Positions 1 through 64,000 of a stretch of 64,000 nucleotides of DNA are shown here, in pieces. Position 1 is the first letter of the stretch. Each line of letters starts with the position of its first letter. The notes under the pieces are model-generated. The model had not been told where the DNA came from, made no database searches, and saw only the letters and a list, made by a program, of their open reading frames with translations. The stretch is taken from the NCBI GenBank assembly GCA_964392925.1, contig CAYMRP010000004.1, positions 71,184 to 135,183 of the forward strand, in the 5' to 3' direction. This DNA comes from an uncultured Gammaproteobacteria bacterium. GTDB lineage: Bacteria; Patescibacteriota; Microgenomatia; Daviesbacterales; UBA10151. A program made the position numbers and the translations under genes.

Positions 1-136
1 AGAAGAGCATAAAGTCTATAAAATCGTCGATTCCCCGGAGGAAGTGTTAGAAGCCATCAACGCTTTTGAAAAAGAAATTGAAAAAGGCGACCACGGCGAT
101 CACCTCAAAGCCTCAACCGAAGGCTTCTCTATTTAA
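1..136 (+). CDS. 3' end of a gene cut by the window edge (last 44 aa: EEHKVYKIVDSPEEVLEAINAFEKEIEKGDHGDHLKASTEGFSI)
   Basis: Frame is open from position 2 to TAA at 134-136. It is missing from the ORF track because it has no start in the window. Function is not assignable; it only loosely resembles LOG/TIGR00730-type C-termini. Confidence 0.3.
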   Translation, partial: EEHKVYKIVDSPEEVLEAINAFEKEIEKGDHGDHLKASTEGFSI

Positions 137-170
137 ACAACCTAAGTATAAACTCTATTTTGTGCCTCCT

Positions 171-206
171 GGTACTTGTGGTACTTTTGATACTCGTGGT
201 ACCCTT
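171..206. repeat. 9-bp tandem repeat x4 (GGTACTTGT GGTACTTTT GATACTCGT GGTACCCTT) ending 5 nt before the transketolase start
   Basis: Direct reading shows G[GA]TAC[TC] cores at 171, 180, 189 and 198, exactly 9 bp apart. Confidence 0.8.
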
Positions 207-211
207 AAACT

Positions 212-1096
212 ATGCAACTTTCCCCTCATGATGTTAAAGATTTAGAACTAAAAGCCAACGAAATCCGTACAGATATTATAAAAATGTTAGTTGAAGCTAA
301 ATCCGGCCATTCAGGCGGTCCATTAGGCTTAGCCGATATTTTTACAGCCCTATTCTTTAAAGAATTAAATATAAATCCTGAAAAGCCTGAGTGGGAAGAA
401 AGAGATAGGTTCGTTTTATCCTGCGGCCATACCTGTCCTGTCATGTATGCTACCATGGCCCATCGCGGATTCTTTCCTATTTCCGAACTAAAAACCCTCC
501 GAAAACTTGGCAGCAGACTCCAAGGCCATCCGCATAGAGAAGCACTTCCCGGATTAGAAACAACCTCAGGCCCCTTAGGCTCAGGTTTATCTCAAGCTGC
601 CGGCATGGCTTTGGTTGGAAAAATGGATAATAAGTCTTGGCGGGTATATTGTGTAACCTCAGACGGCGAACACCAGGAGGGAAATACCTGGGAAGCAGTC
701 ATGTTTGCAGCCGGCCAAAAACTTGGAAATTTAACAGCCATAATGGATAGAAATAATATGCAAATCGACGGCCATACCGAAGATGTTTTGCCTCTTGATC
801 CGGTAGCCGATAAATATCGCGCCTTCAATTGGAATGTAATCGAAGTAAACGGCCATAATTTTGAGGAAATACTCGAAGCCTGCGAATCGGCTAAAAAAAT
901 TACTGATAAACCAACTATGATTATCGCCAACACTGTCCCTGGCAAAGGCGTAAGCTATATGGAAAACCGCTACGAATGGCACGGCGCACCTCCAGATGGA
1001 ATGGATATTGAAGGAGCTCCTAAAAAAGGCGAGCAGGCAAGCGAGGCACTACAACAATTGGAAAAAATTGAAAGAAGTCTTAAAGACTCAAGTTAA
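212..1096 (+). CDS. tkt: Transketolase, N-terminal (TPP-binding) subunit of a split enzyme
   Basis: Contains the GHSGGPLGLADIF motif, SCGHTCPV, TSDGEHQEGNTWEA and NNMQIDG, all typical of a transketolase N-terminal half. It is followed directly by the C-terminal half. Confidence 0.9.
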   Translation: MQLSPHDVKDLELKANEIRTDIIKMLVEAKSGHSGGPLGLADIFTALFFKELNINPEKPEWEERDRFVLSCGHTCPVMYATMAHRGFFPISELKTLRKLGSRLQGHPHREALPGLETTSGPLGSGLSQAAGMALVGKMDNKSWRVYCVTSDGEHQEGNTWEAVMFAAGQKLGNLTAIMDRNNMQIDGHTEDVLPLDPVADKYRAFNWNVIEVNGHNFEEILEACESAKKITDKPTMIIANTVPGKGVSYMENRYEWHGAPPDGMDIEGAPKKGEQASEALQQLEKIERSLKDSS

Positions 1097-1103
1097 AAGT
1101 CAT

Positions 1104-2078
1104 ATGCAAAATAACCTAAATCCAAAATTATTTGATGATGATATCGAGCAAGTTCCGTCCCGGAACGGTTTTGGCGAAGGCTTAGTTATAGCTGGTGAAG
1201 AAAATCCAAACGTCGTTGCTCTCTGCGCAGATCTCACAGAATCGACTAGGATGGAAGGATTTAAAAAGAAATTCCCTGAACGCTTCGTTGAAGTTGGAGT
1301 TGCCGAGCAAAACCTGGTAACTGTCGCCTCCGGCATGGCGCATGAAGGCAAAATCCCATTCACCTCCTCATACGCCACATTCTCCCCAGGTAGAAACTGG
1401 GAGCAAATAAGAACCACAATTTGCTACAACAATCAGCCAGTTAAAATAATCGGCAACCACACCGGAGTCTCAGTCGGTCCCGATGGCGCAACTCATCAAG
1501 CGTTGGAAGATATCGCTCTGATGCGTGTTCTCCCCAATATGATCGTCGTTGTTCCGGCAGACTCAATCGAAGCTAAAAAAGCCACTATCGCTATCGCCAA
1601 AAATGGCAAACCAAGCTACCTTAGACTTTCCAGAGACAAGACCCCGGTTATTACTACTGAAGACTCATCGTTTGAGATAGGCAAAGCCGAAGTTCTAAAT
1701 AATGGTAATGACGTGACTATTATTGCTTGTGGCCAAATGGTGTACCTCGCTTTAAAAGTTGCTAAAACCCTTGAAGAGGATAAGATTAGTGTTCGGGTAA
1801 TAAATTGCCACACAATTAAACCTTTAGACACAAAAACAATCCTAAATGCCGCAGAAGAAACTGGTGCCATAGTTACAGTCGAAGAACACCAAATAGCTGG
1901 TGGTTTAGGCAGCGCAGTCGCAGAAGTCGTTTCAGAATCATATCCTGTGCCCATTAAACGAATCGGCATTGAAGACAGTTTTGGCGAAAGTGGTTCGACT
2001 GCAGAGCTGATGACAAAATATGGCCTAACTGAAGAGCATATAAAGAAAGCTGTTCTCGAAGTAATTAGGCGAAAGTAA
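1104..2078 (+). CDS. tkt: Transketolase, C-terminal (pyrimidine-binding plus C-terminal domain) subunit
   Basis: Contains VEVGVAEQNLV, GPDGATHQALEDIALMR and FGESG. The start is moved to the ATG at 1104 (MQNNLNPKLF). The track start at 996 would overlap the upstream subunit by 100 nt. Confidence 0.88.
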   Translation: MQNNLNPKLFDDDIEQVPSRNGFGEGLVIAGEENPNVVALCADLTESTRMEGFKKKFPERFVEVGVAEQNLVTVASGMAHEGKIPFTSSYATFSPGRNWEQIRTTICYNNQPVKIIGNHTGVSVGPDGATHQALEDIALMRVLPNMIVVVPADSIEAKKATIAIAKNGKPSYLRLSRDKTPVITTEDSSFEIGKAEVLNNGNDVTIIACGQMVYLALKVAKTLEEDKISVRVINCHTIKPLDTKTILNAAEETGAIVTVEEHQIAGGLGSAVAEVVSESYPVPIKRIGIEDSFGESGSTAELMTKYGLTEEHIKKAVLEVIRRK

Positions 2079-2081
2079 TCT

Positions 2082-2237
2082 ATGTGTAATCTCTGCGGTG
2101 TAGTCACCATACCTCTCGATTTCCTACTCTCACTCTTAATGCTCGCCCTATCATACTTAATAATGATTTCTCAAATGGCCGTTATGTTTATATCCCGTTT
2201 TCTTGAATACAACCTCCGCAAATTCACCCAAAAATAA
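2082..2237 (+). CDS. Possible 51-aa hydrophobic small protein (MCNLCGVVTIPLDFLLSLLMLALSYLIMISQMAVMF...)
   Basis: ATG lies 3 nt after the tkt stop and the translation has one clear hydrophobic span. It is below the ORF-track length cut-off and shows no homology signal. Confidence 0.25.
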   Translation: MCNLCGVVTIPLDFLLSLLMLALSYLIMISQMAVMFISRFLEYNLRKFTQK

Positions 2238-2245
2238 TCTCCACT

Positions 2246-2266
2246 TTTCGAACATAGTGAGAAAAT
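2246..2266 (+). repeat. Copy 1 of a dispersed 21-nt motif TTTCGARCNYAGYGAGAAAA
   Basis: TTTCGAACATAGTGAGAAAAT here closely matches the copies at 59729 and 59765. Confidence 0.6.
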
Positions 2267-2342
2267 GCCTTAAGGAAGCAAATCCGGGAAACTGCGGGGT
2301 TTACACGCCAATACTCTTTGTGTAGAATCTTTTAACTAACGC

Positions 2343-3113
2343 ATGGACAAGACTGAGACTACTTCTTTCATTACCACACCAACAGCAATCTTAATCGGAT
2401 CGATCTTAATCTCTATTTCCTTATTAATCTCTGGCGGTGCTGTTCAAATAAAAGGTTTTAATTCTGGCGCGGCTGGTGTACCTACAGCCCCAGGAGCTCC
2501 TGCAGCTCCAGGCGCACCCACAGCTGCAGCCCCAGCTGAGCCAACATCTGCCACAGTCTCTATAGACGATGATCCCATCTTAGGAAATGCGGACGCTCCT
2601 GTCACCATAGTTGAATTCTCCGACTATGAATGCCCATTCTGCAAAAGACATTTTGAACAGACTTATGCTCAACTAAAAACTAACTACATAGAAACAGGCA
2701 AGGTAAAGTTAGTTTTCCGTGATCTCCCGCTTTCTTTCCATGATCCTCTAGCTACAAAAGAAGCAATCGCTGCCAATTGCGCTAGAGAGCAGGGCAATGA
2801 TCAGACTTATTTCAAGATGCATGAGGCACTTTTTCAAACCACAACATCAAATGGTAGTGGCATGACCATGGATCAGCTTTACGGTTTAGCCGGGAAAGTC
2901 GGTATTGATCAAACTGCTTTCAAAACCTGTATCGATGCCGATAAATATAAAGATGAAGTAGCCAAAGACTTAGCAGATGCCGGTGCAGCCGGAGCAACTG
3001 GAACTCCTAGTTTTGTGATTGGTAAATCAGGCAAAGAAGTCTCAGGTAAGTTAATAGTTGGAGCTCAGCCGTACGCAGCATTCCAAGCCGAAATCGATGC
3101 TTTGTTAAAGTAA
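2343..3113 (+). CDS. Membrane-anchored DsbA-family thiol:disulfide oxidoreductase
   Basis: Has an N-terminal TM helix, an Ala/Pro linker and a thioredoxin-fold CPFC active site (FSDYECPFCKRH). The C-terminal GTPSFVIG motif is typical of the DsbA/thioredoxin_4 family. Confidence 0.8.
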   Translation: MDKTETTSFITTPTAILIGSILISISLLISGGAVQIKGFNSGAAGVPTAPGAPAAPGAPTAAAPAEPTSATVSIDDDPILGNADAPVTIVEFSDYECPFCKRHFEQTYAQLKTNYIETGKVKLVFRDLPLSFHDPLATKEAIAANCAREQGNDQTYFKMHEALFQTTTSNGSGMTMDQLYGLAGKVGIDQTAFKTCIDADKYKDEVAKDLADAGAAGATGTPSFVIGKSGKEVSGKLIVGAQPYAAFQAEIDALLK

Positions 3114-3175
3114 CAATTTAACCATTTAACAATTCAGCAATTTAACCATTTAACAATTCAGCAATTTAACAATTA
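3114..3175. repeat. 24-bp tandem repeat, about 2.6 copies (CAATTTAACCATTTAACAATTCAG)
   Basis: Units at 3114-3137 and 3138-3161 are identical, with a partial third unit from 3162. The repeat lies between dsbA-like and the kinase gene. Confidence 0.85.
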
Positions 3176-3202
3176 ATTTATGCTATATTGTTACTACCTG
3201 CT

Positions 3203-4423
3203 ATGAATTTTGATCTTGAAAATGATTTTCAAATTTTTGATGAACTCCTAAAAAAACGGCCCGAAATCTCGACTGATTCTTTCAAAAAAGATCTTCAAAA
3301 CTTTTTCCTCCCTTATGCCGAGAAGCTTCTAAAGCTTAAGGAATCAGCAGATAAAGCTATAGTTATCGGAGTCTCTGCCATTCAGGGTGCTGGCAAAACC
3401 ACGCAGGGTGAAATCCTAGAGATCCTCCTCCGGCATTTTAATAAAACATCAGTTAGTCTTTCGATTGACGATCATTACATTACTCATAAAGAGCTCTGTG
3501 AATTAAGACAACAGGATTCAAGGTTTATCAGGCGTGGAGTGACCCACGATATTGGTCTTGCGATAAGAAATATTAATGATTTAGTAGATTTTAAATCCCC
3601 AATAATCATTGCTCAATATGATAAAGGTGCACAAATGGGGGACGGAGATAGGTTTGCCTTTATAACACCTGTTGAAAATTTAACTCTTAAAGCCAAAGTT
3701 TTTGAAGAGGATCTGATTATTAATAAACTTCCTCAAACTGAAAAAGCTCTTAAGTTGTTGTCCTCTCAGTACGGCTCTGAAGATTTGAAATTGCCCGAAA
3801 ATATGGGTTCGGATATCCCAATAACTGAGGAATTTCTTCCTCAACCGCTTTGCGACTTTCTTTCCAGAATTGATAATCAGGTTGTTACAATTACCCGAGT
3901 CCAGGATAAGGTCTATTTTAGAGGTGGGGAAGATTTAGAAGTAAATATTAGTGATCTGCCAAAAGGCTGGAGACTAGTTCCTCAAAAACCCGATTTTATT
4001 TTCTATGACGGCTGGATGTTAGGTGCTAGAAAAGTTCAGGATGAGTCTGCATTTAGTCCTGAACTGCCTGCGCTGGAAGGCCCTAACTCTAGGGACTTCG
4101 CAATTTTTATTAATAATAAGCTCACTCATTACAATCCTTTATGGGACTTAATAGACTTTACCTGTGTTTTATATGTGCCTAATTATCAAATGTCTCTCAA
4201 ATGGAGAGATCAGGCAGAAGAATCCTTACGCACTCAGGGAAAAGGCATGACCCCGGATCAAATCCGTGAATTCGTTTACTATTTCTGGCGCTCAGTCCAT
4301 CCGGCCATTCAAATTAAAAATCTAGCCCAAGATCCCGAAACAGACCAGGTAATTATTATTAACGACGATCACACAATAAAAGAAGTATTGAAGCCGGAAG
4401 AAGTAGCAGTTAGGTATCAGTAA
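3203..4423 (+). CDS. P-loop kinase of the D-glycerate 3-kinase (GLYK/COG4240)-like family carrying a large insertion
   Basis: Contains Walker A GVSAIQGAGKTTQG, SIDDHY, YDKGAQMGDGDR and FYDGWMLG, which match GLYK signature blocks from memory. The start is set at the ATG at 3203; the track uses TTG at 3188. Confidence 0.55.
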   Translation: MNFDLENDFQIFDELLKKRPEISTDSFKKDLQNFFLPYAEKLLKLKESADKAIVIGVSAIQGAGKTTQGEILEILLRHFNKTSVSLSIDDHYITHKELCELRQQDSRFIRRGVTHDIGLAIRNINDLVDFKSPIIIAQYDKGAQMGDGDRFAFITPVENLTLKAKVFEEDLIINKLPQTEKALKLLSSQYGSEDLKLPENMGSDIPITEEFLPQPLCDFLSRIDNQVVTITRVQDKVYFRGGEDLEVNISDLPKGWRLVPQKPDFIFYDGWMLGARKVQDESAFSPELPALEGPNSRDFAIFINNKLTHYNPLWDLIDFTCVLYVPNYQMSLKWRDQAEESLRTQGKGMTPDQIREFVYYFWRSVHPAIQIKNLAQDPETDQVIIINDDHTIKEVLKPEEVAVRYQ

Positions 4424-4528
4424 AATTTCTAATTTCTAAGTGCTCTAATTACTAAACAAATCCCAATACTCAAAATTGGGACTTTGGTTATTTCTTAGGT
4501 TAATTAGAAATTAGGTTAATTAGAAATT
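4424..4528. repeat. Copy A of a dispersed ~105-117-bp palindromic intergenic element (MITE/REP-like)
   Basis: It starts right after the TAA at 4421-4423. The 5' AATTTCTAAT is the reverse complement of the 3' ATTAGAAATT. It shares 26 of 27 nt at the 5' end and a 22-nt block (AATTAGAAATTAGGTTAATTAG) with 41434-41550. Confidence 0.75.
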
Positions 4529-4533
4529 AAACC

Positions 4534-5520
4534 ATGTACGATCTTATAACTATCGGAGACACAGTCATTGATACCTATCTGCCGATTGATGATGCCCAAG
4601 TTCTTGATAAAAAAGGCGTTAAATATCTTGGTTTAAAGTATGGTTATAAAATCCCCGTTTCTGACGGAGTTTCTGTGGTTGCCGGCAATGCCGCCAATAA
4701 CTCTATCGGAGCCTCCCGGCTGAAGCTAAAAACCGCAATCTATACTAATGTCGGGAATAAAGACGACGAGCAAAATGATGATCGTATCAAAGCTAAATTG
4801 AAGCAGGAAGGTGTGGATGTTCGCTATATAAAAGAAACTGACGATCTTCCTTCAAATCACAATATCGTCCTGACTTATAAAGGTGAGCGAACAATACTAG
4901 TCCATCACCAGCCATTCAAATTCGAGCTTCCAGACTTGGATAAATCTAAATGGGTTTATTTAACTTCAATGGCCCCAAATTATATTGAAACTCCCCTTGT
5001 AAATCAGCTTATCAATTACCTAGAGAGATCAAACGCTAAGCTTGCTTACCAGCCAGGCACTTTTCAGGTCAAACTGCGAGCAAAAAAACAGCACCGAATA
5101 TTATCTTTAGTTAATTTCTTGATTATGAACGCAGAAGAAGCAATTCATTTTCTGGAGCAGGAAGCCAATGAGCCCGTTCCAATTAAAAAACTTCTTAATA
5201 TGCTTTATCAATTAGGTCCTCGGTTAGTTGTTATCACTGATGGTAAAAAAGGCTCATTTGGTTTTGATGGAAAAAAGTATTTCTCGCTTGATGTCTTCCC
5301 TGCCAAGCTTGTCGAAATGACTGGTGCAGGGGATTCATTCGCAACCGGCACTCTGGCCGGCCTCTTTTACGGACATTCACTTGAAGAATCAATGCGCTGG
5401 GGCGGAGTTAATTCAGCCTCAGTCGTCGAACACATGGGATCAACCCCCGGATTATTAACACTAAACAAAATGGAAGAAAAACTAAAGGAACACAAAAAAA
5501 TTACTGCAAATGAATTATGA
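4534..5520 (+). CDS. PfkB-family carbohydrate kinase (ribokinase-like)
   Basis: Has an N-terminal GD..ID motif, and TGAGDSFATG (the PfkB signature 2 region) near the C-terminus. Confidence 0.8.
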   Translation: MYDLITIGDTVIDTYLPIDDAQVLDKKGVKYLGLKYGYKIPVSDGVSVVAGNAANNSIGASRLKLKTAIYTNVGNKDDEQNDDRIKAKLKQEGVDVRYIKETDDLPSNHNIVLTYKGERTILVHHQPFKFELPDLDKSKWVYLTSMAPNYIETPLVNQLINYLERSNAKLAYQPGTFQVKLRAKKQHRILSLVNFLIMNAEEAIHFLEQEANEPVPIKKLLNMLYQLGPRLVVITDGKKGSFGFDGKKYFSLDVFPAKLVEMTGAGDSFATGTLAGLFYGHSLEESMRWGGVNSASVVEHMGSTPGLLTLNKMEEKLKEHKKITANEL

Positions 5521-6217
5521 TGTTATTATGTCCATAAACCAAAAAGGCCTGACTGCAATATTTATTATTGTAAGCCTGCTGGTTTTTAGTAGTGCTATAG
5601 GCGGAGCCTATTTTTTTGGCACACAATCTAAAGCACCTGTCCCTTCCCCAAGCTTAGGCCCCTCATCAACGCCCTCTGTTGCACCAATTCTAAGTCCTCT
5701 TCCTTCCCAAACAGCAGCCACTCCGAGCCCAAGTGCTCAGGCTTCAGTTGTCACCACTCCTGTAACCGCTGTCAAAACCGAGCTAAAAATTACTTCAACT
5801 GTCCTTAATAACTCTCTCCCCTCAGGTTGGAAAACCATAAACAGCGCTAACAATAGCTTTCAGGTAGGCTATGATCCAAATCTGTATGAGGGAGAACAAA
5901 CAGCTTCATTTGCTGATAGTATTAACATTGAGAGAAGTAAAGAATGCTGTTTTAACTTTAACATTAATATAAAACCTTACAATGGTGGTTCAAGACATTC
6001 ATTCATAGGTAATTATGATAAAACTCCTCAGACTTATGAAAAAGATTATTACATAAAAGGTCGAAATGGCTTAGTGATATACAACATAATCTCCTCCTCA
6101 GCCTCAGCAATTGGCATGGTCAATATAGACGGTAAAAGAGCTTTTTATCTTACTTTCTATGGAAGCGACCAAGCATATATAGAGAAAGTATTGGCAAGCC
6201 TGAGAGTCCTACCCTAG
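5510..6217 (+). CDS. Hypothetical N-terminally anchored extracytoplasmic protein with a Ser/Pro-rich linker
   Basis: One TM helix (LTAIFIIVSLLVFSSAIGGAYFF), then a P/S/T-rich stretch and a globular tail. No recognisable motif. Confidence 0.5.
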   Translation: MNYDVIMSINQKGLTAIFIIVSLLVFSSAIGGAYFFGTQSKAPVPSPSLGPSSTPSVAPILSPLPSQTAATPSPSAQASVVTTPVTAVKTELKITSTVLNNSLPSGWKTINSANNSFQVGYDPNLYEGEQTASFADSINIERSKECCFNFNINIKPYNGGSRHSFIGNYDKTPQTYEKDYYIKGRNGLVIYNIISSSASAIGMVNIDGKRAFYLTFYGSDQAYIEKVLASLRVLP

Positions 6218-6766
6218 GAGCATCAGGTTGAATTCTTTCATTTTCTCGGAATCAAGTTTAGCCTCCAAAACTTTAACTTTCAAAGCTAAGTTAGGAAAAC
6301 TCTCCTCTGAAACTTTTTCTATAAATTCATCAAAACTAAATAAAATGGGTGTAATTCTTTCCCCTCCCTCTAAATTTTGCGGTCCAACTTTACGGCATCC
6401 CCGCGCCACATACGTATAAACAGTCCAATCAATCTTATAAATTGGATTTTCTAAATACCAAAGTTCAATTTCTTTACATTCATAACCAGTCTCCTCCAAA
6501 AGCTCGCGTTTGGCGGTATCTTCTGGTTTTTCCCCAGGATCCACTTTCCCGGCGACATTCTTTAAATGAAGTGGAATATGAGGCTGTTCTTCCTCAATCA
6601 GCATAATCTTCCCGTCCTCAGTAACGGGAATAACAGTCACAGTCTCACTTCTTTTTAATGACTCAAAAATAGCTTTTGAATCATCAAACAACACCTGTTC
6701 CCATTGATATACGTCAAAGATCTTACCTTTAAAAACTTTCTTTGCTGCATCTGGAATCTTCTTCAT
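6209..6766 (-). CDS. NUDIX hydrolase (ADP-ribose pyrophosphatase-like)
   Basis: Contains the Nudix box GKVDPGEKPEDTAKRELLEETGY. The ATG at 6766 (MKKIPDAAKK) is preferred over the track's TTG at 6793. Confidence 0.8.
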   Translation of the reverse strand: MKKIPDAAKKVFKGKIFDVYQWEQVLFDDSKAIFESLKRSETVTVIPVTEDGKIMLIEEEQPHIPLHLKNVAGKVDPGEKPEDTAKRELLEETGYECKEIELWYLENPIYKIDWTVYTYVARGCRKVGPQNLEGGERITPILFSFDEFIEKVSEESFPNLALKVKVLEAKLDSEKMKEFNLMLLG

Positions 6767-6803
6767 CTCGACTCTAAGTTTAATATATGTCAAACTAAAT
6801 TCA

Positions 6804-7169
6804 ATGCCTAATATAAATCAAAATGGTCTCGCACCTCTAATATTAATCGGGGTTTTGTTATCTATTGGGGTAATTGCTGCCTCCGGAACATACTACGCTT
6901 TGAATTTAACCCAACCTGTAAAGCAGGAATCTATCATCCCGGCGCAAAATCCAATTCCTTCGCCAAATGTAAATGTCACCATAGAAGAAGTTAAACAAAC
7001 AAACGAAGATGCTTTATTAAATATGGAAGGTGTGGAAAAAGTCGAAGTGGGGGAGAAGGATGGTAAACCCTGTGTAGTTGTCTTCAGCTTCAAAGAAACA
7101 GACGAACTTCAAAATCTGGAGAATAATGGTTTAAGTGGCTATGAGGTAGTTGTCCAAAATACTAAATAA
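6804..7169 (+). CDS. Hypothetical small anchored protein
   Basis: Has an N-terminal TM helix and no motif. Confidence 0.45.
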   Translation: MPNINQNGLAPLILIGVLLSIGVIAASGTYYALNLTQPVKQESIIPAQNPIPSPNVNVTIEEVKQTNEDALLNMEGVEKVEVGEKDGKPCVVVFSFKETDELQNLENNGLSGYEVVVQNTK

Positions 7170-7217
7170 TTAGTAATATCTCGACAATCCCAAAGCGATA
7201 TGCCAAACTAAATATTA

Positions 7218-8102
7218 ATGCCCAATCTTTCTAAATTCCAAAAAGACGGAAAATTCTTAATGCTGGCTTTTGATCACCGCGGCAGCTTCAAAAAACTAAT
7301 GAATCCTGAAAATCCTGATTCAGTAACTGACGAAGAAGCAATTTCTTTAAAAAAAGAAATTATTGACTCACTTAGAGGCCAGTTCACAAGTCTTCTGATT
7401 GATCAGGAAATCGGCTTAAAAGCTTATGAACCCAGAGATGTGCCTTATCTTCTTCCAATCGAAAAAACTGGTTATGAAGTAACGGGTGAAGAACGTTTAA
7501 CTGAACTTGAGAATTCCGTAGAATCACTCAAAGCAGCCGGAGCCTCAGGCGTAAAAATCTTAGTTTGGTTTAATCCCTACGTTGAATCGGCTCAAAAACA
7601 ATTGGAAATCAGTAAAAAAGTTATGGAGGAATGCCAAGCTGCAGATATGCCTTATTTTCTCGAGATCAGAACTTATGACGGTAAACGTGAAGCCGATAAA
7701 ATGGACGATGATGAAAGAGAGAAGATAATCCTCGAATCAATAAAAATGTTCTTAAGACATGATATATTCCCTGATGTCTACAAGCTAGAATACCCAGCCT
7801 CAGCCCTAGCCTGCCAAACAATCTCCGCCGCACTCCAGCTATCAGAACGGGAAATCCCATGGATCCTCCTCACAATGGGCTCCTCATTCGACGACTTCGT
7901 CGCCCAGCTAAAAGAAGCAAGCATCAGAGGCTGTAAAGGATTCTTAGCCGGCCGTGCAGTTTGGCAGGAAGTCTGCGCTATGAAAGGCGAAGAAAAACAG
8001 AAATTCCTAAAAGAAACTCTACCCGAAAGATTCAAAATAATCTCAGAAATAATGGTTGGTAATGCGGAAAATGTCATTGCGAGCGAAGCGTCGCAATCTT
8101 AA
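7218..8102 (+). CDS. Class I aldolase of the LacD/DhnA (tagatose/fructose-bisphosphate aldolase-like) family
   Basis: The MLAFDHRGSF block and a TIM-barrel-like pattern with a late K (VYKLEYP) match this family. The last ~8 codons are a palindromic repeat (8076-8097), so the true C-terminus is uncertain. Confidence 0.55.
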   Translation: MPNLSKFQKDGKFLMLAFDHRGSFKKLMNPENPDSVTDEEAISLKKEIIDSLRGQFTSLLIDQEIGLKAYEPRDVPYLLPIEKTGYEVTGEERLTELENSVESLKAAGASGVKILVWFNPYVESAQKQLEISKKVMEECQAADMPYFLEIRTYDGKREADKMDDDEREKIILESIKMFLRHDIFPDVYKLEYPASALACQTISAALQLSEREIPWILLTMGSSFDDFVAQLKEASIRGCKGFLAGRAVWQEVCAMKGEEKQKFLKETLPERFKIISEIMVGNAENVIASEASQS

Positions 8103-8151
8103 CTAAACCAGCTTGGAGTATAAATCTTTTAACAGCACTCACAGTGACTTT

Positions 8152-9834
8152 TTACTTCTTAACACCTTTATAATCTGCAACAGTTATCCCTGCCCCACTT
8201 AAATGAGCCTGAGAGTATTCGTGCGTCGCATCCATCTTCTTATGCGGATTAAAAATTCCCCGGGGATCAAATATCTTCTTCACAGCCTTAAACAGCTTCA
8301 GCATCTCCGGTCCATACATCTTTTCTAAATATGGTCCCCGGACCAATCCATCATTATGCTCGGCCGCCATAGATCCCCCAAATTCAAAAACCAAATCAAA
8401 AACTTTCCTTGATATCTCCGGAATCAAATCACGGATCTCTTTTTTATGCATATCCATCAAAGGGATAATATGAAAATTCCCATTTCCAATATGCCCGGCA
8501 ATTGTATAAATAATCTTCTTACGATATGGACTTAATACTTTTTGCAGTCTCGGCAGAAAAGCTGGCAATTTCTCAACCCGCACTACAATATCATCAATAA
8601 ACGGCGCAGTCCTTAAAGTCTTTCCTGAATGATTTCTTAAAATATTAAAGCTATCTCGTCTTAAAATCCAGTACTTATCAGAATCGCCATAAGGCACTAC
8701 CCGGCTTATAACTTTAGGATATTTCTTTAGAGAGCTGTGCACACTCTCAGCCTGGCTCATGACTTCTTCTTGGGAATCCCCTGTAAACTCCGCAATCAAA
8801 ACAATCTTCGGTAATTTTCTAAACAAATCCCGCATAAACCCAGGCAATAATTTTAGTTGAATCGGGTCAGAATTATGCTTTTTGAAATCCTTCTTAAAAT
8901 CTGGAATAAATCTATACGAAAATTTGATAGTTTGATCATCAAAACACTCAAAACTCTCCGGCTTAAACTTCAACACCTCCAAAACTACTTTATCCAATTG
9001 GTCCAAAGACGCAAGCTCAATCTCCACCATCGCTTTTTTAGTTTTAGGCTTAATAAGTCCAAATTTAATCTGCGTTATGATCCCGAGAGTTCCTTGTGAG
9101 CCTACAATTAACTTATTTAAATCAAATATCGCCCGGTTTTTATCCCAAACATTCCATAAATAGAGTCCAGTCGAATTTTTTGATGTCTGTGGTTTATGCT
9201 TTTTAATTAAGTCTTCATTTCTCTCTATTAAATTAAAAATCTGTTTATATAAATTTCCCTCGAAAGTTTTCTCTTTCATTTTCGCATCAAGCTCTCTTTT
9301 AGTCAGAGGCTCAATAACATACTCCTGGCCATCAGCCAAAACCACTTTGAGCTCACGAACCCATCTTTCTGTTTGACCATAGCTTAATGTTTTTTCACCT
9401 GCTGAGTTATTGCCCACCATTCCACCAACAGTATTTAATTCTCGGGAAGAGGTATAACAGGGGAGCAGCAAATTCTTCTTAAGAGTTTCTTTTTCAAAAT
9501 TTCTATAATAAACTCCAGGCTGAGTTACAGCATAGTCGTTTCCAACCTGAATCACCCGGTCAAAGTGCTTTGTCATATCAAGAACCAACGACTCGGATAA
9601 TGATCCTCCTGACATACAGGTACCTGCGGCTCTTGGGGTCAGGGATATATCAACCTCTGGATGATCATTAACAAACTGAACCAGCTTTTGGATATCCTCT
9701 GAGTCCTTTGGCGCTATTACCAGTTCTGGTTTCACTACAAATATTGATGCGTCTTTTGAAAAAGTTTCTAAAACTTCTGGTGTATCGATAACCTCTCCTT
9801 TAATAACTTTTGACAACTGATCTTTAAGCTTCAT
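8152..9834 (-). CDS. FAD-linked oxidase (GlcD / D-lactate dehydrogenase-like)
   Basis: Has an FAD_binding_4-type N-terminus (PRAAGTCMSGGS, GGMVGNNSAG) and an FAD-oxidase C-terminal pattern (GHIGNGNFH, GGSMAAEHNDG). Confidence 0.8.
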   Translation of the reverse strand: MKLKDQLSKVIKGEVIDTPEVLETFSKDASIFVVKPELVIAPKDSEDIQKLVQFVNDHPEVDISLTPRAAGTCMSGGSLSESLVLDMTKHFDRVIQVGNDYAVTQPGVYYRNFEKETLKKNLLLPCYTSSRELNTVGGMVGNNSAGEKTLSYGQTERWVRELKVVLADGQEYVIEPLTKRELDAKMKEKTFEGNLYKQIFNLIERNEDLIKKHKPQTSKNSTGLYLWNVWDKNRAIFDLNKLIVGSQGTLGIITQIKFGLIKPKTKKAMVEIELASLDQLDKVVLEVLKFKPESFECFDDQTIKFSYRFIPDFKKDFKKHNSDPIQLKLLPGFMRDLFRKLPKIVLIAEFTGDSQEEVMSQAESVHSSLKKYPKVISRVVPYGDSDKYWILRRDSFNILRNHSGKTLRTAPFIDDIVVRVEKLPAFLPRLQKVLSPYRKKIIYTIAGHIGNGNFHIIPLMDMHKKEIRDLIPEISRKVFDLVFEFGGSMAAEHNDGLVRGPYLEKMYGPEMLKLFKAVKKIFDPRGIFNPHKKMDATHEYSQAHLSGAGITVADYKGVKK

Positions 9835-9964
9835 TAATTAATAATAGAGGCTTTTAGTATCTCAAAACACCCCCTAAAAATAGACCTATAGATTTGATTA
9901 TTGACCCATAGTATGGTATTATATTCACTTCAGTTAAAGCTATTTAGGCTCAAAACTGACAAAT

Positions 9965-10639
9965 ATGATACAAACTGCCCTAATTTCAGTAATGCTTCTT
10001 TCAAACGTCGCCTTTACCCAGGCTGAATTTCCTACCACAGCCTCCGCCCAGTTGAAAACTGAGGCTAGCCAGGCTCAAACTATCCTAGGCTCAAGATCGA
10101 TGTCTTTAAACATGAGATATGGCTACGACGTGCCTGAGAACGTTTATAAAGACAATATTTTACTTAATTTAGCCTATCTCTCAGGCACAGTTAAATCTAA
10201 AAACGACATCAATTGGGACGTTTTAAAACAGCCTTCATCTACGAAATTCACTTTAAAACCAGGTGAAAGATTTGCTTATCACGATTTAATCGATCCTCAA
10301 TATCAAGATAATGTTGTTGTAACTGCCCATACTAACTTTGGAGCTGGCGATGGTTATAAATTCGAAGGTGGACTATATGGAATGGGTGTTTGTCACTTAG
10401 CTTCTTTAATCCATTGGGCTGCGCTTGATGCTGGACTAGAATCAATTGCTCCAAGCAACCATGACTTTTATGCTATACCTGAAATCCCTAAACAATATGG
10501 AGTAGCAATTTACGCAAGCCCTGATGCAGTTTCTTCATCTGTAAGACAAAATCTTTATATTAAAAACACTCTGGATTCAGAAATAACAATTAAATTTGAT
10601 TTCGACGGAGTAAATCTAATAGTTAGCGTTATTAAGTAA
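9965..10639 (+). CDS. Secreted VanW-like protein
   Basis: Has a signal peptide plus PGERFAY, GYKFEGG, GMGVCHLASLIHWAALDAGLE and a late H block. These parallel the VanW-domain signature (PGE.FS...GY...GGGVCQ.ST). Confidence 0.6.
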   Translation: MIQTALISVMLLSNVAFTQAEFPTTASAQLKTEASQAQTILGSRSMSLNMRYGYDVPENVYKDNILLNLAYLSGTVKSKNDINWDVLKQPSSTKFTLKPGERFAYHDLIDPQYQDNVVVTAHTNFGAGDGYKFEGGLYGMGVCHLASLIHWAALDAGLESIAPSNHDFYAIPEIPKQYGVAIYASPDAVSSSVRQNLYIKNTLDSEITIKFDFDGVNLIVSVIK

Positions 10640-10641
10640 GT

Positions 10642-11343
10642 TTAGTGAACTCTTACCCTTGTCCCAGGATTATCTACAGATGCTCTTAAAGCATTAACCC
10701 CAGGCGGTAAAACAGGTCCAGTCCAATCGAATAACTCAGCAACTTCAGCCAATGGTGAATTAACACATCCATGACTCATTGGGTTTCCAAAATTACTGTG
10801 CCAATACGCCCCATGTATCGCATAACCCTGATAAAAGAACATATTATGAGGCACATTCGGTAAGTAATAATAAGTTCCTAATTCTTTTGAGCCCCCTTTC
10901 ATCGCCTGAGAACGGGTCTTATACCAAATTCTAAATTCCCCCTTTGGTGTTGCAGCCCATTTACCAGAAGATATTAAAAACTCTTTAACAATTGTATCGC
11001 CTTCATAAGCCCTTAACTTCTGCTCATCAAGCGAAACATCAATCCATTTTTCCTCACCTGCTGCATTTGTTATTCCGAGTACACTCACATCTTGAATTTG
11101 ATTATTGGATAAAATTTGAGCCAGAGATGTCTTTGGGTAATCTATGATCTCATTATTGTAAATTGCCAAATTAGCACCCTCATCAAAACCTCCATCAGAT
11201 AAATTATTTACATCACAGCACGACAATGTTGTATCTCCTGAAATTCCAAGTCTATAAGCAGCCTCACGGCGAATTGGTGTGTAATTAAAAGCGCCCACAA
11301 TCAGGGCTATAAAGACTAGTATGGGCAGAAAACGTATCATCAC
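10642..11343 (-). CDS. L,D-transpeptidase (YkuD domain)
   Basis: Contains the catalytic block HGAYWHSNFGNPMSHGCVN (H...SHGC) and an N-terminal anchor. Confidence 0.85.
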   Translation of the reverse strand: MMIRFLPILVFIALIVGAFNYTPIRREAAYRLGISGDTTLSCCDVNNLSDGGFDEGANLAIYNNEIIDYPKTSLAQILSNNQIQDVSVLGITNAAGEEKWIDVSLDEQKLRAYEGDTIVKEFLISSGKWAATPKGEFRIWYKTRSQAMKGGSKELGTYYYLPNVPHNMFFYQGYAIHGAYWHSNFGNPMSHGCVNSPLAEVAELFDWTGPVLPPGVNALRASVDNPGTRVRVH

Positions 11344-11417
11344 TTCAGCGAAGAAAATAAAGCCTCAACGCTTAATATATTGTCCGGTTTGCTAGTATAA
11401 TAAGTCAAGACTTCAAT

Positions 11418-12503
11418 ATGAGAATCCACTGGTTTTTTAAAGTTACAGGTTTTTTTGCGGCGATTTTTATAATCTGGCTGCTGTTTTATTATGCTCTCCC
11501 GGAAATATTACCTGCGCAAAGAGTCGAGTCATCAGAAGTCTATGGACTAATCTTCTCTGATCAAATTTGGGGAGGAAATATTAAAATTGTTGGAGATGTT
11601 TATACTCTCACAAATAGTAAGGTAACGATTCTTCCGGGAACTAAAATAAAAGTTGCCATTAATAGTGATAAATCAAATATGGATCTTCTTCCTTGGCATA
11701 GAAAGGAAGGAGTTAACACCGGAGATTTTTATAAAGGTGTTAAAACTGGTGAGCCTTTCTGGAATGAAAGCCGGAAAATTCAAATCCATCTCAATACAGT
11801 CGAAATGATTGGAGAGCCCAGCAATACTATCGAAATAACCTCAGAATCAGAAGACCCTAGTCCATATGACTATAATATTTTAAGTATAAGATCAGGTAAG
11901 ATTACGCACGCTTTATTTTCTAACTACCGCCGTTTTGAAACTAATGGCGATTTAGAAGTAATGAACTCTACCTTTCGTAATACAGGTGAATGCGCACTCT
12001 GTATAACTGGTGGAACACCCAGAGTCTACAACAATACTTTTGAAAATAGCTTACGTGAGTCAATTTGGATTAAAAAAGCCAGCCCCATAATCGATAATAA
12101 TTTATTCATTAACCTAACCGGAGATGGAATAAAAATAGATCCTCAAAAAATTGCCGCACCTCATATCGTAAATAATGTTTTTGAAATGCCTCAACGAGGA
12201 GCAATTGATATAATAGCAGGAAGTCAACTTGGGGAAATATTAATTGCCAGAAATATTTTCTCCGGAAATTCGCAGATTAAAATCGCTTGTGATGCACAAG
12301 TCAAAATAAGAGATAATGCTATCTTTGGGCTGATTAGTTTTACCAATGGTTGTACTGGTGGATTCACCTTTGGGTCCAATTTTTGGGGAACTATTGACCC
12401 GCGAATTATCCTCAGTGAAAAAATTCTCAGTAAATATGAAAGATTCCGCATTGAAATACCTAACGTTCTATTTATGGCTCCTAAAGGAGCGGGGAGGAAA
12501 TAG
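11418..12503 (+). CDS. Anchored right-handed parallel beta-helix (PbH1 / NosD-like) repeat protein
   Basis: Shows repeating N-N-x-F/I-x-N turns (VYNNTFEN, IDNNLFIN, VNNVFEM, ARNIFSGN, RDNAIFG). Confidence 0.6.
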   Translation: MRIHWFFKVTGFFAAIFIIWLLFYYALPEILPAQRVESSEVYGLIFSDQIWGGNIKIVGDVYTLTNSKVTILPGTKIKVAINSDKSNMDLLPWHRKEGVNTGDFYKGVKTGEPFWNESRKIQIHLNTVEMIGEPSNTIEITSESEDPSPYDYNILSIRSGKITHALFSNYRRFETNGDLEVMNSTFRNTGECALCITGGTPRVYNNTFENSLRESIWIKKASPIIDNNLFINLTGDGIKIDPQKIAAPHIVNNVFEMPQRGAIDIIAGSQLGEILIARNIFSGNSQIKIACDAQVKIRDNAIFGLISFTNGCTGGFTFGSNFWGTIDPRIILSEKILSKYERFRIEIPNVLFMAPKGAGRK

Positions 12504-12506
12504 TAA

Positions 12507-13439
12507 CTGAAAAATTTATTAGCATTCTTAGGAATATTACTTCTTAGTAGCTTTGTTTTGTTTAAATCTGGTGAATTCTTTACTAAATCCAGCTTAACGT
12601 CACCCGTGCTTGGAGTAGCGAAGGAAAGAGTTTCTGAAAACGTCTGGGCTCCTCATATAGAGGATATCACTTTAAATCAGTTTATTGATGCCCCAGAAAT
12701 AACCGCCATCTCAGCATTATTTGTTGACACTACAACCGGTCAGGTTTTATATGAGAAAAATTCTCAGCAGGAATTGTCTATTGCTTCGTTGACTAAAATA
12801 ATGACAACTATAATTGCTCTGGAGAATAAAACCCCCGAAGATCTTTTTACAGTGTCTGAACATGCCTCCAGCATGGAGCCCGATAAAATGTATTTGATAG
12901 CTGGAGAAAAAATCAGCCTAAGCAACTTACTAGATGGAATATTCCTGGTCTCTGCCAACGATGCAGCGGAAGTTATCGCTGAGAACACCTCTGGGAGAAG
13001 AGAGGAGTTTATTAATTTAATGAATTCTAAAGCCAGGCAACTAGGTATGAATAATACTTTTTTCCTCAATCCCTCCGGTCTTGAAGAAGATTTTGCTAAA
13101 CAGTATTCAACAGCCCTTGATGTCGCTGTTATGTCTAGATATTTAATTACCAGGTGGCCTAATGTTGTTAATATTTCCTCGCAACCCCATGTTTATATCG
13201 AACGGACAGACTATCACCAAGATTATGATATGTATAGCGGTATTAATTTACTCACTACTTATCCGGGAGTTTTAGGATTAAAAACTGGCTATACTCCTGT
13301 TGCCGGCTTAACTCTAGTAACTTTAGCTAGGCGTGGCGATAAAGAAGTCTTAGGCGTTTTACTTGGTGCTGTTAACCGTCGGGACGATGCTAAGGCCTTA
13401 CTAGACTATTCCTTCAAAAAACTCGGTTTAGAGATATAA
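12507..13439 (+). CDS. D-alanyl-D-alanine carboxypeptidase (PBP5/S11 family)
   Basis: Contains SxxK (SIASLTKIM), SxN (VSAND) and KTG (LKTGYT). A signal-anchor (KNLLAFLGILLLSSFVLF) lies in-frame upstream of the first canonical start (TTG 12558). The 5' end is therefore provisionally placed at CTG 12507. Confidence 0.8.
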   Translation: MKNLLAFLGILLLSSFVLFKSGEFFTKSSLTSPVLGVAKERVSENVWAPHIEDITLNQFIDAPEITAISALFVDTTTGQVLYEKNSQQELSIASLTKIMTTIIALENKTPEDLFTVSEHASSMEPDKMYLIAGEKISLSNLLDGIFLVSANDAAEVIAENTSGRREEFINLMNSKARQLGMNNTFFLNPSGLEEDFAKQYSTALDVAVMSRYLITRWPNVVNISSQPHVYIERTDYHQDYDMYSGINLLTTYPGVLGLKTGYTPVAGLTLVTLARRGDKEVLGVLLGAVNRRDDAKALLDYSFKKLGLEI

Positions 13440-13528
13440 ATCTTACCCCACTTCTTCATACCCAAAATAAACTATGAGCTAGCTTTCAGGATTAGAGTAT
13501 GTTATTATAGGCCCTCATAATTTTCCCA

Positions 13529-16500
13529 ATGAATCTGGGAATAGATGTTATGGGTTTAAACATGAGCAATTTAGATATCATCATCCCGGTTAAAAACGAA
13601 GAAGGCAATATTCTTGCCTTAGTCCAGAGAATCAGTCAAGCAATGAAGCTTGGAAATCTTTCCTATAAAATGATTTTCATCGATGATAATTCAAGCGATA
13701 AAACTGTCTCCTCTCTAGAAATACTAAAAAAAATCTATCCAATTGAAATACATCCAAAAAAGGGCAAGCCAGGCAAAGCTTATTCAATAATTGAGGGAGT
13801 CGATTACGCAACCAGCGATAACATCGCCATGATCGATGCCGATCTTCAATACCCCCCAGAAGTTTTGCCTCAAATGCTCAAACAATTAGCAGATTCAGGG
13901 GTAGTAATCGCCCGCCGGAAAACAGCCCAGGGCTCAAAGTTGCGAAGATTCGTCAGTAAAGCTTTTACCAATGTATTTGGCGGCCTTCTTCACAACCTAA
14001 ACGTTGATGTTCAATCAGGACTCAAAGTCTTCAAAAAAGAAGTAATTGAAAAAATAGACCCCAAGAAAATAACACCTTGGACTTTAGACCTCTCACTGGT
14101 TTTAGTTGCCCGGGATTTAGGATTAGGCATTTCAGAAGTTGATATTGAATTTGATAAAAGAAAAAATGGTAATTCAAAAGTAAGTTTAGTCAGAACTTCA
14201 ATTGAAATCGGCAAAAACGCTTTAAAGCTTAAGTTCTTTAGAAAAAGACAATTCACTATTAAACCAACTAAAGAAAACTCCATGATCGGTGGAGGCATAA
14301 TACTTAAGGGTAAAAAATATATTACTCACACCACCTTAGAAGATAAGCATCTCGCTCTCAAAACATTTAGCACCACCCAAAAGTTCATTATTGGCTCACT
14401 AGTTACCGCTGCCATAGTTGGTTTAATCACAAATCCTCTTGCTGCAATTTTAACTATAGTCGCGATTCTCAGCGTAATTTATTTTATTGACGTTGTTTTT
14501 AATATTAGTGTTGTTCTGAAGAGTCTTCATTTTCCGCCAGAAATTAAAATACCCTCGGAAGACATCGAGGCTGTAGATGATAGTAAATTACCAACCTATA
14601 CAATTCTCTGTCCTCTCTATCGAGAAGCGGATGTATTGCCGCAGTTTTTGGAGTCTATCGAAAAACTTGATTGGCCTAAAAGTAAGCTTGATGTCATACT
14701 TTTACTTGAGGAAGATGATAAAGAGACTGTCGCTGAAATTAGTAAAAAAAGACTTCCATATTACGTCAGGGCTTTAATTACTCCCGACTCTCAGCCTAAA
14801 ACAAAGCCCAAGGCCTGTAACTACGGTTTAGCCCATGCTAACGGTGAATACCTAGTTATTTATGATGCCGAAGATCGACCTGATCCAGACCAATTAAAAA
14901 AGGCCTATCTCGGCTTTAAAAATTCCGGATCTAAAATTGTCTGCTTGCAGGCAAAATTGAACTATTTTAATCCTCACCAAAATTTACTCACCCGTTTCTT
15001 TACCGCTGAATATTCACTCTGGTTCGATGTTATGCTACCGGGACTCCAGTCTATTAATACTGTGATCCCTCTGGGCGGTACCTCAAATCACTTCAGAACC
15101 GCCACCTTAAGAGATCTCGAAGGATGGGATCCATTCAACGTCACAGAGGATTGTGACTTAGGAGTGAGAATCTTTAAAAAAGGCTGGTCAACAGCAATTA
15201 TCGATTCAATAACTCTAGAAGAAGCCAATTCAAATTGGGCTAATTGGATCAGGCAGCGTTCAAGATGGCTCAAAGGTTATATGCAAACCTACCTGGTTCA
15301 TATGCGTAATCCTTTCAGTTTTATTGCTCAAAACGGCTGGCACGCTTTTGTTTTTCAACTAATTATTGGTGCCCGTATCTCGTTCATGCTTATTAACCCG
15401 ATTCTTTGGTTAACGACTCTTTCCTATTTTGCTCTCTACGCCTATGTTGGTCCGGCAATTGAAGAGATTTTTCCTTCAGCAATATTCTATATGGCGGTCT
15501 TTTCTCTTTTAGTCGGTAACTTCTCATATATCTATAACTACATGATAGGTGCCTTAAAGCGCGAGCACTATTCGCTTATTAAGTTCATTTTCTTGATCCC
15601 AATCTATTGGCTGGTGGCATCCTACGCAGCTGGAGTGGCTGCTTATCAATTAATTGTTAAACCTCACTATTGGGAAAAAACTGTCCACGGTCTCCATATC
15701 AAAAAAATGACTATAGAGAGTATAAAAGAAGAAATACTGCCCACGCTTACTGCCGATTTAATTAAGCCCTCTGACGGAAGAATGTCATTCTACAAGAAGC
15801 TATCCTTACCAAAAGCTTTAATACCAAGTGCAATTTACACCTTAGCTACTTTTATCTCAGGGATTCTTAACCTAGGATTTAATGTCTTCTTAGGTAGAGT
15901 AATCAGCTTTGAGAACTTAGCGACCTTAAGTTTAGTAAGCAGTTTTTTGTATTTTTCTTCAGTGCCTCAGAACTCCTTACTAAGCACTATCACCCATAAA
16001 GTTGGTTATCTAGAAGGTAAAGGTAAGTTAACATCAGCACTTCATTTTTTTAAACAGGCAACAAATAGATCGCTTTTAATATCTTTTATTGCCTCGGCTG
16101 CATGGCTTTTTTCAATTCCCTTTCTAATGGATTATTTCCAATCAGATGATATATTTCCTTTTCTTCTCTTTACCCCTGTTTGGACACTTGGTACGGTTTT
16201 CGCTCTGATGAAGGGGTTTTTAGTAGGGAGATTAATGCTTGCCAGAGTAGGGTTTATTCTTTTTGCTGAAACTGTATTTAAATTTAGCATAGCGCTCATT
16301 TTTATATATTTTAATCTTTCCCACTGGGCATTTGTTGCTCTACCAGGATCGATTGTGCTCAGCGCAATTCTGATAATTCTTATCTCGGGAAAACTACTTA
16401 AAGTGCCAGAGAATGCTCCACAGTTAAAAAATGAATTTAGCTTTCCTCTTAAGTTCTATTCTGCTTCTGCCCTATCAATACTTGCACCCATTGCCTTTTT

Positions 16501-18274
16501 AAGTATGGATGTCCTCTTGGCTAAGCACTACTTAGCTCCCGTTGAAGCGGGTAAGTACGCCTTGCTTTCTGTCATTGGAAAAATCATTTTCTTTATGGGT
16601 GCATTAGCTAATCAGCTAGTGCTGCCTCTGGTTAGTCGAAATGAGGGCGCGGGTCGAAGTTCAGAAAAGTTTCTTGGCTGGGTATTTATTGGAACATTCT
16701 TAGTCACAAGTCTGGGCTTCATTTTCTGGGGTTTACTTGGAGGCTATACAGTACCTCTAGTTTTCGGAGAAAAAGCCAATGAAATAACACAATTCTTAGA
16801 AATATTCACTTTTACAATGATATGTTTCTCACTCTCAAGAGTATTAGTGTCTTATTTTCTGGCCAAAAAAGTTTACACCTTCCCTATTGTTTCATCTCTA
16901 ATTGTTATTCTCCAATTCGCTTTAATTTATTTTAATCATTCCGACTTAGGGTCAATAGTTTTTGATATGTTCTTGGTCGGAGTAATTGATTTACTTGCTA
17001 TGGCTATTCTTTATTTATTCTTGCCGTATGTAAAAATATTTGAAAATAATGTTAGCGATTTATTTGGATTATTTACCCGATCACTTCCTTTTAGTAAAGC
17101 TGAAGCTAACAAAAAAGTCCGAATTCTCATATTCAATTGGAGAGATATCAGCCATGTCTGGTCTGGTGGAGCAGAGAACTATATTCATGAATTAGCAAAA
17201 CTTTGGGTGGAACAGGGTTATCAGGTAACTATTTTTTCAGGTAACGATAACTTAAGTAAACGGTATGAAGTTTTAGACGGTGTACAAATAGTTAGAAGGG
17301 GTGGGTTCTATACAGTCTACTTCTGGGCAGTTTTATATTATATTTTCCGTTTCCGCGGTCTATATGATTTAGTTATAGATTCTGAAAACGGCATCCCTTT
17401 CTTTACGCCTCTATACGTTGGAAAAGCAAAGCTTTTATTAATTCATCATATCCACCAAGAAGTTTTCAGAAATCACCTTTCTTTGCCACTGGCAATTTTT
17501 GCATCATTCCTTGAAGGCAAACTTATGCCATTTATTTATAAAAATCAAAAAGTTATAACAGTTTCTGAATCTTCAAAGCAGGAAATCTTAAAACTGGGCA
17601 AGGATGTATTTGGTGCAATTGAAATTGTTAATCCTGGAATTCACACTCATAAATTCCTCACCCTAAAGAAAACAACAAATCCATCATTCTTATATCTCGG
17701 CCGACTGCAGCCTTACAAGAATATTGAAGTAGCAATTAAAGCATTCGCACAAGTTATTTCTAAATACCCTGATGCCACTTTAACAATTGCCGGTTTTGGT
17801 GAAAGTCTGATATCTCTTAAAAAACTAGCCGGCCAATTATCAATAGAAAAATCAGTTATTTTTACTGGCCGTGTCACTGATGAGAGGAAGTACGAGCTGT
17901 TATCAGAAAGCTGGGTTATGCTTCAGCCCTCAATGATTGAAGGCTGGGGGATCACTGTTATAGAAGCAAATGCGTCCGGAACTCCTGTAATCGCCTCAAA
18001 TGTTAACGGTCTTCGTGATTCAGTTGTCGATGGTAGAACCGGCATGTTAGTTAGACCAAAAGATGTTCAGATGTTTGCCCGGGTCATGACAGATCTTATT
18101 GAAAATAAAGAATTTAGAGATTACTTATCAGCTCAGGGAATTAAGTGGTCACAAAATTTTTCTTGGAAAAAACAGGCTGAAAAATATACTCACATTATAG
18201 AAGAGACCCTCTCTGATCATACCAAGAAAGGTATAAATTTAACAAAATCATGGAGTTTAAATTTTAGAAAGTAA
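13529..18274 (+). CDS. 1581-aa four-module glycan-assembly fusion: GtrB/DPM1-like GT2, processive synthase-like GT2 with TM bundle, MOP/Wzx-like flippase, and GT4
   Basis: It is a single uninterrupted ORF. Module signatures are listed in the four sub-features below. The start could instead be the ATG at 13562 (MSNLDIIIP). Confidence 0.85.
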   Translation: MNLGIDVMGLNMSNLDIIIPVKNEEGNILALVQRISQAMKLGNLSYKMIFIDDNSSDKTVSSLEILKKIYPIEIHPKKGKPGKAYSIIEGVDYATSDNIAMIDADLQYPPEVLPQMLKQLADSGVVIARRKTAQGSKLRRFVSKAFTNVFGGLLHNLNVDVQSGLKVFKKEVIEKIDPKKITPWTLDLSLVLVARDLGLGISEVDIEFDKRKNGNSKVSLVRTSIEIGKNALKLKFFRKRQFTIKPTKENSMIGGGIILKGKKYITHTTLEDKHLALKTFSTTQKFIIGSLVTAAIVGLITNPLAAILTIVAILSVIYFIDVVFNISVVLKSLHFPPEIKIPSEDIEAVDDSKLPTYTILCPLYREADVLPQFLESIEKLDWPKSKLDVILLLEEDDKETVAEISKKRLPYYVRALITPDSQPKTKPKACNYGLAHANGEYLVIYDAEDRPDPDQLKKAYLGFKNSGSKIVCLQAKLNYFNPHQNLLTRFFTAEYSLWFDVMLPGLQSINTVIPLGGTSNHFRTATLRDLEGWDPFNVTEDCDLGVRIFKKGWSTAIIDSITLEEANSNWANWIRQRSRWLKGYMQTYLVHMRNPFSFIAQNGWHAFVFQLIIGARISFMLINPILWLTTLSYFALYAYVGPAIEEIFPSAIFYMAVFSLLVGNFSYIYNYMIGALKREHYSLIKFIFLIPIYWLVASYAAGVAAYQLIVKPHYWEKTVHGLHIKKMTIESIKEEILPTLTADLIKPSDGRMSFYKKLSLPKALIPSAIYTLATFISGILNLGFNVFLGRVISFENLATLSLVSSFLYFSSVPQNSLLSTITHKVGYLEGKGKLTSALHFFKQATNRSLLISFIASAAWLFSIPFLMDYFQSDDIFPFLLFTPVWTLGTVFALMKGFLVGRLMLARVGFILFAETVFKFSIALIFIYFNLSHWAFVALPGSIVLSAILIILISGKLLKVPENAPQLKNEFSFPLKFYSASALSILAPIAFLSMDVLLAKHYLAPVEAGKYALLSVIGKIIFFMGALANQLVLPLVSRNEGAGRSSEKFLGWVFIGTFLVTSLGFIFWGLLGGYTVPLVFGEKANEITQFLEIFTFTMICFSLSRVLVSYFLAKKVYTFPIVSSLIVILQFALIYFNHSDLGSIVFDMFLVGVIDLLAMAILYLFLPYVKIFENNVSDLFGLFTRSLPFSKAEANKKVRILIFNWRDISHVWSGGAENYIHELAKLWVEQGYQVTIFSGNDNLSKRYEVLDGVQIVRRGGFYTVYFWAVLYYIFRFRGLYDLVIDSENGIPFFTPLYVGKAKLLLIHHIHQEVFRNHLSLPLAIFASFLEGKLMPFIYKNQKVITVSESSKQEILKLGKDVFGAIEIVNPGIHTHKFLTLKKTTNPSFLYLGRLQPYKNIEVAIKAFAQVISKYPDATLTIAGFGESLISLKKLAGQLSIEKSVIFTGRVTDERKYELLSESWVMLQPSMIEGWGITVIEANASGTPVIASNVNGLRDSVVDGRTGMLVRPKDVQMFARVMTDLIENKEFRDYLSAQGIKWSQNFSWKKQAEKYTHIIEETLSDHTKKGINLTKSWSLNFRK
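13562..14240 (+). other. Module 1: polyprenyl-phosphate glycosyltransferase-like GT2 (GtrB/ArnC/DPM1 type)
   Basis: Contains IIIPVKNEE, FIDDNSSDKT and IDADLQYPPE, the DADLQ.PP signature of this subfamily. Confidence 0.7.
14591..15670 (+). other. Module 2: synthase-type GT2 (D, DxD, TED, QxxRW) followed by about 4 TM helices
   Basis: Contains YTILCPLYRE, YDAEDRPDPDQL, VTEDCDLG and QRSRWLKG, followed by hydrophobic helices. Confidence 0.7.
15818..17040 (+). other. Module 3: polytopic MOP/Wzx-like polysaccharide-transporter module
   Basis: About 12 hydrophobic spans. The block MDVLLAKHYLAPVEAGKYALL parallels VDILLVKHYFSDFEAGTYALL in the separate flippase at 18840. Confidence 0.6.
17114..18210 (+). 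other. Module 4: GT4 (glycosyl transferase group 1)
   Basis: Contains WSGGAENY and the C-terminal EGWGITVIEANASGTPVIAS (E-x7-E region). Confidence 0.75.
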
Positions 18275-18276
18275 TT

Positions 18277-18840
18277 ATGGGAAAAACGATATCAATCATC
18301 TTACGAGTCTTTAAAAAAACACAAGCCAAAATATATACCAGATTTTGGAAACTATTTCTAAAATCCTTAGGGAAATACAGTGTTCTATATCCTGGGAGCA
18401 CCTTTGCCGGGGCATGTAATATCCAAATAGGTCATCACGTATTTATTCATCAGGGAGCACATTTATATACTGGCGGCAGCAAAATTACCATTGGGAACTA
18501 CGTACTCATTGGTAGAAACTGCTCAATTATCGCCGCCAACAGAGACTATGCGAATTGGACTCGGCCTATTTATTTTGGTACAGAATATGTGAAAAAACCT
18601 GTAGTTATAAAAGATGATGTTTGGATTGGTGAACGGGTAATTATTACCGCTGGTGTGACCGTTGGGCGAGGAGTTGTAATAGGTGCGGGTTCAATCGTAA
18701 CAAAAGATGTACCTGATTTCGCTATTGTTGCTGGTGTTCCTGCCAAGTTAATTAAATATCGATTTGATAAAAAAACTATTCAGCGAGCGATGCGGATAGA
18801 CTTGTCCAAATTCAAAGATATCAAAAAGGAGAAAAAATAA
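18277..18840 (+). CDS. Hexapeptide-repeat (LbH) O-acetyltransferase, WbbJ/maltose-acetyltransferase-like
   Basis: Shows the left-handed beta-helix repeats IGERVIITAGVTVGRGVVIGAGSIVTKDVP. Confidence 0.8.
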   Translation: MGKTISIILRVFKKTQAKIYTRFWKLFLKSLGKYSVLYPGSTFAGACNIQIGHHVFIHQGAHLYTGGSKITIGNYVLIGRNCSIIAANRDYANWTRPIYFGTEYVKKPVVIKDDVWIGERVIITAGVTVGRGVVIGAGSIVTKDVPDFAIVAGVPAKLIKYRFDKKTIQRAMRIDLSKFKDIKKEKK

Positions 18841-20198
18841 TGTCCGGAATAATTACTAGAATTTCTACTTTGGCTTCCAAAAACAAACTTATAACTACAG
18901 CTGGATTATTTGTGGCAGCCTCGATGTTGGCAAATATATTCAATTGGCTTTTAAGTATCCTAGCCGGCCGGGTTTTAGATACAGATGAATTTGCAGTCTA
19001 CGCTGTTTTTGTAAGCATATTAGGCATTCTGTCTGTTCCCTCAAACGCTTTAGCAACAACAATCAGCAGATACTATGCTTATTATTCGGGAAAAGAGAGC
19101 AGTTCAGATATTAAAGCTTTGATTAACTATTATAAAAAAGTAGCGCTGATTTTAGGAGTTCTTGGTGTCCTTATAGTCTATTTCACAAACGACTATATCA
19201 GAGCTTTTTTAAAGCTACCATCAGATAGCATGGTCGTTGGGTTTGCACCCGTTGCTTTCTTTCTTTTTACGGCGGCTTACTTCAGAGGAATTTTAAAAGG
19301 AAAACTAAAATTCGGCATAGTTGGACTGATGATGATAGTAGAAACATTTACTAAGCTGATACTTTTATTCTCCGGATACATGTTAAACCTTCCTGTTCTC
19401 GTAATAGCCATCATTTCCTTACCACTTTCTTGGTCGCTTGCATCTCTGATCGGGTTTTTAGCTACTTTTGAAAACGATGATAAGACTAGAATCACAAAGA
19501 AAACAGGAACCTTAGAATTTTCAAAATTAGATAGTCATTTTTTTATGACAAACGCTTTTTTTGCTAGTGTTGGTATGATGCTAATGAATAGTGTCGATAT
19601 TTTGCTAGTAAAACATTATTTTTCCGATTTTGAAGCTGGAACTTATGCTCTATTAAGCCTTTTCGGGAAAATTCTTTACTTTGGAGGTGGAAGCTTCATA
19701 GAATTATTTGTTCCACTCACCGCTAAGTCACATGCGAAAAATTCTAACAGTAGAAATCAATTTTTTAAACTTCTCGTATTGGTATCATCAGTAGCGATCC
19801 CCACACTAATTCTATTTCTTTCATTCCCAAACTTCACAACATACCTATTCTTAAAGGATAAAGGCTACCTAGTAATTCCGTATTTGGCACCTTATCTTAT
19901 TGCAACAACATTCCTGCTTTATACCAATTGTTTTAATGCATATAACACGGCTAAAAAACATTTCATCTCGACATACCTGATAACTGCGATGGCATTAGTC
20001 CAGGGAGCTTTGATTATGATATGGCACAAATCGCTTACTGATATTGTAAACATTGTTCTTTTCACTCAAGTTGTACTTTTTGTACTAGTTCTGTTTTATG
20101 AATTTTTTATATCTCCAAAACACTCTGAAGAAAAATCAACTTCGTCACTATGGACAAAATGGTCTCCAATTTGGGAAAGGACTAACAACAATGTCTAA
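18840..20198 (+). CDS. MOP/Wzx-family polysaccharide flippase
   Basis: About 12 TM spans. The start ATG overlaps the preceding TAA (TAATG). Confidence 0.65.
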   Translation: MSGIITRISTLASKNKLITTAGLFVAASMLANIFNWLLSILAGRVLDTDEFAVYAVFVSILGILSVPSNALATTISRYYAYYSGKESSSDIKALINYYKKVALILGVLGVLIVYFTNDYIRAFLKLPSDSMVVGFAPVAFFLFTAAYFRGILKGKLKFGIVGLMMIVETFTKLILLFSGYMLNLPVLVIAIISLPLSWSLASLIGFLATFENDDKTRITKKTGTLEFSKLDSHFFMTNAFFASVGMMLMNSVDILLVKHYFSDFEAGTYALLSLFGKILYFGGGSFIELFVPLTAKSHAKNSNSRNQFFKLLVLVSSVAIPTLILFLSFPNFTTYLFLKDKGYLVIPYLAPYLIATTFLLYTNCFNAYNTAKKHFISTYLITAMALVQGALIMIWHKSLTDIVNIVLFTQVVLFVLVLFYEFFISPKHSEEKSTSSLWTKWSPIWERTNNNV

Positions 20199-21195
20199 AA
20201 CTTTATTAGTACAACAGCAACAGCTCCACTTTTTCTTGGTGATGCTTATGTCGTTATTCAGAAAAAAACAAACAGCCATCTCGCCTCTCCCAGCTTTAGT
20301 AAATGGCTTCGCTCTAGAGAGGGAGCTAAATTCAGGTGAGTTAATAAAGCCTCACAGAATAGGAATATACAAAAATGATCGCGGACAAAAAGGTGTAGTT
20401 AAATGGTGGAGTGGAAACAAAAAAACATTTGCAGCTATATCATTAGAGAATGAACTTTCAATGGCCAAATTATTAGAGAAATTAAACCATCGGACAATTA
20501 AAAATCAAAAACCAAATTTGACTCAAATTGGAAGTGCACATGTTATCACAAGTAGAGTAAATGAAAAAACAGTTTTTATAATGTCTGAATTTCATGAGGG
20601 AAAACTTCTTAGAGAAGTAGCAAAGGCGATCCAGATTAAAGAGTATAAACGGGCACTAAACTATTTAAGTAGTCTATCTGGCAATTTAACCCAAATTGAA
20701 ATTGACGCGCTTCCCAAGAGAACATATATTGATTACCTATTGCTTTACCCAGCTTTGTTAAGTGTCTCTATTCTAAGACAACCGAGATATTTTTGGACAT
20801 TTATAAAAGGCCTGCCCCCAGTACTTTTCTCACTTACAAAAATTAGAAAACATCCTTTAACCATAGTGCATCGAGATCTTCACACAATGAATATTATCTA
20901 TTCTCCATCTCGCACAACCATCATCGATCTACAGCGTGCTGTTCTAACTTACGGGTTATATGAGCTGGTAACAACTTTAGCAGTTGAATGGGACAACAAG
21001 GAATTACGTCAGGCGATTCTAGATTATATTTACTCATCATATTCGAATTCTTTAACTATCTTTAGAGGACTAATGATTTATTTTGCAACTCATGCTCTGA
21101 CTGCCAATAACTTGCCGGAGTATTATCTTAGCCGCTACAAAGCAATGCTTAACTTCGCGGTCTATAAATATTCCAACTATTATTTAAAAACATGA
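20191..21195 (+). CDS. Protein-kinase-like-fold phosphotransferase (APH / LPS-kinase-like)
   Basis: Contains IVHRDLHTMNIIY (HRDLHxxN catalytic loop) followed by IIDLQRA. The start is set at the ATG at 20191, which overlaps the flippase stop by 8 nt; the track start at 20098 lies inside the flippase gene. Confidence 0.55.
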   Translation: MSKTLLVQQQQLHFFLVMLMSLFRKKQTAISPLPALVNGFALERELNSGELIKPHRIGIYKNDRGQKGVVKWWSGNKKTFAAISLENELSMAKLLEKLNHRTIKNQKPNLTQIGSAHVITSRVNEKTVFIMSEFHEGKLLREVAKAIQIKEYKRALNYLSSLSGNLTQIEIDALPKRTYIDYLLLYPALLSVSILRQPRYFWTFIKGLPPVLFSLTKIRKHPLTIVHRDLHTMNIIYSPSRTTIIDLQRAVLTYGLYELVTTLAVEWDNKELRQAILDYIYSSYSNSLTIFRGLMIYFATHALTANNLPEYYLSRYKAMLNFAVYKYSNYYLKT

Positions 21196-22097
21196 AAACA
21201 AAAAAAACATTAACTATTTGTATACCCGCATTTAATGAGGCAGAAAATCTAAAAAAACTGCTTCCATCCCTACTCGCTCAAAAAAGGTCAACTTACATTC
21301 TTTCTAAAATAATAGTAGCCTCTGATGCAAGCACTGACACTATATATAATGTGGTAAAGAAAATAGGAAGCAAAAAAATAAATGTTATACATGGAAAGGA
21401 GAGAAAAGGTGTCGCTTATCGTCAAAATCAATTATTAGAAAAATCGACCTCTGATATTGTAGTTCTTCTTAATGCTGACATCGCTGTTATCGATTTCAGA
21501 TATATTGAGAAATTAGTTGCTCCAATTATAAAAAATAAAGCCGATATGACTTCATCAGCTCTCATGGAAACAAGTCCCCGCACTTTTTTCGAAAAAGCCC
21601 TATATACCAGCATGCAAGCAAAAAAATATGCTTTCAATAAATTCAAAGACGGAAATAATGTCTATACCTGTCGCGGACCTGCAAGAGCTTTTAGTAAAAA
21701 TCTCTATAAAATAATTCGTTTCCCTTCTGGTATCGGGGAGGATGCATACTCCTACCTTTTTACAATCAAACGAGGCATGCGATTTATCGCTGTTAAAAAC
21801 GCTACAGTCTACTATTCCTTGCCCACAACCTTTAAAGATCACAAAAGACAAAGCCTGCGTTACCTGAGTTCTAAATCAAATTTTACTTCCAAATTTGGCG
21901 AAAAGTTTGTCAAAGATGAATACAACCTTCCCCTAAAATATATATTGGAAGCAGCTCTGTTCTACTCAATGTCGAATCCTATCTATATGCTTTGCTACTT
22001 CATGATCTTCATGCAAATAAATCTTAGATCTCTATTCAAAAACACCCAGAGTGAAACATGGGAGGTGGCAACAAGTTCAAAGTTGCTAAATGTATAA
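21192..22097 (+). CDS. GT2 glycosyltransferase
   Basis: Contains ICIPAFNEAENL, ASDASTD and LNADI. The start forms an ATGA overlap with the upstream stop. Confidence 0.75.
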   Translation: MKTKKTLTICIPAFNEAENLKKLLPSLLAQKRSTYILSKIIVASDASTDTIYNVVKKIGSKKINVIHGKERKGVAYRQNQLLEKSTSDIVVLLNADIAVIDFRYIEKLVAPIIKNKADMTSSALMETSPRTFFEKALYTSMQAKKYAFNKFKDGNNVYTCRGPARAFSKNLYKIIRFPSGIGEDAYSYLFTIKRGMRFIAVKNATVYYSLPTTFKDHKRQSLRYLSSKSNFTSKFGEKFVKDEYNLPLKYILEAALFYSMSNPIYMLCYFMIFMQINLRSLFKNTQSETWEVATSSKLLNV

Positions 22098-22905
22098 AAT
22101 GAAAACCAATCCAATATTTATCATTCGCCGTTATATATACAAAACTCTAAATCTGGTCGATCGCCTTTTTGACAACAATACTAAAGCATTTGTTCTTTGC
22201 TATCACGGAATTGACTCCAGTGACTGGAGGTTTAGTATTTCGCTTATCATGTTCAAAAAACAAATTAAGCATCTGAAAAATGAAGGCTACTCTTTCATAA
22301 CAACTAAAGACATATTGGAATATTGCCAAGGTAAAAAAATTCTACCTAAGCCTAGTGTTGCAATAACTTTCGATGATGGATACAAAAGCATGAAAATAGT
22401 CGCTAAATTTCTCAAAGAAGAAAAAATTGAACCAACCCTATTCCTCCTCTCTCAAACAGTAAAACCTAACTGGAAAGAAATTGGTAAAAAGGACAGTTTC
22501 TTAAATTTCTCTGAGATAAAATCCTTGGAAAGAAATGGCTGGTTAATGGGAAGTCACAGCAGCACACATGCTAACCTTTCAGAGCTATCAAAAGAAGAGT
22601 TGGTAAATGAAATCTCAAATTCTAAAAAAGTGTTAGAACAAAAGCTTAAGAAATCTATTTCAGATTTTGCATACCCAAGAGGTAAATACAATGATTCCGT
22701 ACTAAAGCAAGTAAAAAAAGCTGGATTTAAAGCGGGTTGGACTATGGACGATGGATTTTTGGGTCCACAAACAAACTTACTTCAAATACCCAGAATAGGA
22801 GTTGACAGAACCCATTCCTTAGAAGAGTTTAAAACGCTATTCAGCCCATCGGCAATATTAATGCGAAAACTTATAAAACAATCTCCCATAGGAGGATTAC
22901 TATGA
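22090..22905 (+). CDS. Polysaccharide deacetylase (NodB / CE4)
   Basis: Contains ITFDDGY and GSHSSTH, corresponding to motifs 1 and 2 of NodB domains. Confidence 0.8.
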   Translation: MYKMKTNPIFIIRRYIYKTLNLVDRLFDNNTKAFVLCYHGIDSSDWRFSISLIMFKKQIKHLKNEGYSFITTKDILEYCQGKKILPKPSVAITFDDGYKSMKIVAKFLKEEKIEPTLFLLSQTVKPNWKEIGKKDSFLNFSEIKSLERNGWLMGSHSSTHANLSELSKEELVNEISNSKKVLEQKLKKSISDFAYPRGKYNDSVLKQVKKAGFKAGWTMDDGFLGPQTNLLQIPRIGVDRTHSLEEFKTLFSPSAILMRKLIKQSPIGGLL

Positions 22906-24074
22906 AAAGTAAACAAATTGATGTTGTAGTGAAATATTTTCACCCTGTTGCGGCGGGTATAGAAACTAACATACTTAATACATATAGTGTGCTTGCCCAA
23001 ATGGGTTGGGATGTTCGTATTCACACATCTACAAACACTCACACGGGTAAGGACATACTTCCAAAATTCGAAATAATCAGAGGCTTAAAAGTATATCGCT
23101 ATAAACATCATTGGTATGGAATACAGCCTAATATAGACTATACGAAAACTTCTTTAGTTTGTATCCATAATTTTAATATCTTTCCTCATATTCAAATAAT
23201 GACTAAAGCGATACTGGGTAACCTAACGAAAACAAAGAAGTACGGGCTGGTCTTGACCCCTCACGGGGGTTACACTCCTGATTGGAACGTTTTTGGACCA
23301 ATATCAAAACAAATTAAGAAAATCTATCACAGAACCCTAGGTAAAATTCTTATTAATTTATCTTGTGATGCAATAAGAGCAGTCTCAGTATGGGAGAAAG
23401 ACCAAATAATTAGCCAGGGAGTTAATAAAGATATTATTCAAGTTATAACAAATGGGGTAGAGAATGAAGCATTTGTAGATTTAAATAAAGAAGCAAGTAA
23501 ACAGGTCAAGAATCTCGCTCACTCATTAGGCGACTATATAATCCAGGTTGGAAGAATATACCCAATTAAAAACTACGAAACGACAATTCGAGCTCTTAGT
23601 CTGATCCCAGGTAACCTAAAATATGCTATTACTGGAGCAGATTCAGAGAAATCCGGTTATTTTAATTCCCTCAAAAAATTAATTAAATCGTTGGGGCTTG
23701 AAGAAAGAGTTGTCTTCACGGGAGTCATTTCCGGGGTCGATAAATTCTATCTCATGAATAAAGCCCAGATGATGGTCCATATGGCACATTGGGAGAGTTT
23801 TTGTAATGTGGTTCACGAAGGAATGAGCCAAGGATTAGTCTGTATCGTGGCCAACAATACTGCACTTCCATATCTAATAAAAAATAATGTGAACGGATAC
23901 TGTGTTGAAACTTTTGACTATAAATCTTTAGCAAGCAAGATTGAATATGTCATAAAAAACAAAAACAAGAAAGAAATTATTCAAATCGAAAAGAATAATA
24001 AAAATATTGGTTCTCAGGAAACTTGGGGTGCAGTTGCTGAAAAAATGAATAACTTGTATCTAAAGCTAATATGA
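22902..24074 (+). CDS. GT4 glycosyltransferase
   Basis: Has the GT-B pattern with C-terminal ESFCNVVHEGMSQGLVCI (E-x7-E). The start overlaps the upstream stop (ATGA). Confidence 0.7.
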   Translation: MKSKQIDVVVKYFHPVAAGIETNILNTYSVLAQMGWDVRIHTSTNTHTGKDILPKFEIIRGLKVYRYKHHWYGIQPNIDYTKTSLVCIHNFNIFPHIQIMTKAILGNLTKTKKYGLVLTPHGGYTPDWNVFGPISKQIKKIYHRTLGKILINLSCDAIRAVSVWEKDQIISQGVNKDIIQVITNGVENEAFVDLNKEASKQVKNLAHSLGDYIIQVGRIYPIKNYETTIRALSLIPGNLKYAITGADSEKSGYFNSLKKLIKSLGLEERVVFTGVISGVDKFYLMNKAQMMVHMAHWESFCNVVHEGMSQGLVCIVANNTALPYLIKNNVNGYCVETFDYKSLASKIEYVIKNKNKKEIIQIEKNNKNIGSQETWGAVAEKMNNLYLKLI

Positions 24075-24964
24075 AAAAGAAATTAAAAATATCAATCGCT
24101 ATACCTACTTACGAAGCCGGAGAAAGTCTTGTTGTCACACTCCGCTCTATCTACAATCAAACTTTTTATTCGGAAATAGATAAAATTTATGTGGCTATAG
24201 ATGGTAATAAGATAAAAAGCAAAATCATGAATAAAATAAAAAATCCAAAGCTGAGTCTACTTCACTATAAAAGAAGAGAAGGCCAAGCCCAAAGAATTAA
24301 TAATTTATTCAAAAAATCGAGTTCTGACATTTTGGTATTAACCAACGATGATATCTACTTAACCAATACCTTAGTCGAGGAAATTGTCCGCACTTATAAT
24401 GGTGACCTGATATTAGGAAATGTCCTAGGTATCAAGCCTCAGACATTCATTGAGAGACTCGTCTTGGTAGGAGCAAATATTAATAAAAGAGTCGCAGAAT
24501 CCTGGAATTCAGGCGACAATTATCTTTCCTGCAACGGCAGACTGATCATACTTTCTAAAAAATTATATAAAAGAATAGAGCTGCCGAAAACAATTTGGAA
24601 TAGTGATGCTTATATTTATTTCTATGCAAAAAAACTTAAATCTGAAGTTAATATCGGCAAAGAACTAAAAGCATATTTCAGAGCTCCTAGCAATCTTGAA
24701 GAGCATATTAAGCAGAGTGATAAGTTTCAAATGTCTCGGGAGGAAAATATGTCTTATTTTAAAGAGGATATATCTAAACAATACGACATACCTAAAGCTC
24801 TAAAATTTAAATCCCTCATTCTTGAATTCCTATTAAACCCAGTGATTACTTTTTGCTACGTACTTATTTATATCTATACAAGAACCCATAGAAAATACTA
24901 TAATATACAACATAAGGATTTTTGGGAAACTGATAAAACAACTAAGCAATTGAAAATATCATGA
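24071..24964 (+). CDS. GT2 glycosyltransferase
   Basis: Contains ISIAIPTYEAGESL, AIDGN and TNDDI. The start overlaps the upstream stop (ATGA). Confidence 0.7.
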   Translation: MKKKLKISIAIPTYEAGESLVVTLRSIYNQTFYSEIDKIYVAIDGNKIKSKIMNKIKNPKLSLLHYKRREGQAQRINNLFKKSSSDILVLTNDDIYLTNTLVEEIVRTYNGDLILGNVLGIKPQTFIERLVLVGANINKRVAESWNSGDNYLSCNGRLIILSKKLYKRIELPKTIWNSDAYIYFYAKKLKSEVNIGKELKAYFRAPSNLEEHIKQSDKFQMSREENMSYFKEDISKQYDIPKALKFKSLILEFLLNPVITFCYVLIYIYTRTHRKYYNIQHKDFWETDKTTKQLKIS

Positions 24965-26511
24965 AAAAAATAATTACTTCAATACTATTAATAATCTTCA
25001 GTTTCGTAATTCTAACTCTTTCTATAAGGGGCATAGCTGGTAATCCTAGTGATGCTACCATTAACGAACCGTACTGGAAAGATAATGGTCCTTTAGAGCT
25101 CTCACCTGAAAGAGGTAAATTTGCTCTGACATATTCCTTCGTTGAGGATAATTCTGTTCATTTCTCGGTTCCAATAGCAAAATTCTCGACACCCGACTTA
25201 GGTTATAGTAAAGGTAATTATGTCTCACTTTTTGCACCAGGCGTAGCCTATATAACAATACCAGGATATATTATAGGTAAGGAATTTGGCTCTTCGCAAG
25301 TTGGCACTTATGCTGTAATAGCATTATTCGCGATAATGAACGCAGCCTTAATAAATTTAATCCTCCTAAGGCTTGGTGTAAGGAGTATTTTATCTGCTAT
25401 AAGTAGTATCATTTTTCTATTCGCGACACCGGCTTTCGCATATGCCGTATCTCTATATCAGCATCATATATCCACATTTATAATACTTCTAAGTGTATAT
25501 CTGCTGCAAAGATTTAAAGGAATTTGGCCACTGGTAATTATATGGTTTATCTTAGCCATATCTTTAGCAGTAGATAATCCAAATCTTTTTATGGTTTTCC
25601 CGATCGGGATATATGCATTAGGGCGAGTAGTTTACGCAAAAATTGATCAGAACAAGGTTAAGGTAGGAGTGAAGACATTAGCAGTTCTGACTTTAGTCAC
25701 TGCTTTAGTCCCTCTTTTACTTTTCGGGTGGTTCAACAAAATATCTTATGGCGACGCTATGAGACTTGGAGGTACTGTGGCATCGGTTAAAGAAATAGAT
25801 GAACAAGGTAAGCCAGCTGCTCCAAAAAATACAGGAACAACTAATGTTGCCCAGTTTATCAATCCTGATCAGCAAAAAAAGTCAGCTCTCAGATTCTTTA
25901 AGACCAGAAATATATTAAACGGCTTTTATATTCATTTTATTAGTCCTGACAGAGGCATTATATATTTTACACCGGTCATACTATTGGGTTTCATTGGAAT
26001 GTTTTATTTTTACAGGAAAGATTCGGGATTAACGTCTCTTCTTATTGCAATCATGGGAACAAATATCCTGCTGTATTCTATGTGGGGTGATGCATGGGGA
26101 GGATGGGCGTTTGGTTCGAGATATTTAGTACCTTCTTATGCAATACTCGCCATTTTCCTTGGTGTCGCCCTAAACAGGTTCCATCGGAATATTATATTTA
26201 TACTTGTGTTCTTATCTCTTTTTGTATATTCGGCAGCTATAAATACCGTAGGTGCTATTACTTCCAATAGAAATCCTCCTCAGGTTGAAGTTTTGGGTCT
26301 GGAGCAGCTAACAGGCAAACAAGAAAAATACACTTATGAAAGAAATTTTGACATGCTAGGCATTAATCAATCTAAATCTTTTGTATTTAATACTACAGTT
26401 AACAAATATTTCACTGCATGGGAATACTACTATTTCCTGACGGGGCTAATTATTCTCTCAGTGGCATTGCCATTAATTACACTTAACGCACTAGACTGGA
26501 GAAGAAAATGA
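24961..26511 (+). CDS. Polytopic membrane protein, GT-C-like (ArnT/PMT/YfhO-type) candidate
   Basis: More than 10 TM spans and a first-loop acidic pair (VEDN). The size and topology resemble lipid-linked-sugar transferases. The call rests on topology only. Confidence 0.4.
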   Translation: MKKIITSILLIIFSFVILTLSIRGIAGNPSDATINEPYWKDNGPLELSPERGKFALTYSFVEDNSVHFSVPIAKFSTPDLGYSKGNYVSLFAPGVAYITIPGYIIGKEFGSSQVGTYAVIALFAIMNAALINLILLRLGVRSILSAISSIIFLFATPAFAYAVSLYQHHISTFIILLSVYLLQRFKGIWPLVIIWFILAISLAVDNPNLFMVFPIGIYALGRVVYAKIDQNKVKVGVKTLAVLTLVTALVPLLLFGWFNKISYGDAMRLGGTVASVKEIDEQGKPAAPKNTGTTNVAQFINPDQQKKSALRFFKTRNILNGFYIHFISPDRGIIYFTPVILLGFIGMFYFYRKDSGLTSLLIAIMGTNILLYSMWGDAWGGWAFGSRYLVPSYAILAIFLGVALNRFHRNIIFILVFLSLFVYSAAINTVGAITSNRNPPQVEVLGLEQLTGKQEKYTYERNFDMLGINQSKSFVFNTTVNKYFTAWEYYYFLTGLIILSVALPLITLNALDWRRK

Positions 26512-28166
26512 TAAAAATAAATAAGTTAGCTGAAATAGAAATAGAGCTTAATGTCTCTTTACTAGACAAAATTAAAGATTTTTTCTCTAAGTATGGACTC
26601 TACTTCATAATTTTAATACTTTCAGGCATTTCCGTAGGCGGATTTCTATACTTTCTTGAAAACGGATTAGGGCTCGCATACAACGATGCCAGATCCCATT
26701 TAAATATTGGCCGAAGAGTAGTAGAAGGGTTAAAGCCAGGTTTCGCCCAAATTGGTAGTGTCTGGTTACCTCTACCTCACGTTCTAATGATTCCTACAAT
26801 CTGGAATGATTTTATGTGGCACACAGGTTTATCCGGTGCAATTGTCTCGATGTCCTCCTTTATTGGAACAGGTGTATTAGTCTATAAGTTCCTTCAAAAA
26901 CTAGGAGCAGGATTAATGGGTAGATGGATGGGAGTTCTTGTGCTGGTAGCAAACATTAATATTCTATATTTGCAATCTACCGCAATGACTGAACTATTAT
27001 TACTTTTCACAATGACCGCCGCAGCCTACGACCTAATGATCTGGCACCAATCAAGCAGAATTATTAATCTGGTTAAAGCCGCATTTTGGATAATGTTATC
27101 AACTCTCGTCAGATATGATGGTTGGTTCCTATTTTTCGTATCAGTTATTCTTATAGTCATTAATCTTATGCGGGTGGGTAGTTTTAAAATAAAGGATCTC
27201 CCTGCTAAATATTTCAAAATAGAGGGAGTCGTCATTGCTTTCTGTACGTTAGCAGGTCTTGGAGTTTTTCTATGGTTACTATGGAACCTATTAATTTTTA
27301 AAGATCCGTTTTTCTTTGCCTTTGGCCCATACTCAGCTCATGCCCAGCAACAGCAATTAGAAAGTGCGGGGGAGTTAATTACCAAACATGATTGGTTTCT
27401 TTCAGCTAAGTTTTATACATATGCTCTAGCCTATAATTCCGGAGCTTTCTCAGCACTTCTTGGGATATTTGGGTTAGTAGCTATTTGGTTCGATAAGAAG
27501 CTATTAACACCGGTAAAATTTGCAGTGTTTGCTTTAGTTGCACCACTTTTATTCAATATATTAGCATTATACCTTGGGCATTCAGTTCTATTTATCCAAG
27601 GACTTTCTGGTGATGTCTGGTTCAATGTCCGATACGGCATTATGATGATGCCATCAATAGCAATCTTTATTGGTTTTCTTATCGATAGGGTTAAGAATCT
27701 TAGAGCAGTCCTTATCGGGCTTTTACTACTTACGATTTTCTTCCAGTTCCAAAACTTTGATGCAGTTACTATTGATGATGCCAGAGTTGGATCTTCTCAG
27801 AAAAATGTCAGCGAAGTATCAGATTGGCTATCTCAAAATGCTAAAGATAGGGATGGGTTCATTTTAATCTCAGCAGCCTCACACGACGCTATTATTTTTT
27901 CATCTGGATTACCAATGAAAAAATTTATCCATGAAGGTACCGGCAGATATTGGGAATCCGCAACAACAAATCCTGAAAGATGGGCAAGATGGATTATTGC
28001 CAGAACTCATGACAATAACGATTCTACGTGGAGAGCTGTATCGCAAACTCCAGATATTAATAACTATATTCTTGTTAAGTCTTACCCGTTTGCAGATATC
28101 TACGAACTAAAGCCAGAGTTCCTCCCTAACCTCAATACAAAACCTATCTTAGGCAAGCAAAAGTAG
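26508..28166 (+). CDS. Polytopic membrane protein, GT-C-like (ArnT/PMT family) candidate with a C-terminal soluble domain
   Basis: Has the first-loop block AYNDARSHLNIGRRV, about 11 TM spans and a ~150-aa periplasmic-type tail. The call rests on topology and motif only. Confidence 0.4.
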   Translation: MIKINKLAEIEIELNVSLLDKIKDFFSKYGLYFIILILSGISVGGFLYFLENGLGLAYNDARSHLNIGRRVVEGLKPGFAQIGSVWLPLPHVLMIPTIWNDFMWHTGLSGAIVSMSSFIGTGVLVYKFLQKLGAGLMGRWMGVLVLVANINILYLQSTAMTELLLLFTMTAAAYDLMIWHQSSRIINLVKAAFWIMLSTLVRYDGWFLFFVSVILIVINLMRVGSFKIKDLPAKYFKIEGVVIAFCTLAGLGVFLWLLWNLLIFKDPFFFAFGPYSAHAQQQQLESAGELITKHDWFLSAKFYTYALAYNSGAFSALLGIFGLVAIWFDKKLLTPVKFAVFALVAPLLFNILALYLGHSVLFIQGLSGDVWFNVRYGIMMMPSIAIFIGFLIDRVKNLRAVLIGLLLLTIFFQFQNFDAVTIDDARVGSSQKNVSEVSDWLSQNAKDRDGFILISAASHDAIIFSSGLPMKKFIHEGTGRYWESATTNPERWARWIIARTHDNNDSTWRAVSQTPDINNYILVKSYPFADIYELKPEFLPNLNTKPILGKQK

Positions 28167-28175
28167 TATTCTAAT

Positions 28176-29186
28176 ATGATCAAAAAAGTATTAATAGTCT
28201 CAGCTATAACAATAGTCATATTCTTGTTATTCTCCTACTTCAACTCAAAAATTGAAGAATATCATAAAGAATCTGCTCTAAAAAGAATTCATCTGTGGGA
28301 TTTTCGTTCGGTTGATACTGTAAAATATTCAAGAGATCTCGCACGCGAAATGATGGAGGATCAAGAATTCGATACCATTATTAGTAAACAAGTTAGTGAC
28401 ATAGCATTGCTAGGAGCTTCACATATTGCCATAAGTACTCCATACGATGCCGAATTCCTACCTTTCCTGAAAAGATGGGTTACCGTTGCAAGAGAGAAGA
28501 ATCTTAAAGTCTGGTTTAGAGGTAATTTTTCAGGCTGGGAAAATTGGTTTGGCTACGAAAGAATGACCAGAGAAGAACATAAAATATTACTCAAAGAGTT
28601 TATTGAAAATAATCCTGGTCTATTTGAAGATGGAGACATTTTTACCTCATGTCCTGAATGCGAGAACGGTGGACCAGGGGACCCGAGGCATAATGGTGAT
28701 GTAATAGGACATCGTAAATTCCTAATTGATGAATACAATATTTCTAAAGAATCATTTGCCAATATTGATAAGCAAGTTCAGCCTGGTTTTTATTCTATGA
28801 ATTATGATGTCGCAACTCTAGTTATGGATGAGGATACAACAAATAAGCTCGGAAACTTAGTAGTTATTGATCATTACATCAAAGATCCTGAAAAACTTGC
28901 CAAAGACGCAAGAAAGATAGCTGAGAAATCAAAAGGTGAAGTTGTTCTGGGTGAATTTGGTGCACCGATTCCTGACATACATGGAGCAATGACAGATAAG
29001 GCACAGGCTGACTGGATTAACCAAGCTTTGCAAGAAGTGAGTCTTGTTGAAGAAGTAACTGGTGTAAATTACTGGACTAATGTTGGAGGTTCTACCGAAT
29101 TGTGGAATTCAGGAGGTACTCCCAAAGCAGCTGTAGATATGATAAGAGAATATTATAAAAAAACAAAACTAATATCTCCACGTTGA
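28176..29186 (+). CDS. Anchored TIM-barrel glycoside-hydrolase-like protein (clan GH-A-like)
   Basis: Has an N-terminal anchor and VVLGEFGAP, which resembles a GH5-type nucleophile strand. The acid/base motif is not clear. Confidence 0.3.
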   Translation: MIKKVLIVSAITIVIFLLFSYFNSKIEEYHKESALKRIHLWDFRSVDTVKYSRDLAREMMEDQEFDTIISKQVSDIALLGASHIAISTPYDAEFLPFLKRWVTVAREKNLKVWFRGNFSGWENWFGYERMTREEHKILLKEFIENNPGLFEDGDIFTSCPECENGGPGDPRHNGDVIGHRKFLIDEYNISKESFANIDKQVQPGFYSMNYDVATLVMDEDTTNKLGNLVVIDHYIKDPEKLAKDARKIAEKSKGEVVLGEFGAPIPDIHGAMTDKAQADWINQALQEVSLVEEVTGVNYWTNVGGSTELWNSGGTPKAAVDMIREYYKKTKLISPR

Positions 29187-29218
29187 TTTAAACCCATAGT
29201 CGTGATACAATAACCCAT

Positions 29219-29244
29219 AATGTTTTTTATTATGATAAAAAACA
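29219..29244. repeat. Perfect 11-bp inverted repeat ATGTTTTTTAT-N4-ATAAAAAACAT between the glycan locus and the sortase-substrate gene
   Basis: Read directly from the sequence. It is an AT-only hairpin, so it could be a weak terminator or an operator. Confidence 0.6.
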
Positions 29245-29266
29245 TGCGAAATTTTTAATAAAACTT

Positions 29267-29905
29267 ATGAAGATAGTGTTCGTTATTTTTCTCGTTATTT
29301 TCAGCCTATTAATTAATTCAGGTCAAGCTCTCGCGTACGAAATACCTACCTTTACCTCCTGTGTTAACCCTCAAGGAGATCTCAAAGCTAACTATGAAAC
29401 TGGTACTCACGGAATTGCTGGCCGTCCAGGATTATTTGAAGGAAAAGACACCGTCTATGCAGTCGCGAGTAACGCCATTACTCAATGCTTTTGCCCAACC
29501 GATGGTAATGGTGTTCAGACAAATTTCTGGAAAATACCCGCTTTGACTCAATCTAAAATTAGTGTTCTTGAGGCTCAGGGTTGGATTTATATTCCCAACG
29601 GAGCATTGTGGGGATTAGAAAACGCTCCGTACCTAGCAAAAAATTCAGACTATAGCTGTAAATCATCAGGTGGAAGTAACGATAGTTCAGGTAGTTCTGG
29701 AGGTAGTAATGGATCTGGATCATCAGGCAGTAATTCTGGAGCTGGGGGCTCCTCATCTCTTTCAGTATCGGGCGGAGTAGGGCAGGTTTTAGGTCTCGCC
29801 TCAACCGGAAATACAATTTTTGTCTTAGGCACTGCTCTAACTTCAGGAATATCCCTGCTTCTGGGCCTTATTCTAAAAAGAAGAACAACAAATTTATCCA
29901 AGTAA
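29267..29905 (+). CDS. Sortase-anchored surface protein (signal peptide, Cys-containing domain, Ser/Gly stalk, LASTG sorting signal)
   Basis: LASTG lies at 29795-29809. It is followed by a hydrophobic span (NTIFVLGTALTSGISLLLGLIL) and a KRR tail, the classic cell-wall sorting signal layout. Confidence 0.75.
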   Translation: MKIVFVIFLVIFSLLINSGQALAYEIPTFTSCVNPQGDLKANYETGTHGIAGRPGLFEGKDTVYAVASNAITQCFCPTDGNGVQTNFWKIPALTQSKISVLEAQGWIYIPNGALWGLENAPYLAKNSDYSCKSSGGSNDSSGSSGGSNGSGSSGSNSGAGGSSSLSVSGGVGQVLGLASTGNTIFVLGTALTSGISLLLGLILKRRTTNLSK

Positions 29906-29906
29906 A

Positions 29907-30485
29907 ATGGCAAAATATAATGAGGGTACAAAACTAACTCAGTCTGTTTTTTTAGGTAACCTATTACTTATTTTTGGTCTAATAAGTTTTATAGCCTTCA
30001 GCTACCTGATATTCCAAAGATATAATCCTCAAAACTTAGCTTTTGATTTACCTGAAGCAATCGCCGTCTCTGATAATGAAAATTCTGAACTTCAGCCTAT
30101 TGGTTTAAGAATAAATTCTATAGATTTAGCTCTCTCAATTACTCCTGCGGAAATTAAAAATAATAATTGGCAGGCTTTTCCTAACGCAATTTCCTATCTT
30201 AAAACTACGGTTGTTCCAGGAGCCAAAGGTAATAGCGTTCTGTATGGTCATAACTGGCCAAATCTATTAGGTGATCTAAAAAAAGTAAAACCCGGCGACA
30301 ATATTAATATAATTTACTCAGACAACTCATCAAAAGATTTTGAAATCGAATTTATAACAAAAGTACTTCCTTCCGAAACCTCTATCCTTAAAGATTCACC
30401 AGACAATAGGGTAACTCTTTACACCTGTACCGGATTTCTCGACTCAGAAAGACTAGTGGTTATCGCAAAACTTCTTAATTCTTAA
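29907..30485 (+). CDS. Sortase (class E-like; LAxTG-type substrate adjacent)
   Basis: Has an N-terminal anchor, the catalytic His block LYGHNW, the TLYTC Cys motif and a late Arg (ERLVV). Confidence 0.8.
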   Translation: MAKYNEGTKLTQSVFLGNLLLIFGLISFIAFSYLIFQRYNPQNLAFDLPEAIAVSDNENSELQPIGLRINSIDLALSITPAEIKNNNWQAFPNAISYLKTTVVPGAKGNSVLYGHNWPNLLGDLKKVKPGDNINIIYSDNSSKDFEIEFITKVLPSETSILKDSPDNRVTLYTCTGFLDSERLVVIAKLLNS

Positions 30486-30507
30486 TTAGTCCTGTTAGAA
30501 TAGCTCT

Positions 30508-30678
30508 GTGGCCAAAGCAATAATTAGATTTATCAAAAATGACACAGTTTTTTGGCTATTCTTTATAGTCCTTTGTTTTATTATGCTGACATTTATTATG
30601 AAGAAAGAGGATATAAAAGTAACTATAACTTTGAGTGAGCCTTACGATAATAAAGTGATCACATTATTTGGTCGTTGA
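30508..30678 (+). CDS. Possible 56-aa anchored small protein
   Basis: A GTG-initiated ORF with one TM span (VFWLFFIVLCFIMLTFI). It is below the ORF-track cut-off. Confidence 0.25.
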   Translation: MAKAIIRFIKNDTVFWLFFIVLCFIMLTFIMKKEDIKVTITLSEPYDNKVITLFGR

Positions 30679-30693
30679 CTGTGACTGGTCCGC

Positions 30694-31389
30694 TTGCCAA
30701 AAAAGAATGATAGTGGTATAAAACCTGTTGGGATGAGTGAGAAGTCGTTTACAGTAATTTTCATAGCTATAACAATTGTTGCCGTTATTGGAATAATTGC
30801 GACCCGGTTAATAAGTTCTACTTCACCGGCTCCTTCTCCGTCTGCGGCTTCAGAACCGCAGCCAACCCAGCCAGTGCAGGAAGAAGCTACTCAAGCCGCC
30901 AATGTTATGAATGATAAAAAATCTTACACCCAAGCCCCAACCCCAATGCCTGCAGCTCAGTTAAAAAATAAAAAAGCTGTCATTGAAACCACCAAAGGCA
31001 ATATTGAGTTTGAAATTTATCCTGAAGCCTCTCAGGCCGCGACTAACTTCATCTTCCTTGCTAATGAAGGATTCTATGACAATTTAACTTTCCATCGTGT
31101 CGTTCCCGGCTTTGTTATTCAAGGCGGAGATCCTCTAGGTAATGGGACAGGCGGTCCAGGCTACCGATTTAATGACGAACCCGTTAAGCGCAAATATGAT
31201 AAAGGTATAGTCGCTATGGCTAATTCAGGTCCGAACACAAATGGTTCTCAGTTCTTCATCATGCTTGATAATAATCCTGATTTACCTGCTAAATATACTA
31301 TTTTTGGCAAAGTTACTAAAGGTCAGGACATAGTAGATGAAATAGCTGTCGGGGATGTCATGACTAAAGTTACAATTTCTCCAAAATAA
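30694..31389 (+). CDS. Membrane-anchored cyclophilin-type peptidyl-prolyl isomerase
   Basis: Contains FHRVVPGFVIQGGDP, MANSGPNTNGSQFFI and an N-terminal TM helix. The start is TTG at 30694 or ATG at 30733. Confidence 0.85.
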   Translation: MPKKNDSGIKPVGMSEKSFTVIFIAITIVAVIGIIATRLISSTSPAPSPSAASEPQPTQPVQEEATQAANVMNDKKSYTQAPTPMPAAQLKNKKAVIETTKGNIEFEIYPEASQAATNFIFLANEGFYDNLTFHRVVPGFVIQGGDPLGNGTGGPGYRFNDEPVKRKYDKGIVAMANSGPNTNGSQFFIMLDNNPDLPAKYTIFGKVTKGQDIVDEIAVGDVMTKVTISPK

Positions 31390-31615
31390 TTTCTCTCTTT
31401 CTTAAATCCAGTTTATGTAAATGAAGATTAATTAAGTGTGGCTGGGGTATTTAGTGCGCTGATACTGAAGCTGCAATCGAAAAAACAAAAAAAGTAAAAA
31501 CAATTGCTATTAATATAAGTGCTTGAATCCGCATCTATCTTTAAAACTACCACACACGCTCATTAGAGTCAAAGCTTTATAGATCTTAACTCCTGATTCT
31601 TGATACACTAATCAA

Positions 31616-32194
31616 ATGACCGGCAGAACTCACGACCTAGCAGCCTTTACCGCTTTATCATATGTGATCGCCACTCAGCCTCTTCCAGAGCACATCTCTT
31701 TGGCCACCGGTATTGTTGCTATCTCCGCCAATTTTATCGGCGGACTGGCACCTGATATTGACCAATCAACAGCTACTCTTTGGGGCAGGCTTAGAGGTGG
31801 TTCGGTATGGGGTAGAATATTCGCTCCTCTTTTTGGAGGCCATCGGTTCATCTCTCACTCCTTAATAGGTATCGCTTTATTTGGTATTGGCTCAAAGTTA
31901 ATTCTTCAGGCAATGAGCTCTGTTTTGATAGTTGATATGGATATAGTTTGGTGGGCTTTTATGATTGGTTTTGTCTCGCACCTCTTAATGGATACTATCA
32001 CCCGTGACGGCGTTCCTTGGCTTTTTCCAATCCCAATTCGCTTCGGCGTACCTCCACTCAGATTTCTTAGATTAAAAACCGGTGGTCTATTAGAAAAATC
32101 ATTTATTTTCCCCTCACTTATCCTGATAAATATCTGGATTTACTATCGTTACTACGATCGTTTCTTAGAAATTCTCCGGAATTACATAAAATAA
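31616..32194 (+). CDS. Membrane-bound metal-dependent hydrolase (YdjM/DUF457 family)
   Basis: Contains THDL, PDIDQ, SHSL and HLLMDTIT, His/Asp clusters in TM helices typical of DUF457. Confidence 0.6.
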   Translation: MTGRTHDLAAFTALSYVIATQPLPEHISLATGIVAISANFIGGLAPDIDQSTATLWGRLRGGSVWGRIFAPLFGGHRFISHSLIGIALFGIGSKLILQAMSSVLIVDMDIVWWAFMIGFVSHLLMDTITRDGVPWLFPIPIRFGVPPLRFLRLKTGGLLEKSFIFPSLILINIWIYYRYYDRFLEILRNYIK

Positions 32195-32235
32195 AGTCCT
32201 AGCTGAGCTTGCAAGTTATATTTTAGGCTAGTCTA

Positions 32236-32340
32236 ATACAACATCTAGTGTATTGACAGTTACCTAAGACAATATGTTAATCTTATTTTTACATTAATAC
32301 ATGTTGAGTCTTCAAGACCAATGAGGTACAATATGTTGTA
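32236..32340 (+). promoter_or_regulatory. Candidate NrdR-box region upstream of, and overlapping, the nrdR start
   Basis: ATACAACATCTAGTGTAT lies at 32236-32253. ACAATATGTT occurs twice (32269-32278 and 32328-32337). The last copy forms the near-palindrome TACAATATGTTGTA (32327-32340) that ends on the A of the ATG. The motifs resemble the acaCwAtATaTwGtgt consensus only in part. Confidence 0.35.
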
Positions 32341-32792
32341 TGTATTGCCCATTTTGCAGATCCTTACAGAGCAGTGTTATCGATAAAAGATCGGTAAAAG
32401 GCACTGGTGAAATTAGACGTAGAAGAGAGTGCCTGAAATGTAAAAGACGCTACACTACCTACGAACGGGCAAGCGCAGTCGAGTTATTAGTTATCAAGCG
32501 GGACGGTAGAAGACAGCCTTTTGATATTGAAAAACTCAGAATGGGACTTGAAAGATGTCTGGAAAAGCGTCCGGCTTATCAGAATCTAGATGTCATCCTG
32601 GCTAAACTTGAGCGTAAAATCCGCTCTAAGGAAGTAGCTGAGATTGACAGCAAGGTTATCGGTCGGGAAGTACTCGGAGAACTTAAAAAGCTGGACCAAA
32701 TAGCTTATTTAAGATTTGTTTCCGTTTACAGACAATTTAAGCAGGCCAGCGATTTTACAAAAGAACTCGCAAACCTGAAGCTAGAAGAGTAG
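32340..32792 (+). CDS. nrdR: NrdR transcriptional repressor (zinc ribbon plus ATP-cone)
   Basis: Contains MYCPFCRS...CLKCKRRYTTYE followed by an ATP-cone (VIKRDGRRQPF). Confidence 0.92.
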   Translation: MYCPFCRSLQSSVIDKRSVKGTGEIRRRRECLKCKRRYTTYERASAVELLVIKRDGRRQPFDIEKLRMGLERCLEKRPAYQNLDVILAKLERKIRSKEVAEIDSKVIGREVLGELKKLDQIAYLRFVSVYRQFKQASDFTKELANLKLEE

Positions 32793-32817
32793 AGTTCGTT
32801 GAAAGCTTCGCTTCCAA

Positions 32818-32852
32818 AAGAACTTGCCAACTTAAAATTAGAAGAATACTAA
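32818..32852 (+). repeat. In-frame, synonymously diverged duplicate of the nrdR C-terminal decapeptide (KELANLKLEE) downstream of the nrdR TAG
   Basis: Codons 32817-32846 encode KELANLKLEE, the same peptide as 32760-32789. They differ at 7 nt, all synonymous. The copy is in the nrdR frame and ends Y-TAA at 32847-32852. Confidence 0.8.
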
Positions 32853-32859
32853 AAATAAA

Positions 32860-35379
32860 ATGAAAAAACAAAATCAAAACAAAGCAGTCGCTCTACAAAT
32901 TCAAATCCCAGCAGATAACGCCAAAAAAGCCGAAATCAAAGATGTAAACAGAGCCTTTGATGAAGGAATACTTCCAAAAATCCGGACCAAAACTGAATTA
33001 GATGGTATCCGTCAAAAAGTCTTTATGGATCGCTACTCGCTTAAAGACGTTAACGGTGAACCAACCGAATTTATTCCAGAAGAAATGTGGCAAAGAGTCG
33101 CCGCTGGAATTGCTCAAATGGAAAAAACCCATCCTTTAAGAAAACATTGGGCAAAAGAGTTTTATTCTGCCATGGAAGGATTTAAATTCGTTCCAGCCGG
33201 CCGTATTCTCTCCGGTGCCGGCACGGGCTACGAAGTCACGTTCTTCAATTGCTATGTTATCCCTTCTCCCAAAGATTCAAGACAGGGCATCATGGAAAAC
33301 ATCACTCACACCGTAGAGATTCAGGCAAGAGGTGGAGGAGTTGGAATCAATCTTTCATCTTTAAGACCTCACGGTGCTCGTGTTAAAAAAGTTAACGGCA
33401 CATCCTCAGGACCAGTCTCTTGGGCAAAATTATATTCAGCCGCCAATCACGACGTTATTCAGCAGGGTGGTTCAAGACGCGGCGCTCTAATGCTCATGCT
33501 TCACGACTGGCATCCAGATGTTATTGAATTCATTCACGCCAAAGAAGATGGGGTTTCAATTCCCGGAGCTAATCTCTCAGTCTGTGTTTCTGATAAATTT
33601 ATGGAAGCCGTTCAAAAAGATGAAGAATGGGTAACTGTTTTTCCCGATGTTTCTGACCCTGAATATGATGAAAAATGGGATGGTGTTTTAGAAAATTGGA
33701 CAGAAATGGGTAAGCCAGTTATTGAATACACCAGAATGCCAGCTCGGGAAATTTGGGATCAAATCTGCACTTCAGCCTGGAAGTCCGCTGAGCCAGGTCT
33801 TCACTTCCTTGAGCGAAGCAATAAATGGGGAAATACTTGGTATTTTGAAAAATTACTCTCCACCAATCCTTGCGGTGAACAGCCTTTAGGTGAATGGGCA
33901 GTTTGTAACTTAGGCGCTATGAATCTCTCGGCTTTTGTTAATGATGAAGGGGTGTTCGATTATGACGATCTCGATGCTAAAGTCAGAGTCGCTATGAGAT
34001 TTATGGATAACGTTGTTGATGCCAACTATTATTTCTGGGAAGAGAACGAGAAAAAAGCTAAAGATATTAGAAGAACCGGCATCGGCACAATGGGCTTAGG
34101 TGATGCCTTAATCAAGATGAAACTTGCCTACGGTTCCGAAGATGCTCAACCAGTCATCGAAAAAATATATAAAACAATTAGAGATGCCTCTTATGACACA
34201 TCTTCTGACTTAGCCGCTGAAAAAGGCTCCTTCCCGATGTTTGACTCGGAAAAATATTTACAGGGCCATTTTATTAAACAGCTGCCTCAGCCAATCAGAA
34301 GCAAAATCCAAAATCAGGGCATTAGAAACGCTGTTATTTTAACTCAGGCTCCAACCGGAACTACCTCACTTCTAGCCGGTGTTTCCTCAGGAATCGAACC
34401 AGTTTTTGATTTCAAATTCACCAGAAAAGATCGAATAGGCGAGCACGTTATTTATCATCCGCTATACGAAGCCTGGATGAAGCAAAATCCTGGAGCTGAT
34501 CGCCCTCACTATTTCGTCGGCGCAAATGACATGAGTCCTATGGATCACGTTAAAGTCCAGGCTTTAATCCAGGGATACACTGATTCCTCGATTTCCAAAA
34601 CAGCCAACGCTCCTTTTGAATTCACAGTCGACCAGGTTAAAGAGCTTTATATGGAAGCATATAAATTAGGCTGCAAAGGGGTAACTTTCTTCAGAGACGG
34701 CTCAAGAACTGCCGTCTTAACTCATGGTGATGATAAAAAAACTGAGGTAGCCAAAGTAGAAATGAATTCTGCGACCACACAAGATACTGTCGTTTCTCGC
34801 CCAATGATCTTAAGAGGACGCACCTATAAAATGCAGACTCCAGTTGGAGAAGGTTTTATTACTATCAATCGTGATGAGCAAGATAATCCTTTTGAAGTCT
34901 TCATTACTGTTGGTAAAGGCGGAATGCACACAATGGCTGATGCTGAAGCAATGGGCCGTTTAGTTTCTCTATCCTTAAGACTCGCCAGAAGTGCTTCAAA
35001 CGCTGATCCTAAAACAGTTGCCCAAAAAATCTCGGCCCAACTCCGGGGAATTGGCGGCGCTTCCCACGTTGGATTCGGCAAAGATCGTGTTATGTCCTTA
35101 GCTGACGCTATTGCTAAAGCTTTAGCTGAAGATTTAGCAATAACCGCTGAAAATCCATCAGAAAAAATTGAAACTGTCCCTCTTAATTTAACAATGGAAA
35201 CAGAAACCGCTTCCCCAGTCGAAAATACTGGTGCAGATGATGTTATCACTTCTCAAATGCCGTTAATAACGGAATCTACTCAAAAAACCGCCGATCTTTG
35301 TCCGGAATGCGGACAGGCGAGTTTTGTATTCGAAGAGGGGTGCAAAAAATGCTACTCCTGCGGATACTCAATGTGTTAG
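32860..35379 (+). CDS. nrdJ: Class II (adenosylcobalamin-dependent) ribonucleotide reductase with a C-terminal Cys4 zinc finger
   Basis: Contains NPCGEQPL (catalytic Cys), TGTTS, SKT.N and the tail CPECG...CKKCYSCG. It is 839 aa and monomeric-type. Confidence 0.9.
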   Translation: MKKQNQNKAVALQIQIPADNAKKAEIKDVNRAFDEGILPKIRTKTELDGIRQKVFMDRYSLKDVNGEPTEFIPEEMWQRVAAGIAQMEKTHPLRKHWAKEFYSAMEGFKFVPAGRILSGAGTGYEVTFFNCYVIPSPKDSRQGIMENITHTVEIQARGGGVGINLSSLRPHGARVKKVNGTSSGPVSWAKLYSAANHDVIQQGGSRRGALMLMLHDWHPDVIEFIHAKEDGVSIPGANLSVCVSDKFMEAVQKDEEWVTVFPDVSDPEYDEKWDGVLENWTEMGKPVIEYTRMPAREIWDQICTSAWKSAEPGLHFLERSNKWGNTWYFEKLLSTNPCGEQPLGEWAVCNLGAMNLSAFVNDEGVFDYDDLDAKVRVAMRFMDNVVDANYYFWEENEKKAKDIRRTGIGTMGLGDALIKMKLAYGSEDAQPVIEKIYKTIRDASYDTSSDLAAEKGSFPMFDSEKYLQGHFIKQLPQPIRSKIQNQGIRNAVILTQAPTGTTSLLAGVSSGIEPVFDFKFTRKDRIGEHVIYHPLYEAWMKQNPGADRPHYFVGANDMSPMDHVKVQALIQGYTDSSISKTANAPFEFTVDQVKELYMEAYKLGCKGVTFFRDGSRTAVLTHGDDKKTEVAKVEMNSATTQDTVVSRPMILRGRTYKMQTPVGEGFITINRDEQDNPFEVFITVGKGGMHTMADAEAMGRLVSLSLRLARSASNADPKTVAQKISAQLRGIGGASHVGFGKDRVMSLADAIAKALAEDLAITAENPSEKIETVPLNLTMETETASPVENTGADDVITSQMPLITESTQKTADLCPECGQASFVFEEGCKKCYSCGYSMC

Positions 35380-35389
35380 TATCGAAAAA

Positions 35390-35534
35390 ATAAAGAAACT
35401 CCGAAGTTTGTGAAACTCAAACACTGTGCCGCAACCGTAATAGCCGGGTCGAAGGTTTCTTTGAAAGTGAATAAGTCTCACGAGCAATGAGGGTGATATT
35501 GAAAGTTACCTTCTCCAAAAGAGAAGGTTTTTTT
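35390..35534 (+). promoter_or_regulatory. Cobalamin riboswitch-like element with an intrinsic terminator
   Basis: GUGAAACUCAAACACUGUGCCGCAACCGUAA (35409-35440) parallels the conserved core GGUGnnAAUCCnnnnCnGnnCCCGCnACnGUAA (compare E. coli btuB GUGCGAAUCUGGAGCUGACGCGCAGCGGUAA). A closing helix AAAGAAAC (35392-35399) pairs with GUUUCUUU (35455-35462). A terminator follows at 35508-35534. The B12-box region is degenerate. Confidence 0.55.
35508..35534 (+). terminator. Intrinsic terminator (8-bp stem ACCTTCTC/GAGAAGGT, loop CAAAA, T-run)
   Basis: Read directly from the sequence. It lies inside the N-terminal extension of the track ORF that starts at 35487. Confidence 0.8.
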
Positions 35535-35600
35535 ATTTTCAAGCGAAAGCGAGAAAACAAAGTTTCTTTAACCCCAATTCTCCAAAGACTCCAAAATAAT

Positions 35601-36776
35601 ATGATTCAAGATTTAGAACAATATAGAAATAGGCGTGAAGTAACGAAGGCACCAATAATTAGCGGTGCGAATGCTTTAAAGTTGCAACCGCTTGTTGAAA
35701 TGACACCTCAGCTTAGGGTTGTTACTGAGCTTCCTGCTCCGATTCAAATAGACTCGTTCTTGAAAAGAAAAGTAGAGCCTCTTGCTGAAATCCCTAAAAC
35801 TCCAGAAGTCTTGGCAAGGCAACAGATAATAAATAATACAGCTGAAGCAGAGCCAGAGCGATTTATAGAAAGAGAAATTGACCCAGATAAGCCCTGGAGC
35901 GCCTTTGGACAAGTCATGTTTATAAAAGAGCATATTATTGATGGAAAATCAGTAAAGAAAATCGCTGCGATAAGTATGGCTTATCCAGGTGGGGTAGGAA
36001 CTAGAATGGCAGGGGAAGTGTTGAGTGAAACCGTCGGAATTAACCAATCTGAATTTGTAAGCTGGAAAGGTCAATCTGAAGGGGGGATTATAGCCGCAAG
36101 CAAAGAAGTTCAAAATATTACTGATCAATTTGGACTTATGGACGACTTTATTCAAAACTCCGGTTCAGTAATTAAAAACCGTCATGCTCAAGGTGAGCAC
36201 GAGGTGGTCCAGCACTTCTTCGGCCTGCAAGACACAAGGAAAGAATTTCTAGATACTGTTAAAGAAGATGCAGCTGCAATTTTAGAAAACCCTAATTTCA
36301 CGAGTAGGTCAGCGTTTGATGAGCGTTACAAGGACAAAGGTATTTACTTAATTGAAGGTATAGTGGTCGATGGAGTATGGGAAGGTGGAGATCCTCAGGG
36401 AAAAAGAATGCGTCTTGTTGATATGGCCGCAGATGAAGCACATCTAAAATGGTTGCAATGGGCTGAAAAAACAGCAAGCGAGATGAAAGGTGACGGAGTA
36501 ATTGTTGATGCAGAAGATACTGAGACAGTAACAGACTGCGGTGGAAATAAAGGATGCTCTGAATTCTTTGAAAAAATGGAAGGCAGCACATCTGAACCAA
36601 CCATCGATCTGAGCCGCTACTCTGTATCCACTGGAATAGCAGGCTCTATTGCTGCATCCGCATATTCAAAATCTCAGATTTCTGGAGGCGGAGCTCCAGC
36701 TTATGATAGTGAAAATTGCTCATCCTGCGGCAAAGACCGCTATAAAGAAGATGGCTGCAAATGCTCTACTAATTAA
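35601..36776 (+). CDS. Hypothetical 391-aa soluble protein with a Cys-rich C-terminal module
   Basis: The start is moved to the ATG at 35601 (MIQDLEQYRN) because 35487-35600 covers the riboswitch and terminator. No family is recognised. The tail reads DCGGNKGC...CSSCGKDRYKEDGCKC. Confidence 0.6.
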   Translation: MIQDLEQYRNRREVTKAPIISGANALKLQPLVEMTPQLRVVTELPAPIQIDSFLKRKVEPLAEIPKTPEVLARQQIINNTAEAEPERFIEREIDPDKPWSAFGQVMFIKEHIIDGKSVKKIAAISMAYPGGVGTRMAGEVLSETVGINQSEFVSWKGQSEGGIIAASKEVQNITDQFGLMDDFIQNSGSVIKNRHAQGEHEVVQHFFGLQDTRKEFLDTVKEDAAAILENPNFTSRSAFDERYKDKGIYLIEGIVVDGVWEGGDPQGKRMRLVDMAADEAHLKWLQWAEKTASEMKGDGVIVDAEDTETVTDCGGNKGCSEFFEKMEGSTSEPTIDLSRYSVSTGIAGSIAASAYSKSQISGGGAPAYDSENCSSCGKDRYKEDGCKCSTN

Positions 36777-36778
36777 TA

Positions 36779-37333
36779 ATGAAACCCAGCAAAAAATTTA
36801 AAGAAACAAAGCACGGTTTAACAATTATCTACACCGGTGAAGGCAAAGGTAAAACTACTGCCGCCTTAGGTTTGGCTTTACGTGCCGCAGGCTACAAAAG
36901 AAAAGTCTTAATTATCCAATTTGGCAAAACCTGGTTTTCAGGTGAGCTGGAAGGCATCAAAATGTTAAAGCCTTACGTCAAAATTATTCAGGGCGGTTTA
37001 GGTTTCGTTAAAATCTTTGATGACCAATCCGATATAAAAGACCACAAAAAAATGGCTCAGCAAACTTATGACCTATTATATAAGGAAGTTGTATCCGGAA
37101 ATTATGATGTAGTTATAGCAGATGAAATAGTTGGAGCAATTGCTGGAAAAATGGTCACCCAAAAACAAGTTATTCAACTAATAAAAGACAAACCTAAAAC
37201 CCTCGACTTGGTTTTAACCGGCCACCACGGCAAGCCTTCACTATTCAAACACGCCGATTTAGTAACCGAAATGATGCCAATAAAACACCCCTTCGAAAAA
37301 GGCTTCCTAGCTAAACCAGGAGTAGACTACTAA
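36779..37333 (+). CDS. btuR: Cob(I)yrinic acid a,c-diamide / cob(I)alamin adenosyltransferase (CobA/CobO/BtuR type)
   Basis: Contains LTIIYTGEGKGKTTAALG (P-loop of the CobA family), DE..GA and TGHH. The size is ~184 aa. Confidence 0.8.
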   Translation: MKPSKKFKETKHGLTIIYTGEGKGKTTAALGLALRAAGYKRKVLIIQFGKTWFSGELEGIKMLKPYVKIIQGGLGFVKIFDDQSDIKDHKKMAQQTYDLLYKEVVSGNYDVVIADEIVGAIAGKMVTQKQVIQLIKDKPKTLDLVLTGHHGKPSLFKHADLVTEMMPIKHPFEKGFLAKPGVDY

Positions 37334-37376
37334 TTTTTAGTTTGCACAATAAATAACTATAAGATATAATATCATA

Positions 37377-37772
37377 ATGTTAAGAGATATTGGTGATATC
37401 GGAGCTGAGTTAAAAATTCAATACCTGCAAAGCGATAAAAAAAGTCGCCAATTTACGCGCATACGCTTAGGAACAAAGGGTATACTGGTTGCAAATAATA
37501 GTCACATTTGGACAAAGTCTTTTTCTTTAGAGCACGACAATTCTATAAGAGATCTAAATGAATGGGCCGACTTATTAAGTTGGGATCCACCTTCTAATTT
37601 TAACAGATCTTATAATTGGCTAAAAATCTCAAAGCCTAAAAAAGTGTACAGATTACGGTTAAGTGAGGGCTTGAAAAGTACAGTCTGTTCTACGGGTACA
37701 ATTGAATGGGCACCTGATGGGGTTCGTCATTTGATAACGCAACTTGAAGCATATGCAGAAAAGAAGAAGTAA
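37377..37772 (+). CDS. Hypothetical protein (131 aa)
   Basis: ORF only; no motif. Confidence 0.4.
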   Translation: MLRDIGDIGAELKIQYLQSDKKSRQFTRIRLGTKGILVANNSHIWTKSFSLEHDNSIRDLNEWADLLSWDPPSNFNRSYNWLKISKPKKVYRLRLSEGLKSTVCSTGTIEWAPDGVRHLITQLEAYAEKKK

Positions 37773-37797
37773 TTCCCTCTAACCTTCGTTTACCGGG

Positions 37798-37834
37798 TTG
37801 ACACTCTTTAGCACTCATGATATATTACTGCTAA
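37798..37834 (+). promoter_or_regulatory. lon promoter (TTGACA-17-TATATT) overlapped by a CIRCE-like inverted repeat
   Basis: TTGACA lies at 37798-37803 and TATATT at 37821-37826. TTAGCACTC-N9-TACTGCTAA lies at 37808-37834, against the CIRCE consensus TTAGCACTC-N9-GAGTGCTAA. The left arm matches 9 of 9 and the right arm 6 of 9. Confidence 0.55.
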
Positions 37835-37919
37835 ATCCAGTTGAAGTTATCTCTTGAACAGATGTGGTAAAATAAGCTCCACTGTCCAATAACCTCTAAC
37901 TTGGACTCCCAATTTTTTT

Positions 37920-40322
37920 ATGGATCCAATCTCTAACCCTATTAAACTAAGTAAAACTTTACCAGTAGGTCCTTTACGCGGCACTGTTATTTTCCCTGGC
38001 AACACAGTCCCAATCGTCTCCGCCCGTCCAAAATCACGCGCGGCCCTTGATGCTGCTTGGGCTACTAATCGTTTAGTAGTTTTCGTTGCCCAAAAGAATG
38101 AGCGCATCGATGATCCCAAAAAAGATGATTTATTCCAGGTAGGCACAGTTTGTTTAATCAAAAGAATTTTAAAAGTCGATAATGAATACCAACTTAGTGC
38201 CGAAGGCTTAACCCGTGTATTTATTAAAGGCTTCACCCAGACTGATAATTATTTAGAAGCTGAAATTGAAGAAATTCCTGAGCTATATGAGAGAAATGAA
38301 GAAACAGAAGCTTTAATTAGAACAGTTCGTGAGCAATTACGAAAATATCTGGAACTCAACGGAAATCCGTTATTTGATATGTCCTCACTTACAAACTGGC
38401 CGCTAATTTCCTCAAGCGATGATCCAAATCAGCTAGTTAATACAATTTGCCAAATGATCGAATTTAAAACAATCGATAAGCAGCAAATTTTAGAAATGGT
38501 TGCAGCCTCAGAAAGACTTCAAAGAGTCTCCGAATTACTCGCCAAAGAAATCAGAATTCTGGAAATTTCTCAAAAAATCTCTTCCCATACTCAGGAGAGA
38601 GTTTCCCGGATGACTAAAGAAGCTATTTTAAGAGAACAAATGCGCTCAATTGAAGAAGAGTTAGGTGAAGCTTCTGAAAATTCCGAAGTCCGCGAGTTTG
38701 AACTTAAGATCCGCAAAGCCAGCATGCCTAAAGAAGTTCGTGATAAAGCTAATAAAGAGCTTGGTCGTTTGGCAAAAATGTCCTCGTATAATCCTGAAGC
38801 TGCCTATATTAGAAATTACATTGAATGGTTAACTGATTTGCCTTGGAAAGGTGCACCCAAAACAAAAATCGATATGAAAAAAGCTGAAAAAGTTTTGGAT
38901 GCCGAGCATTACGGACTAAAAAAAGTTAAAGAGCGAATTATGGAATACCTAGCCGTTTATAAATTATCAGGCAAACTCCACGGCCCAATCTTATGTTTCG
39001 CTGGACCTCCGGGTACTGGAAAAACCTCAATCGGAAAATCAATCGCCAAAGCCTTAGGCCGAAAGTTTGTTAAAGTTTCTCTCGGTGGTATCAGAGACGA
39101 AGCTGAAATCAGAGGTCACAGAAGAACCTACGTTGGTTCTATGCCAGGACGCATGATCCAATCAGTCAAACAAGCTGGAACCTCAAATCCGGTCTTTATG
39201 TTAGACGAAATTGATAAAATCGGAGCCGATTACCGAGGTGATCCTTCAGCAGCCTTGCTTGAAGCGCTTGATCCTGAACAAAATCATTCCTTCTCAGATC
39301 ATTATTTAGAAGTGCCTTACGATTTGTCTAATGTTATGTTTATAACCACAGCAAACATGCTCGATACCATTCCTCCGGCACTGCGTGATCGTCTCGAAGT
39401 CATTACTTATCCAGGCTATACCAGAGATGAAAAATTTAATATCGCTAAGAACCATCTATTACCAAAAGTAATCGAGTCTCACGGACTAAAAAATTCTAAA
39501 ATCAAACTCGATTTTGATGAAAGCGCTATTTATCAGGTTATCGATGGCTACACTCGTGAAGCCGGAGTCAGAAGTTTAGAGCGGGAGCTCTCCGCAGTAA
39601 TTAGAAAAATCGCCAGAAAAATCGCTGAAGGCGAAATTAAATCTAGCTATCCGGTCACTGAAGAAGTTGTCAGAAAATTATTAGGTCCTGTTAAATTCTT
39701 GCCAGAGCTCGCTGAAATTGAAGATATGATCGGCGCTTCGACTGGCCTCGCTTGGAGTGAAGTTGGCGGATCAATTATGTTTATCGAGGTTACTTTAATG
39801 CCTGGTAAAGGTGCAATTCAATTAACAGGTCAATTAGGAGACGTTATGAAAGAATCAGCTCAAGCTGCAATGTCATATGTCCGTTCAAGTTGGGCAGCTC
39901 TAGGCTTAAATGAAAAATTCTTCCATAAAGTCGATGTTCACGTCCACGTTCCTGAAGGCGCAGTTCCTAAAGACGGTCCCTCTGCTGGAATCGCTTTAAC
40001 TACCGCTATTGTTTCAGCTTTTACTAAAATCCCTGTTAAAAAAGACATCGCCATGACCGGAGAAGTTACTTTAAGAGGTCGGGTTCTAGAAATCGGCGGC
40101 TTAAAAGAAAAAGTCCTCGCTGCCCACAGGGCTGGTGTTAAAGATATTATTATTCCTGAAAACAATAAAAAGGATTTGGAAGATATTCCAGAACATATTG
40201 TTGCTGATCTAAAATTCCACACAGTCAAGCATATGGACCAGGTACTGGAAATCGCTCTAATCAGAAATCCTTTTCCTAAAGCCAAGAAAATTCATTCAAC
40301 CCTTCCTCCAGCTTTTGCTTAA
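37920..40322 (+). CDS. lon: ATP-dependent Lon protease
   Basis: Has a Lon N-domain, Walker [10 protein letters not shown] and the protease Ser in PKDGPSAG. Confidence 0.93.
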
Positions 40323-40362
40323 CCATCTAGACCTATAGATCTTTTTAGATTATAATTCGCAG

Positions 40363-40833
40363 ATGAGAATTGAATCAGTCCAAGCTCCTATAGAGAGGCT
40401 AAAGTTTCTGCGTAATTTTAAGACTGAATCTTTAAGTGTCTTAGCCGGTGTTGGGATAGGGATATATGCCGCTCTGTCAGGTTCTATAAATAATGACCCA
40501 GCCTTCAAAATATCTTACTCCTGCGAAGAAAATAAAATGACGAATAATCGTGCAGAGGGAAAACACATAGAAATTGAAGTGGTCAGTAATTATCGGACCC
40601 GCGACGATTCTCTTCTCATTTTCTGGACTCCTCAACGACTAAGTCGGTTTAATCCCGAGCGACCATTTAATGGCTCTGCCAAGGAATCATTTGAGATGCC
40701 TAACGGCGTGAGTGTGCCTAAAGGTACGGTTGCCAGATTGAGAATCGTCCACTCTGACAGTCCCGATTTGAAACACTCTCTAAGCAGTGGCCGAGAGGTA
40801 GCTGCCCAAGCAGTACCAATAACTTGTGAATAG
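40363..40833 (+). CDS. Hypothetical anchored protein (156 aa)
   Basis: One TM span; no motif. Confidence 0.4.
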   Translation: MRIESVQAPIERLKFLRNFKTESLSVLAGVGIGIYAALSGSINNDPAFKISYSCEENKMTNNRAEGKHIEIEVVSNYRTRDDSLLIFWTPQRLSRFNPERPFNGSAKESFEMPNGVSVPKGTVARLRIVHSDSPDLKHSLSSGREVAAQAVPITCE

Positions 40834-40926
40834 CTTCTTATATTTGACTATAAGTCCTAAAATTTAGTATAATTCCTCAATCAAAATTAATCTCTAGGTA
40901 ACCCCAAAGATTATTGATATACTAAA

Positions 40927-41433
40927 ATGACAGTGCATAATATTGGTGTCGGTAAAAAGTTTCCAAACGAAATATATGTAGTACTAGAGATCCCAAAAGG
41001 ATCTAGAAACAAATACGAATTCAACGAGGAATTCGGACTAATCGAACTAGACCGTGTTAACTACACAGCCATGGCTCATCCATACGACTATGGGTTTATA
41101 CCTGGAACCAGAAGCGAAGATGGCGATCATCTCGATGCTTTTGTTTTACTTGATCATTCCGCATTCCCTGGAGCACTCGTCTCCGCTCGTCCGGTAGGAG
41201 TTTTATTCATGGTTGATGACGGCGAAAAAGACGAAAAAATTATTGCAGTCCCTTCTAAAGATCCTAGATTTAATCATATTAAAGATCTTTCAGATCTATC
41301 TCCTCACATCAAAAAAGAAATCGAGCATTTCTTCCAGCATTACAAAGATCTTCAAAAAGTTACAGTTGAACTAAAAGGCTGGGGCGGAGCAGAAAAAGCT
41401 AAGGAAGTAATAGAGAAAAGTAGAGAAGAATAG
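40927..41433 (+). CDS. ppa: Soluble family I inorganic pyrophosphatase
   Basis: Contains EIPKGSRNKYE, YGFIPGT and DGDHLDAFVL. Confidence 0.9.
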   Translation: MTVHNIGVGKKFPNEIYVVLEIPKGSRNKYEFNEEFGLIELDRVNYTAMAHPYDYGFIPGTRSEDGDHLDAFVLLDHSAFPGALVSARPVGVLFMVDDGEKDEKIIAVPSKDPRFNHIKDLSDLSPHIKKEIEHFFQHYKDLQKVTVELKGWGGAEKAKEVIEKSREE

Positions 41434-41550
41434 AATTTCTAATATCTAAGTGCTCTAATTGACATAAGAAAATCCCAATATCCAAGTCCCAAATTTAAGT
41501 CATTCTAACCTTGGTGCTTGTTTAGATAAATTAGAAATTAGGTTAATTAG
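41434..41550. repeat. Copy B of the dispersed palindromic intergenic element
   Basis: It starts right after the TAG at 41431-41433. See copy A at 4424-4528 for the shared blocks. Confidence 0.75.
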
Positions 41551-41628
41551 GTCAATTAATTCCACATTCCCTCTTGACCTGTAACCTGTAGTTGTTGTAA
41601 TAATATCCCCACTGCCGCCAAGGTCTAT

Positions 41629-43632
41629 ATGGGTTTTGAATTAACACCACAAATTTTAAATTACTTTATTTGGTCCGGCTCAATCGCCGCCACAGCTTAT
41701 GGACTCATTCTTGCTTGGTTAATCTTAAAACTCCCCACAGGTAACGACAAAATGAGGGAAATCGCCTCAGCAATTCAGGAAGGTGCTACCGCATATTTAA
41801 CCCGACAATACATGGTTATCTCCCTGGTTGCGCTAGTAATAACTGTCCTGATCGGTCTCTTCATCTCCTTAAATAGTGCAATCGGCTTCGTTATCGGTGC
41901 TTTATTCTCAGCTGTTGCCGGTCTCGTCGGTATGGTTGTAGCCGTTAGAGCAAATATCCGATGCGCTGAAGCTGCAAAAAAAGGTTTAGCTCAGGCATTT
42001 GATGTCGCCTTTAAAGGCGGAGCAGTCACAGGTTTTATAGTTGTTGGCTTGGCTTTAGGCGTAACTTATGGCTTTTACCAATATTCTCTCGATATCCCAG
42101 CTTTAGTTTCTTTAGGTTTTGGAGCTTCTTTGATCTCAGTTTTTGCTAGACTCGGTGGGGGAATCTATACTAAAGGCGCAGACGTTGGTGGTGACATGGT
42201 TGGTAAAGTTGAGGCCGGAATTCCGGAAGATGATCCTCGAAATCCTGCTGTTATTGCTGATCTTGTAGGCGATAATGTTGGTGACGATGCTGGAATGGCT
42301 GCTGATATTTTCGAGACTTATGTTGTGACTGCAATTGCCGCAATTCTGCTCGGTGAATTCTTAATCCCTGGCTCTGAAACAGTTATTTATTATCCTCTGG
42401 CATTAATGTCAGGCGGTATTTTTGCTTCAATTATTGGTTCATTCTTTGCCCGTCTCACAGGTGGCCGGATTATGGGTACTTTATATCAGGGTCTTGGCGT
42501 AGCTGTTGTTTTATCTGCAGTTTCTTTTTACTTTATTACTGATGCTATGTGGGCAGGCAACGCAATCTTCTCCTCGACAAACTTATTCCTGGCCAGCCTT
42601 GTTGGTTTAGCAGTTTCAGCCGGCATGATGATAATTACGGAGTATTACACAGGGACAAAGTATAGTCCTGTTCGTTCAATAGCTCAGGCTTCAGCAACTG
42701 GCCATGGCACTAATGTTATTGCAGGCCTCGCAGTTTCTATGAAATCTACCTTTGCTCCAATCATCTTAATCTGCGCCGCTACTCTAATCTCTTTCTTCTT
42801 AGCTGATCTCTATGGAGTCGCTATCGCTGCAGTTGCCATGTTATCTCTGGCTGGAATAGTTGTGGCTATCGATGCCTTTGGTCCGATAACTGATAACGCC
42901 GGAGGAATCGCCGAAATGAGCGGTATGCCTGCTAAAATCCGTGCGAGTGTGACTGATCCTTTGGATGCCGTTGGCAACACCACCAAAGCAGTCACCAAAG
43001 GTTATGCTATTGCCTCAGCCGGCCTCGCAGCACTAGTTCTCTTTGCAGCCTACACACAAGAACTAGGTTCAGGAGTTATATTTGCCCTTAATGATCCTAA
43101 AGTCTTAGTTGGATTATTTATTGGTGGCGCATTGCCTTATGTATTTGCCTCCTTTGCTATGGAAGCAGTGGGTAAAGCTGGACAAGCTGTTGTTGAAGAA
43201 GTCCGCCGTCAATTCAAACTTTACAAAGGCATTATGAAAGGCACTCAAAAACCAGATTACGCTGCCTGTGTTTCAATAGTTACTGCAGCTGCTCAAAAAG
43301 AAATGATTATCCCAACTCTAATCCCTGTCTTAGCTCCAATCATAGTTGGTCTTTTCTTAGGTCCTATCGCCTTAGGCGGAATGCTCGTCGGTATAATTAT
43401 CACTGGTTTATTCGTTGGTTTATCTATGACAACTGGCGGAGCCGCTTGGGATAACGCTAAAAAATATATTGAGCAAGGTAACTTAGGCGGCAAAGGCTCC
43501 TTCGCTCATCAATCAGCAGTCACTGGCGACACAGTCGGCGATCCTTATAAGGATACTGCCGGACCAGCCATCAACCCAATGATTAAAGTTGCAAACATTG
43601 TTGCCCTACTTCTAGTCGCTCTTCTCAAATAA
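41629..43632 (+). CDS. hppA: Membrane-integral H+-translocating pyrophosphatase, K+-independent-type signature
   Basis: Contains [29 protein letters not shown] and [13 protein letters not shown]. The Lys and Thr in GNTT[K]Axx[T]K are the published K+-independence determinants. Confidence 0.88.
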
Positions 43633-43660
43633 TTATTATTCTCTCAGTTATAATTAGTGA

Positions 43661-44833
43661 ATGTTTCAGCAATCCCGAAGAAATGTTTTAAGAAATATTA
43701 AGCTCTTATATCTCTATGATTTTTTCTCAGACTTTAGATTTTATTATCCTATTGAAATATTATATTTTTCTGAAATAGCCGGTTCTTATGCTTTAGGAAT
43801 GATGGTCTGGGGTGTTATGAGTGTTTCTTCATCTTTATTCGAAGTTCCAACAGGGATTTTTTCTGATTATATTGGCAGGAGAAAAACAATTATTCTGGCA
43901 TCTATAGCCTGTGTTATGTCAGTCTTTTGTTATGCATTAGGTCTTTCATATTGGTTTTTAATTCTCGGGGCAGTACTCCAAGGCCTTTCGAGATCGTTCT
44001 TCAGTGGAAATAATGAAGCTTTACTTCACGATTCTCTAAAAGAAAAAGATATGCAAAATGAATATCACCACTTTCATGGAAAAACTAACAGTATGATGCA
44101 GACAGGAGCCGCAATATCAGCTTTGGCCGGAGGCTTTCTCGCATACTATTTTTCATACAGCTTTGTTTTTTGGCTAAGCCTTATTCCACTGCTTATAAAT
44201 CTAGGACTATCTTTTCTATTCATAGAGCCGAAAGTTAAATCGGAAAAAAGCGGAAATTTATATAACCACTTAGGTGAAGCAATTACCTTATTTATTAAAA
44301 ATCCTAAACTTAGATTATTAAGCTTTGCCAGTATTTGGGCTTATGGTTTAGGTGAAAGCGGTTGGCTTTTTAGATCGGCTTTTGTTGCAACAATTTGGCC
44401 AATTTGGGCTGTCGGAATACCTAAAGCTCTTGGGAATATTGGAGCAGCATTTGGATTTTTTATTGCAGGTAAAGTAATCACAAAATTTAAAGCAATTAAA
44501 GCTCTTTTGTTCGGTAGTATATTCGCCCATACAATAAATATTATTGCTTTTGCTTTTGTAACGATACTTTCTCCAATAATATCTATACTAGGTTCTCCAA
44601 TTTTTGGAATTTCAGAAACTGCAAAATCTACCCTTTTTCAAAAAGAATTTACTGATAAGCAAAGAGCAACAATGGGTTCTTTAAATGCATTGGCTGGATC
44701 TTTATTCTTTGCCCTCGCTTCTTACTCAGTGGGATATATCGCAGATTTACTTGATCCGGCCAAAGGACTCTTGATCTTACAAATACTAATGCTTGTGAAT
44801 ATTTATATTTATTGGCGACTTCTTAAAAGATAA
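43661..44833 (+). CDS. MFS transporter
   Basis: About 12 TM spans, with GRRK in the loop 2-3 position (DYIGRRKT). Confidence 0.7.
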   Translation: MFQQSRRNVLRNIKLLYLYDFFSDFRFYYPIEILYFSEIAGSYALGMMVWGVMSVSSSLFEVPTGIFSDYIGRRKTIILASIACVMSVFCYALGLSYWFLILGAVLQGLSRSFFSGNNEALLHDSLKEKDMQNEYHHFHGKTNSMMQTGAAISALAGGFLAYYFSYSFVFWLSLIPLLINLGLSFLFIEPKVKSEKSGNLYNHLGEAITLFIKNPKLRLLSFASIWAYGLGESGWLFRSAFVATIWPIWAVGIPKALGNIGAAFGFFIAGKVITKFKAIKALLFGSIFAHTINIIAFAFVTILSPIISILGSPIFGISETAKSTLFQKEFTDKQRATMGSLNALAGSLFFALASYSVGYIADLLDPAKGLLILQILMLVNIYIYWRLLKR

Positions 44834-44860
44834 TTTGACACCAAGGACTATAATTTAGGT

Positions 44861-45502
44861 ATGAATGAGAGATTCATAGCCGATAAGCTTGCTGAATATC
44901 CCAAAGGCTGGAGTGCAAAAGTAAGACCTATTATTCCTTATGCAAATATTTCTTTAAGTAAAACTGCCTTACACGAAGCAAAGCATTTGGTATTACTGCA
45001 CGCAAATGGAACGGGTGCCAAAAGCGGGACAATTGAACCCGGACCCGGATATTTAGGAATGGTTGAGCCTCATGGCTTTGACGCTGTTGCCGCTTTAGGT
45101 CCAGATGCAGACGGAGATACCGGGACTGATCATGATAAAAGAGTTGCTGCATGGGGCGGCGCAGATATTGATTCATCTAGAAAAGTTGCCAGAACTATGC
45201 TTAATCGTTTAAGAGAAGAGGTCAGATTAGTAGCAGGGCTTCTAGAAGTAGAAAGAACTGTCTCCGGGGGCAGGGTATCAGAAGTTATAAATAAATATCA
45301 GCAAGATCCTGACGAAGAAGTAGAGGTGGTCGATCCAATTGGTAACATAACAACAACTAAGACACCCCGAAGTAAAAGACACGAAATACTTTTCGGGGTA
45401 AATGAAAAGAATAAACACTTAGAAAATAAAGATATAAAAAAAGTCAGGAATTTCAGACCTTTGAATAATAAGTTAAAAATTTCTACTAAAATAGCAGCTT
45501 GA
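44861..45502 (+). CDS. Stand-alone zinc-metallopeptidase-like protein (HExxH; M41/FtsH-peptidase-domain-like layout)
   Basis: ALHEAKHLV (HExxH) is followed by GTIEPGPGYLG. This parallels HEAGHA...IIPRG.ALG of the FtsH protease domains. The tail is Lys-rich and of low complexity. Confidence 0.35.
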   Translation: MNERFIADKLAEYPKGWSAKVRPIIPYANISLSKTALHEAKHLVLLHANGTGAKSGTIEPGPGYLGMVEPHGFDAVAALGPDADGDTGTDHDKRVAAWGGADIDSSRKVARTMLNRLREEVRLVAGLLEVERTVSGGRVSEVINKYQQDPDEEVEVVDPIGNITTTKTPRSKRHEILFGVNEKNKHLENKDIKKVRNFRPLNNKLKISTKIAA

Positions 45503-45516
45503 CCTATAGTAGAGTA

Positions 45517-45544
45517 TTGCAAAAAATAAAATTTATGATAGTAT
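45517..45544 (+). promoter_or_regulatory. Promoter of the T-box leader (TTGCAA-16-TAGTAT with upstream TG)
   Basis: TTGCAA lies at 45517-45522, TG at 45536-45537 and TAGTAT at 45539-45544. Confidence 0.5.
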
Positions 45545-45551
45545 ATTCATA

Positions 45552-45796
45552 CAACTAAATATCAAAAGCGTTTGTACTTGTAGTCGCGCACAAGGAGCTG
45601 GTTCTCAAAATAGAACACGGAGACGAAACCGTAAAAGACAGTAACATGTGTCGGTAACGGAGCATGTCAGGAATAAGTAATTCTTTGACATCTCGCGAAA
45701 GCGGGATTTTTTTGAATTAGTACAAGGTGGCACCGCCAATTTAAAGGCCCTTGTGATTTTCTTAACTAAAGTTAGGGAATTCACAAGGGCTTTTTT
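45552..45796 (+). promoter_or_regulatory. T-box riboswitch leader (transcription attenuation type)
   Basis: The T-box sequence AAGGUGGCACCGCC lies at 45724-45737 and matches 12 of 14 positions of AGGGUGGNACCGCG. The canonical antiterminator has a 7-nt UGGCACC bulge. It competes with a 10-bp terminator stem plus U6. Upstream hairpins include a GNRA-capped stem at 45692-45705. Confidence 0.85.
45747..45796 (+). terminator. T-box terminator hairpin plus U6
   Basis: GCCCUUGUGA (45747-45756) pairs perfectly with UCACAAGGGC (45781-45790). An inner helix spans 45758-45779, and Ts run from 45791 to 45796. Confidence 0.85.
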
Positions 45797-45822
45797 AATG
45801 CCCTAAAAAAGGAAAAAAATAT

Positions 45823-46413
45823 ATGAGATCAATATATAAGGAAAAGCTAAGTAATCCAATATCGGAACACATTCCTGGGAAAATTATTATGGGCGGAGAA
45901 ATTGACATCCTCTCTTTAGGGGTGAGGCAGGGGTATGCAAGTTATATTAGTGAGGAGCTAGGTAAGCATCAAGATAAAACTAAACTAAGAAGTTCCATAG
46001 AATTAGAAAGGGATATGCGAGAAGCCAGAGCGATTCTTTGTCTTCACCCCGAGACTGAGCAATTATTAGCATTCGCCAAGCTCGAATATTTTGGAATAAA
46101 TGATGCAAAACAAATTATATATGAGTTTGGTTCTTGGATTGGTAAGAATGGCTATGGAAGAGATGTCTTAGAGGCTGGAAGAGATTTAGCCGCCCAGCAA
46201 TTTCCGTATGCCAGACTGATAGCAATTGTCAGACCCAGCAACCTAAAAGCGCAAAGAATAATTACTGAGAGTGGGGGAATAAAAGTGGGTTATCTTGATC
46301 CTCTCGTGAAACATATTTACGACATAACCAGAAGACAACAACCAACAAGTGTAATCAAGCTAGGTCAGGGTGGAATTTGGATTAATCAACAAAATCAAGG
46401 TCATATTCTATAA
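45823..46413 (+). CDS. GNAT-fold N-acetyltransferase-like protein
   Basis: GSWIGKNGYGRDVLEAG is in the position of the GNAT motif A (Q/R-x-x-G-x-G/A), and NLKAQRIITESGG resembles motif B. This is a weak family-level call. Confidence 0.45.
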   Translation: MRSIYKEKLSNPISEHIPGKIIMGGEIDILSLGVRQGYASYISEELGKHQDKTKLRSSIELERDMREARAILCLHPETEQLLAFAKLEYFGINDAKQIIYEFGSWIGKNGYGRDVLEAGRDLAAQQFPYARLIAIVRPSNLKAQRIITESGGIKVGYLDPLVKHIYDITRRQQPTSVIKLGQGGIWINQQNQGHIL

Positions 46414-46424
46414 GGAAAAAAGTT

Positions 46425-47150
46425 ATGAAAAAATCTACAGCAATAAAATACAAGACAATAGGTGTTTTAGGAGGCATGGGCCCCTCTGCCTCAGCATACT
46501 TTTATCAGCTTTTATTGAAAACTCTACAGCAAAAGCATAATGCTGTGCAGGATTATGACTATCCTCAAATAATCATTAATTCATTATCTCTATCGGATTC
46601 CAGCGAGAATGGAATGGAAAGTTCGACTAGAATTATTAATCAGTTAACCAAAGGGATTAATGCATTGGAAAAGGCGGGTGCTAATTTTATTACAATTCCT
46701 TGCAATTCAGTTCATAATTCAATTAAGGTACTGAGGAAGAAAACAAAGTTACCAATAATCAGTATTATTGAGAAAGTAAGCTTGGAGGTTATTAAGGATA
46801 AATCTAAGAAAATTCTTATTCTCTCCTCAAAAACAACTAATAATTACGGTCTTTATGATAGTTTGAAAAATGAGGGAATAATTATAATAAAACCTAACAG
46901 TATTCTTGAGGAGCAAGTCACTAGGTTAATACTTGCTGTAATGGGAAATAAGAATATTCAGAACGTAAAAAAACCTGTTATCAAAACAATTAACAGCATG
47001 TTTAACAGTGGTGATATTGATTCAGTACTTCTAGGTTGTACCGAGTTACCATTAGCAATAACTAAGGGCGATGTAGATTGTAAGATTTATGATTCATTAA
47101 GAATATTATCGGAGGCTTCTGTAAACTACTCACTAATCTCGGCGAAATAA
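46425..47150 (+). CDS. Aspartate/glutamate racemase-family enzyme (aspartate-racemase-like)
   Basis: Contains IGVLGGMGPSAS and LLGCTELP. The two catalytic Cys regions are PCNSVH and GCTE. Confidence 0.75.
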   Translation: MKKSTAIKYKTIGVLGGMGPSASAYFYQLLLKTLQQKHNAVQDYDYPQIIINSLSLSDSSENGMESSTRIINQLTKGINALEKAGANFITIPCNSVHNSIKVLRKKTKLPIISIIEKVSLEVIKDKSKKILILSSKTTNNYGLYDSLKNEGIIIIKPNSILEEQVTRLILAVMGNKNIQNVKKPVIKTINSMFNSGDIDSVLLGCTELPLAITKGDVDCKIYDSLRILSEASVNYSLISAK

Positions 47151-47256
47151 TTATTGTTTTAATTTTTACACAGTTTAAGCTATAATAGGCACTATAAACG
47201 AAGACTTCATTAAAAACACATTATCTTTAAGAGGCAAGGTTAAGGGTCAAAAATGG

Positions 47257-48102
47257 TTGGACAGTTTGCCAGAACTTGTTAAAAGTTATGAAACTAAATG
47301 GGGTATCAAAACTGGCAGCCCTATCGAAAATCTTTCAATAAATTATGTTCAAAATGCTCAGGCCAGAGAAGGACAAGCTGTTCTAAAAATTGGATTTCCA
47401 GAAGATCAAGTTTTTCTCTATGAAATAAAAGCACTTGAAGTTTTTAATGGTAACGGCGCAGTTAGAATTATCAGAGAAGATTTTGAAAATTCTGTTGTCC
47501 TTCTTGAATCATGCATCCCTGGTAAATCTTTAGATACTATTAATGATGAAGAAAAAGAAAATTTAATTTTTACAAATGTTAGTAAAAGAATTTGGAGAAG
47601 AGTTTTTGAAGATTCAGAATTTCCTAAACTCTCAGATGAAATAAAATACTTCGACTGGTACTTCAGCAATAAAAAAGCTGCAACACTTTTGCCGGTGGAA
47701 TTAGTTACAAAGGCAAAGGAAAAATTTGAGGCATTAATAAAAGCCCAGAAAGATTTATATCTTTTACATGGTGATTTACATCACGGTAATATTCTATCTT
47801 CTGAAAGAGGATGGCTCTCTATTGATCCTAAAGGCATAGTCGGTGAAAGGGAATACGAAATAGCTTCTTTTATTACCAACCCCCGATCCAGATTTGAAAA
47901 CAACAATGATCTAATTGATAAAGATTATTTTGCCAAAAAAATAGAATCAATAGCAACCATCCTCAGATTTGATAAGAAAAAAATCACTCAATGGGCTTTT
48001 GTTAAGCAGGTTCTATCATTAATTTGGACAATCCAAGATCATGGTAAAACCGATAAGCTAGGACTAAGAATTGCTACCGAACTGGAAAAGTTAATATCAT
48101 AA
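47257..48102 (+). CDS. Aminoglycoside phosphotransferase-fold kinase, APH(6)/streptomycin-kinase-like
   Basis: Contains LLHGDLHHGNIL and SIDPKG. The homology-like N-terminal block (GKVKGQKWLDSLPEL) continues in-frame upstream to 47179 without any ATG, GTG or TTG, so the 5' end is unresolved. Confidence 0.7.
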   Translation: MDSLPELVKSYETKWGIKTGSPIENLSINYVQNAQAREGQAVLKIGFPEDQVFLYEIKALEVFNGNGAVRIIREDFENSVVLLESCIPGKSLDTINDEEKENLIFTNVSKRIWRRVFEDSEFPKLSDEIKYFDWYFSNKKAATLLPVELVTKAKEKFEALIKAQKDLYLLHGDLHHGNILSSERGWLSIDPKGIVGEREYEIASFITNPRSRFENNNDLIDKDYFAKKIESIATILRFDKKKITQWAFVKQVLSLIWTIQDHGKTDKLGLRIATELEKLIS

Positions 48103-48159
48103 ACCTCCTATAAACTCGAAAAAAGAAATCTAAATGGTGAATTTGCTTAGTAAAGTAAA

Positions 48160-48561
48160 ATGTTAAATATAACTGAGCTTTTAACTAAAATAATAAATTG
48201 GGGAAATTCTGAAGAAAGTATTCAAGCCATTGGTTTAGTTGGATCTCACGCCAGAAAAGCAGCAACAGATGATTCAGATGTTGATCTAATGATCATTTGT
48301 AAAAATCCCGAAAATTATATTTCTGACGAAGATTGGATTCACAATTTCGGTCAAGTAAAAGAAATAAAAAATGAAATATGGAGTCAGTTAAAAACCAAAA
48401 GGGTTTTCTACACGAACGGCTTAGAAGTTGAATTTAATTTCGACAAAGCTTCTTGGGCAAATCATGAAGATTCAGGAACTAAAAGAGTTATTACAGATGG
48501 AATAAAGATTCTAGTAGATAAAGAAAAAATTCTGGAAAATTTACAAAAGTTTTTTAAGTAG
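48160..48561 (+). CDS. Short nucleotidyltransferase resembling the N-terminal domain of ANT(6) (AadK-type)
   Basis: Contains GLVGSHARKAATDDSDVDLMI (the G-S...D-x-D NTase core). YISDEDWIHNFG parallels FISNDDWLNQFG of AadK as recalled. It is 133 aa versus about 280 aa for full ANT(6). Confidence 0.55.
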   Translation: MLNITELLTKIINWGNSEESIQAIGLVGSHARKAATDDSDVDLMIICKNPENYISDEDWIHNFGQVKEIKNEIWSQLKTKRVFYTNGLEVEFNFDKASWANHEDSGTKRVITDGIKILVDKEKILENLQKFFK

Positions 48562-48630
48562 CGCGTACGGGAGTCGAACCCGTTCTGCTAGATTGAGAAT
48601 CTAACGTCCTAACCGGTAGACGAACGCGCC
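48559..48630 (-). tRNA. tRNA-Glu (anticodon CUC)
   Basis: The manual cloverleaf has acceptor GGCGCGU/ACGCGCU (G1-U72 wobble), D-arm GUCU/GGAC and anticodon stem UUAGA/UCUAG with loop UUCUCAA. It also has a 4-nt variable loop, T-arm ACGGG-UUCGACU-CCCGU and discriminator A. No CCA is encoded. Confidence 0.85.
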
Positions 48631-48724
48631 AAGAAGGTTAATTTTACCAGACTTCAGCCTTCCATGCCAATTGATATGCAAAGTCGATACTTGCCAGGAA
48701 TATTGAAAGTGCTAAACTGATGGA

Positions 48725-48994
48725 ATGTTAACGAAACAAGATATACGACAAATAGGGGAAGTAATAGAAGTTAAATTAATGCCAATCGATGAAAAAGTAA
48801 CTGGACTTGATGAAAAAGTAACTGGACTTGATGAAAAAGTAACGAAGCTCGAGAAATCTCAAAAAGCATTGAAGAAAACACTTAATAGAGTTGCAAGAGA
48901 GCAACAAGCGATTCTAGGCTTCCTGAACAAAGAAGATGTGGAGACTCGCAAGCGGGTTGATAGAATAGAAGATTATCTGGGACTTTCTTCTTAA
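48725..48994 (+). CDS. Small coiled-coil protein with heptad tandem repeat (DEKVTGL x2, DEKVTKL)
   Basis: An 89-aa ORF that contains the 21-bp tandem repeat. Confidence 0.45.
   Translation: MLTKQDIRQIGEVIEVKLMPIDEKVTGLDEKVTGLDEKVTKLEKSQKALKKTLNRVAREQQAILGFLNKEDVETRKRVDRIEDYLGLSS
48788..48850 (+). repeat. 21-bp in-frame tandem repeat x3 (GATGAAAAAGTAACTGGACTT)
   Basis: Units 48788-48808 and 48809-48829 are identical. The third unit diverges at its 3' end. Confidence 0.85.
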
Positions 48995-49036
48995 TAACTT
49001 CCAATATAGCCTCAAAAAATATATACTTAAGCCTCT

Positions 49037-50599
49037 ATGTATTGGGCAGATAAAGTCGCTAAACAAATTATTGATTCAGGAAAATTTAAGCCATATTTAG
49101 TGGACGATATGTTCACGCCATCCGGTTTTCCTCACATCGGATCCCTTCGCGGTCCTATTGTCCACGATTTAATTTTTAAAGCCCTCAAGAGTCAAAAACA
49201 GGATGTTAAATTTACTTTTGTCATAAACGATTTTGATCCAATCGATGGTTTGCCTCCTTCAATGGAAGAAGAATTTACGAAATATATGGGACTGCCTTTA
49301 AGAAATGCGCCTTCTCCCGTTGAAGGGTTCACTTCATTTGCCGCTTACTTTGCAGATGATTATAAAAAATCTATGAAGTCTCTTGGTGTAGAACCAGAGT
49401 TTTTATCCTCCTGGGATATGTACCACGAAGGTAAATTTGATCCAGCCATAAAACTTGCTTTAGATAATGCCGGTAAAATTCAGGACATTTATGAAGAAGT
49501 TTCCGGTAGTAAAAAAAGACAGGCTGGTTGGTTGCCTCTCCAAGTTATTTGTCAAAACTGCGGCAAAGTCGGAACCACCAGAGTTTTTGATTGGGATGGA
49601 GAAACTGTTGCCTATAAATGTGAACCTGATTTAGTTAAATGGGCTAAAGGCTGCGATAACGAAGGCCGCATCTCTCCATTCGGCGGAAATGGTAAATTAC
49701 CCTGGAAAGTCGATTGGCCATCTCATTGGCTGGTGATTGGTGTAACCATTGAGGGTGCCGGAAAAGATCACTCTTCTGCCGGCGGCTCACGTGATATCGC
49801 CCGAGAACTTTTAAAACAAATCTTCAAAATAGAAGAGCCGTTTAATTTGCCGTATGAATTCTTCTTAATCGGTGGTAAAAAAATGGCCTCCTCAAAAGGC
49901 TTGGGTTTAAAAGCCCGGGATTTAACTGAATTATTACCCTTAGAACTCGGCCGGTTTTTATTTTGTCGGGCCGACTATCGGCAGCAAGTTAATTTCGATC
50001 CTATTAACACCATGGCCATTCCGGATTTATTTGATGAATATGATCGTTGTTTCCAGGCTTTTGTTAGCAGTACAGATCCAGATTTTGCCCGGGCTTTTGA
50101 AATGAGTCATATAGGGGAGCTTCCGGAAAAAGCAAAAATATTTCTGCCCCGTTTTCGGGACGTAGCCAATTTTATTCAACAACCCACAGTCAAATTGGAA
50201 GAAAAATTCGCCGAAATTAAAGGCTCAGACTTAAATCCAATAGAAATAGAAATACTAAATGAAAGAGTTAAATATGCAAAAATCTGGCTGGATAAATTTG
50301 CCCCAGAGGATTTAAAACTTAGCCTCTCGGAAGATACTAAAAATAATTTCCAACTTTCTGCAGAGCAAAAACAATATCTTAAAGAAGTCATCAATTTAAT
50401 TGAAGAAGATTCTGATGCCGAGGAACTTCAAGCTAAACTCTACGAACTAACAAAATCCCAAGGCATAAATGCTAAACTTGGTTTTCAGGCAATCTATCAA
50501 ACATTGATCGGCAAAGATTTTGGTCCTAAAGCCGGAGCATTCATTAGGCAATATGAAAAACAGGAAGTTATTGGTAAAATAAACCAGGTTTTGAATTAA
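49037..50599 (+). CDS. lysK: Class I lysyl-tRNA synthetase
   Basis: Contains MYWADKVAKQI, TPSGFPHIGSLRG (HIGH-type) and KMASSKG (KMSKS-type). Confidence 0.85.
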   Translation: MYWADKVAKQIIDSGKFKPYLVDDMFTPSGFPHIGSLRGPIVHDLIFKALKSQKQDVKFTFVINDFDPIDGLPPSMEEEFTKYMGLPLRNAPSPVEGFTSFAAYFADDYKKSMKSLGVEPEFLSSWDMYHEGKFDPAIKLALDNAGKIQDIYEEVSGSKKRQAGWLPLQVICQNCGKVGTTRVFDWDGETVAYKCEPDLVKWAKGCDNEGRISPFGGNGKLPWKVDWPSHWLVIGVTIEGAGKDHSSAGGSRDIARELLKQIFKIEEPFNLPYEFFLIGGKKMASSKGLGLKARDLTELLPLELGRFLFCRADYRQQVNFDPINTMAIPDLFDEYDRCFQAFVSSTDPDFARAFEMSHIGELPEKAKIFLPRFRDVANFIQQPTVKLEEKFAEIKGSDLNPIEIEILNERVKYAKIWLDKFAPEDLKLSLSEDTKNNFQLSAEQKQYLKEVINLIEEDSDAEELQAKLYELTKSQGINAKLGFQAIYQTLIGKDFGPKAGAFIRQYEKQEVIGKINQVLN

Positions 50600-50600
50600 T

Positions 50601-51833
50601 ATGATCGATATTAAATTAATTAGAGAGCAAACAGATTTAGTTAAAGAAGGAGTTCTTAAAAAGAACTTCGATGTCTCCAAAGTTGATGCAGTTCTTGAGC
50701 TTGATAAAAAAAAGCTTGAAATGCTTCATAAAATAGAAACCCTGCGTCAGGAACGCAATACTTTAAGCCGTGATGCCATAGACAGGGGCAGAGAAATAAA
50801 AGAAGAGCTAAAACAACTTGAGCCGGATCTCGAAGTTGTTGAAAAAGAATTTAAACATTTGCTACATGAAATTCCTAATCTCCCATCTGATGAATCTCCT
50901 GTAGGTAAAGGTGAAGCCGAAAATAAAGAAGTCAGACTGGTTGGTGAAAAACCAAACTTCGACTTTGAAGCCAAAGATCATGTTGAAATTGGAAAAAATC
51001 TTGATATCTTGGACTTTGAAAACGGTGCCAAAGTTGCCGGTTCCGGCTTCTACTATTTGAAAAACGCTGGTGCAATGCTTGAAGTTGCCTTAGTAAATTA
51101 TGGTTTACTCTTTTTGTCTAAGAGGGGTTTCTCTCCAGTCATAACTCCAGACTTAGCCCGCGAAAAATTCTACTTAGGTACTGGCTACAATCCTAAAGGT
51201 GATGAAGCTCAAACATATAAAATTGAAGACTCCGATCTAGGTCTAATAGCCACCTCAGAAGTTACAATCGCTGGGTATCATGCAGATGAAATAATCCAGA
51301 ACTTAGATAACCCCAAGCTGTATGGCGGGTATTCTCATTGTTTCCGGATGGAGTCAGGGGCTTACGGTAAATACTCAAAAGGTCTATATCGGGTTCATCA
51401 GTTCACAAAAGTTGAAATGTTTGCTTACACCAAAAAAGAAGAGTCTAAAAAAATGCACGAAAGATTTCTTGAACTGGAAGAGGAATTCTGGAAGAGTTTG
51501 GGTATTCCTTACCGGGTCCTTGAAATGTGTACTGGAGATCTCGGTTCGCAAGCTGTTCGCAAATTCGATCTGGAAGCCTGGATGCCTGGCCGCGGAGATT
51601 GGGGAGAGGTTACCTCAACCTCAAATACTACCGACTACCAAGCCCGCAACTTAAATATTAAATATAAAGATGGCGGCTCGACCGAATACGCTCATATGTT
51701 AAACGGCACATTAGTCGCCACTTCAAGAGCAATCATTGCCATACTAGAAAATTTCCAGCAGGCTGATGGTTCTGTTAAAGTTCCTGAAGTTCTGGTGCCG
51801 TTTGTTGGAGTCTCCGAAATTAAATCCTCTTAA
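50601..51833 (+). CDS. serS: Seryl-tRNA synthetase
   Basis: Has an N-terminal coiled coil and class II motifs (FRMESGAYG, RVHQF.KVEMF, GTLVATSRAIIAILEN). Confidence 0.92.
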   Translation: MIDIKLIREQTDLVKEGVLKKNFDVSKVDAVLELDKKKLEMLHKIETLRQERNTLSRDAIDRGREIKEELKQLEPDLEVVEKEFKHLLHEIPNLPSDESPVGKGEAENKEVRLVGEKPNFDFEAKDHVEIGKNLDILDFENGAKVAGSGFYYLKNAGAMLEVALVNYGLLFLSKRGFSPVITPDLAREKFYLGTGYNPKGDEAQTYKIEDSDLGLIATSEVTIAGYHADEIIQNLDNPKLYGGYSHCFRMESGAYGKYSKGLYRVHQFTKVEMFAYTKKEESKKMHERFLELEEEFWKSLGIPYRVLEMCTGDLGSQAVRKFDLEAWMPGRGDWGEVTSTSNTTDYQARNLNIKYKDGGSTEYAHMLNGTLVATSRAIIAILENFQQADGSVKVPEVLVPFVGVSEIKSS

Positions 51834-51849
51834 GTCAAAATCCCTTATC

Positions 51850-53358
51850 TTAATTTACCGGTAAGCTTGATGAAGTGCCTGCCGAAGCAGCTGGACTGCC
51901 GCTAGGTGTTGGTGAAGCTTTTTGCTGAGCAGCTCTCATCGCCGGGCTAAGCGATGCTGCTGGACTTGAAGCAGGGTCTGGTGATCCGCCTACTGTAGGT
52001 GCTGGTAATGCAGTGTCTGTTGTTGGTTCCATGACTGGAACTGGAGATGGGGCAACTATTTGTGCCGGAGGATTAGTTAATGGAGCTTGTGTCTGTTGTG
52101 TTTCTTCAACAGGTAAAGAAGTTTCATCTGTAGGTGTTGGATTAGCTTGCCCCACTCCTAATATTAAATAAGCACTTAAAGCTGCAACTATCAGGATAAT
52201 TGGAATACCCGCAACTAAAAGTACTTTTGTTAAATTTAAATGCTTACCAGGAGGTGGAGCATCGCCTTCTGCTGATTGTGGTGTTGCAGAAGCCGGAGCC
52301 ATATTCAAGTTCTGATCAGCTGCAACTGGTGGGGTATAAACTCCATTCGTCTGCGAAGGTGCTGTCTCGTCACCTGCAATTAAATGCGATAAATCAGTTG
52401 GGGCATTCTCAACAGGTCCCATGTCCGGAAGAGGGGAGGCTGTAGGTGCGGCTGCAGCCTGATCAGGTTGTATTGGTGCTTGCATAGCAGCTGGATCTGC
52501 AGGCGGAGTAGTTGTAGCCCCGAGTCCCGATTGAAGTCCTGATAAATCCATCGATCCGGGTTGCGGCTGTGAGGACATAGTTTGATCCTGAATTTGGGCA
52601 GTTTCTTGTGGTGGGTTTCCAGGCTGGACATTTAGATCAATAGTAGGTGTCGCCATTGGGTCAGACATCGAAGCTGCTACTGGCGCTGCGGTTGGCGCTG
52701 AGAACTGTGACTCTGCCGGAGCCGGTTGATCCCAAGGATTAACAGTTGGTGCAGCAGGCTGAGTAGGATCACTAGGTAGCGCCGTAGCTCCTTCAAACGG
52801 ACTCTGCGGAGGAGTCGGAGTGAATGCTGTATTCAAAGGATCAGGTGGAGTAGTTGTCTGAGCACCGTATGGTGCGGCTGGTTGTTCAGGCAAAGGCGTA
52901 GGTGCTGCAGGCTGTTCAAAGGGAGGTGATGTATTAAAAGTCCCTGCTTGAGGCTGTAAAAAAGGATTAGCGGCTGCCGGATTTTCACTTGGCACTGCTG
53001 GTTCTGGAGGTGCCATCGGAGCTGTTGGTACATCTGTCGGAACAGTCGCTTGTGGGGTAGGCGGCCACGCCGCTCCTGAACTTGCGGTCGGTGTACTTGG
53101 CAATGGTGAAGAAAATCCAGGTTCTGGTGCAACAGTTTCAACCGGTACCGGGCTCCAAGGATTAGGAGCAGCTGTTGGGTTTGATTGGGCTGGATCTGAC
53201 ACAGGCATACTGGAAGAAAGGGGAGCTGATGTTGCCGATTGGTCAGGACTGCTGGACCATCCTGGAGTTTGTTGTGGAGGGGTTAATGGATCAACAGGGG
53301 CTGCGCCAAAAGGTAAACTAGGATTGTTATTTGGATTATTAGGGTCATTACTATCCAT
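51850..53358 (-). CDS. 502-aa Pro/Ala/Thr/Gln-rich low-complexity protein with a single TM helix near residue 380
   Basis: One continuous ORF, visibly GC-richer than its flanks. The TM span is VLLVAGIPIILIVAALSAYLILGV, with K/H residues on its N-terminal side. Confidence 0.6.
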   Translation of the reverse strand: MDSNDPNNPNNNPSLPFGAAPVDPLTPPQQTPGWSSSPDQSATSAPLSSSMPVSDPAQSNPTAAPNPWSPVPVETVAPEPGFSSPLPSTPTASSGAAWPPTPQATVPTDVPTAPMAPPEPAVPSENPAAANPFLQPQAGTFNTSPPFEQPAAPTPLPEQPAAPYGAQTTTPPDPLNTAFTPTPPQSPFEGATALPSDPTQPAAPTVNPWDQPAPAESQFSAPTAAPVAASMSDPMATPTIDLNVQPGNPPQETAQIQDQTMSSQPQPGSMDLSGLQSGLGATTTPPADPAAMQAPIQPDQAAAAPTASPLPDMGPVENAPTDLSHLIAGDETAPSQTNGVYTPPVAADQNLNMAPASATPQSAEGDAPPPGKHLNLTKVLLVAGIPIILIVAALSAYLILGVGQANPTPTDETSLPVEETQQTQAPLTNPPAQIVAPSPVPVMEPTTDTALPAPTVGGSPDPASSPAASLSPAMRAAQQKASPTPSGSPAASAGTSSSLPVN

Positions 53359-53490
53359 GGCAGTTACTCTATAAGTTTATGCGAAGATAGCCTTAATAAT
53401 CAAGTAGTCGCATAAATTACGGTAGTGCTTTTTGCTCATTTCAGGTATAATCCCTCACACAGGGGAATTCCCAAAGTAAGAGTCAGTAAT

Positions 53491-56292
53491 ATGCTTAATT
53501 TTTTTTCTTCATTAATCGATGCCAATAAACGGGAAATTAATCGCCTCTCAAAAATCGTTGAAACCATTAATAGTTATGAAGCTAAAATCAAAAAGTTTGA
53601 CGATAAAAAGTTTAAAGAAAAAGCTCTAGATCTACGTAAAAGACATGAAAAAGGTGAAACCTTAGAGTCTCTTTTACCTGAAGCTTTTGCTTTCGCCCGC
53701 GAAGCCGCTAGCCGCAGCCTAGGCATGCGTCACTATGATGTTCAGCTAATGGCAGCCATCGCTTTGCACAGCGGTAAGATCGCCGAACAACGAACCGGTG
53801 AAGGAAAAACTATGTCTGGTGTTCCGGCCATTTTTCTAAATGCTCTTTCCGGTAAAGGTGTCCATGTAGTTACGGTAAATGATTATTTAGCTCGCCGCGA
53901 TGCAGGTTGGAATGGACCTATCTTTCATACTCTAGGTGTTTCAGTCTCAGTTATTATTCATGAAAAGGCTTTTCTTTTTGATCCAAAATATAAAGATCCA
54001 GACACAACAGATAAACGGCTTAAGAATTTAAGACCAGTCACTCGCAAAGAAGCTTATGCTGCTGATATAACTTACGGCACTAATAATGAGTTTGGTTTTG
54101 ATTATCTAAGGGACAACATGGCCAACAGCTTGGATAATATGGTTCAGCGAGGTCACAATTTCGCCATCGTTGATGAAGTAGATTCAATTTTAATTGACGA
54201 GGCCCGTACTCCATTAATTATTTCAGCCCCCGATACTGAGCCCACAGGTAAATATATTGAGTTCACCAAAATCGTCAGTCAGCTTGATGGTAAAACAGAT
54301 TATGTAGTTAACGAAAAAGAACGTGCAGCCCACATGACAGAGGAAGGTATTCTTCATATCGAAAAAATTATGGGTGTCGATAATCTTTATGAAAAAGATT
54401 TTTCTGCTCTTCACCATATAGAAGAAGCCTTAAAAGCCAGAACCCTTTTTCTTAAAGACCGCGACTATGTTGTTAAAGATGGCGAAGTAATTATTGTTGA
54501 TGAATTCACTGGCCGTTTAATGCCGGGCCGCCGTTACTCCGGAGGTCTACATCAATCAATCGAAGCCAAAGAAGGCGTTAAAATCCAACAAGAGTCAAAA
54601 ACTTTAGCCACAATTTCTTTCCAGAATTACTTCAGAATGTATAAAAAGCTTTCTGGTATGACTGGAACTGCAGCCACCGAAGCAGAAGAATTCTTTAAAA
54701 TCTATAAGCTGGAAGTAGTTATTATCCCAACTCATCAACCTATGATCAGAAAAGATAATCCTGATGCTATCTTTAAAACCCAAACCGGTAAATTGATGGC
54801 CGTCGCCTCAGAAGTTGAAAAAATTCATGCATCTGGCCAGCCTGTTTTAGTAGGTACAACTTCGATTGATAAAAACGAATTCTTATCTGAACTCTTAAAG
54901 AAAAAGCGGATCTCCCACGCACTTTTAAATGCTAAAAACCACGAACGCGAGGCCGAAATTATTGCTGATGCCGGTCAAAAAGGTTCAGTAACTGTAGCCA
55001 CTAACTTAGCCGGTCGTGGTGTCGATATTAAGCTTGGTAAAAATGTTGAAAAATTAGGCGGACTTTATGTTATCGGTACCGAACGTCACGAATCAAGGAG
55101 AATCGATAATCAATTAAGAGGCCGCTCAGGTCGTCAGGGTGACCCGGGTGCTTCCAAATTCTTTGTTTCTCTTGAAGATGATTTAATGAGAATCTTTGGC
55201 GGCGAGCAAGTCGCAAGAGTCATGGGCTTTTTAAAAATGCCGGAAGATACTCCTATCGAAAACGGTATGGTTTCCAAAGCAATTGAAGGCGCACAGAAAA
55301 AAGTTGAAGGTCATAATTTTGATATCCGTAAACATACAGTTGAATACGACGACGTTATGAATCAGCAGCGCCAGATTATTTATGGTGTCAGAAGGAATGT
55401 CCTGGATGTCTTAGCTGGAAAATCCAAAGATGGTAAATCTCTTAAGGATGAAATCATCGAAAAAATCGGCATTGAAGTCGAAGCCATCATTGATGACTAT
55501 GCGATTGAAGGGGAGATAGAATATGAAAAAATTATCGAAGATTTCTCAACCATAATTAATTTTGATCAAGCCAGCCGTAAACAGCTATTAGGCCAAATCT
55601 CAGATATCAAAGATGAAGCTAAATTAAAAGAATTTTTAGTCCGTCTCGCCGAAGATCTCTACGGTGAAAAAGAAAAAACCGTCGGTGCCGATCTGATGCG
55701 CCAAATGGAAAGCTTTGTTTACTTAAACACAATTGATACTTTTTGGATGGAACATCTCGATACAATGGATGATCTTCGCTCAGGTATCGGATTGCGCGGA
55801 TATGCCCAAAGAGATCCTCTAATCGAATATAAAAAAGAAGGCTTTGAGTTATTCGAAAAAATGATTGCTGAAATTGATTCAGAAATTGCCAGACGTATCT
55901 ATAAAGTCTCAATGCATAATCATGGGCCAGTCCAGGTTGTTTCTCCAATCGATATGTCAAAAGCCGTCGCAACCCACGATGAGGCGCTCGATGAAAAAAC
56001 CTTACTTGAAGAAGTCGGCCAGCTTATGCCGTCAGTTCCTGAAGTTCGCCACAGCGGAACCAAAATCAAAGTTGAAGGCTCAAGTAATGATGAGGCATAC
56101 TCTCAGACTCCGACTGTAGTCGAAGAACCAGTTGCTGCCGGCACCCGAGTTACTGTTGAAAGAGCCGGTCAGGTTGTCTCACAAGATGTCTATAACGATA
56201 CAGGTTCGCTCCAAAGGAAAAAGCCTGGCAGAAATGACCCCTGCCACTGCGGTTCAGGCAAAAAATATAAAAAATGCCATTATCCTAATTAG
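53491..56292 (+). CDS. secA: Preprotein translocase ATPase SecA
   Basis: Contains MRHYDVQL, GEGKT, DEVDSILIDEARTPLIIS and the C-terminal zinc motif CHCGSGKKYKKCH. The start is set at the ATG at 53491 (MLNFFSSL). Confidence 0.93.
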   Translation: MLNFFSSLIDANKREINRLSKIVETINSYEAKIKKFDDKKFKEKALDLRKRHEKGETLESLLPEAFAFAREAASRSLGMRHYDVQLMAAIALHSGKIAEQRTGEGKTMSGVPAIFLNALSGKGVHVVTVNDYLARRDAGWNGPIFHTLGVSVSVIIHEKAFLFDPKYKDPDTTDKRLKNLRPVTRKEAYAADITYGTNNEFGFDYLRDNMANSLDNMVQRGHNFAIVDEVDSILIDEARTPLIISAPDTEPTGKYIEFTKIVSQLDGKTDYVVNEKERAAHMTEEGILHIEKIMGVDNLYEKDFSALHHIEEALKARTLFLKDRDYVVKDGEVIIVDEFTGRLMPGRRYSGGLHQSIEAKEGVKIQQESKTLATISFQNYFRMYKKLSGMTGTAATEAEEFFKIYKLEVVIIPTHQPMIRKDNPDAIFKTQTGKLMAVASEVEKIHASGQPVLVGTTSIDKNEFLSELLKKKRISHALLNAKNHEREAEIIADAGQKGSVTVATNLAGRGVDIKLGKNVEKLGGLYVIGTERHESRRIDNQLRGRSGRQGDPGASKFFVSLEDDLMRIFGGEQVARVMGFLKMPEDTPIENGMVSKAIEGAQKKVEGHNFDIRKHTVEYDDVMNQQRQIIYGVRRNVLDVLAGKSKDGKSLKDEIIEKIGIEVEAIIDDYAIEGEIEYEKIIEDFSTIINFDQASRKQLLGQISDIKDEAKLKEFLVRLAEDLYGEKEKTVGADLMRQMESFVYLNTIDTFWMEHLDTMDDLRSGIGLRGYAQRDPLIEYKKEGFELFEKMIAEIDSEIARRIYKVSMHNHGPVQVVSPIDMSKAVATHDEALDEKTLLEEVGQLMPSVPEVRHSGTKIKVEGSSNDEAYSQTPTVVEEPVAAGTRVTVERAGQVVSQDVYNDTGSLQRKKPGRNDPCHCGSGKKYKKCHYPN

Positions 56293-56300
56293 GTTTTTCT

Positions 56301-56723
56301 ATGATAAAAACAGCCAGCGAAATAGTTGACCAACTTAGAACCGAAGGTCACCGTATCACCCCGATTAGAAATCGGATTCTCGATATTCTCTCCAAGAGCA
56401 CAGAGCCTATTTCGGCATTAGATTTAATAGCAGACTTTAAATCCTCAAATCTTAACGTTAACAAAACCACCATCTACCGGGAAATAGAATTTTTATTAGG
56501 CAAAAATCTTATTAATGAAGTTGAATTTGGAGATGGCAAAAAAAGATACGAGATGGATAATGGGCATCACCATCACTTAGTTTGCTTAAAGTGTGGCAAA
56601 GTTGAAGATGTTAGTTTGGAGACGGATTTATCATCGGAAGAAAAAAAGATAGAAAAAGAAACAGGTTTTAAAGTTGAATCTCATTCATTAGAATTTTTTG
56701 GAATTTGTAAAACCTGCCAATAG
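56301..56723 (+). CDS. Fur-family metalloregulator (Fur/Zur/PerR not distinguishable)
   Basis: Has a winged helix, HHHHLVCLKCGKV and a C-terminal CKTC. Confidence 0.8.
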   Translation: MIKTASEIVDQLRTEGHRITPIRNRILDILSKSTEPISALDLIADFKSSNLNVNKTTIYREIEFLLGKNLINEVEFGDGKKRYEMDNGHHHHLVCLKCGKVEDVSLETDLSSEEKKIEKETGFKVESHSLEFFGICKTCQ

Positions 56724-56743
56724 AACTTTACTAAAGGTAAGTT
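56724..56743. promoter_or_regulatory. Imperfect 20-bp palindrome (AACTTtaCTAAAGgtAAGTT) between the Fur-family gene and the flavin operon
   Basis: 7 of 10 positions are self-complementary. It does not resemble the 7-1-7 Fur/Zur/PerR boxes. Confidence 0.2.
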
Positions 56744-56808
56744 GTTTACTAACAGCGATTTTCGTGCTAACTTAATCAAGTCAAATTCAAAACGAAAGGG
56801 GGTGTTTT

Positions 56809-57291
56809 ATGGAAGAACAAGTAAATACACAAGGCAGTTTGCCGAAGTTTGTAATGCCCACTGTTGTTGCAGCTCTAATAGTGTTCGCAGTTATCGGTTA
56901 TTATTTTTATAATTCCGGCTCAAATAACTCGTCTCAGCCAGCATCCACTATGGAAGGCCAAGGTTCTCCTGCAGCGGTTTCAGAAAGTAATTCGAATTAT
57001 AAAAATGGTACTTACACCATTAACGGGGAATACGTTAGCCCAGGAGGGCCCAGAGAAATTGGGGTAACTTTAACTTTGACTGATGGTTTAGTAACCGCAG
57101 CAGAGAGTCAGGTGCTCGCCGAGGATGCCACCTCTAAAAGATTCCAAACCGAGTTCGTTGAAGGTTTTAAACCAATGGTTATTGGTAAAAGTCTAAACGA
57201 AGTCGTTCTATCAAAAGTTTCGGGCTCATCTTTAACTCCTAAAGGATTTAATGATGCTGTCGAAAAGATTAAAGTTGAGGCTCAGTCTTAA
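56809..57291 (+). CDS. Membrane-anchored extracytoplasmic FMN-binding-domain protein (predicted ApbE substrate)
   Basis: Contains YKNGTYTINGEY...GVTLTLTDGLVT...SKVSGSSLTPKGFNDAVEKI. This parallels the FMN_bind layout, including the D/S-x-x-SGA[TS] flavinylation motif position. Confidence 0.65.
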   Translation: MEEQVNTQGSLPKFVMPTVVAALIVFAVIGYYFYNSGSNNSSQPASTMEGQGSPAAVSESNSNYKNGTYTINGEYVSPGGPREIGVTLTLTDGLVTAAESQVLAEDATSKRFQTEFVEGFKPMVIGKSLNEVVLSKVSGSSLTPKGFNDAVEKIKVEAQS

Positions 57292-58170
57292 ATGATTTGG
57301 GATCAAAAGTTTAATTTTGAAGAAATAGGAACCTCATGGACTATTGAATATTCAGGAGTCTCAAAACTTTCACCTGAATTACTTATAGAAAAGATCCGCG
57401 CAGAAATTAATAAATTCTCGCGGGTTTTTTCTAGGTTTGACAAAAATTCAGCGGTTTTTAAATCAAGTAAAACCGCATCTGAGATTATTATTCCGGAAGC
57501 TTATTTACCGCTTCTAGCTATCTATAAATCTTTATATAAATTAACTGACGGTTTATTCACTCCTCTTGTTGGAAATTTACTTTCTGAATCAGGCTACGAC
57601 GAAGATTATTCTCTGGTTCAAAAAAAATTAAATCCTGTTCCGCAGTGGGACCAAGTTATTGAGATTTCCGGAGAAACAATTAAATTTAAAAAGCCCTGGC
57701 TTCTAGATTTTGGCGCGGCCGGCAAAGGATTTATTGTTGATCTGATAGGGGAGTTGCTGGAAGATCAAAATATTAAGTCCTATTGTATAGATGCCGGCGG
57801 AGACATTCGCTATAAATCTGATAACAATGAAAAACTAAAAATCGGCCTTGAGCACCCCGATAATTTAGATCAGGTTCTTGGAGTTGCAGATCTAGAAACA
57901 GGTAGTATTTGCGGCTCATCTGGAAATCGCCGCAAATGGGCAAATCTTCACCATATTTTCAACCCTAAAAAACTTGATTCTGTTAGAGAAGTCCTGGCAG
58001 TTTGGGTAATTTCAGATACTACTTTAATAGCAGATGCTCTCTCGACAGCTTTATTCTTTGTAAACCCGGAAAAGCTTTTAGGAGATTTTAAGTTTCAATT
58101 TCTAATAATTTACCCGGATTTCACTTTTAAAAAATCCCCAAACTTCCCCGGTGAAGTATATGTGGCATGA
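57292..58170 (+). CDS. apbE: FAD:protein FMN transferase (ApbE family)
   Basis: Contains GT.W.I, FGAAGKGFIVD and CIDAGGDIRY. The ATG abuts the upstream TAA. Confidence 0.8.
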   Translation: MIWDQKFNFEEIGTSWTIEYSGVSKLSPELLIEKIRAEINKFSRVFSRFDKNSAVFKSSKTASEIIIPEAYLPLLAIYKSLYKLTDGLFTPLVGNLLSESGYDEDYSLVQKKLNPVPQWDQVIEISGETIKFKKPWLLDFGAAGKGFIVDLIGELLEDQNIKSYCIDAGGDIRYKSDNNEKLKIGLEHPDNLDQVLGVADLETGSICGSSGNRRKWANLHHIFNPKKLDSVREVLAVWVISDTTLIADALSTALFFVNPEKLLGDFKFQFLIIYPDFTFKKSPNFPGEVYVA

Positions 58171-58197
58171 GATGTCCAAGTCGGGTAAACTAGAATA

Positions 58198-59718
58198 ATG
58201 TACTTACTTAATAAAATTGATTCTCTTCTAAATTCAATCACCATGTACCGGCTGGTGCTATATGTATTACTAGTCCAATCCGCATTCGCAATAATTCTAG
58301 GTTTTCTAAATCTCCTACCTTATTCCGGAATCCAATTCACACTGACGCTTCTAGTTTTAGTCATAGTTAGTTATATATCCAATTTAATTTTTGCCTGGAC
58401 CGTCAAAGCCGTAGTTAACGTAGAGTCCTGGTTAATAACTGCCTTGATTCTTTTTTTAGTCCTGGCCCCGATAAATAATTTTCAGGATTTTATAGTCACC
58501 ACTGTTATCGCGATAGTGGCTATGGCTTCCAAATACTTTTTAACTTATGACAAAAGACATATCTTTAATCCGGCCGCTTTAGCTATGTTTCTAGCTAGCC
58601 TTTTCGGTTTCGGAAATTCTATTTGGTGGATTGGAAGTTCAATTATGCTGCCTGTCGTTTTAGTAACCGGCTTATTAATTGTTAGAAAAATTAGGAGATT
58701 TAGGTTAGTGATTATGTTCCTTGTCACAGCTGTCCTAACAGTCAGTGTCTTTAATTATTTAAATGGTATTCCTCTTACCCAAGCCTTAATCCAAGTTTTT
58801 ACATCTTGGCCTTTAATCTTTTTTGCAACGATTATGTTAACAGAGCCATTCACAACTCCTCCCAACAGAGAGTTCCGAAATTACTACGGAGTTTTTACTG
58901 GAGCATTATTTGGCTCTCAATTCTCAATCGGTCCTCTTTACGCTTCTCCAGAGCTCGCCCTAGTTGCCGGTAATTTTGTGTCATTTCTTTTAAGTCCTAA
59001 GGGTAAATTAATCCTTAAGTTTAAACAAAGAAACCAACTCGCTCCAACAATTTTCGAATTTATTTTTTCTCACAATGGGAAATATAATTTTACTCCTGGC
59101 GAATATTTAGAATGGACCCTGCCTCACCCAAATTCAGATTCAAGAGGTGTCAGAAGATATTTCACTATTGCCTCCTCCCCAGAAGAACCAGATTTAAAAC
59201 TTGGGGTTAAAATTATTCCTGATAAATCAAGTAGTTTTAAAAAAGCTCTCTTGGCTTTACAGCCCGGCAGTACACTTGCCGCCGACCAACTCTCGGGTGA
59301 TTTTGTCCTGCCTAAAAATCCCTCTCAAAAATTAGTTTTTATTGCTGGAGGAATCGGGGTAACTCCGTTTCGCAGTATGATTAATAGTCTAATTGTTAGT
59401 GGCGCAAAAAAGGACATAGTCCTTTTTTATAGCGCCGCAGATCCAAAAGAATTCGTCTATAAAGATATTTTCACTCAAGCAGAATCTTCCGGACTTAAAA
59501 CAGTTTATGTTTTTGGCGGTAAAGAAGTACCGCCTGATTGGCAAGGGGAGACAGGATTTCTAAATGAAGCAATGCTCAGAAAATATGTCCCTGATCTGAA
59601 AGAACGGAAATTCTATATGTCAGGTCCTGTCGCGATGGTTAACAATTATAAAGGCCTTCTGAAAACCCTAGGCATCTCCAACTCATCAATCGTTACCGAC
59701 TACTTCCCCGGCTTCTAG
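58198..59718 (+). CDS. Fusion of an RnfD/NqrB-like polytopic membrane domain with a ferredoxin-NAD(P)+ reductase-like FAD/NAD(P)-binding domain
   Basis: The N-terminal ~270 aa carry FNPAAL and IMLTEPFTTPP (compare FFMATDPVTSP of RnfD/NqrB). The C-terminal part carries RRYFTIASSP (RxY[ST]) and FIAGGIGVTPF (GGxGxxP). Confidence 0.7.
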   Translation: MYLLNKIDSLLNSITMYRLVLYVLLVQSAFAIILGFLNLLPYSGIQFTLTLLVLVIVSYISNLIFAWTVKAVVNVESWLITALILFLVLAPINNFQDFIVTTVIAIVAMASKYFLTYDKRHIFNPAALAMFLASLFGFGNSIWWIGSSIMLPVVLVTGLLIVRKIRRFRLVIMFLVTAVLTVSVFNYLNGIPLTQALIQVFTSWPLIFFATIMLTEPFTTPPNREFRNYYGVFTGALFGSQFSIGPLYASPELALVAGNFVSFLLSPKGKLILKFKQRNQLAPTIFEFIFSHNGKYNFTPGEYLEWTLPHPNSDSRGVRRYFTIASSPEEPDLKLGVKIIPDKSSSFKKALLALQPGSTLAADQLSGDFVLPKNPSQKLVFIAGGIGVTPFRSMINSLIVSGAKKDIVLFYSAADPKEFVYKDIFTQAESSGLKTVYVFGGKEVPPDWQGETGFLNEAMLRKYVPDLKERKFYMSGPVAMVNNYKGLLKTLGISNSSIVTDYFPGF

Positions 59719-59728
59719 TTATATTACG

Positions 59729-59785
59729 TTTCGAACGCAGTGAGAAAAACATGCTCTTCATATTTTTCGAGCATAGCGAGAAAAT
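59729..59785 (+). repeat. Copies 2 and 3 of the dispersed 21-nt motif (59729-59749 and 59765-59785)
   Basis: TTTCGAACGCAGTGAGAAAAA and TTTCGAGCATAGCGAGAAAAT closely match copy 1 at 2246. Confidence 0.6.
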
Positions 59786-59817
59786 ACTTTACTGTGTTTC
59801 GCTAACAAGTTAGAATA

Positions 59818-59864
59818 TTGACAAACGCCACAAAGTTGCATATACTTAATGCCACAAGGTTGCA
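59818..59864 (+). promoter_or_regulatory. Promoter TTGACA-17-TATACT flanked by two 14-bp direct repeats GCCACAA[A/G]GTTGCA
   Basis: TTGACA lies at 59818-59823 and TATACT at 59841-59846. The direct repeats lie at 59827-59840 and 59851-59864, 24 bp start to start, and the second ends 3 nt before the ATG. Confidence 0.6.
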
Positions 59865-59867
59865 ATT

Positions 59868-60857
59868 ATGGAAAGAAGAGAAGCCTCTAACGAACTAAAT
59901 AAATCACTAAACTCTGTTGGCTTAAGACTTGAAGGTGCCCCAAAAGTTATAATCCCTAAAACGCTTAGTGCTGAAATTCTGGCAGCAAAAGCCATCGCTA
60001 TGTCAGAAGACATGCAATATGGTTTTGATTTAGCAAATATAGTCACAGATCTCAGGCAATCTGCAATCAGAACCCTAAAAGACGGAAAGTCCTTTCCATT
60101 AGTACTGGATATACCAAACCTCGCAGATCCGAATTATGAACCTACTCCAGCTGATATTGCGCCTTCTTTGCTCGCCGCAAGTCTTGGAAGTTTTGCAATT
60201 GTCAGGATTGCTATGCCAAACTCAGATCACAGTATATCGCAGCTTTACGGAACAACTACACCCAGAACAAACATTGATGAGGGGGAACTGCAATTTACTT
60301 ACATCGGATTAAGAGTCTCGAGTAAGAGCGGTTATAAATGGGAGTCCCCCGCGCAAATAGATCCTTTAAGACCAGACCTGGTCTCTCCGGCCGATATGGA
60401 AACTTATTTATCAGGTGCAAATCAACTCGGCCTAGTTGGTGATCACGATAACTCAGGAATAAAAGTTTCAGATCCAAGACACTTAATAAATCTCCTCCAC
60501 GGCCTAGCAAATCCTGGACTTAGCGGACATTGGGCAGATGCACTTGAAAGTAATGGTCAAAGAAAACTTTTGACCGAAACATCAGCAAAAAGAATAATTG
60601 CCCCTAACGAGTTTGGCGACAGCTTGTATCAAGACCCCCTAAACACGACCCCTGTATTCACAATAGGTGCAGAGAGAATTCCCATGGCCATAGTTCTGGC
60701 CCCTGAACTTATGGAAGATATAGATTCTCTTGAAACCAGACGCAGTAATAAACCGGGAAGTCTTGAAACTTTGCAAGGAATGGCGCTCGCTGCACGTTTC
60801 GCGCAGAGATTAGGGGATAGCTTAGATCGGGCAATACCTAAAAGCGGAATGATTTAA
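59868..60857 (+). CDS. Hypothetical 329-aa soluble protein
   Basis: ORF with a strong promoter. No recognisable motif. Confidence 0.55.
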   Translation: MERREASNELNKSLNSVGLRLEGAPKVIIPKTLSAEILAAKAIAMSEDMQYGFDLANIVTDLRQSAIRTLKDGKSFPLVLDIPNLADPNYEPTPADIAPSLLAASLGSFAIVRIAMPNSDHSISQLYGTTTPRTNIDEGELQFTYIGLRVSSKSGYKWESPAQIDPLRPDLVSPADMETYLSGANQLGLVGDHDNSGIKVSDPRHLINLLHGLANPGLSGHWADALESNGQRKLLTETSAKRIIAPNEFGDSLYQDPLNTTPVFTIGAERIPMAIVLAPELMEDIDSLETRRSNKPGSLETLQGMALAARFAQRLGDSLDRAIPKSGMI

Positions 60858-60859
60858 CT

Positions 60860-61396
60860 ATGCTAGAGACAGCATCACCTAAAAAATTATTTGGAAAGAA
60901 AAAAATAGAATCTCAGGATATATCAACTCATTCTTTGGGAAACCCAATTCTAATAACAGAAACTCTCGACATTTTTAACCAAAGCCTGAGTGCCGAGATT
61001 ATAAAACAGGACCAGCAAATTACAGAGGTCCTTAAAAAAACATCAGATAACTTTATTAACTTCACAGGTCCTAAAGTTTTAGATTGGAATAAAAGTACTG
61101 GAAGAATAGCATTAGCAGAAAGTGTCATCAAAAATTCCGAAACCGAGTTTTTAGCATTCCGGCAAAGAATGACCGCTATGGCAGATGCTGATGGTTGCGG
61201 TGGTAAAAATGAAATTGCAAAATCTTCAGAGTCTGCTCTTTCTTCAAATGCGAATGTTATAGATTTTGGACAGGCGAAATTAAACAAAGCCTTAGGGATA
61301 AATAATAAACATACTCATAAATCAGGGGAACACGATCATTGTTCTCACGGCAATGATTACGGAGAATGCCCTAGCGGTTGTAAAAAAGCAGCCTAA
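60860..61396 (+). CDS. Hypothetical 178-aa protein with a His/Cys-rich C-terminal module
   Basis: Contains DGCGGKNE...VIDF...HTHKSGEHDHCSHGNDYGECPSGCKK, a layout like the tail of the 35601 ORF. The ATG lies 2 nt after the upstream stop. Confidence 0.55.
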   Translation: MLETASPKKLFGKKKIESQDISTHSLGNPILITETLDIFNQSLSAEIIKQDQQITEVLKKTSDNFINFTGPKVLDWNKSTGRIALAESVIKNSETEFLAFRQRMTAMADADGCGGKNEIAKSSESALSSNANVIDFGQAKLNKALGINNKHTHKSGEHDHCSHGNDYGECPSGCKKAA

Positions 61397-61417
61397 ACTC
61401 TAAAATTAGCTGACTAA

Positions 61418-62497
61418 ATGAAAAAAATCCTAGCAGTACTTCTCCTTTTTCTTGCGTTACAAATATCTCCTGCTTTAGCTCAGGAAAACTTAGATCAGAC
61501 CATAAATTCCTCTGGGTATTCAACCCCGACCGATGAAATAAAACTTGAAGGTGTAGTTTTAGAAGATGGAAAAAAAGTCGAAGTGACCTCTCCTAACCGG
61601 CAGGGCGAAATTCTAAATACTGAGCAATCTTTTAATGCCCCTAATTCTCCGAGTTTTAAAAATGGTGATAAAGTAAAAGTTTCAATCTTTACGAATCCTG
61701 ATAACTCTCAGCAAATTTTCATTACTGATTTTATTAGAACCAGCCCGCTTTATTGGCTGTTCGGGTTATTTGTTTTGCTTGTTTTAATAATAGGAAAAAA
61801 ATCAGGACTCGGCTCGCTCGTCGGTATGGCTATATCTTTTGCAGTTCTATTCCTTTTTATTGTTCCCCAAATAACCGCCGGTCAAAATCCAATCTGGACT
61901 ACTTTAATTGGAGTATTATTTATTCTTCCTATAACTTTTTATCTATCCCACGGCATCAATAAAAAAACTACTATTGCTCTTGTTTCAACTTTTCTTTCTG
62001 TTTGTTTTACCAGTCTATTATCAATCTTCTTTATTAATACCGCCAAAATTTCCGGCTATGCTAGTGAACAGGCCGGCTTTATTCAAACTGCCAGAAGCGG
62101 AAGCTTCGATATTCAGGGATTATTATTTGCCGGAATTGTAATAAGCATAATTGGTATTCTGGATGATGTCACTATTTCTCAGGCCTCCATTGTTAATCAA
62201 CTGAAGATCGAACTACCAAAAGCTAAAGTGCTAGAGCTTTATAAAAAAGCTATGAATATTGGTCGCGATCATATTGGCTCTGTTGTAAATACGTTAATTC
62301 TTGTTTATGCCGGCGCATCCCTGCCGCTTTTAGTTTTATTCACAGACAGCAGTATTGGTTTTAACGAAGCGCTCAACAATGAAATAGTCGCCGAAGAAAT
62401 AGTAAAAACTCTGGTTGCCAGCATCGGACTTGTTCTATCAATTCCTTTGACCACAATTCTGGCTGCTTATTTTCTCAGTAATGACAAAGAAGCTTAA
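61418..62497 (+). CDS. YibE/F-family membrane protein
   Basis: Has a signal peptide, a soluble N-domain and a polytopic region with GILDDVTISQAS and MNIGRDHIGSVVNTL, as in the YibE/F family. Confidence 0.65.
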   Translation: MKKILAVLLLFLALQISPALAQENLDQTINSSGYSTPTDEIKLEGVVLEDGKKVEVTSPNRQGEILNTEQSFNAPNSPSFKNGDKVKVSIFTNPDNSQQIFITDFIRTSPLYWLFGLFVLLVLIIGKKSGLGSLVGMAISFAVLFLFIVPQITAGQNPIWTTLIGVLFILPITFYLSHGINKKTTIALVSTFLSVCFTSLLSIFFINTAKISGYASEQAGFIQTARSGSFDIQGLLFAGIVISIIGILDDVTISQASIVNQLKIELPKAKVLELYKKAMNIGRDHIGSVVNTLILVYAGASLPLLVLFTDSSIGFNEALNNEIVAEEIVKTLVASIGLVLSIPLTTILAAYFLSNDKEA

Positions 62498-62862
62498 GAA
62501 TTAATAATTGCTCTTGTCGCTTCAACATCCCTGGCCATTTGTGCAGTCAAATCTTTCTTATCAGGAAAATTCATAACTGGTCTTAAAAATTTAATAACTT
62601 CAACTTCGAATTCACGGGAATTCGGAATATCCGATTCCTTCGTATCAATTAAAAAGAACTCCAATGTTTTATCATCTTCTAAGAAAACCGGAATCGGCCC
62701 GTAATGCATTGCACCAATAAATTCTTTGTCTTCAATAAAAACTTTAACTGCATAAATTCCGTCATCTAAAATTAAGTCTGTTGGGATTTCTAAATTGATT
62801 GTTGGGAACCCTAAGATCTTCCCCCGGCCCTTCCCTTTAACTTGTGTGCTCTTAAACCTCAT
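62494..62862 (-). CDS. Monofunctional riboflavin kinase (RibF C-terminal-domain type)
   Basis: Contains GKGRGKILGFPTINL and GIYAV...GAMHYGP..., the riboflavin-kinase beta-barrel signature. No FAD-synthetase domain is attached. Confidence 0.8.
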   Translation of the reverse strand: MRFKSTQVKGKGRGKILGFPTINLEIPTDLILDDGIYAVKVFIEDKEFIGAMHYGPIPVFLEDDKTLEFFLIDTKESDIPNSREFEVEVIKFLRPVMNFPDKKDLTAQMARDVEATRAIINS

Positions 62863-63784
62863 GCTTTAATTGTAGTGAAGATAATCTCCAAATACTAAAC
62901 ATCAAAACCGCAGCTGCCAATAATTGAGTTGGAGCCAAGAATGTTTTATACAAAACTGCATCAATAATAATAGTTAACACCGGAAACACTAATTCCAAAA
63001 TAGTCGCCACCCTAACTGGAGTCTGTTTAAGACCTTTGTAATAGATAAGCAGTGCCACCATACCAGTCGATAAAGCAATAAATCCAAATTTTAGAAACTG
63101 CGAAAAATCTGGTGTAAACAATTGCGGCATCGCCCCTAGAAAAATAATAAATGGAATAGCCAAAATTGTTGTAAAAATAAATCGTAGTCCGGTAACTGTA
63201 TTAGAGTCATACTTTGTTAAAGCCATTTTAGAGAATGTTGTCGAAGTTCCCCAAGCAAACGCTGCTCCTAACGCAAATAAAGCTGCAGTTGCAGTTCCGC
63301 TGCCAGTCCCAAAATTAACCACCCCACCAGGGAAAGTGACAAAGTATGCAGCCGCAAATGCTAGGAGTGCCCAAGGTAAATAACTCTTTTTAATCGGTTC
63401 TTTAAGAAAAATTATCGCCGAGGAAATTGCAAAAATCGGCTGTAGTTTTTGGAGTAAAAATACGACAGAGAAAGGGATGAAGTTAACTTGCAAAAGTGCA
63501 GTTGTAAACCAAAGTGTACCTAATACACCGCTAAGCAACCCAATCACAATTAAAAGTAAAAATTCTTTCCGGGTTAAACGGACAGTAATTAATTTTTTCC
63601 AGATAAATGGAATTAAAATTAATAGTCCTATTAGATGCTCATAAAATACAATAATAATCGGCGGTAAAGAATAAAGGCTCCGTCTAACAACTCCGTCCAA
63701 AGCCCAAAGCACTGCTGCCGTAATAATTAATACTGGCCCTACTTTTAAAATATGTTTAATGAAGTGATTCATATAGATCCCCAC
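62852..63784 (-). CDS. EamA/DMT-family transporter (candidate riboflavin importer, RibN/ImpX-like by context)
   Basis: Has 10 TM spans in two EamA halves. The GTG start at 63784 lies 9 nt after AGGAG (alternative ATG at 63772). The gene overlaps the riboflavin kinase by 11 nt and lies downstream of the FMN riboswitch. Confidence 0.7.
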   Translation of the reverse strand: MGIYMNHFIKHILKVGPVLIITAAVLWALDGVVRRSLYSLPPIIIVFYEHLIGLLILIPFIWKKLITVRLTRKEFLLLIVIGLLSGVLGTLWFTTALLQVNFIPFSVVFLLQKLQPIFAISSAIIFLKEPIKKSYLPWALLAFAAAYFVTFPGGVVNFGTGSGTATAALFALGAAFAWGTSTTFSKMALTKYDSNTVTGLRFIFTTILAIPFIIFLGAMPQLFTPDFSQFLKFGFIALSTGMVALLIYYKGLKQTPVRVATILELVFPVLTIIIDAVLYKTFLAPTQLLAAAVLMFSIWRLSSLQLKHEV

Positions 63785-63846
63785 ATCGCTCCGCTCCTCA
63801 GGATGACAAATTGAATTTTAAATTTTATTCCATTTGTCAATTTTCC

Positions 63847-63873
63847 AAAAAAAATCCCCGACAAAATCGGGGG
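63847..63873 (-). terminator. Intrinsic terminator of the FMN-riboswitch expression platform
   Basis: The minus strand reads CCCCGA-UUUUG-UCGGGG followed by A and U8. Confidence 0.8.
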
Positions 63874-64000
63874 TAAATTTTGCACATCAAATGCGCAGCC
63901 TTCTTTCACTCCACTTGCGCCTAATGGCTTGGTGGAGTGTTCCGCACAGCTTTATTAAAAGCGACGTGGAACATCCGGACTATACCGTCGACTTTGGAAT
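63847..64000 (-). promoter_or_regulatory. FMN riboswitch (RFN element), 3' part only, plus expression platform; the 5' part lies beyond the window
   Basis: Minus strand 64000 to 63970 reads AUUCCAAAGUCGACGGUAUAGUCCGGAUG. The conserved RFN 3' core is AUUCCrrrGCCGACaGUnnAAGUCUGGAUG (compare B. subtilis ribD GCCGACAGUGAAAGUCUGGAUG). An 8-bp hairpin (CACUCCAC/GUGGAGUG) and the terminator follow. Confidence 0.75.

Follow-up and report, generated by a model that had tools for sequence, protein, structure and literature searches.

A conserved 1581-residue reading frame joining four putative glycan-assembly modules in a Microgenomates operon

Can one reading frame that seems to fuse four normally separate glycan-assembly functions be a genuine protein, and what would the fusion do in the cell? 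The question is raised by an ORF in the 64,000-nt stretch of DNA analysed here (the window), which the original prediction had presented as an unfamiliar four-part arrangement that would hold its activities in fixed stoichiometry. It also bears on a neglected subject, as the envelopes of CPR bacteria are almost unstudied.

Integrity, conservation and spread of the reading frame

The ORF proved to be as first described: it is a single uninterrupted frame in which a GT2 (M1), a synthase-type GT2 (M2), a MOP transporter (M3) and a GT4 (M4) follow one another, and every motif quoted in the original prediction was recovered at its position (Table 1). Homologues begin at the third ATG of the query (aa 12, nt 13562), so this codon may be the real start. 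No Shine-Dalgarno sequence was evident upstream of 13529, and a promoter and terminator scan gave nothing informative, with fewer promoter-like sites than in shuffles.

Table 1. Features of the ORF and of the surrounding operon
Feature	Position (nt)	Strand	Description
S11 D-Ala-D-Ala carboxypeptidase	12558..13439	+	Directly upstream; same neighbour in L003/L004
Whole ORF	13529..18274	+	1581 aa plus stop, ATG start, uninterrupted; ~18 predicted TM helices (2 + 4 + 12)
M1	13529..14263	+	aa 1-245; soluble GT-A catalytic domain, GtrB/DPMS/ArnC type, with basic amphipathic segment at its end
M2	14276..15703	+	aa 250-725; synthase-type GT2, GT-A domain with 2+4 TM helices
M2-M3 linker	15704..15808	+	aa 726-760; variable (low identity, gaps)
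M3	15809..17083	+	aa 761-1185; 12-TM MOP-superfamily transporter, Wzx/PST type; amphipathic helix ExNxxDxFGLF after it
M4	17114..18208	+	aa 1196-1560; cytoplasmic GT4 of GT-B fold
Hexapeptide-repeat acyltransferase	18277..18840	+	Pfam Hexapep 3.2e-13; translationally coupled to the large ORF
Stand-alone Wzx-type Polysacc_synt flippase	18840..20198	+	PF01943 1.5e-8; M3 paralogue
APH-like kinase domain protein	20098..21195	+	
GT2	21192-22097	+	
Polysaccharide deacetylase	22090-22905	+	
GT4	22902-24074	+	
GT2	24071-24964	+	
GTC1	24961..26511	+	516-aa polytopic membrane protein, no Pfam family
MP2	26508..28166	+	552-aa polytopic membrane protein; YNDARSH motif after TM1

Separate genes could also be joined into one frame by a chimeric assembly or by a stop codon hidden through a frameshift, and in four related loci (L011, L013, L019 and L030) the module boundaries do lie in different frames, where there could be MAG sequencing errors. 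However, the same 1581 aa were obtained from all three independent, near-identical assemblies, with 0-9 substitutions and no indels, and composition is uniform across the ORF. In addition, a database search returned at least 120 further protein clusters with the same architecture (the best-scoring ones, clustered at 90% identity), every one of full length and with an identical set of domains, diverged to 48-73% identity, 1535-1607 aa long and originating from different studies. The assemblies of identical length and the full-length homologues exclude for practical purposes the chimera or frameshift that had been a concern from the start, and we rate that explanation as extremely improbable. 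None of the catalytic residues of M1, M2 and M4 varies across these clusters (120/120).

One scan of GTDB species representatives yielded eight complete single-ORF copies and one cut by a contig end. The architecture is thus common in public data, contrary to the rarity claimed for it at first. It is not a common annotated family, since the public database label of its members is only "glycosyltransferase", and a full-text literature search, mostly of sources outside subscription journals, found no paper describing the architecture or its partners. The four-module family is therefore common in Microgenomates/Patescibacteria and conserved, yet unstudied. Taken singly, the modules are of known kinds; the combination and its partners are new to the literature searched. 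Judged by its sequence, the ORF encodes a genuine multi-enzyme membrane protein, conserved among relatives, that belongs to a putative Microgenomates cell-envelope glycan operon.

Identity of the four modules

For M1, Pfam Glycos_transf_2 (PF00535) matched aa 17-145 (3.7e-34), and all seven matches among PDB sequences were to DPMS, GtrB (sll0501) or ArnC (4e-19 to 4e-11; best E values 4e-19, 7e-16 and 3e-12, respectively; entries include 5mlz and 5ekp). The top NCBIfam matches were PgfS, ArnC, AglJ (2.2e-12) and Dol-P-hexose transferase, all far under their cut-offs (69 versus 500 bits). The motif IDADLQYPPE lies at aa 102-111 (nt 13832-13861), and D52-D53, D103-x-D105 and D160-x-Q162-S-G vary little or not at all; among the 120 clusters, D103-x-D105, D160 and Q162 occur in 120/120 and S163-G in at least 113/120. 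By its closest characterised relatives, M1 is a putative polyprenyl-phosphate sugar synthase. A membrane anchor of its own (2-TM hairpin or GtrA_DPMS_TM) was absent from M1, with no PF04138 match in a Pfam scan of the ORF. The TM helices at aa 282-324 (nt 14372-14500) were assigned to M2 rather than to M1 because stand-alone M2 orthologues start at aa ~250-280; in the fusion, membrane anchoring of M1 is supplied by M2.

M2, the most conserved module of the fusion, begins with a conserved segment that precedes these two TM helices and ends with about four more (aa 601-708) and a conserved KPHYWEKTxHG tail; the TM count (2 N-terminal and ~4 C-terminal) comes from hydropathy only. Between them, Pfam Glyco_tranf_2_3/Glyco_trans_2_3 matched aa 355-636 (2.8e-28 / 2.5e-23), and the synthase motifs were located at D397, D446AED449, T539ED541 and Q576RSRW580 (QRSRW, nt 15254-15268). 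D397, D446AED449, ED540-541 and Q576RSRW580 are invariant in 120/120 clusters, and T539 is present in 118/120. The best solved relative is BcsA (4e-10), and scores against the NCBIfam equivalogs CelA and PgaC (79 versus 699 and 55 versus 422 bits) fall far below the cut-offs. A far closer relative is the MshEN-GT2 of Clostridium drakei (49% identity, E 3e-152); in such Firmicutes orthologues, c-di-GMP-binding MshEN motifs occupy the position taken here by M1. The synthase motifs of M2 and its orthology to BcsB-linked synthases suggest that it is processive. Its C-terminus must be cytoplasmic, because natural M1-M2-M4 variants (L024, L026, L027 and L041) attach the GT4 directly there.

M2 shares D, DxD, TED and QxxRW, with a predicted flanking TM bundle, with BcsA-BcsB, PgaC, NfrB and clostridial BcsA-like enzymes; like NfrB, the Firmicutes orthologues of M2 carry MshEN motifs, and they have BcsB-like genes beside them. 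Unlike these systems, the window protein has no PilZ, MshEN or BcsB, and a second catalytic GT2 replaces the N-terminal regulatory region; neither a BcsB-like subunit nor a c-di-GMP receptor domain was found among the window ORFs scanned. A possible MshEN remnant at aa 223-279 came from a single BLAST segment (E 0.013) that misfits the consensus, and it is not claimed.

M3 had no above-threshold Pfam match (MatE only, 22.8 bits versus a cut-off of 24.9). A profile search against PDB sequences returned only spurious TM segments of orexin receptors, and a fold search was therefore used. The AF2 model (pLDDT 89.4, pTM 0.87) has 12 long helices, and Foldseek against the PDB retrieved MATE1, MurJ, WzxE and NorM (probability 1.00, TM 0.56-0.71). 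M3 aligned by BLASTP with the adjacent Polysacc_synt flippase over 408 residues (24% identity, E 9e-21), and Polysacc_synt (PF01943) was detected in 6 of 13 orthologous M3 sequences (best 1.4e-11). The block MDVLLAKHYL..EAGKYALL lies at aa 993-1013 (nt 16505-16567), and conserved residues include R790, D994, K1018 and H1137. By the model and the alignments, M3 has a MOP fold and is a paralogue of the stand-alone flippase, which makes it a candidate flippase of lipid-linked sugar. A role as the MurJ of the cell was rejected for M3, which has 12 TM helices where MurJ has 14 and whose homologues match Polysacc_synt, not the MurJ family.

M4 is covered by Glyco_transf_4 (PF13439, aa 1213-1374, 5.5e-12) and Glycos_transf_1 (PF00534, aa 1378-1540, 2.6e-42). 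Its E-x7-E motif is EGWGITVIE (aa 1471-1479, nt 17939-17965), and G1391-R, K1397 and E1471-x7-E1479 are invariant. NCBIfam matches were MshA, Agl16 (6e-25), EpsE and also GlcNAc-phosphatidylglycerol synthase.

Taken by class, the modules agree with the original assignments: the solved relatives of M1 are solely of the GtrB/DPM1 type, M2 is a BcsA-like synthase-type GT2 with all four signatures, M3 is a ~12-TM Wzx-like paralogue of its neighbour, and M4 is a GT4 whose Pfam domains and invariant glutamates both support the call. Only the expectation that M3 would score as a MOP transporter held in part, in fold and paralogy and not at the Pfam threshold for its own sequence.

Operon partners and rearranged forms

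The S11 carboxypeptidase places the ORF in a putative cell-wall context. Downstream, the order of the genes at 21192..24964 is the same in L001-L004, and the operon order is kept in Woesebacteria and other contigs. A PIG-L deacetylase and FemAB-like genes occur in one related operon, and relatives of M3 fused to APH and GrpB also exist (P0126).

The last two genes of Table 1 encode membrane proteins for which we propose roles. The AF2 model of GTC1 (pLDDT 87.8, pTM 0.90) retrieved GT-C-fold proteins as all of its top 26 Foldseek PDB matches (ArnT, EmbA/B, PglB, ALG3 and Pmt4, with ArnT best), and we accordingly predict a GT-C glycosyltransferase fold for GTC1. In characterised enzymes of this class, the donors are lipid-linked and transfer takes place outside the membrane. 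By tblastn, the homologues of MP2 are PMT_2-like GT-C proteins beside M2 orthologues in Firmicutes, Chloroflexi and Patescibacteria; many loci of Patescibacteria, Saccharimonadales, Chloroflexi and Firmicutes have an MP2 homologue as the very next gene after the M2 orthologue, and in some Chloroflexi the two share one ORF (L054, L055, L057 and L059). Through this homology and the weak PMT_2 matches of the homologues, MP2 is probably a PMT_2-like GT-C protein. With hhalign, the GTC1 profile had no usable similarity to MP2 (probability 6.5%) or to the C. drakei PMT_2-like protein (probability 0.4%). The two proteins are candidates for two new GT-C families for annotation. Among the scanned ORFs of 9965-31389, GtrA_DPMS_TM was absent and MOP-type transporters were present instead; Bac_transf, Glycos_transf_4 (MraY/WecA) and Wzy_C had no match there, and such genes may lie elsewhere in the genome.

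Counting fused and split forms, the modules are found in at least eight arrangements, among them M2-M3-M4, M1-M2-M4 and a two-gene form in which M1-M2 and M3-M4 are apart; close relatives also show M1-M2-halfM3-M4, and the variable M2-M3 linker is the point at which the gene is split in related genomes (L030, L040, L044 and L051). The M1-M2-M4 variants named above lack M3 and have no MOP gene within ~10 kb, and some M2-M3-M4 genes (L014, L015 and L023) have no M1 nearby. Neither M1 nor M3 is strictly required in cis. Stand-alone pairs of M2 and MP2 exist without M1, M3 or M4, and what stays constant from one monoderm phylum to another is M2 beside a PMT_2-like membrane protein. Over 55 loci, without phylogenetic correction, M4 co-occurs with GTC1 (25/2/2/26) and M3 with M4 (20/2/7/26). 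Because close relatives fuse and split the modules differently, the four-part fusion is an interchangeable arrangement and not an obligatory unit, and the suggestion that fixed stoichiometry is the purpose of fusing them is not supported. MOP-GT4 is itself a common two-module protein in public metagenomes. In such proteins and other MOP fusions (P0124, P0142, P0172, P0178 and P0126), a module of the M3 family (30-39% identity) is followed by a GT4 as in the window protein, but M1 and M2 are missing; some have a C-terminal GT2, a FemAB-like acyltransferase, or APH and GrpB instead.

So many alternative forms, broken at module boundaries among close relatives, raise the question of whether the fusion is neutral, that is, whether independent modules of one operon, mechanistically uncoupled, were joined only as streamlined CPR genomes lost their intergenic regions. 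The poorly conserved linkers and the adjacent genes, which overlap or abut all along the operon, agree with such an origin. However, the modules present keep the order M1-M2-M3-M4 in every arrangement, and the same partners recur across phyla, where M2-MP2 (Chloroflexi) and MOP-GT4 are fused too; recurrent partners and fusions are the classic signature of functional association. We therefore find neutral fusion distinctly improbable, and even so it would report shared membership of a pathway.

A candidate pathway and its alternatives

In our best model, to which we give a little better than an even chance, a synthase-made glycan would be decorated outside the membrane, and the polypeptide that holds the synthase would also make the lipid-linked sugars for this step (M1, M4) and flip them (M3). 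All three GT domains would face the cytoplasm on an 18-helix membrane platform. M2, the putative evolutionary core, would act as a processive BcsA-type synthase, making the backbone from nucleotide sugar and threading it through its own TM bundle. M1 would place a single sugar on polyprenyl phosphate, as GtrB, DPMS and ArnC do, M4 would make or extend a second lipid-linked glycan, and M3 would bring the lipid-linked sugar or sugars to the outer leaflet, from which GTC1 and MP2 would decorate or extend the exported polymer. The analysis establishes which modules these are, that they are intact and conserved, the modelled folds of M3 and GTC1, and the linkage of the genes across phyla; we infer the substrates, the lipid species flipped by M3, the pairing of M1 with MP2 and of M4/M3 with GTC1, and what the product is. 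Substrate assignment to M3 is ambiguous, because the operon has another flippase at 18840. The arrangement points to a single CPR pathway that draws on both synthase-dependent and lipid-carrier-dependent glycan chemistry.

A precedent for a GtrB-like synthase acting with a Wzx-type flippase and a GT-C protein is provided by GacI, GacK and GacL (bioRxiv 10.1101/180810). There, GacK, of the Wzx family, is the proposed flippase of a polyprenyl-P-monosaccharide, and the GT-C protein then glycosylates a polymer outside (10.1101/180810; see also PMC11127046). M1, M3 and GTC1/MP2 would fill the same three roles as in the GacI/GacJ/GacK/GacL system of the streptococcal group A carbohydrate side chain. 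In contrast to that system, the synthase, the flippase and two further GTs here share one polypeptide, a GtrA-type flippase and a GacJ-like helper are both absent, and the acceptor polymer, which in the Gac system follows an ABC-transporter pathway, is probably made by the synthase M2.

DPM1/GtrB-type charging of polyprenyl monophosphate, a flippase and a GT-C protein outside are likewise found in the archaeal Agl pathway of N-glycosylation (AglJ, AglR and AglB) and in the modification of lipid A by ArnC/ArnT, although as separate proteins and with no synthase-type GT2. AglR is a Wzx-like protein. A lipid-linked assembly line of the Agl or Wzx type is conceivable here too: M1 would prime polyprenyl phosphate with a first sugar in the manner of AglJ, a non-processive M2, M4 and other GTs would extend it on the cytoplasmic side, M3 would flip the completed unit, and GTC1/MP2 would transfer or polymerise the product onto protein, peptidoglycan or glycan. 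The AglJ and Agl16 matches of M1 and M4 speak for it, as do a GTC1 match to PglB/STT3 oligosaccharyltransferases as good as that to ArnT, the oligosaccharide units that are the usual cargo of Wzx-type MOP proteins, and the four more GTs, deacetylase and acyltransferase in the operon; consistent with priming through the monophosphate by M1, no phosphoglycosyl-transferase primer was seen within 9965-31389. However, M2 has the full processive-synthase signature and its own six-helix TM region, and the Firmicutes enzymes 49% identical to it have BcsB-like neighbours and c-di-GMP motifs, which are hallmarks of synthase-dependent export. M2 and MP2 also form pairs without the other modules, and M2 is therefore independent of a lipid-linked unit supplied by them. 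We consider the assembly line unlikely.

Another reading takes its lead from M4, whose matches to MshA, GlcNAc-phosphatidylglycerol synthase and related GT4s are directed to lipids or small molecules. In a lipoglycan route resembling mycobacterial LM/LAM, a PimA-like GT4 would glycosylate a membrane phospholipid or glycolipid, M3 would flip it, and a GT-C protein would elongate it with sugar from a Ppm1-like M1, leaving M2 to an unrelated or accessory polymer; the PimA/Ppm1/PimE pathway is what we take to be the fitting comparison for M4, M1 and the GT-C proteins. Two GT-C-like proteins beside a Ppm1/DPMS-like module, the tight M4-GTC1 linkage, and the PIG-L deacetylase and FemAB-like genes of the related operon all agree with this route. 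Nevertheless, it leaves unexplained why all variants are built around M2 and why this module is the best conserved, its lipid anchor is hypothetical, and the acceptor specificity of a GT4 is unreadable from sequence. We regard it as quite unlikely.

Returning to the decorated synthase product, the fused, split and reshuffled forms serve as a natural Rosetta stone for envelope-sugar enzymes that work together, linking M2 to a polyprenyl-P-sugar synthase, a Wzx-type flippase with its GT4, and two unannotated membrane proteins. A broader and tentative proposal, which we think possible but doubtful, is an undescribed hybrid glycan route, widespread among the monoderm Patescibacteria, Chloroflexi, Firmicutes and Actinobacteria, in which a BcsA-like synthase would be obligatorily partnered with a PMT_2-like GT-C protein that modifies the nascent chain from polyprenyl-P-sugar, and the Microgenomates MOP module would be a dedicated polyprenyl-monophosphate-sugar flippase covalently tethered to its synthase. 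If so, the fusion would be a natural 'synthase-flippase' for testing how polyprenyl-P-sugars cross membranes. To our knowledge, the flipping of Dol-P-Man and Dol-P-Glc in eukaryotes is still an open question.

Orthologous loci point to a related pathway, apparently c-di-GMP-controlled, in cultivable Firmicutes (Clostridium drakei, Paenibacillus and Sporolactobacillus), in which genetics is possible. The C. drakei locus encodes a PMT_2-like GT-C protein, a GtrB-like GT2 with GtrA_DPMS_TM, a GT2 with three MshEN motifs and a BcsB-like protein; in Sporolactobacillus, a PMT_2-like GT-C protein, a GtrB-like GT2 and an MshEN GT2 are adjacent in another order.

Integrity and identity of the four modules

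The reading frame proved uninterrupted (1581 codons, zero stops; predicted product ~178 kDa), as originally described, and all the motif positions quoted for it were confirmed. Its GC content lay between 0.33 and 0.41 along its length, that is, its composition was even. Three different assemblies contained the protein, once in exactly this form and twice with a few substitutions (7 and 9; 0 indels), always with 1581 aa; a search of 5.8 billion proteins was also performed, and the best 120 matches examined were all full length (1535-1607 aa, 48-73% identity, 97-100% query coverage) with the same Pfam set. Where source names were given for these 120, they were Microgenomates and Levy-, Woese- and Gottesmanbacteria. 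An assembly chimera is therefore excluded by the recurrence of the 1581-aa protein in three assemblies and by at least 120 full-length homologues, and the chance that the ORF is an artificial joining is negligible.

Over the 120 homologues, conservation decreased from module 2 (per-column identity to the query ~0.75-0.93) through module 4 and module 1 to module 3, and the two linkers were the only poorly aligned stretches. Residues D52-D53, D103xD105 and D160xQ162 of module 1, D397, DAED, TED and QRSRW of module 2, and GR, K1397 and E-x7-E of module 4 were invariant or nearly so; this preservation of catalytic residues suggests that three enzymes have been kept active.

Mapping with Pfam gave three glycosyltransferase regions (see table). 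The relatives of module 1 with solved structures were polyprenyl-phosphate sugar synthases only (Pyrococcus DPMS, 4e-19; Synechocystis GtrB, 7e-16; ArnC, 3e-12), its best NCBIfam matches were PgfS, ArnC, AglJ and Dol-P-hexose transferase, and it lacked its own membrane anchor. Module 2 was nearest to the cellulose synthase BcsA (4e-10); among NCBIfam families, CelA, an XrtG-associated GT and PgaC came closest. Judged by its sequence, module 4 is an ordinary GT4. Although a Pfam search with this sequence alone gave no passing match for module 3, three other observations agreed that it is a MOP transporter, as predicted: it was paralogous (E 9e-21) to the Polysacc_synt flippase encoded nearby, 6 of 13 module 3 orthologues matched Polysacc_synt, and its AlphaFold model (pLDDT 89.4, pTM 0.87), with 12 long helices and a terminal amphipathic helix, matched MATE transporters, MurJ and the lipid III flippase WzxE with probability 1.00 (TM 0.56-0.71). 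We hold the four-module anatomy with high confidence.

None of the modules is new in kind, and the protein is plentiful in public metagenomes, with at least 120 full-length homologues, so the architecture is not a rarity. It is common, but it is not annotated as a family: members are called only 'glycosyltransferase', no curated family in Pfam or NCBIfam spans the four modules, and our literature search found no paper describing the architecture.

Features of the locus and of related loci (nucleotide positions refer to the window unless a locus is named)
Feature	Position	Size	Description
Upstream genes	9965-13439		VanW-like; YkuD L,D-transpeptidase (minus strand); secreted protein; S11 D-Ala-D-Ala carboxypeptidase
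Four-module ORF	13529..18274 (+)	1581 aa	modules 1-4
Module 1	aa 1-245		GtrB/DPMS/ArnC-like GT2; Pfam Glycos_transf_2, aa 17-145
Module 2	aa 250-725		BcsA-like synthase GT2; Pfam Glyco_tranf_2_3 / Glyco_trans_2_3, aa 355-636; by hydropathy, 2 TM at aa 282-324 and ~4 at aa 601-708
Module 3	aa 761-1185		MOP-fold transporter; by hydropathy, ~12 TM at aa 764-1165
Module 4	aa 1196-1560		Pfam Glyco_transf_4 + Glycos_transf_1, aa 1213-1540
Linkers	aa 721-760; aa 1181-1200
Flippase	18840..20198 (+)		stand-alone Polysacc_synt protein
Kinase ORF	20098-21195		APH-like
GTC1	24961..26511	516 aa	membrane protein without Pfam family
MP2	26508..28166	552 aa	membrane protein
Signal-peptide protein	29267-29905	212 aa	candidate sortase substrate
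Sortase	29907-30485		Pfam Sortase, 4.6e-19
Module 2 orthologue, Clostridium drakei	L078 11159-13399
Module 2 orthologue, Sporolactobacillus	L079 9083-11404
Module 2 orthologue, Nocardioides	L080 8789-11341
MP2-synthase ORF, Chloroflexi	L054 9800-12787	~1000 aa
Half-MOP segments	L028 3218-3796; L034 12308-12886		C-terminal half
Deacetylase and FemAB-like genes	L003/L004 16749-19626

Module 2 orthologues and alternative arrangements

Stand-alone orthologues of module 2 (45-58% identity, spanning query aa ~250-725) were found in Chloroflexota, Actinobacteria (Nocardioides, Paraconexibacter), Bacillota and other Patescibacteria. Because this span takes in the conserved pre-TM segment and the two TM helices at aa 282-324, these belong to module 2. 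The Clostridium drakei orthologue (49% identity over 459 residues, E 3e-152) had an N-terminal set of three c-di-GMP-binding motifs of the MshE type (NF053729, 1.9e-51). Genes beside it encoded a BcsB-like protein, a GT2 that resembles GtrB and includes a GtrA_DPMS_TM domain, and a membrane protein of PMT_2-like type; the same trio of GT2, GtrB-like and PMT_2-like genes was present in Sporolactobacillus. Bacteria that can be cultivated and hold the genes unfused include C. drakei SL1, Paenibacillus tyrfis, P. thalictri and Sporolactobacillus. N-terminal MshEN-type motifs were shared by the orthologues of C. drakei, Sporolactobacillus and Nocardioides, indicating that in the CPR protein the catalytic module 1 occupies the place of a regulatory domain. 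From their sequences, the Gram-positive loci look like a c-di-GMP-controlled exopolysaccharide system, on which our literature search found no paper.

A GTDB scan with one genome per species gave 595 relatives of the whole protein, and the best 80 of these 595 loci were analysed by per-module tblastn with matches assigned to ORFs. Counted as single ORFs, the full M1-M2-M3-M4 order was found in 8 complete cases and 1 truncated at a contig end (with two more from an exact look-up), M2-M3-M4 in 6 complete and 3 cut or partial cases (Amesbacteria and others), M1-M2-M4 without the flippase module in 4 (L024, L026, L027, L041), M2-M4 in 2 (L036, L045), M1-M2-half-M3-M4 in 2, M1-M2 alone in 10 (with a separate M3-M4 gene next in L030, L040, L044 and L051) and M2 alone in 35. 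When module 3 alone was run through HMMER against all 1.84 billion representatives (E<1e-30), 126 were recovered: stand-alone proteins of 410-470 aa, many of ~720-860, several of 1100-1420 and about ten of 1530-1611. Examples had the Pfam architectures MOP-GT4, MOP-APH-GrpB, GT2-MOP, synthaseGT2-MOP-GT4, MOP-GT4-GT2 and MOP-GT4-FemAB-like.

The split points coincided with module boundaries and the forms varied, so at least eight arrangements are interchangeable, the four-part protein being one of them. The idea that the fusion serves to fix the stoichiometry of its parts is thereby weakened. The interchangeable arrangements strongly support a shared function of the modules; that the fusion is simply neutral seems improbable to us.

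In L028 and L034, the C-terminal half of a MOP module (~6 TM helices) lay between modules 2 and 4, with a complete MOP gene a little way downstream; such a half may be on its way to degeneration or may act as a structural spacer. The Microgenomates-type operon, in some cases with the full fusion, also occurred in 'MAG TPA_asm' records (L005, L007, L008, L010, L021-L024, L029, L030 and others) titled as uncultured Gammaproteobacteria, Bdellovibrionales or Pseudomonadales; we consider these labels doubtful, and probably wrong, because the gene content looks Patescibacteria-like.

The operon and its downstream membrane proteins

Gene order downstream of the large gene was conserved in Woesebacteria and other contigs: kinase-like/acyltransferase genes, GT2, deacetylase, GT4, GT2 and two Pfam-less membrane proteins of ~520-550 aa. 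The first of the latter, GTC1, had at least 120 conserved 'hypothetical' homologues and only a weak, sub-cut-off match to NCBIfam LA_3751/LA_3752 (2e-9). It was confidently predicted to adopt a GT-C glycosyltransferase fold (AlphaFold pLDDT 87.8, pTM 0.90): the top 26 PDB matches of the model were all GT-C-fold proteins (including EmbA/B/C, ALG3/9, Pmt4, AftA and STT3), the best being ArnT, Emb and PglB. GTC1 is thus a candidate new GT-C family. The second, MP2, shared 56-63% identity across Microgenomates, and its homologues directly followed module 2 orthologues in Patescibacteria, Saccharimonadales, Chloroflexi and Firmicutes; in four Chloroflexi loci (L054, L055, L057, L059), the two formed a single ORF. 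Some Firmicutes and Saccharimonadales homologues matched Pfam PMT_2, one of them above the cut-off, and an acidic motif (YNDARSH / SDAMSR) just after TM1 was common to all MP2 members compared.

Upstream of the large ORF lay peptidoglycan-related genes; the secreted protein among them had a weak, sub-threshold DUF1565 match, and the S11 carboxypeptidase gene was also the upstream neighbour in L003/L004. These two loci encoded a PIG-L family deacetylase in place of Polysacc_deac_1 and two FemAB-like (Acetyltransf_6) proteins, which suggests that an amino sugar is de-N-acetylated and then aminoacylated. The flippase and APH-like kinase ORFs overlapped by ~100 nt, so the real start of the kinase is probably later. 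The same MOP family was fused to APH and GrpB in a 955-aa metagenome protein (P0126), which hints that the cargo is phosphorylated or nucleotidylated. The 212-aa protein encoded directly upstream of a sortase gene, where the glycan operon ends, has a signal peptide, a Ser/Gly-rich low-complexity stretch, 'LASTGN', a hydrophobic tail and KRR, and looks like a sortase substrate.

Proposed pathway and gene linkage

A single chain combines a MOP-fold transporter with three GT active sites that are intact and conserved, and the conserved operon includes a GT-C-fold enzyme and a PMT_2-like protein. All GT domains would be cytoplasmic, because the natural M1-M2-M4 variants join GT4 directly to the last helix of module 2 and the helix number of module 3 is even (12). 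We propose that module 2 would polymerise and export a backbone, module 1 would synthesize a polyprenyl-phosphate sugar, module 4 would make or extend a second lipid-linked glycan, module 3 would flip lipid-linked sugars, and GTC1 and MP2 would consume lipid-linked donors outside. A precedent for a GtrB-like enzyme acting together with a flippase of the Wzx type and a GT-C partner exists in GacI/GacK/GacL (10.1101/180810). We put this scheme as a whole at slightly better than even. The main alternative, in which module 2 would act non-processively, as a GT of a lipid-linked assembly line resembling Agl or Wzx, we consider unlikely, and an LM/LAM-like lipoglycan route still less likely.

The linkage map is of greater interest than the fusion itself. 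The synthase GT2, the GtrB-like GT2 and the PMT_2-like protein are linked across phyla. In monoderm phyla, a lipid-sugar synthase and a PMT_2-like, putative GT-C protein recur together with a BcsA-like synthase. The map also yields a sub-module of MOP, GT4 and GTC1, and it adds two candidate GT-C families that lack annotation. Among the 55 loci with enough flanking DNA, raw counts ignoring kinship (both/first only/second only/neither) were 25/2/2/26 for module 4 with GTC1, 20/2/7/26 for module 3 with module 4, and 27/4/16/8, a weak association, for module 1 with MP2.

Follow-up and report, generated by a model that had tools for sequence, protein, structure and literature searches.

Three-component glycosylation systems (GtrA/GtrB/GtrV, CsbB-GtcA-YfhO (LTA) and ArnC-ArnE/F-ArnT) have in common a GT2 that makes the polyprenol-phosphate sugar, a flipping step and a GT-C transferase whose first outer loop bears an acidic residue. 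To our knowledge, the donor of every characterised GT-C enzyme is lipid-phosphate-linked. Synthase-dependent systems (Bcs, Pga) normally couple a GT2 synthase to a glycoside hydrolase. In the Pgf system, one GT-A and two GT-C enzymes act on cell-wall-anchored adhesins, and a streptococcal GtrB together with a GT-C glycosylates Ser/Thr-rich disordered regions (bioRxiv 10.1101/2024.05.05.592596). Haloferax needs no phosphoglycosyl transferase to build its N-glycan on dolichol monophosphate; its Agl pathway (AglJ/G/I/E, AglD, AglR, AglS, AglB) uses a Wzx-like flippase and a GT-C whose sugar is taken from a distinct lipid-phosphate donor, and its last step belongs to a GT-C of the STT3 type that has a C-terminal domain on the outside (PMC3871713). 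Here, we describe an operon that we tentatively read as a hybrid machine for a cell-envelope glycan, in which a synthase is joined to extracytoplasmic, lipid-donor-dependent GT-C steps, and we give this reading somewhat less than an even chance. Newly recognised are a BcsA-like domain in the first gene, the fusions of that domain in other phyla and the conservation of the cassette.

The locus lies at positions 13529-29186 of the 64,000-nt stretch of DNA that was analysed (the window), where the ORF list places 11 + strand genes (g1-g11) whose ten junctions are all overlaps or gaps of at most 9 nt. The distances are, in order, 2, -1, -8, -4, -8, -4, -4, -4, -4 and 9 nt, with a 2-nt gap between g1 and g2, TAATG at 18840, 8-nt overlaps at 20191 and 22090, ATGA at 21192, 22902, 24071, 24961 and 26508, and a 9-nt gap between g10 and g11. 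Given that only 8 of the 40 remaining same-strand neighbour pairs in the window are as close (<=9 nt), ten tight junctions running are far beyond chance. An earlier note on this DNA had listed the same consecutive genes and junctions, and both the ORF list and the junction letters agree with it. Its labels for the gene contents also agree, with the exception of the term 'GH-like' for 28176-29186, which is weakly and indirectly backed. Further downstream, an LAxTG protein and a sortase (29267-30485) belong to the same functional unit.

The first gene (g1, 13529-18274) encodes a 1581-aa membrane mega-enzyme of four modules, namely a DPMS/GtrB-like synthase, a BcsA-like and putatively processive GT2, a Wzx-type flippase and a GT4. 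Its N-terminal GT2 domain (g1a, 13529-14398) is a GtrB/DPMS/ArnC-like polyprenol-phosphate sugar synthase, as had been proposed, and matches by sequence the structures of Pyrococcus DPMS (5mlz, 3.6e-19), GtrB (5ekp, 6.4e-16) and ArnC (2.7e-12) and the NCBIfam models PgfS and ArnC; its motif DADLQYPPE is kept in 10 of 12 orthologs. The second domain (g1b, 14399-15748, residues ~291-740) is a BcsA/PgaC-like, membrane-embedded GT2 synthase domain (Pfam Glyco_trans_2_3) with TM helices on its flanks and DAED, TEDCD and QRSRW motifs that are invariant in 20/20 orthologs. The nearest solved relatives are BcsA proteins (ortholog profile against E. coli BcsA, 2.8e-20) and, with a median identity of 65% across loci, g1b is together with g10 the best-conserved part of the locus. 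NCBIfam PgaC_IcaA (5.5e-23) and CelA (2.6e-22) match far under their equivalog cut-offs (81.6 bits against 422 for PgaC), and QxxRW-type GT2s also comprise lipid glycosyltransferases, lipid glucosyltransferases included; we therefore only infer that g1b is processive. The third domain (g1c, 15749-17098) is a MOP-superfamily (Wzx/PST-type) flippase-like polytopic domain with ~10-12 hydrophobic segments and a weak MatE match (9e-5). The C-terminal GT4 (GT-B) glycosyltransferase domain (g1d, 17099-18274) matches Pfam Glycos_transf_1 (2.6e-42) and Glyco_transf_4, has MshA and BshA as its closest NCBIfam models, under cut-off, and shows a median identity of 52%.

Between g1 and g9, related loci differ in a set of genes for cytoplasmic proteins: GT2 and GT4 enzymes, CE4 deacetylases, acetyltransferases, kinases and methyltransferases. 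In the window this set begins with a cytoplasmic left-handed beta-helix acetyltransferase of the WcaF/LacA-like type (g2, 18277-18840; Pfam Hexapep, NCBIfam WcaF family), a variable accessory gene present in 7/50 related loci. A stand-alone Wzx-like MOP flippase follows (g3, 18840-20198; Pfam Polysacc_synt, 34.8 bits against a 28.2-bit cut-off), so that both flippases of the earlier note are found. None of the 50 related loci has a stand-alone counterpart of g3, which is paralogous to g1c (24% identity over 408 aa, E 1e-20) and specific to this lineage. The cytoplasmic accessory g4 (20191(20098)-21195) is an APH-type kinase-fold protein (Pfam APH 8e-8) found in 20/50 related loci, with its start probably at 20191 and hence the 8-nt overlap with g3; like g2, its N-terminus is not hydrophobic. 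Two genes encode GT2 glycosyltransferases: g5 (21192-22097; Pfam Glycos_transf_2 1.6e-23), with a cytoplasmic catalytic domain and of a type present in 1-5 copies per related locus, and g8 (24071-24964; Glycos_transf_2 1.5e-10), with one C-terminal hydrophobic segment by hydropathy. The CE4 polysaccharide deacetylase g6 (22090-22905; Pfam Polysacc_deac_1 1.3e-25; NCBIfam PgaB and IcaB at ~1e-23, under cut-off) occurs in 26/50 related loci. It has no signal peptide or TM segment, and is therefore probably cytoplasmic, a NodB-like placement; a hydrophobic N-terminus is found in 0/30 of its orthologs. In one locus (L001) the deacetylase is a PIG-L enzyme where the window has CE4. The GT4 glycosyltransferase g7 (22902-24074; Pfam Glycos_transf_1 1.4e-27) is present in 17/50 related loci and matches NCBIfam Agl16 at 4e-54, under cut-off.

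The two large polytopic proteins, g9 (24961-26511, 516 aa) and g10 (26508-28166, 552 aa, with a C-terminal extracytoplasmic domain), belong to families without a Pfam model. Structure comparison predicts that both are GT-C fold glycosyltransferases unrelated to each other, in keeping with the GT-C likeness claimed earlier. For g9 (AF2 pLDDT 92.6) the top 18 Foldseek PDB matches are all GT-C, ArnT, EmbA, ALG3, Pmt4, STT3 and AftB among them, and the NCBIfam LA_3751/LA_3752 putative GT model matches at 2e-9; the g10 model is of low confidence (pLDDT 73) in the loops that are conserved best. An aspartate of the first outer loop is invariant in each family, D79 in g9 and D60, directly after TM1, in g10. 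The structural matches rule out a Wzy, ligase or transporter identity for either protein. The WWDYG motif is missing in 58/58 members of the g10 family, which rejects g10 as an AglB/STT3 ortholog. By sequence, neither g9 nor g10 matches the YfhO or PMT models, and placing g10 in the STT3 or PMT family is not backed by motif or Pfam.

The last gene, g11 (28176-29186), encodes a membrane-anchored extracytoplasmic protein with the conserved motifs RGN, CPECENGG, DHY and LGEFG and an N-terminal hydrophobic anchor in 70/74 orthologs. It is a weak candidate for a clan GH-A-like hydrolase or transglycosylase: weak Glyco_hydro_cc matches occur in 6/60 members, and hhalign to GH5 and GH113 gives no significant match.

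The cassette is conserved across the ultra-small, Microgenomates-type bacteria of the candidate phyla radiation (CPR); its core is fixed, and the tailoring genes in its middle vary. Immediately upstream of g10 lies g9 in 72/72 genomes, and g11 lies downstream in 66/69, the order g1 ... g9-g10-g11 in Microgenomates-type genomes standing at 72/72, 66/69 and 42/50. The earlier note had seen no nucleotide-sugar synthesis genes, a point to be qualified by the nucleotide-sugar genes that flank the cassette in other genomes.

In the hybrid route that we prefer, the BcsA-like module would polymerise and export a beta-linked backbone, and the GtrB-like module would load polyprenol phosphate with sugars. 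These lipid-linked sugars may be extended by the GT4/GT2 enzymes and tailored by the CE4 enzyme, the LbH acetyltransferase and the kinase; no phosphoglycosyl priming transferase would be needed. The MOP modules would then flip the lipid-linked donors, although Wzx-type flippases usually carry diphosphate-linked oligosaccharides, not monophosphate-linked sugars, which counts against this step. On the outer side, the donors would be moved onto the emerging polymer by g9 and by g10, which is physically coupled to the synthase, and g11, as a GH-A-like enzyme, would trim or transglycosylate this polymer. The CE4, kinase and acetyltransferase proteins have no export signals, and g11 is anchored outside. 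If the route is right, it would yield a wall-associated glycopolymer that differs between strains, made in the part of the envelope where the sortase anchors the co-encoded LAxTG protein. Decoration of a surface polymer or of proteins had been suggested earlier, and here the present analysis departs from that suggestion. The g1b domain resembles the BcsA/PgaC processive synthases, with invariant DAED/TED/QRSRW, and recurs in other phyla fused to the GT-C. A polymer is probably both made and decorated by this locus.

Among 150 g10 relatives, g1b+g10 is the commonest fusion (11 representatives); g1a+g1b+g10 occurs in two, g1a+g10 in one (weak) and g10+g11 in four, where g11 occupies the slot of GH5 or GH113 in other fusions, and g9+g10, g10+GH5 and g1b+g10+GH113 are also found. 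In other phyla the g10 GT-C, together with GH5, GH113 or g11-like domains, is found fused to a g1b-type domain, and one non-CPR locus reads GH5, a g1b+g10 fusion and a GtrA+GT2 fusion. The g1b+g10 fusion stands alone in 3/4 non-CPR contexts, with no GtrB-like gene within 4-6 kb, so these fusions fit at least as well with g1b itself supplying the substrate of g10. That g10 fuses most often with g1b and not with the GtrB-like domain speaks for an alternative that we consider unlikely, in which the BcsA-like module builds a glycan on polyprenol phosphate or phospholipid and an STT3/PMT-like g10 takes this product as its donor. In that case g10 would transfer the glycan en bloc to wall, lipid or protein, or polymerise lipid-linked oligomers, and g11 would trim. 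Such a scheme agrees with the lipid-linked donors that GT-C enzymes require and with the oligosaccharyltransferases AglB and STT3B among the top structural matches of g10, which shares their C-terminal outer domain. However, we know of no BcsA-like synthase that passes a lipid-linked polymer to a GT-C enzyme, WWDYG is missing throughout the g10 family, and the distant relatives of g10 belong to Pfam PMT_2, the characterised members of which transfer single sugars. In Microgenomates, moreover, the GtrB-like domain shares one polypeptide with g1b.

The downstream neighbours raise the prospect of a protein acceptor. The first, g12 (29267-29905, + strand), is a secreted protein of 212 aa that has four conserved Cys and carries LASTG, a TM segment and a basic tail at its C-terminus; with the LAxTG sorting signal in 47/49 orthologs, it appears to be a sortase substrate. 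One nucleotide past it lies g13 (29907-30485, + strand), a membrane-anchored sortase (Pfam Sortase 4.6e-19); in L057, g12 and the sortase read as a single ORF. A g12 ortholog lies <=6.5 kb downstream of g10 in 41/57 genomes and a sortase near g10 in 37/57, so that the pair follows the cassette in about two thirds (36-41/57). The g12 linker is Ser/Gly/Asn-rich, and many orthologs have a Ser/Thr/Gly/Asn-rich one; g12 is a candidate glycan acceptor or partner. On a protein glycosylation scheme like S. mutans Pgf, streptococcal GtrB/PgtC2 or Haloferax Agl, the GtrB-like domain would prime the glycan on polyprenol monophosphate, as AglJ does, the MOP modules would flip it, and the two GT-Cs would attach or extend it on Ser/Thr/Asn-rich linkers of surface proteins, the LAxTG neighbour first. 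The PgfS match of g1a, the Agl16 resemblance of g7 and the precedents on surface proteins (bioRxiv 10.1101/2024.05.05.592596) and on dolichol monophosphate (PMC3871713) point the same way. We nevertheless regard this scheme as rather improbable: it leaves the best-conserved BcsA-like synthase without a role and the GH-like partner and GH5/GH113 fusions unexplained, the LAxTG gene is not nearby in about one third of genomes, many other linkers are short or acidic and not Ser/Thr-rich, and g10 stands outside the STT3/PMT families by motif and Pfam.

A lipoglycan comparable to PIM/LM/LAM or GPI is more doubtful still. Inner-face GT4/GT2 enzymes would glycosylate a membrane lipid, the deacetylase would expose an amine and, after flipping, the GT-Cs would extend the product with polyprenol-phosphate sugars; the sortase might even use the glycolipid as its nucleophile for g12, a link that is purely conjectural. 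The parts do match those of PIM/LM and GPI synthesis (a GT4 nearest to MshA/BshA, a DPMS-like GT2, a cytoplasmic deacetylase and GT-Cs), PimE, GPI mannosyltransferase I and PIG-U are among the structural matches of g9/g10, and lipid glucosyltransferases exist among QxxRW-type GT2s. However, g1b is nearest to BcsA and not to lipid glycosyltransferases in solved structures, the fusions with GH5 and GH113 point to a polymer of the beta-1,4 type, and no lipid-specific domain was found. Finally, a classical Wzx/Wzy- or ABC-dependent O-antigen or capsule cluster with priming transferase and polymerase encoded elsewhere would account for the Wzx-like flippase, the several GT2/GT4 genes, the acetyltransferase and a variable middle as in serotype loci, but it is very improbable because, as the earlier note had it, no WecA/WbaP-type priming transferase (PF00953, PF02397), Wzy or Wzz, and no ABC exporter, was found in the scanned ORFs of the window or in four syntenic loci (for the priming transferase and Wzy, four syntenic genomes' gene tables), and both polytopic proteins are predicted GT-Cs, not Wzy or ligase.

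Set against known systems, the locus has the GtrB-like synthase, flippases and GT-Cs of the three-component resemblance noted earlier, but a GtrA-type flippase is absent from the cassette and this is therefore not a canonical three-component Gtr system. MOP/Wzx-type modules replace the GtrA-family flippase, the synthase is fused with a BcsA-like synthase and a GT4 in one 1581-aa protein, and there are two unrelated GT-Cs without Pfam models, a GH-like partner and many cytoplasmic GTs. S. mutans Pgf (PgfS, PgfM1, PgfE, PgfM2) likewise has one lipid-sugar GT-A and two GT-Cs, and a sortase substrate adjoins the locus here, but Pgf lacks the processive synthase, GH partner, MOP flippase fusion and large cytoplasmic GT set. 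Haloferax volcanii Agl shares polyprenol-monophosphate assembly without a priming transferase and the Agl16-like g7, whereas the organism here is bacterial with peptidoglycan genes, and its BcsA-like module has no Agl counterpart. With mycobacterial PIM/LM/LAM and arabinogalactan synthesis (Ppm1, PimA/B, PimE, MptA/B, Emb/Aft) it shares a cytoplasmic GT4 phase followed by an extracytoplasmic GT-C phase fed by a DPMS-like GT2, and Emb, AftA, AftB, AftD and PimE are among the structural matches, but g9/g10 have no sequence-level membership in GT87, GT53 or GT85-type families, inositol and decaprenyl-arabinose genes are absent, and a BcsA-like synthase and GH-like partner are present. BcsA/BcsZ cellulose and PgaC/PgaB or IcaA/IcaB PNAG synthesis share with g1b a membrane-embedded GT2 with D,D,D,QxxRW, and with the locus a CE4 gene and a hydrolase-like partner (GH5/GH113 in fused relatives). 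In contrast to them, g1b scores far under the equivalog cut-offs, a PilZ domain was not found here, none of the genes described above was identified as BcsB, PgaD or IcaD, the CE4 appears cytoplasmic, and the synthase recurs in fusion with a GT-C, an arrangement foreign to Bcs, Pga and Ica.

The eleven + strand genes at 13529-29186 (g1-g11), which an earlier note had described as a translationally coupled glycan locus, were reproduced in the ORF list, and the junction sequences contain the reported ATGA overlaps at 21192, 22902, 24071, 24961 and 26508, the TAATG at 18840 and the 8-nt overlaps at 20191 and 22090, together with gaps of 2 nt after g1 and 9 nt before g11. All ten junctions within g1-g11 are of 9 nt or less, compared with 8 of the 40 other same-strand neighbour pairs of the window, and the operon-like packing is real. 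A promoter and terminator scan of 12400-31800 returned sites that were fewer or no more numerous than in shuffled controls and did not define the operon ends. Immediately upstream (9965-13439) are genes for a VanW-domain protein, a YkuD L,D-transpeptidase (- strand), a protein with a weak DUF1565/beta-helix match and an S11 D-Ala-D-Ala carboxypeptidase; these peptidoglycan-remodelling functions place the operon in a cell-envelope neighbourhood. Elsewhere in the window, a soluble inorganic pyrophosphatase adjoins a membrane H+-pyrophosphatase (40927-43632), a gene for a class I lysyl-tRNA synthetase (tRNA-synt_1f), a class that occurs chiefly in archaea and in relatively few bacteria, comes after tRNA-Glu(CTC), which is on the - strand (48558-50599), and a 501-aa ORF without a Pfam match (51850-53358, - strand) lies within the 2-kb stretch that has the highest GC content and the strongest GC skew of the window (GC 0.467 versus approximately 0.38).

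The first gene, g1, encodes a four-module protein of 1581 aa, and an assembly artefact was rejected as its origin, given that a single ORF of 1528-1601 aa is present in at least eight other genomes; in a few genomes the counterpart is split into two genes. Among solved structures, module g1a (residues 1-290) matches only polyprenol-phosphate sugar synthases (DPMS 5mlz, 3.6e-19; GtrB 5ekp, 6.4e-16; ArnC, 2.7e-12). With a GT-A domain carrying its DxD motif (DADLQYPPE), homology to solved members and hydrophobic segments at about residues 286-330 as membrane helices, it is predicted from sequence to be a polyprenol-phosphate glycosyltransferase of the GtrB/DPMS/ArnC type, with NCBIfam scores below the equivalog cut-offs. 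Module g1b (residues ~291-740) is a membrane-embedded GT2 with TM segments at about 306-324 and 608-701 and with DAED, TEDCD and QRSRW motifs that show no variation in any of 20 orthologs or in fused relatives. A profile of 19 orthologs matches E. coli BcsA over 300 residues (2.8e-20), and the D, D, D, QxxRW pattern in a GT-A domain flanked by TM helices points to a putative BcsA/PgaC-type synthase, but the similarity is not at the equivalog level in NCBIfam, in which the closest models, PgaC_IcaA and CelA, score 81.6 bits against a cut-off of 422 and 78.7 against 699. No PilZ (c-di-GMP) domain appears in the Pfam output for g1. Module g1c (residues ~741-1190) is polytopic and found nothing in a sequence search of the PDB; it is assigned as a MOP/Wzx-type module because it is paralogous (24% identity, E 1e-20) to g3, which clears the Pfam Polysacc_synt cut-off. 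Module g1d (residues ~1191-1581) is a GT4.

The stand-alone Wzx-like gene g3 (18840-20198) looks like a lineage-specific duplication, because none of 50 related loci has a stand-alone counterpart. According to Pfam and NCBIfam, g2 is a hexapeptide (LbH) acetyltransferase, g4 an APH-fold kinase, g5 and g8 are GT2, g6 is a CE4 deacetylase and g7 a GT4. A second APH-family kinase (APH_6_hur) is encoded at 47257-48102, ~26 kb downstream of g4. Hydrophobic N-termini are absent from g2, g4 and g6 and from all their orthologs (30/30 for g6), so these steps are predicted to be cytoplasmic. This differs from PNAG synthesis (Pga/Ica), in which an extracytoplasmic CE4 acts on exported polymer, and a Pga/Ica PNAG operon was rejected on the cytoplasmic CE4 and on scores far below cut-off (~82 bits for g6 against the PgaB/IcaB models, with cut-offs of 248-322).

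The polytopic proteins g9 (24961-26511, 516 aa) and g10 (26508-28166, 552 aa) have no Pfam match and are annotated only as 'hypothetical', a label that is always carried by their abundant homologs in Davies-, Woese-, Levy- and Roizmanbacteria and relatives. Direct searches with g9, g10 and g11 (Pfam at E<=10, NCBIfam, and PDB by phmmer and profile) gave nothing usable, with the sole exception of a weak match of g9 to the NCBIfam LA_3751/LA_3752 putative glycosyltransferase (2e-9). AlphaFold2 models were built from alignments of 58 sequences each. The g9 model (pLDDT 92.6) matches ArnT, EmbA, ALG3, Pmt4, STT3, AftB, AftA, ALG9 and Pmt1/2 in a Foldseek search of the PDB, all of them GT-C, and the g10 model (pLDDT 73) matches STT3, Pmt4, EmbA and AglB. 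Both proteins, polytopic and with models that superpose on solved GT-C enzymes, are thus predicted to have the GT-C fold, as the earlier note had proposed. None of the significant fold matches of either protein is a WaaL, a Wzy, a ligase or a transporter, so the GT-C call stands; with no Wzy_C/O-antigen ligase signature in Pfam or NCBIfam either, a Wzy or ligase identity was rejected on fold and family searches. The loop after TM1, which we infer from hydropathy and the positive-inside rule to be the first extracytoplasmic one, carries D79 in g9 and D60 in g10, each invariant in 58 sequences, in agreement with the conserved acidic residue that marks this loop in the GT-C superfamily. GT-C enzymes take their sugar from lipid-phosphate-linked donors, and the GtrB-like g1a, a putative synthase of such donors, is encoded in the same operon.

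The two GT-C proteins are not detectable paralogs, given an hhalign probability of 3% between their profiles. Oligosaccharyltransferases of the STT3/AglB/PglB type carry a WWDYG motif in the C-terminal outer domain; this motif (W[WYF]D[YFW]G) is absent from g10 and from 58/58 family members; STT3 membership was rejected for this reason, and g10 is therefore not an STT3 ortholog. By sequence, g10 matches no PDB chain and does not match Pfam PMT_2 (PF13231) even at E<=10; of eight relatives at greater distance, with E-values of 1e-90 to 1e-140 to the g10 profile, seven score above the PMT_2 cut-off (27-35 bits; cut-off 26.1 bits). The g9 orthologs fall into two classes of identity to the window protein (about 30-35% and 44-54%), two loci (L062 and L083) have two g9 copies each, and g9 may comprise two subfamilies that differ in specificity.

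The last gene, g11 (28176-29186), encodes a protein that an N-terminal hydrophobic segment is predicted to anchor outside the membrane in 70/74 orthologs. The window protein has no Pfam match, a profile search of the PDB was negative, and weak Glyco_hydro_cc matches occur in 6 of 60 members (best 0.0016). In favour of a place in clan GH-A, whose enzymes carry acid/base and nucleophile glutamates on a (beta/alpha)8 barrel, the family has an invariant LGEFG-type Glu260 as well as E161/E163, and in fusions with g10 it occupies the position otherwise held by GH5 and GH113. When the g11 profile was aligned by hhalign with the GH5 domain of one g10-relative fusion protein (P0370) and with the GH113 domain of another (P0455), the probability was <=3%, which is not significant, and g11 is therefore only provisionally labelled as a candidate clan GH-A glycoside hydrolase.

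Conservation was evaluated in a one-genome-per-species collection in which 402 stretches encode a g10 relative; window proteins were compared by BLAST with the ORFs of the best 80 loci, and the denominators are genomes with enough sequence. All of these best 80 are from Microgenomates-type genomes of the candidate phyla radiation (CPR), several under obviously wrong taxon labels. Directly upstream of g10, g9 is present in 72/72 genomes, g11 lies downstream in 66/69 and part of g1 is found within 10 kb upstream in 42/50, whereas g2 (7/50), g4 (20/50), g6 (26/50) and g7 (17/50) come and go, and in other genomes the cassette contains or adjoins methyltransferase, PIG-L/FemAB-like or nucleotide-sugar genes. 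Per part, the median identity is 65% (g1b), 63% (g10), 54% (g11), 52% (g1d), 45% (g9) and 33% (g1c); the roughly 63-65% of g10 and the synthase domain over 80 species-level genomes compares with about 42% for the neighbouring sortase. Together, presence counts and identities define a fixed core (g1, g9, g10 and g11) with a serotype-like variable middle. In one Daviesbacteria locus (L001, 5546-8438) the middle encodes a PIG-L deacetylase fused to Acetyltransf_6 (FemAB-like) and a second Acetyltransf_6 gene, which suggests that the glycan is first de-N-acetylated and then aminoacylated or acylated. Many TPA MAGs (for example L009, L015, L017, L020 and L040) carry the Microgenomates-type cassette at 60-66% identity under labels such as 'uncultured Gammaproteobacteria', 'Bdellovibrionales', 'Pseudomonadales' and 'Bathyarchaeia', which are probably wrong.

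Directly downstream, g12 (29267-29905) encodes a secreted protein of 212 aa with four conserved Cys, a Ser/Gly/Asn-rich linker and an LASTG + TM + KRR tail, and 1 nt later g13 (29907-30485) encodes a sortase (Pfam Sortase, 4.6e-19). LAxTG, the motif recognised by class E sortases, is followed by a TM segment and a basic tail in 47/49 g12 orthologs, so that g12 and g13 form a putative sortase-substrate pair, with class E named from the motif. In 36-41 of 57 genomes (about two thirds) the two genes are found at most a few kb downstream of g10, and in L057 they are read as one ORF of 413 aa.

Searching 1.84 billion representatives with a g10 profile yielded 2676 relatives, and architectures were read among the best 150. 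Among these, 11 representatives are g1b+g10 fusions, in which g1b has 45-52% identity and keeps DAED/TED/QxxRW, four are g10+g11 fusions, and g1a+g1b+g10, g9+g10 and g10+GH5 also occur. A Ktedonobacteraceae genome encodes g1b+g10+GH113 in one protein (MBA2286223.1, P0455), with a longer variant of 1475 aa (P0511) in the same 90% cluster. A non-CPR locus (L087, 8380-15097, GCA_037025105.1) is a minimal version of the module: a GH5 cellulase, then a 1231-aa g1b+g10 protein, then a GtrA_DPMS_TM+GT2 fusion. The fusions and this locus define a recurrent functional unit, in which the g10 GT-C is combined with the synthase-like GT2 and a GH-A-type domain. A GtrB-like donor synthase often, though not always, accompanies this unit: in L089, L090 and L091 the fused genes stand alone, two of them adjoining Ser/Thr kinase genes.

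Beyond the domain identities, GT-C folds, conservation pattern, fusions and predicted compartments reported here, our best model, proposed tentatively and with somewhat less than even confidence, is a hybrid route by which the locus produces an envelope glycan. The BcsA-like module would supply a beta-linked backbone, and the GtrB-like module, perhaps with GT4, GT2 and tailoring enzymes, would supply polyprenol-monophosphate-linked donors, a step that, like the Haloferax Agl pathway (PMC3871713), would do without a priming transferase. The MOP modules would flip these donors, g10 and g9 would act on the polymer outside the membrane, and g11 would trim it. Alternatively, the lipid-linked product of g1b could itself be the g10 substrate, with g10 as ligase or polymerase, a reading we consider unlikely. 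Similarly improbable, to our mind, is that the pathway glycosylates proteins such as g12, for which the possible analogy is with the Pgf and GtrB/PgtC2 systems that glycosylate proteins in streptococci (bioRxiv 10.1101/2024.05.05.592596). That the product is a lipoglycan seems very unlikely. A classical Wzx/Wzy locus is highly unlikely, given that neither the window ORFs scanned nor the gene tables of four syntenic loci (L001, L003, L005 and L006) contain a priming transferase (WecA/MraY PF00953, WbaP PF02397), a Wzy, a Wzz or an ABC exporter; for the window, the earlier note had likewise seen no priming transferase, Wzy or Wzz.

To our knowledge, the cell envelope of Microgenomates-type CPR bacteria has hardly been explored by experiment, and the cassette is among their best-conserved envelope loci. 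The GT-C fold assignment of g9 and g10 opens a specific and experimentally accessible way towards the surface glycan shown to hosts, phages and the environment, aided by the recurrent synthase-GT-C-hydrolase fusions in other phyla. Searches of the literature on Patescibacteria/Microgenomates/CPR envelope glycosylation and sortase found no description of the cassette, and a CPR pilus preprint mentions sortase in passing only. All folds of the locus belong to known superfamilies; the two GT-C families without a Pfam model, the four-module mega-enzyme and the repeated synthase-GT-C-hydrolase coupling appear undescribed in the literature searched.

A broader reading, which we regard as doubtful when all its parts are taken together, is that the locus represents an undescribed mode of polysaccharide assembly and makes the main wall polymer. 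A BcsA-like processive synthase would be physically coupled to the GT-C and GH-A-like enzyme, fused or in the same operon, and during its extrusion the growing polymer would receive branches, or be passed on, outside the membrane via lipid-phosphate-linked donors. Microgenomates-type bacteria would use this machine to produce their main secondary wall polymer, whose strain-specific side chains would be assembled on polyprenol monophosphate with no phosphoglycosyl priming transferase, and the machine would be coupled in space to a sortase-anchored surface protein.

The likeness to three-component Gtr systems that had been proposed for the locus holds in part: the GtrB-like g1a and the GT-C proteins g9 and g10 agree with it, but no gene of the locus matches the small GtrA-family flippase (PF04138) of the canonical system, and MOP-type modules are found instead. 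The non-CPR locus L087, unlike the window locus, has a GtrA domain adjoining its fused module. Textbook polysaccharide pathways are Wzy-, ABC- or synthase-dependent, and if the coupling of synthase, GT-C and hydrolase is real, it would add a fourth logic beside these three.

Follow-up and report, generated by a model that had tools for sequence, protein, structure and literature searches.

Among the systems described so far, short tandem duplications that span a stop codon come closest to the locus reported here. As in those duplications, the locus consists of head-to-tail units of approximately 57-60 nt, each with a stop, of which only the first is translated within the gene. Such arrangements can collapse by recombination between the repeats, and a fresh example of the kind was found at locus L089. 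Two differences are apparent: at our locus the second unit combines an old, decayed junction half with a tail half that looks "fresh", and the arrangement is common to three diverged lineages yet missing from the closest strains. This patchy presence, together with the mixed age of the second unit, argues for repeated recombination or conversion and not for one recent slip.

A second comparison is offered by the replacement of gene ends through homology-facilitated or out-of-register recombination, as with integrating elements that bring a substitute 3′ end and displace the original one, in which a new tail with its stop comes to lie upstream and the resident tail keeps its native flank. Both features can be recognized in the lineages discussed below (L082 when compared with L178, and L081). 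In contrast to integrating elements, there is no mobile element, integrase or att-like structure between the copies, and the insert is about 57 nt long. We infer from mosaic breakpoints that gene-end replacement has operated here. Programmed stop codon read-through is resembled in that the reading frame of two of the three lineages continues beyond TAG without a further stop ahead of copy 2; it differs in that neither the frame nor the identity of the stop is conserved, the nearest relatives have no extension and no read-through signal was found at the locus.

The gene concerned encodes the repressor NrdR. As in the nrdRJ operon of Streptomyces, the promoter of which has been described (PMC9110341), a class II ribonucleotide reductase (RNR) is encoded downstream, and palindromes that look by eye like NrdR boxes precede the gene. 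We analyzed the DNA that follows the nrdR stop in a stretch of 64,000 nucleotides (hereafter the window; G+C content 38.6%), in which the end of nrdR is encoded twice. With a probability of roughly 0.7, the second copy would be a non-functional, displaced former or alternative 3′ end of nrdR left behind by duplication or recombination.

Results

The nrdR-nrdJ region

The nrdR gene occupies positions 32340-32792 of the forward strand (ORF list) and encodes a protein of 150 amino acids with a Zn-ribbon and an ATP-cone. Its 3′ end reads ...FTKELANLKLEE followed by a TAG stop (32790-32792), and the C-terminal residues of the product are ...QFKQASDFTKELANLKLEE. An identical protein, P0001, carries precomputed Pfam assignments PF22811 and PF03477. 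The product matches the solved NrdR proteins of E. coli and S. coelicolor end to end (E=6e-37), residues 1-147 aligning with residues 1-148 of E. coli NrdR and DFTKELANLK facing DFGEEIARLE. Both CxxC motifs of the Zn-ribbon are present (MYCPFC...ECLKC), with cysteines aligned to those of E. coli NrdR; the ATP-cone (PF03477) reaches the C-terminus, and the tail KELANLKLEE aligns with the final residues of the solved E. coli protein. The C-terminal region of NrdR is a helix-loop-helix, the second helix of which completes a four-helix bundle on ATP-cone dimerisation (PMC9110341). The protein of the window is a typical NrdR, and the peculiarity of the locus is confined to the DNA 3′ of its stop. 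Its relatives, where named, belong to Daviesbacteria or Patescibacteria.

Downstream and in the same orientation lies a gene for an nrdJ-type (class II) ribonucleotide reductase (32860-35379, forward strand, 839 amino acids; ORF list), orthologs of which at related loci contain PF00317, PF02867 and PF12637. A small in-frame indel at the N-terminus of NrdJ (32860-32880) distinguishes the window from L172 and L173, MKKQNQNKAVALQ versus MKNKNKAVALQ; it lies in an A-rich 13-nt repeat (32851-32879).

The promoter region of nrdR (32236-32341, forward strand) contains a TTGACA hexamer and three palindromes resembling NrdR boxes, at about 32236-32251, 32267-32282 and 32326-32341, all assigned by eye. 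A search with the NrdR-box consensus gave only one match, with three mismatches, at 32236-32251; no NrdR boxes were found inside the repeat described below. The palindromes read ACAACATCTAGTGT, GACAATATGTTAAT and TACAATATGTTGTA, and the last of them overlaps the nrdR start codon. About 60 nt of this promoter are almost identical in the window, in L172 (2897-3002) and in the distant L082 (~609-713), with nrdR genes only 74% identical.

Two units across the nrdR stop

As shown in alignment A1, the end of nrdR forms the first of two head-to-tail units. Unit 1 (32733-32792, forward strand) comprises nrdR codons 132-150 and the stop (QFKQASDFT-KELANLKLEE-TAG) and represents the tail now in use; within it, the decapeptide KELANLKLEE is encoded by a 30-mer at 32760-32789 (AAAGAACTCGCAAACCTGAAGCTAGAAGAG, copy 1). 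It is followed on the same strand by a junction or spacer J (32793-32816), a decayed copy of nrdR codons ~132-139 that holds an in-frame TTG at 32799-32801. Spacer J is three bases shorter than the nrdR stretch from which it was copied; with it, the repeat extends weakly upstream. Copy 2 (32817-32852, forward strand), probably the displaced former 3′ end of nrdR, encodes KELANLKLEE-Y-TAA, its 30-mer being located at 32817-32846 (AAAGAACTTGCCAACTTAAAATTAGAAGAA).

Translation continued in frame past the TAG gives SSLKASLP-KELANLKLEE-Y-TAA and ends at 32852, 7 nt before the ATG of nrdJ. At a period of 57 nt the TAG after copy 1 lines up with the TAC after copy 2, one base apart. Both 30-mers translate to KELANLKLEE and have seven nucleotide differences, every one synonymous: five at third codon positions and two at first positions of Leu codons, or, by type, C/T three times, G/A three times and A/C once. 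The two copies, the in-frame continuation and the seven synonymous differences had been pointed out in the sequence-only reading of this DNA and were reproduced when the region was re-read and recomputed. The units are too diverged for Tandem Repeats Finder, which detected no 57-nt repeat in either the window or L082.

The sole reason to consider a diversity-generating retroelement with template and variable repeats (DGR) was a bAvd-like gene upstream of nrdR in L081; this possibility was rejected, as mismatches between the copies are not adenine-specific. The gene in question (L081, 580-945) has a Pfam hit to 23S_rRNA_IVP and a weak one to bAvd, to which accessory proteins of DGRs belong. An explanation at the RNA level found no footing either: no significant fold (z = -1.5) and no Rfam family were found. 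Direct repeats cannot pair with each other.

The second copy in related lineages

The DNA after the nrdR stop was compared in 13 close relatives. A second copy is carried by three lineages, represented by four assemblies only: the window together with L176, L082 and L081. All three lineages contain two homologous head-to-tail units, each with its own stop (alignment A1), and the bodies of their nrdR genes are only 74-78% identical. L176 is an independent sample of the window's species (nrdR 99% identical) and has the same TAG and TTG before its contig ends. In L082, TAG is followed in frame by KSSLQALLT-KELASLKLE-TAA. In L081 the stop is TAA, and copy 2 lies in the +1 frame behind further stops, reading TTG-QALLT-KELESLIKN-TAG.

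The junction agtt[c/a]gTTG[a/c]aagct..ctt[a/c]ca is homologous in the window, L082 and L081 (alignment A1), and therefore a single origin of the element is indicated. The homologs of J in L082 and L081 show 83-92% identity by hand count. Between lineages J has accumulated three non-synonymous changes (K/Q, S/L, P/T) and one synonymous change.

These data bear on the possibility that the assembler joined two strain alleles of one nrdR end. Two co-existing alleles would differ only synonymously, and the window does belong to a metagenome-assembled genome. However, the same architecture, with a homologous yet diverged junction (unit three bases shorter, TTG shared), is present in four independent assemblies from different runs, and spacer J is no allele of the upstream sequence. 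We regard an artefact of this kind as extremely improbable.

The tail KELANLKLEE itself was seen only in the window's species; among the best 120 of 2,581 homologs (see below), relatives have mostly KELESLIKN and, in a few cases, KELASLKL[ED]. The Asn and the extra Glu are common to both copies in the window and occur in no other lineage.

Stop codons and the search for a longer NrdR

One proposal made from the sequence alone was that the TAG is a recent TAC to TAG nonsense mutation, or a population variant, which truncates an ancestrally longer NrdR with a tandem tail. The single-base difference between TAG and TAC at equivalent positions of the repeat would fit this proposal. However, a stop directly follows copy 1 in all four element-bearing assemblies, that is, in L081 and L082 as well as in the independent sample of the same species, in which it is the same TAG. 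The stop of the window is not even orthologous to that of L082, as GAG-TAG aligns with TAG-AAG. A long form was also sought among relatives, using the hypothetical read-through product as a query against 5.8 billion proteins. The search returned 2,581 NrdR homologs, and no tandem-tail NrdR was found in the best 120 of these, which were inspected; relatives with at least 71% identity have 148-151 amino acids, save for a few N-terminally truncated proteins (116-139 amino acids). The nonsense mutation is already largely refuted, and hardly any probability remains for it.

Programmed or leaky read-through of the TAG would yield a minor NrdR isoform of 170 amino acids in which the C-terminal helix occurs twice. 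In the window and L082, both of which use TAG, copy 2 lies in the nrdR frame with no further stop in between. Against this, TAG is an ordinary stop in the window: TAA ends 36 of the 57 long ORFs, TAG 12 and TGA 9. In L081 the stop is TAA and copy 2 is out of frame behind more stops, the TAGs of the window and L082 are non-orthologous codons, and the extension is missing from the nearest strains (L163, L177, L178 and L172-L175). No suppressor tRNA is present within the 64-kb window, the sole tRNA there being tRNA-Glu(CTC), and no structured RNA was detectable downstream of the stop by folding or by Rfam search. Read-through, which the sequence-only reading had also put forward, is accordingly judged very improbable. 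Reassignment of TAG was rejected on the same counts of ORF ends, ORFs being intact under table 11.

Single-tail relatives and mosaic gene ends

In L172-L175 a single ESLIKN tail is followed by an unrelated spacer, despite 97-98% identity of nrdR and 93% identity of nrdJ to the window. L163, L177 and L178, which are 93-94% identical to L082, likewise have a single tail. The second copy is present in some close strains and missing from others and is dispensable.

The most informative comparison is that of L082 with L178. The single genuine tail of L178 ends ...gcc agc ttg aag cta gaa TAA and is followed by a spacer of ~110 nt that reaches nrdJ. Over the stretch that begins with "ttg aag cta gaa TAA" and includes this whole spacer, the distal part of L082 copy 2 and its flank have one mismatch to the L178 end, with gene bodies only 94% identical. 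The proximal 18 nt of L082 copy 2 equal L082 copy 1, and six sites there differ from L178. Copy 2 of L082 thus matches L178 distally and its own copy 1 proximally and is a mosaic of recombination or conversion. Its right part and flank are the native end of nrdR, and the left part was converted by the upstream unit or came with it. By analogy, copy 2 of the window probably shares the history of L082 copy 2.

The L178 gene body is 99% identical to that of L163, but the final 12 coding bases and the complete spacer after them agree with L082. To judge from these matches, L178 has a clear recombinant breakpoint inside the NrdR tail. The tail types ESLIKN, EALIKT and ASLKLD/E vary inside clusters of 90% protein identity.

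Copy 2 of L081 encodes TKELESLIKN and differs from the genuine tail of L172 by 4 nt, all of them synonymous. A hairpin-like element that follows it also follows the genuine nrdR stop in L002 and L083. This element is a purine-rich/pyrimidine-rich inverted repeat (...ggtagatgatagaaggtagaagatgg...ccatcactatcttccatc...), which lies after nrdR at about 1613-1671 in L081 as well as in L002 and L083 and is absent from the window; the repeat, located between nrdR and nrdJ, could represent either a small insertion or a hairpin element.

In the window, the tight junction between the stop of copy 2 and nrdJ is typical of the more distant single-copy loci L001, L003 and L164, in which the start of nrdJ overlaps or adjoins the nrdR stop. 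A strain with ...KELANLKLEEY-TAA-7 nt-nrdJ as the end of the gene was not found among the relatives examined. Scans of metagenome and genome collections returned mostly distant NrdR loci; the close ones were only L001-L003 and L083, none with the copy. The contig index yielded no entry for the window's own protein.

When 156 nrdR loci were surveyed for a downstream copy of their own tail, only L089 and L153 were recovered outside this clade. The match in L153 was rejected as a chance K/E-rich match inside the next gene. In L089, a distant NrdR locus, a 94-nt tandem unit spans the nrdR stop (1932-2125, 2.1 copies, 100% identity); this duplication is either a very recent event or an assembly artefact.

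The spacer between nrdR and nrdJ has been replaced wholesale between close strains, while the promoter is nearly invariant. From the contrast between a hypervariable junction and a near-invariant promoter it can be argued that the junction holds nothing essential. In these Patescibacteria the junction appears, from the sequences compared, to be a small recombination hotspot at which tails (ESLIKN and ASLKLE types) and spacers are swapped between near-identical strains.

Intergenic DNA also contains short repeats of 8/16 nt in tandem, of the type TAACCATTTAACAATT; four of the five matches in the window lie at 3112-3174, against 0.45 expected by chance. Motifs of this family fill the nrdR-nrdJ spacers of L082 (1272-1310), L178, L172 and L166. 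They may act as terminators or promoter elements, or may belong to a small repeat family.

Synonymous divergence of the two copies

The odds that seven substitutions spare the decapeptide were computed under three models. They are 2e-6 for random substitutions and 1.3e-4 for six transitions and one transversion, and they rise to 4e-3 if the model admits GC to AT transitions alone, which favours this outcome most (6 of 7 synonymous sites hit, 0 of 6 non-synonymous). GC to AT is the direction of six of the seven differences when read from copy 1 to copy 2. The pattern exceeds what chance would give for a duplicate decaying neutrally in situ.

As a positive control we compared the genuine tails of L082 (copy 1) and L163. 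They differ at 9 of 30 nt and have no amino-acid change, the genes being 93% identical. A synonymous-only pattern is therefore the look of two selected nrdR alleles. Few non-synonymous differences are expected between tails with separate histories because every genuine tail is under strong purifying selection, and this selection is strong since the last ATP-cone helix takes part in the four-helix bundle that forms the dimer interface. To explain seven differences in 30 nt with no replacement, translation of copy 2 at its present site is not required.

It had been concluded from the sequence alone that purely synonymous divergence implies that both copies were, or still are, translated. The first half of this claim is supported, copy 2 of L082 corresponding to the genuine gene end of L178; the second half is not needed.

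Comparison with outgroups points to copy 1 as the site of most of the seven changes. The gcA codon of copy 1 is absent even from L176, and copy 1 of the window has Ctg and Cta, against tta/ttg in L163 and in the first copies of L081 and L082. Copy 2 of the window differs from the genuine tail of L081 at 3 of 30 nt. In AAG CTA, copy 1 of the window resembles copy 2 of L082, and in AAA TTA copy 2 of the window resembles copy 1 of L081 and L082; this apparent swap involves only two two-fold degenerate sites, too few to carry an interpretation.

A possible small ORF

The TTG in spacer J opens a candidate ORF of 17 amino acids (32799-32852, forward strand; TTG-KASLPKELANLKLEEY-TAA). The sequence-only reading had raised the possibility that copy 2 is expressed from this TTG as a tiny separate peptide. 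A separate ORF of 15-17 amino acids might be translated, perhaps by ribosomes that re-initiate 6 nt after the nrdR stop; its product could mimic the last NrdR helix, or its translation could simply serve to couple nrdJ to nrdR. The TTG and an intact reading frame are indeed kept in all three lineages, whatever the frame relative to nrdR, and the sole indel (a single base in L081) lies just upstream of the TTG. In the window, copy 2 preserves every tail residue of copy 1, the stop of the ORF lies 7 nt from the nrdJ ATG, and the segment that would be mimicked belongs to the ATP-cone dimer interface.

Most of the remaining observations point the other way. The ORF is derived from coding sequence, for which an open frame of 15-17 codons is unremarkable. 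Its N-terminal half changes non-synonymously, by the three replacements noted above in spacer J, and the ORF is missing from the closest strains. The tail of the L081 peptide, ESLIKN, is unlike the NrdR tail of the same genome, ASLKLE. In L082 the ORF ends about 100 nt before nrdJ, so that coupling is not conserved, and the match of L082 copy 2 to the genuine gene end of L178 also counts against a separate peptide. The duplex of the TTG region with the anti-SD sequence reaches -2.4 kcal/mol; only 8 of 47 window genes have an SD, which equals background, so its absence is uninformative. Taken together, we consider translation of this ORF unlikely.

In a more specific form of the small-peptide proposal, the peptide would be a free last ATP-cone helix, produced by re-initiation, which competes for the four-helix-bundle interface and tunes NrdR oligomerisation and RNR repression. 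It would then constitute a strain-variable, self-encoded anti-repressor co-evolving with the NrdR tail, as the Asn and Glu-Glu in both copies might suggest. This form is quite improbable; the corresponding synthetic peptide would have the sequence MKASLPKELANLKLEEY.

Discussion

The displacement of a former nrdR end, which we favour, could have come about as follows. A tandem duplication across the nrdR stop would have occurred once, creating a unit of about 57 nt that consists of the last ~19 codons, the stop and a few bases. This unit would have been placed immediately upstream of the native nrdR tail and would then have moved between lineages, or been partly overwritten, via homologous recombination or gene conversion. 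Alternatively, the unit may be old, with its distal copy refreshed repeatedly by recombination with single-copy alleles. By either route copy 2 would be an nrdR end that was under selection until recently. Translation would end at the first stop codon, and the native tail would be left behind, with its own stop, in the nrdR-nrdJ spacer. The Asn and extra Glu that both window copies have may be due to a short gene conversion or to selection toward the native sequence of the lineage. As to direction, the distribution could reflect either gain by transfer or an ancient origin with repeated collapse.

Several points weigh against a displaced end. None of the relatives examined has copy 2 of the window as its gene end, and for this genome the key step is drawn by analogy. 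If copy 2 had evolved neutrally since the lineages split, seven synonymous and no non-synonymous differences would be improbable (about 0.004 at best). The shared Asn and Glu require conversion or parallel selection after the split. Finally, the retention of the TTG and its open frame in three lineages, with the only indel just upstream, counts here as well as in favour of the small ORF.

If a peptide mimicking the NrdR tail were nevertheless made, a new mode of control would be added for a widespread repressor, but this reading is not favoured by our data. Most likely the second nrdR tail is an ordinary evolutionary scar of a known kind, a strain-variable event of about 57 bases. The locus carries a caution for similar cases: where the end of a gene and an untranslated copy close to it differ only synonymously, this alone proves neither read-through nor a hidden peptide. 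Recombination can produce the same pattern by stranding an allele on which selection acted until recently.
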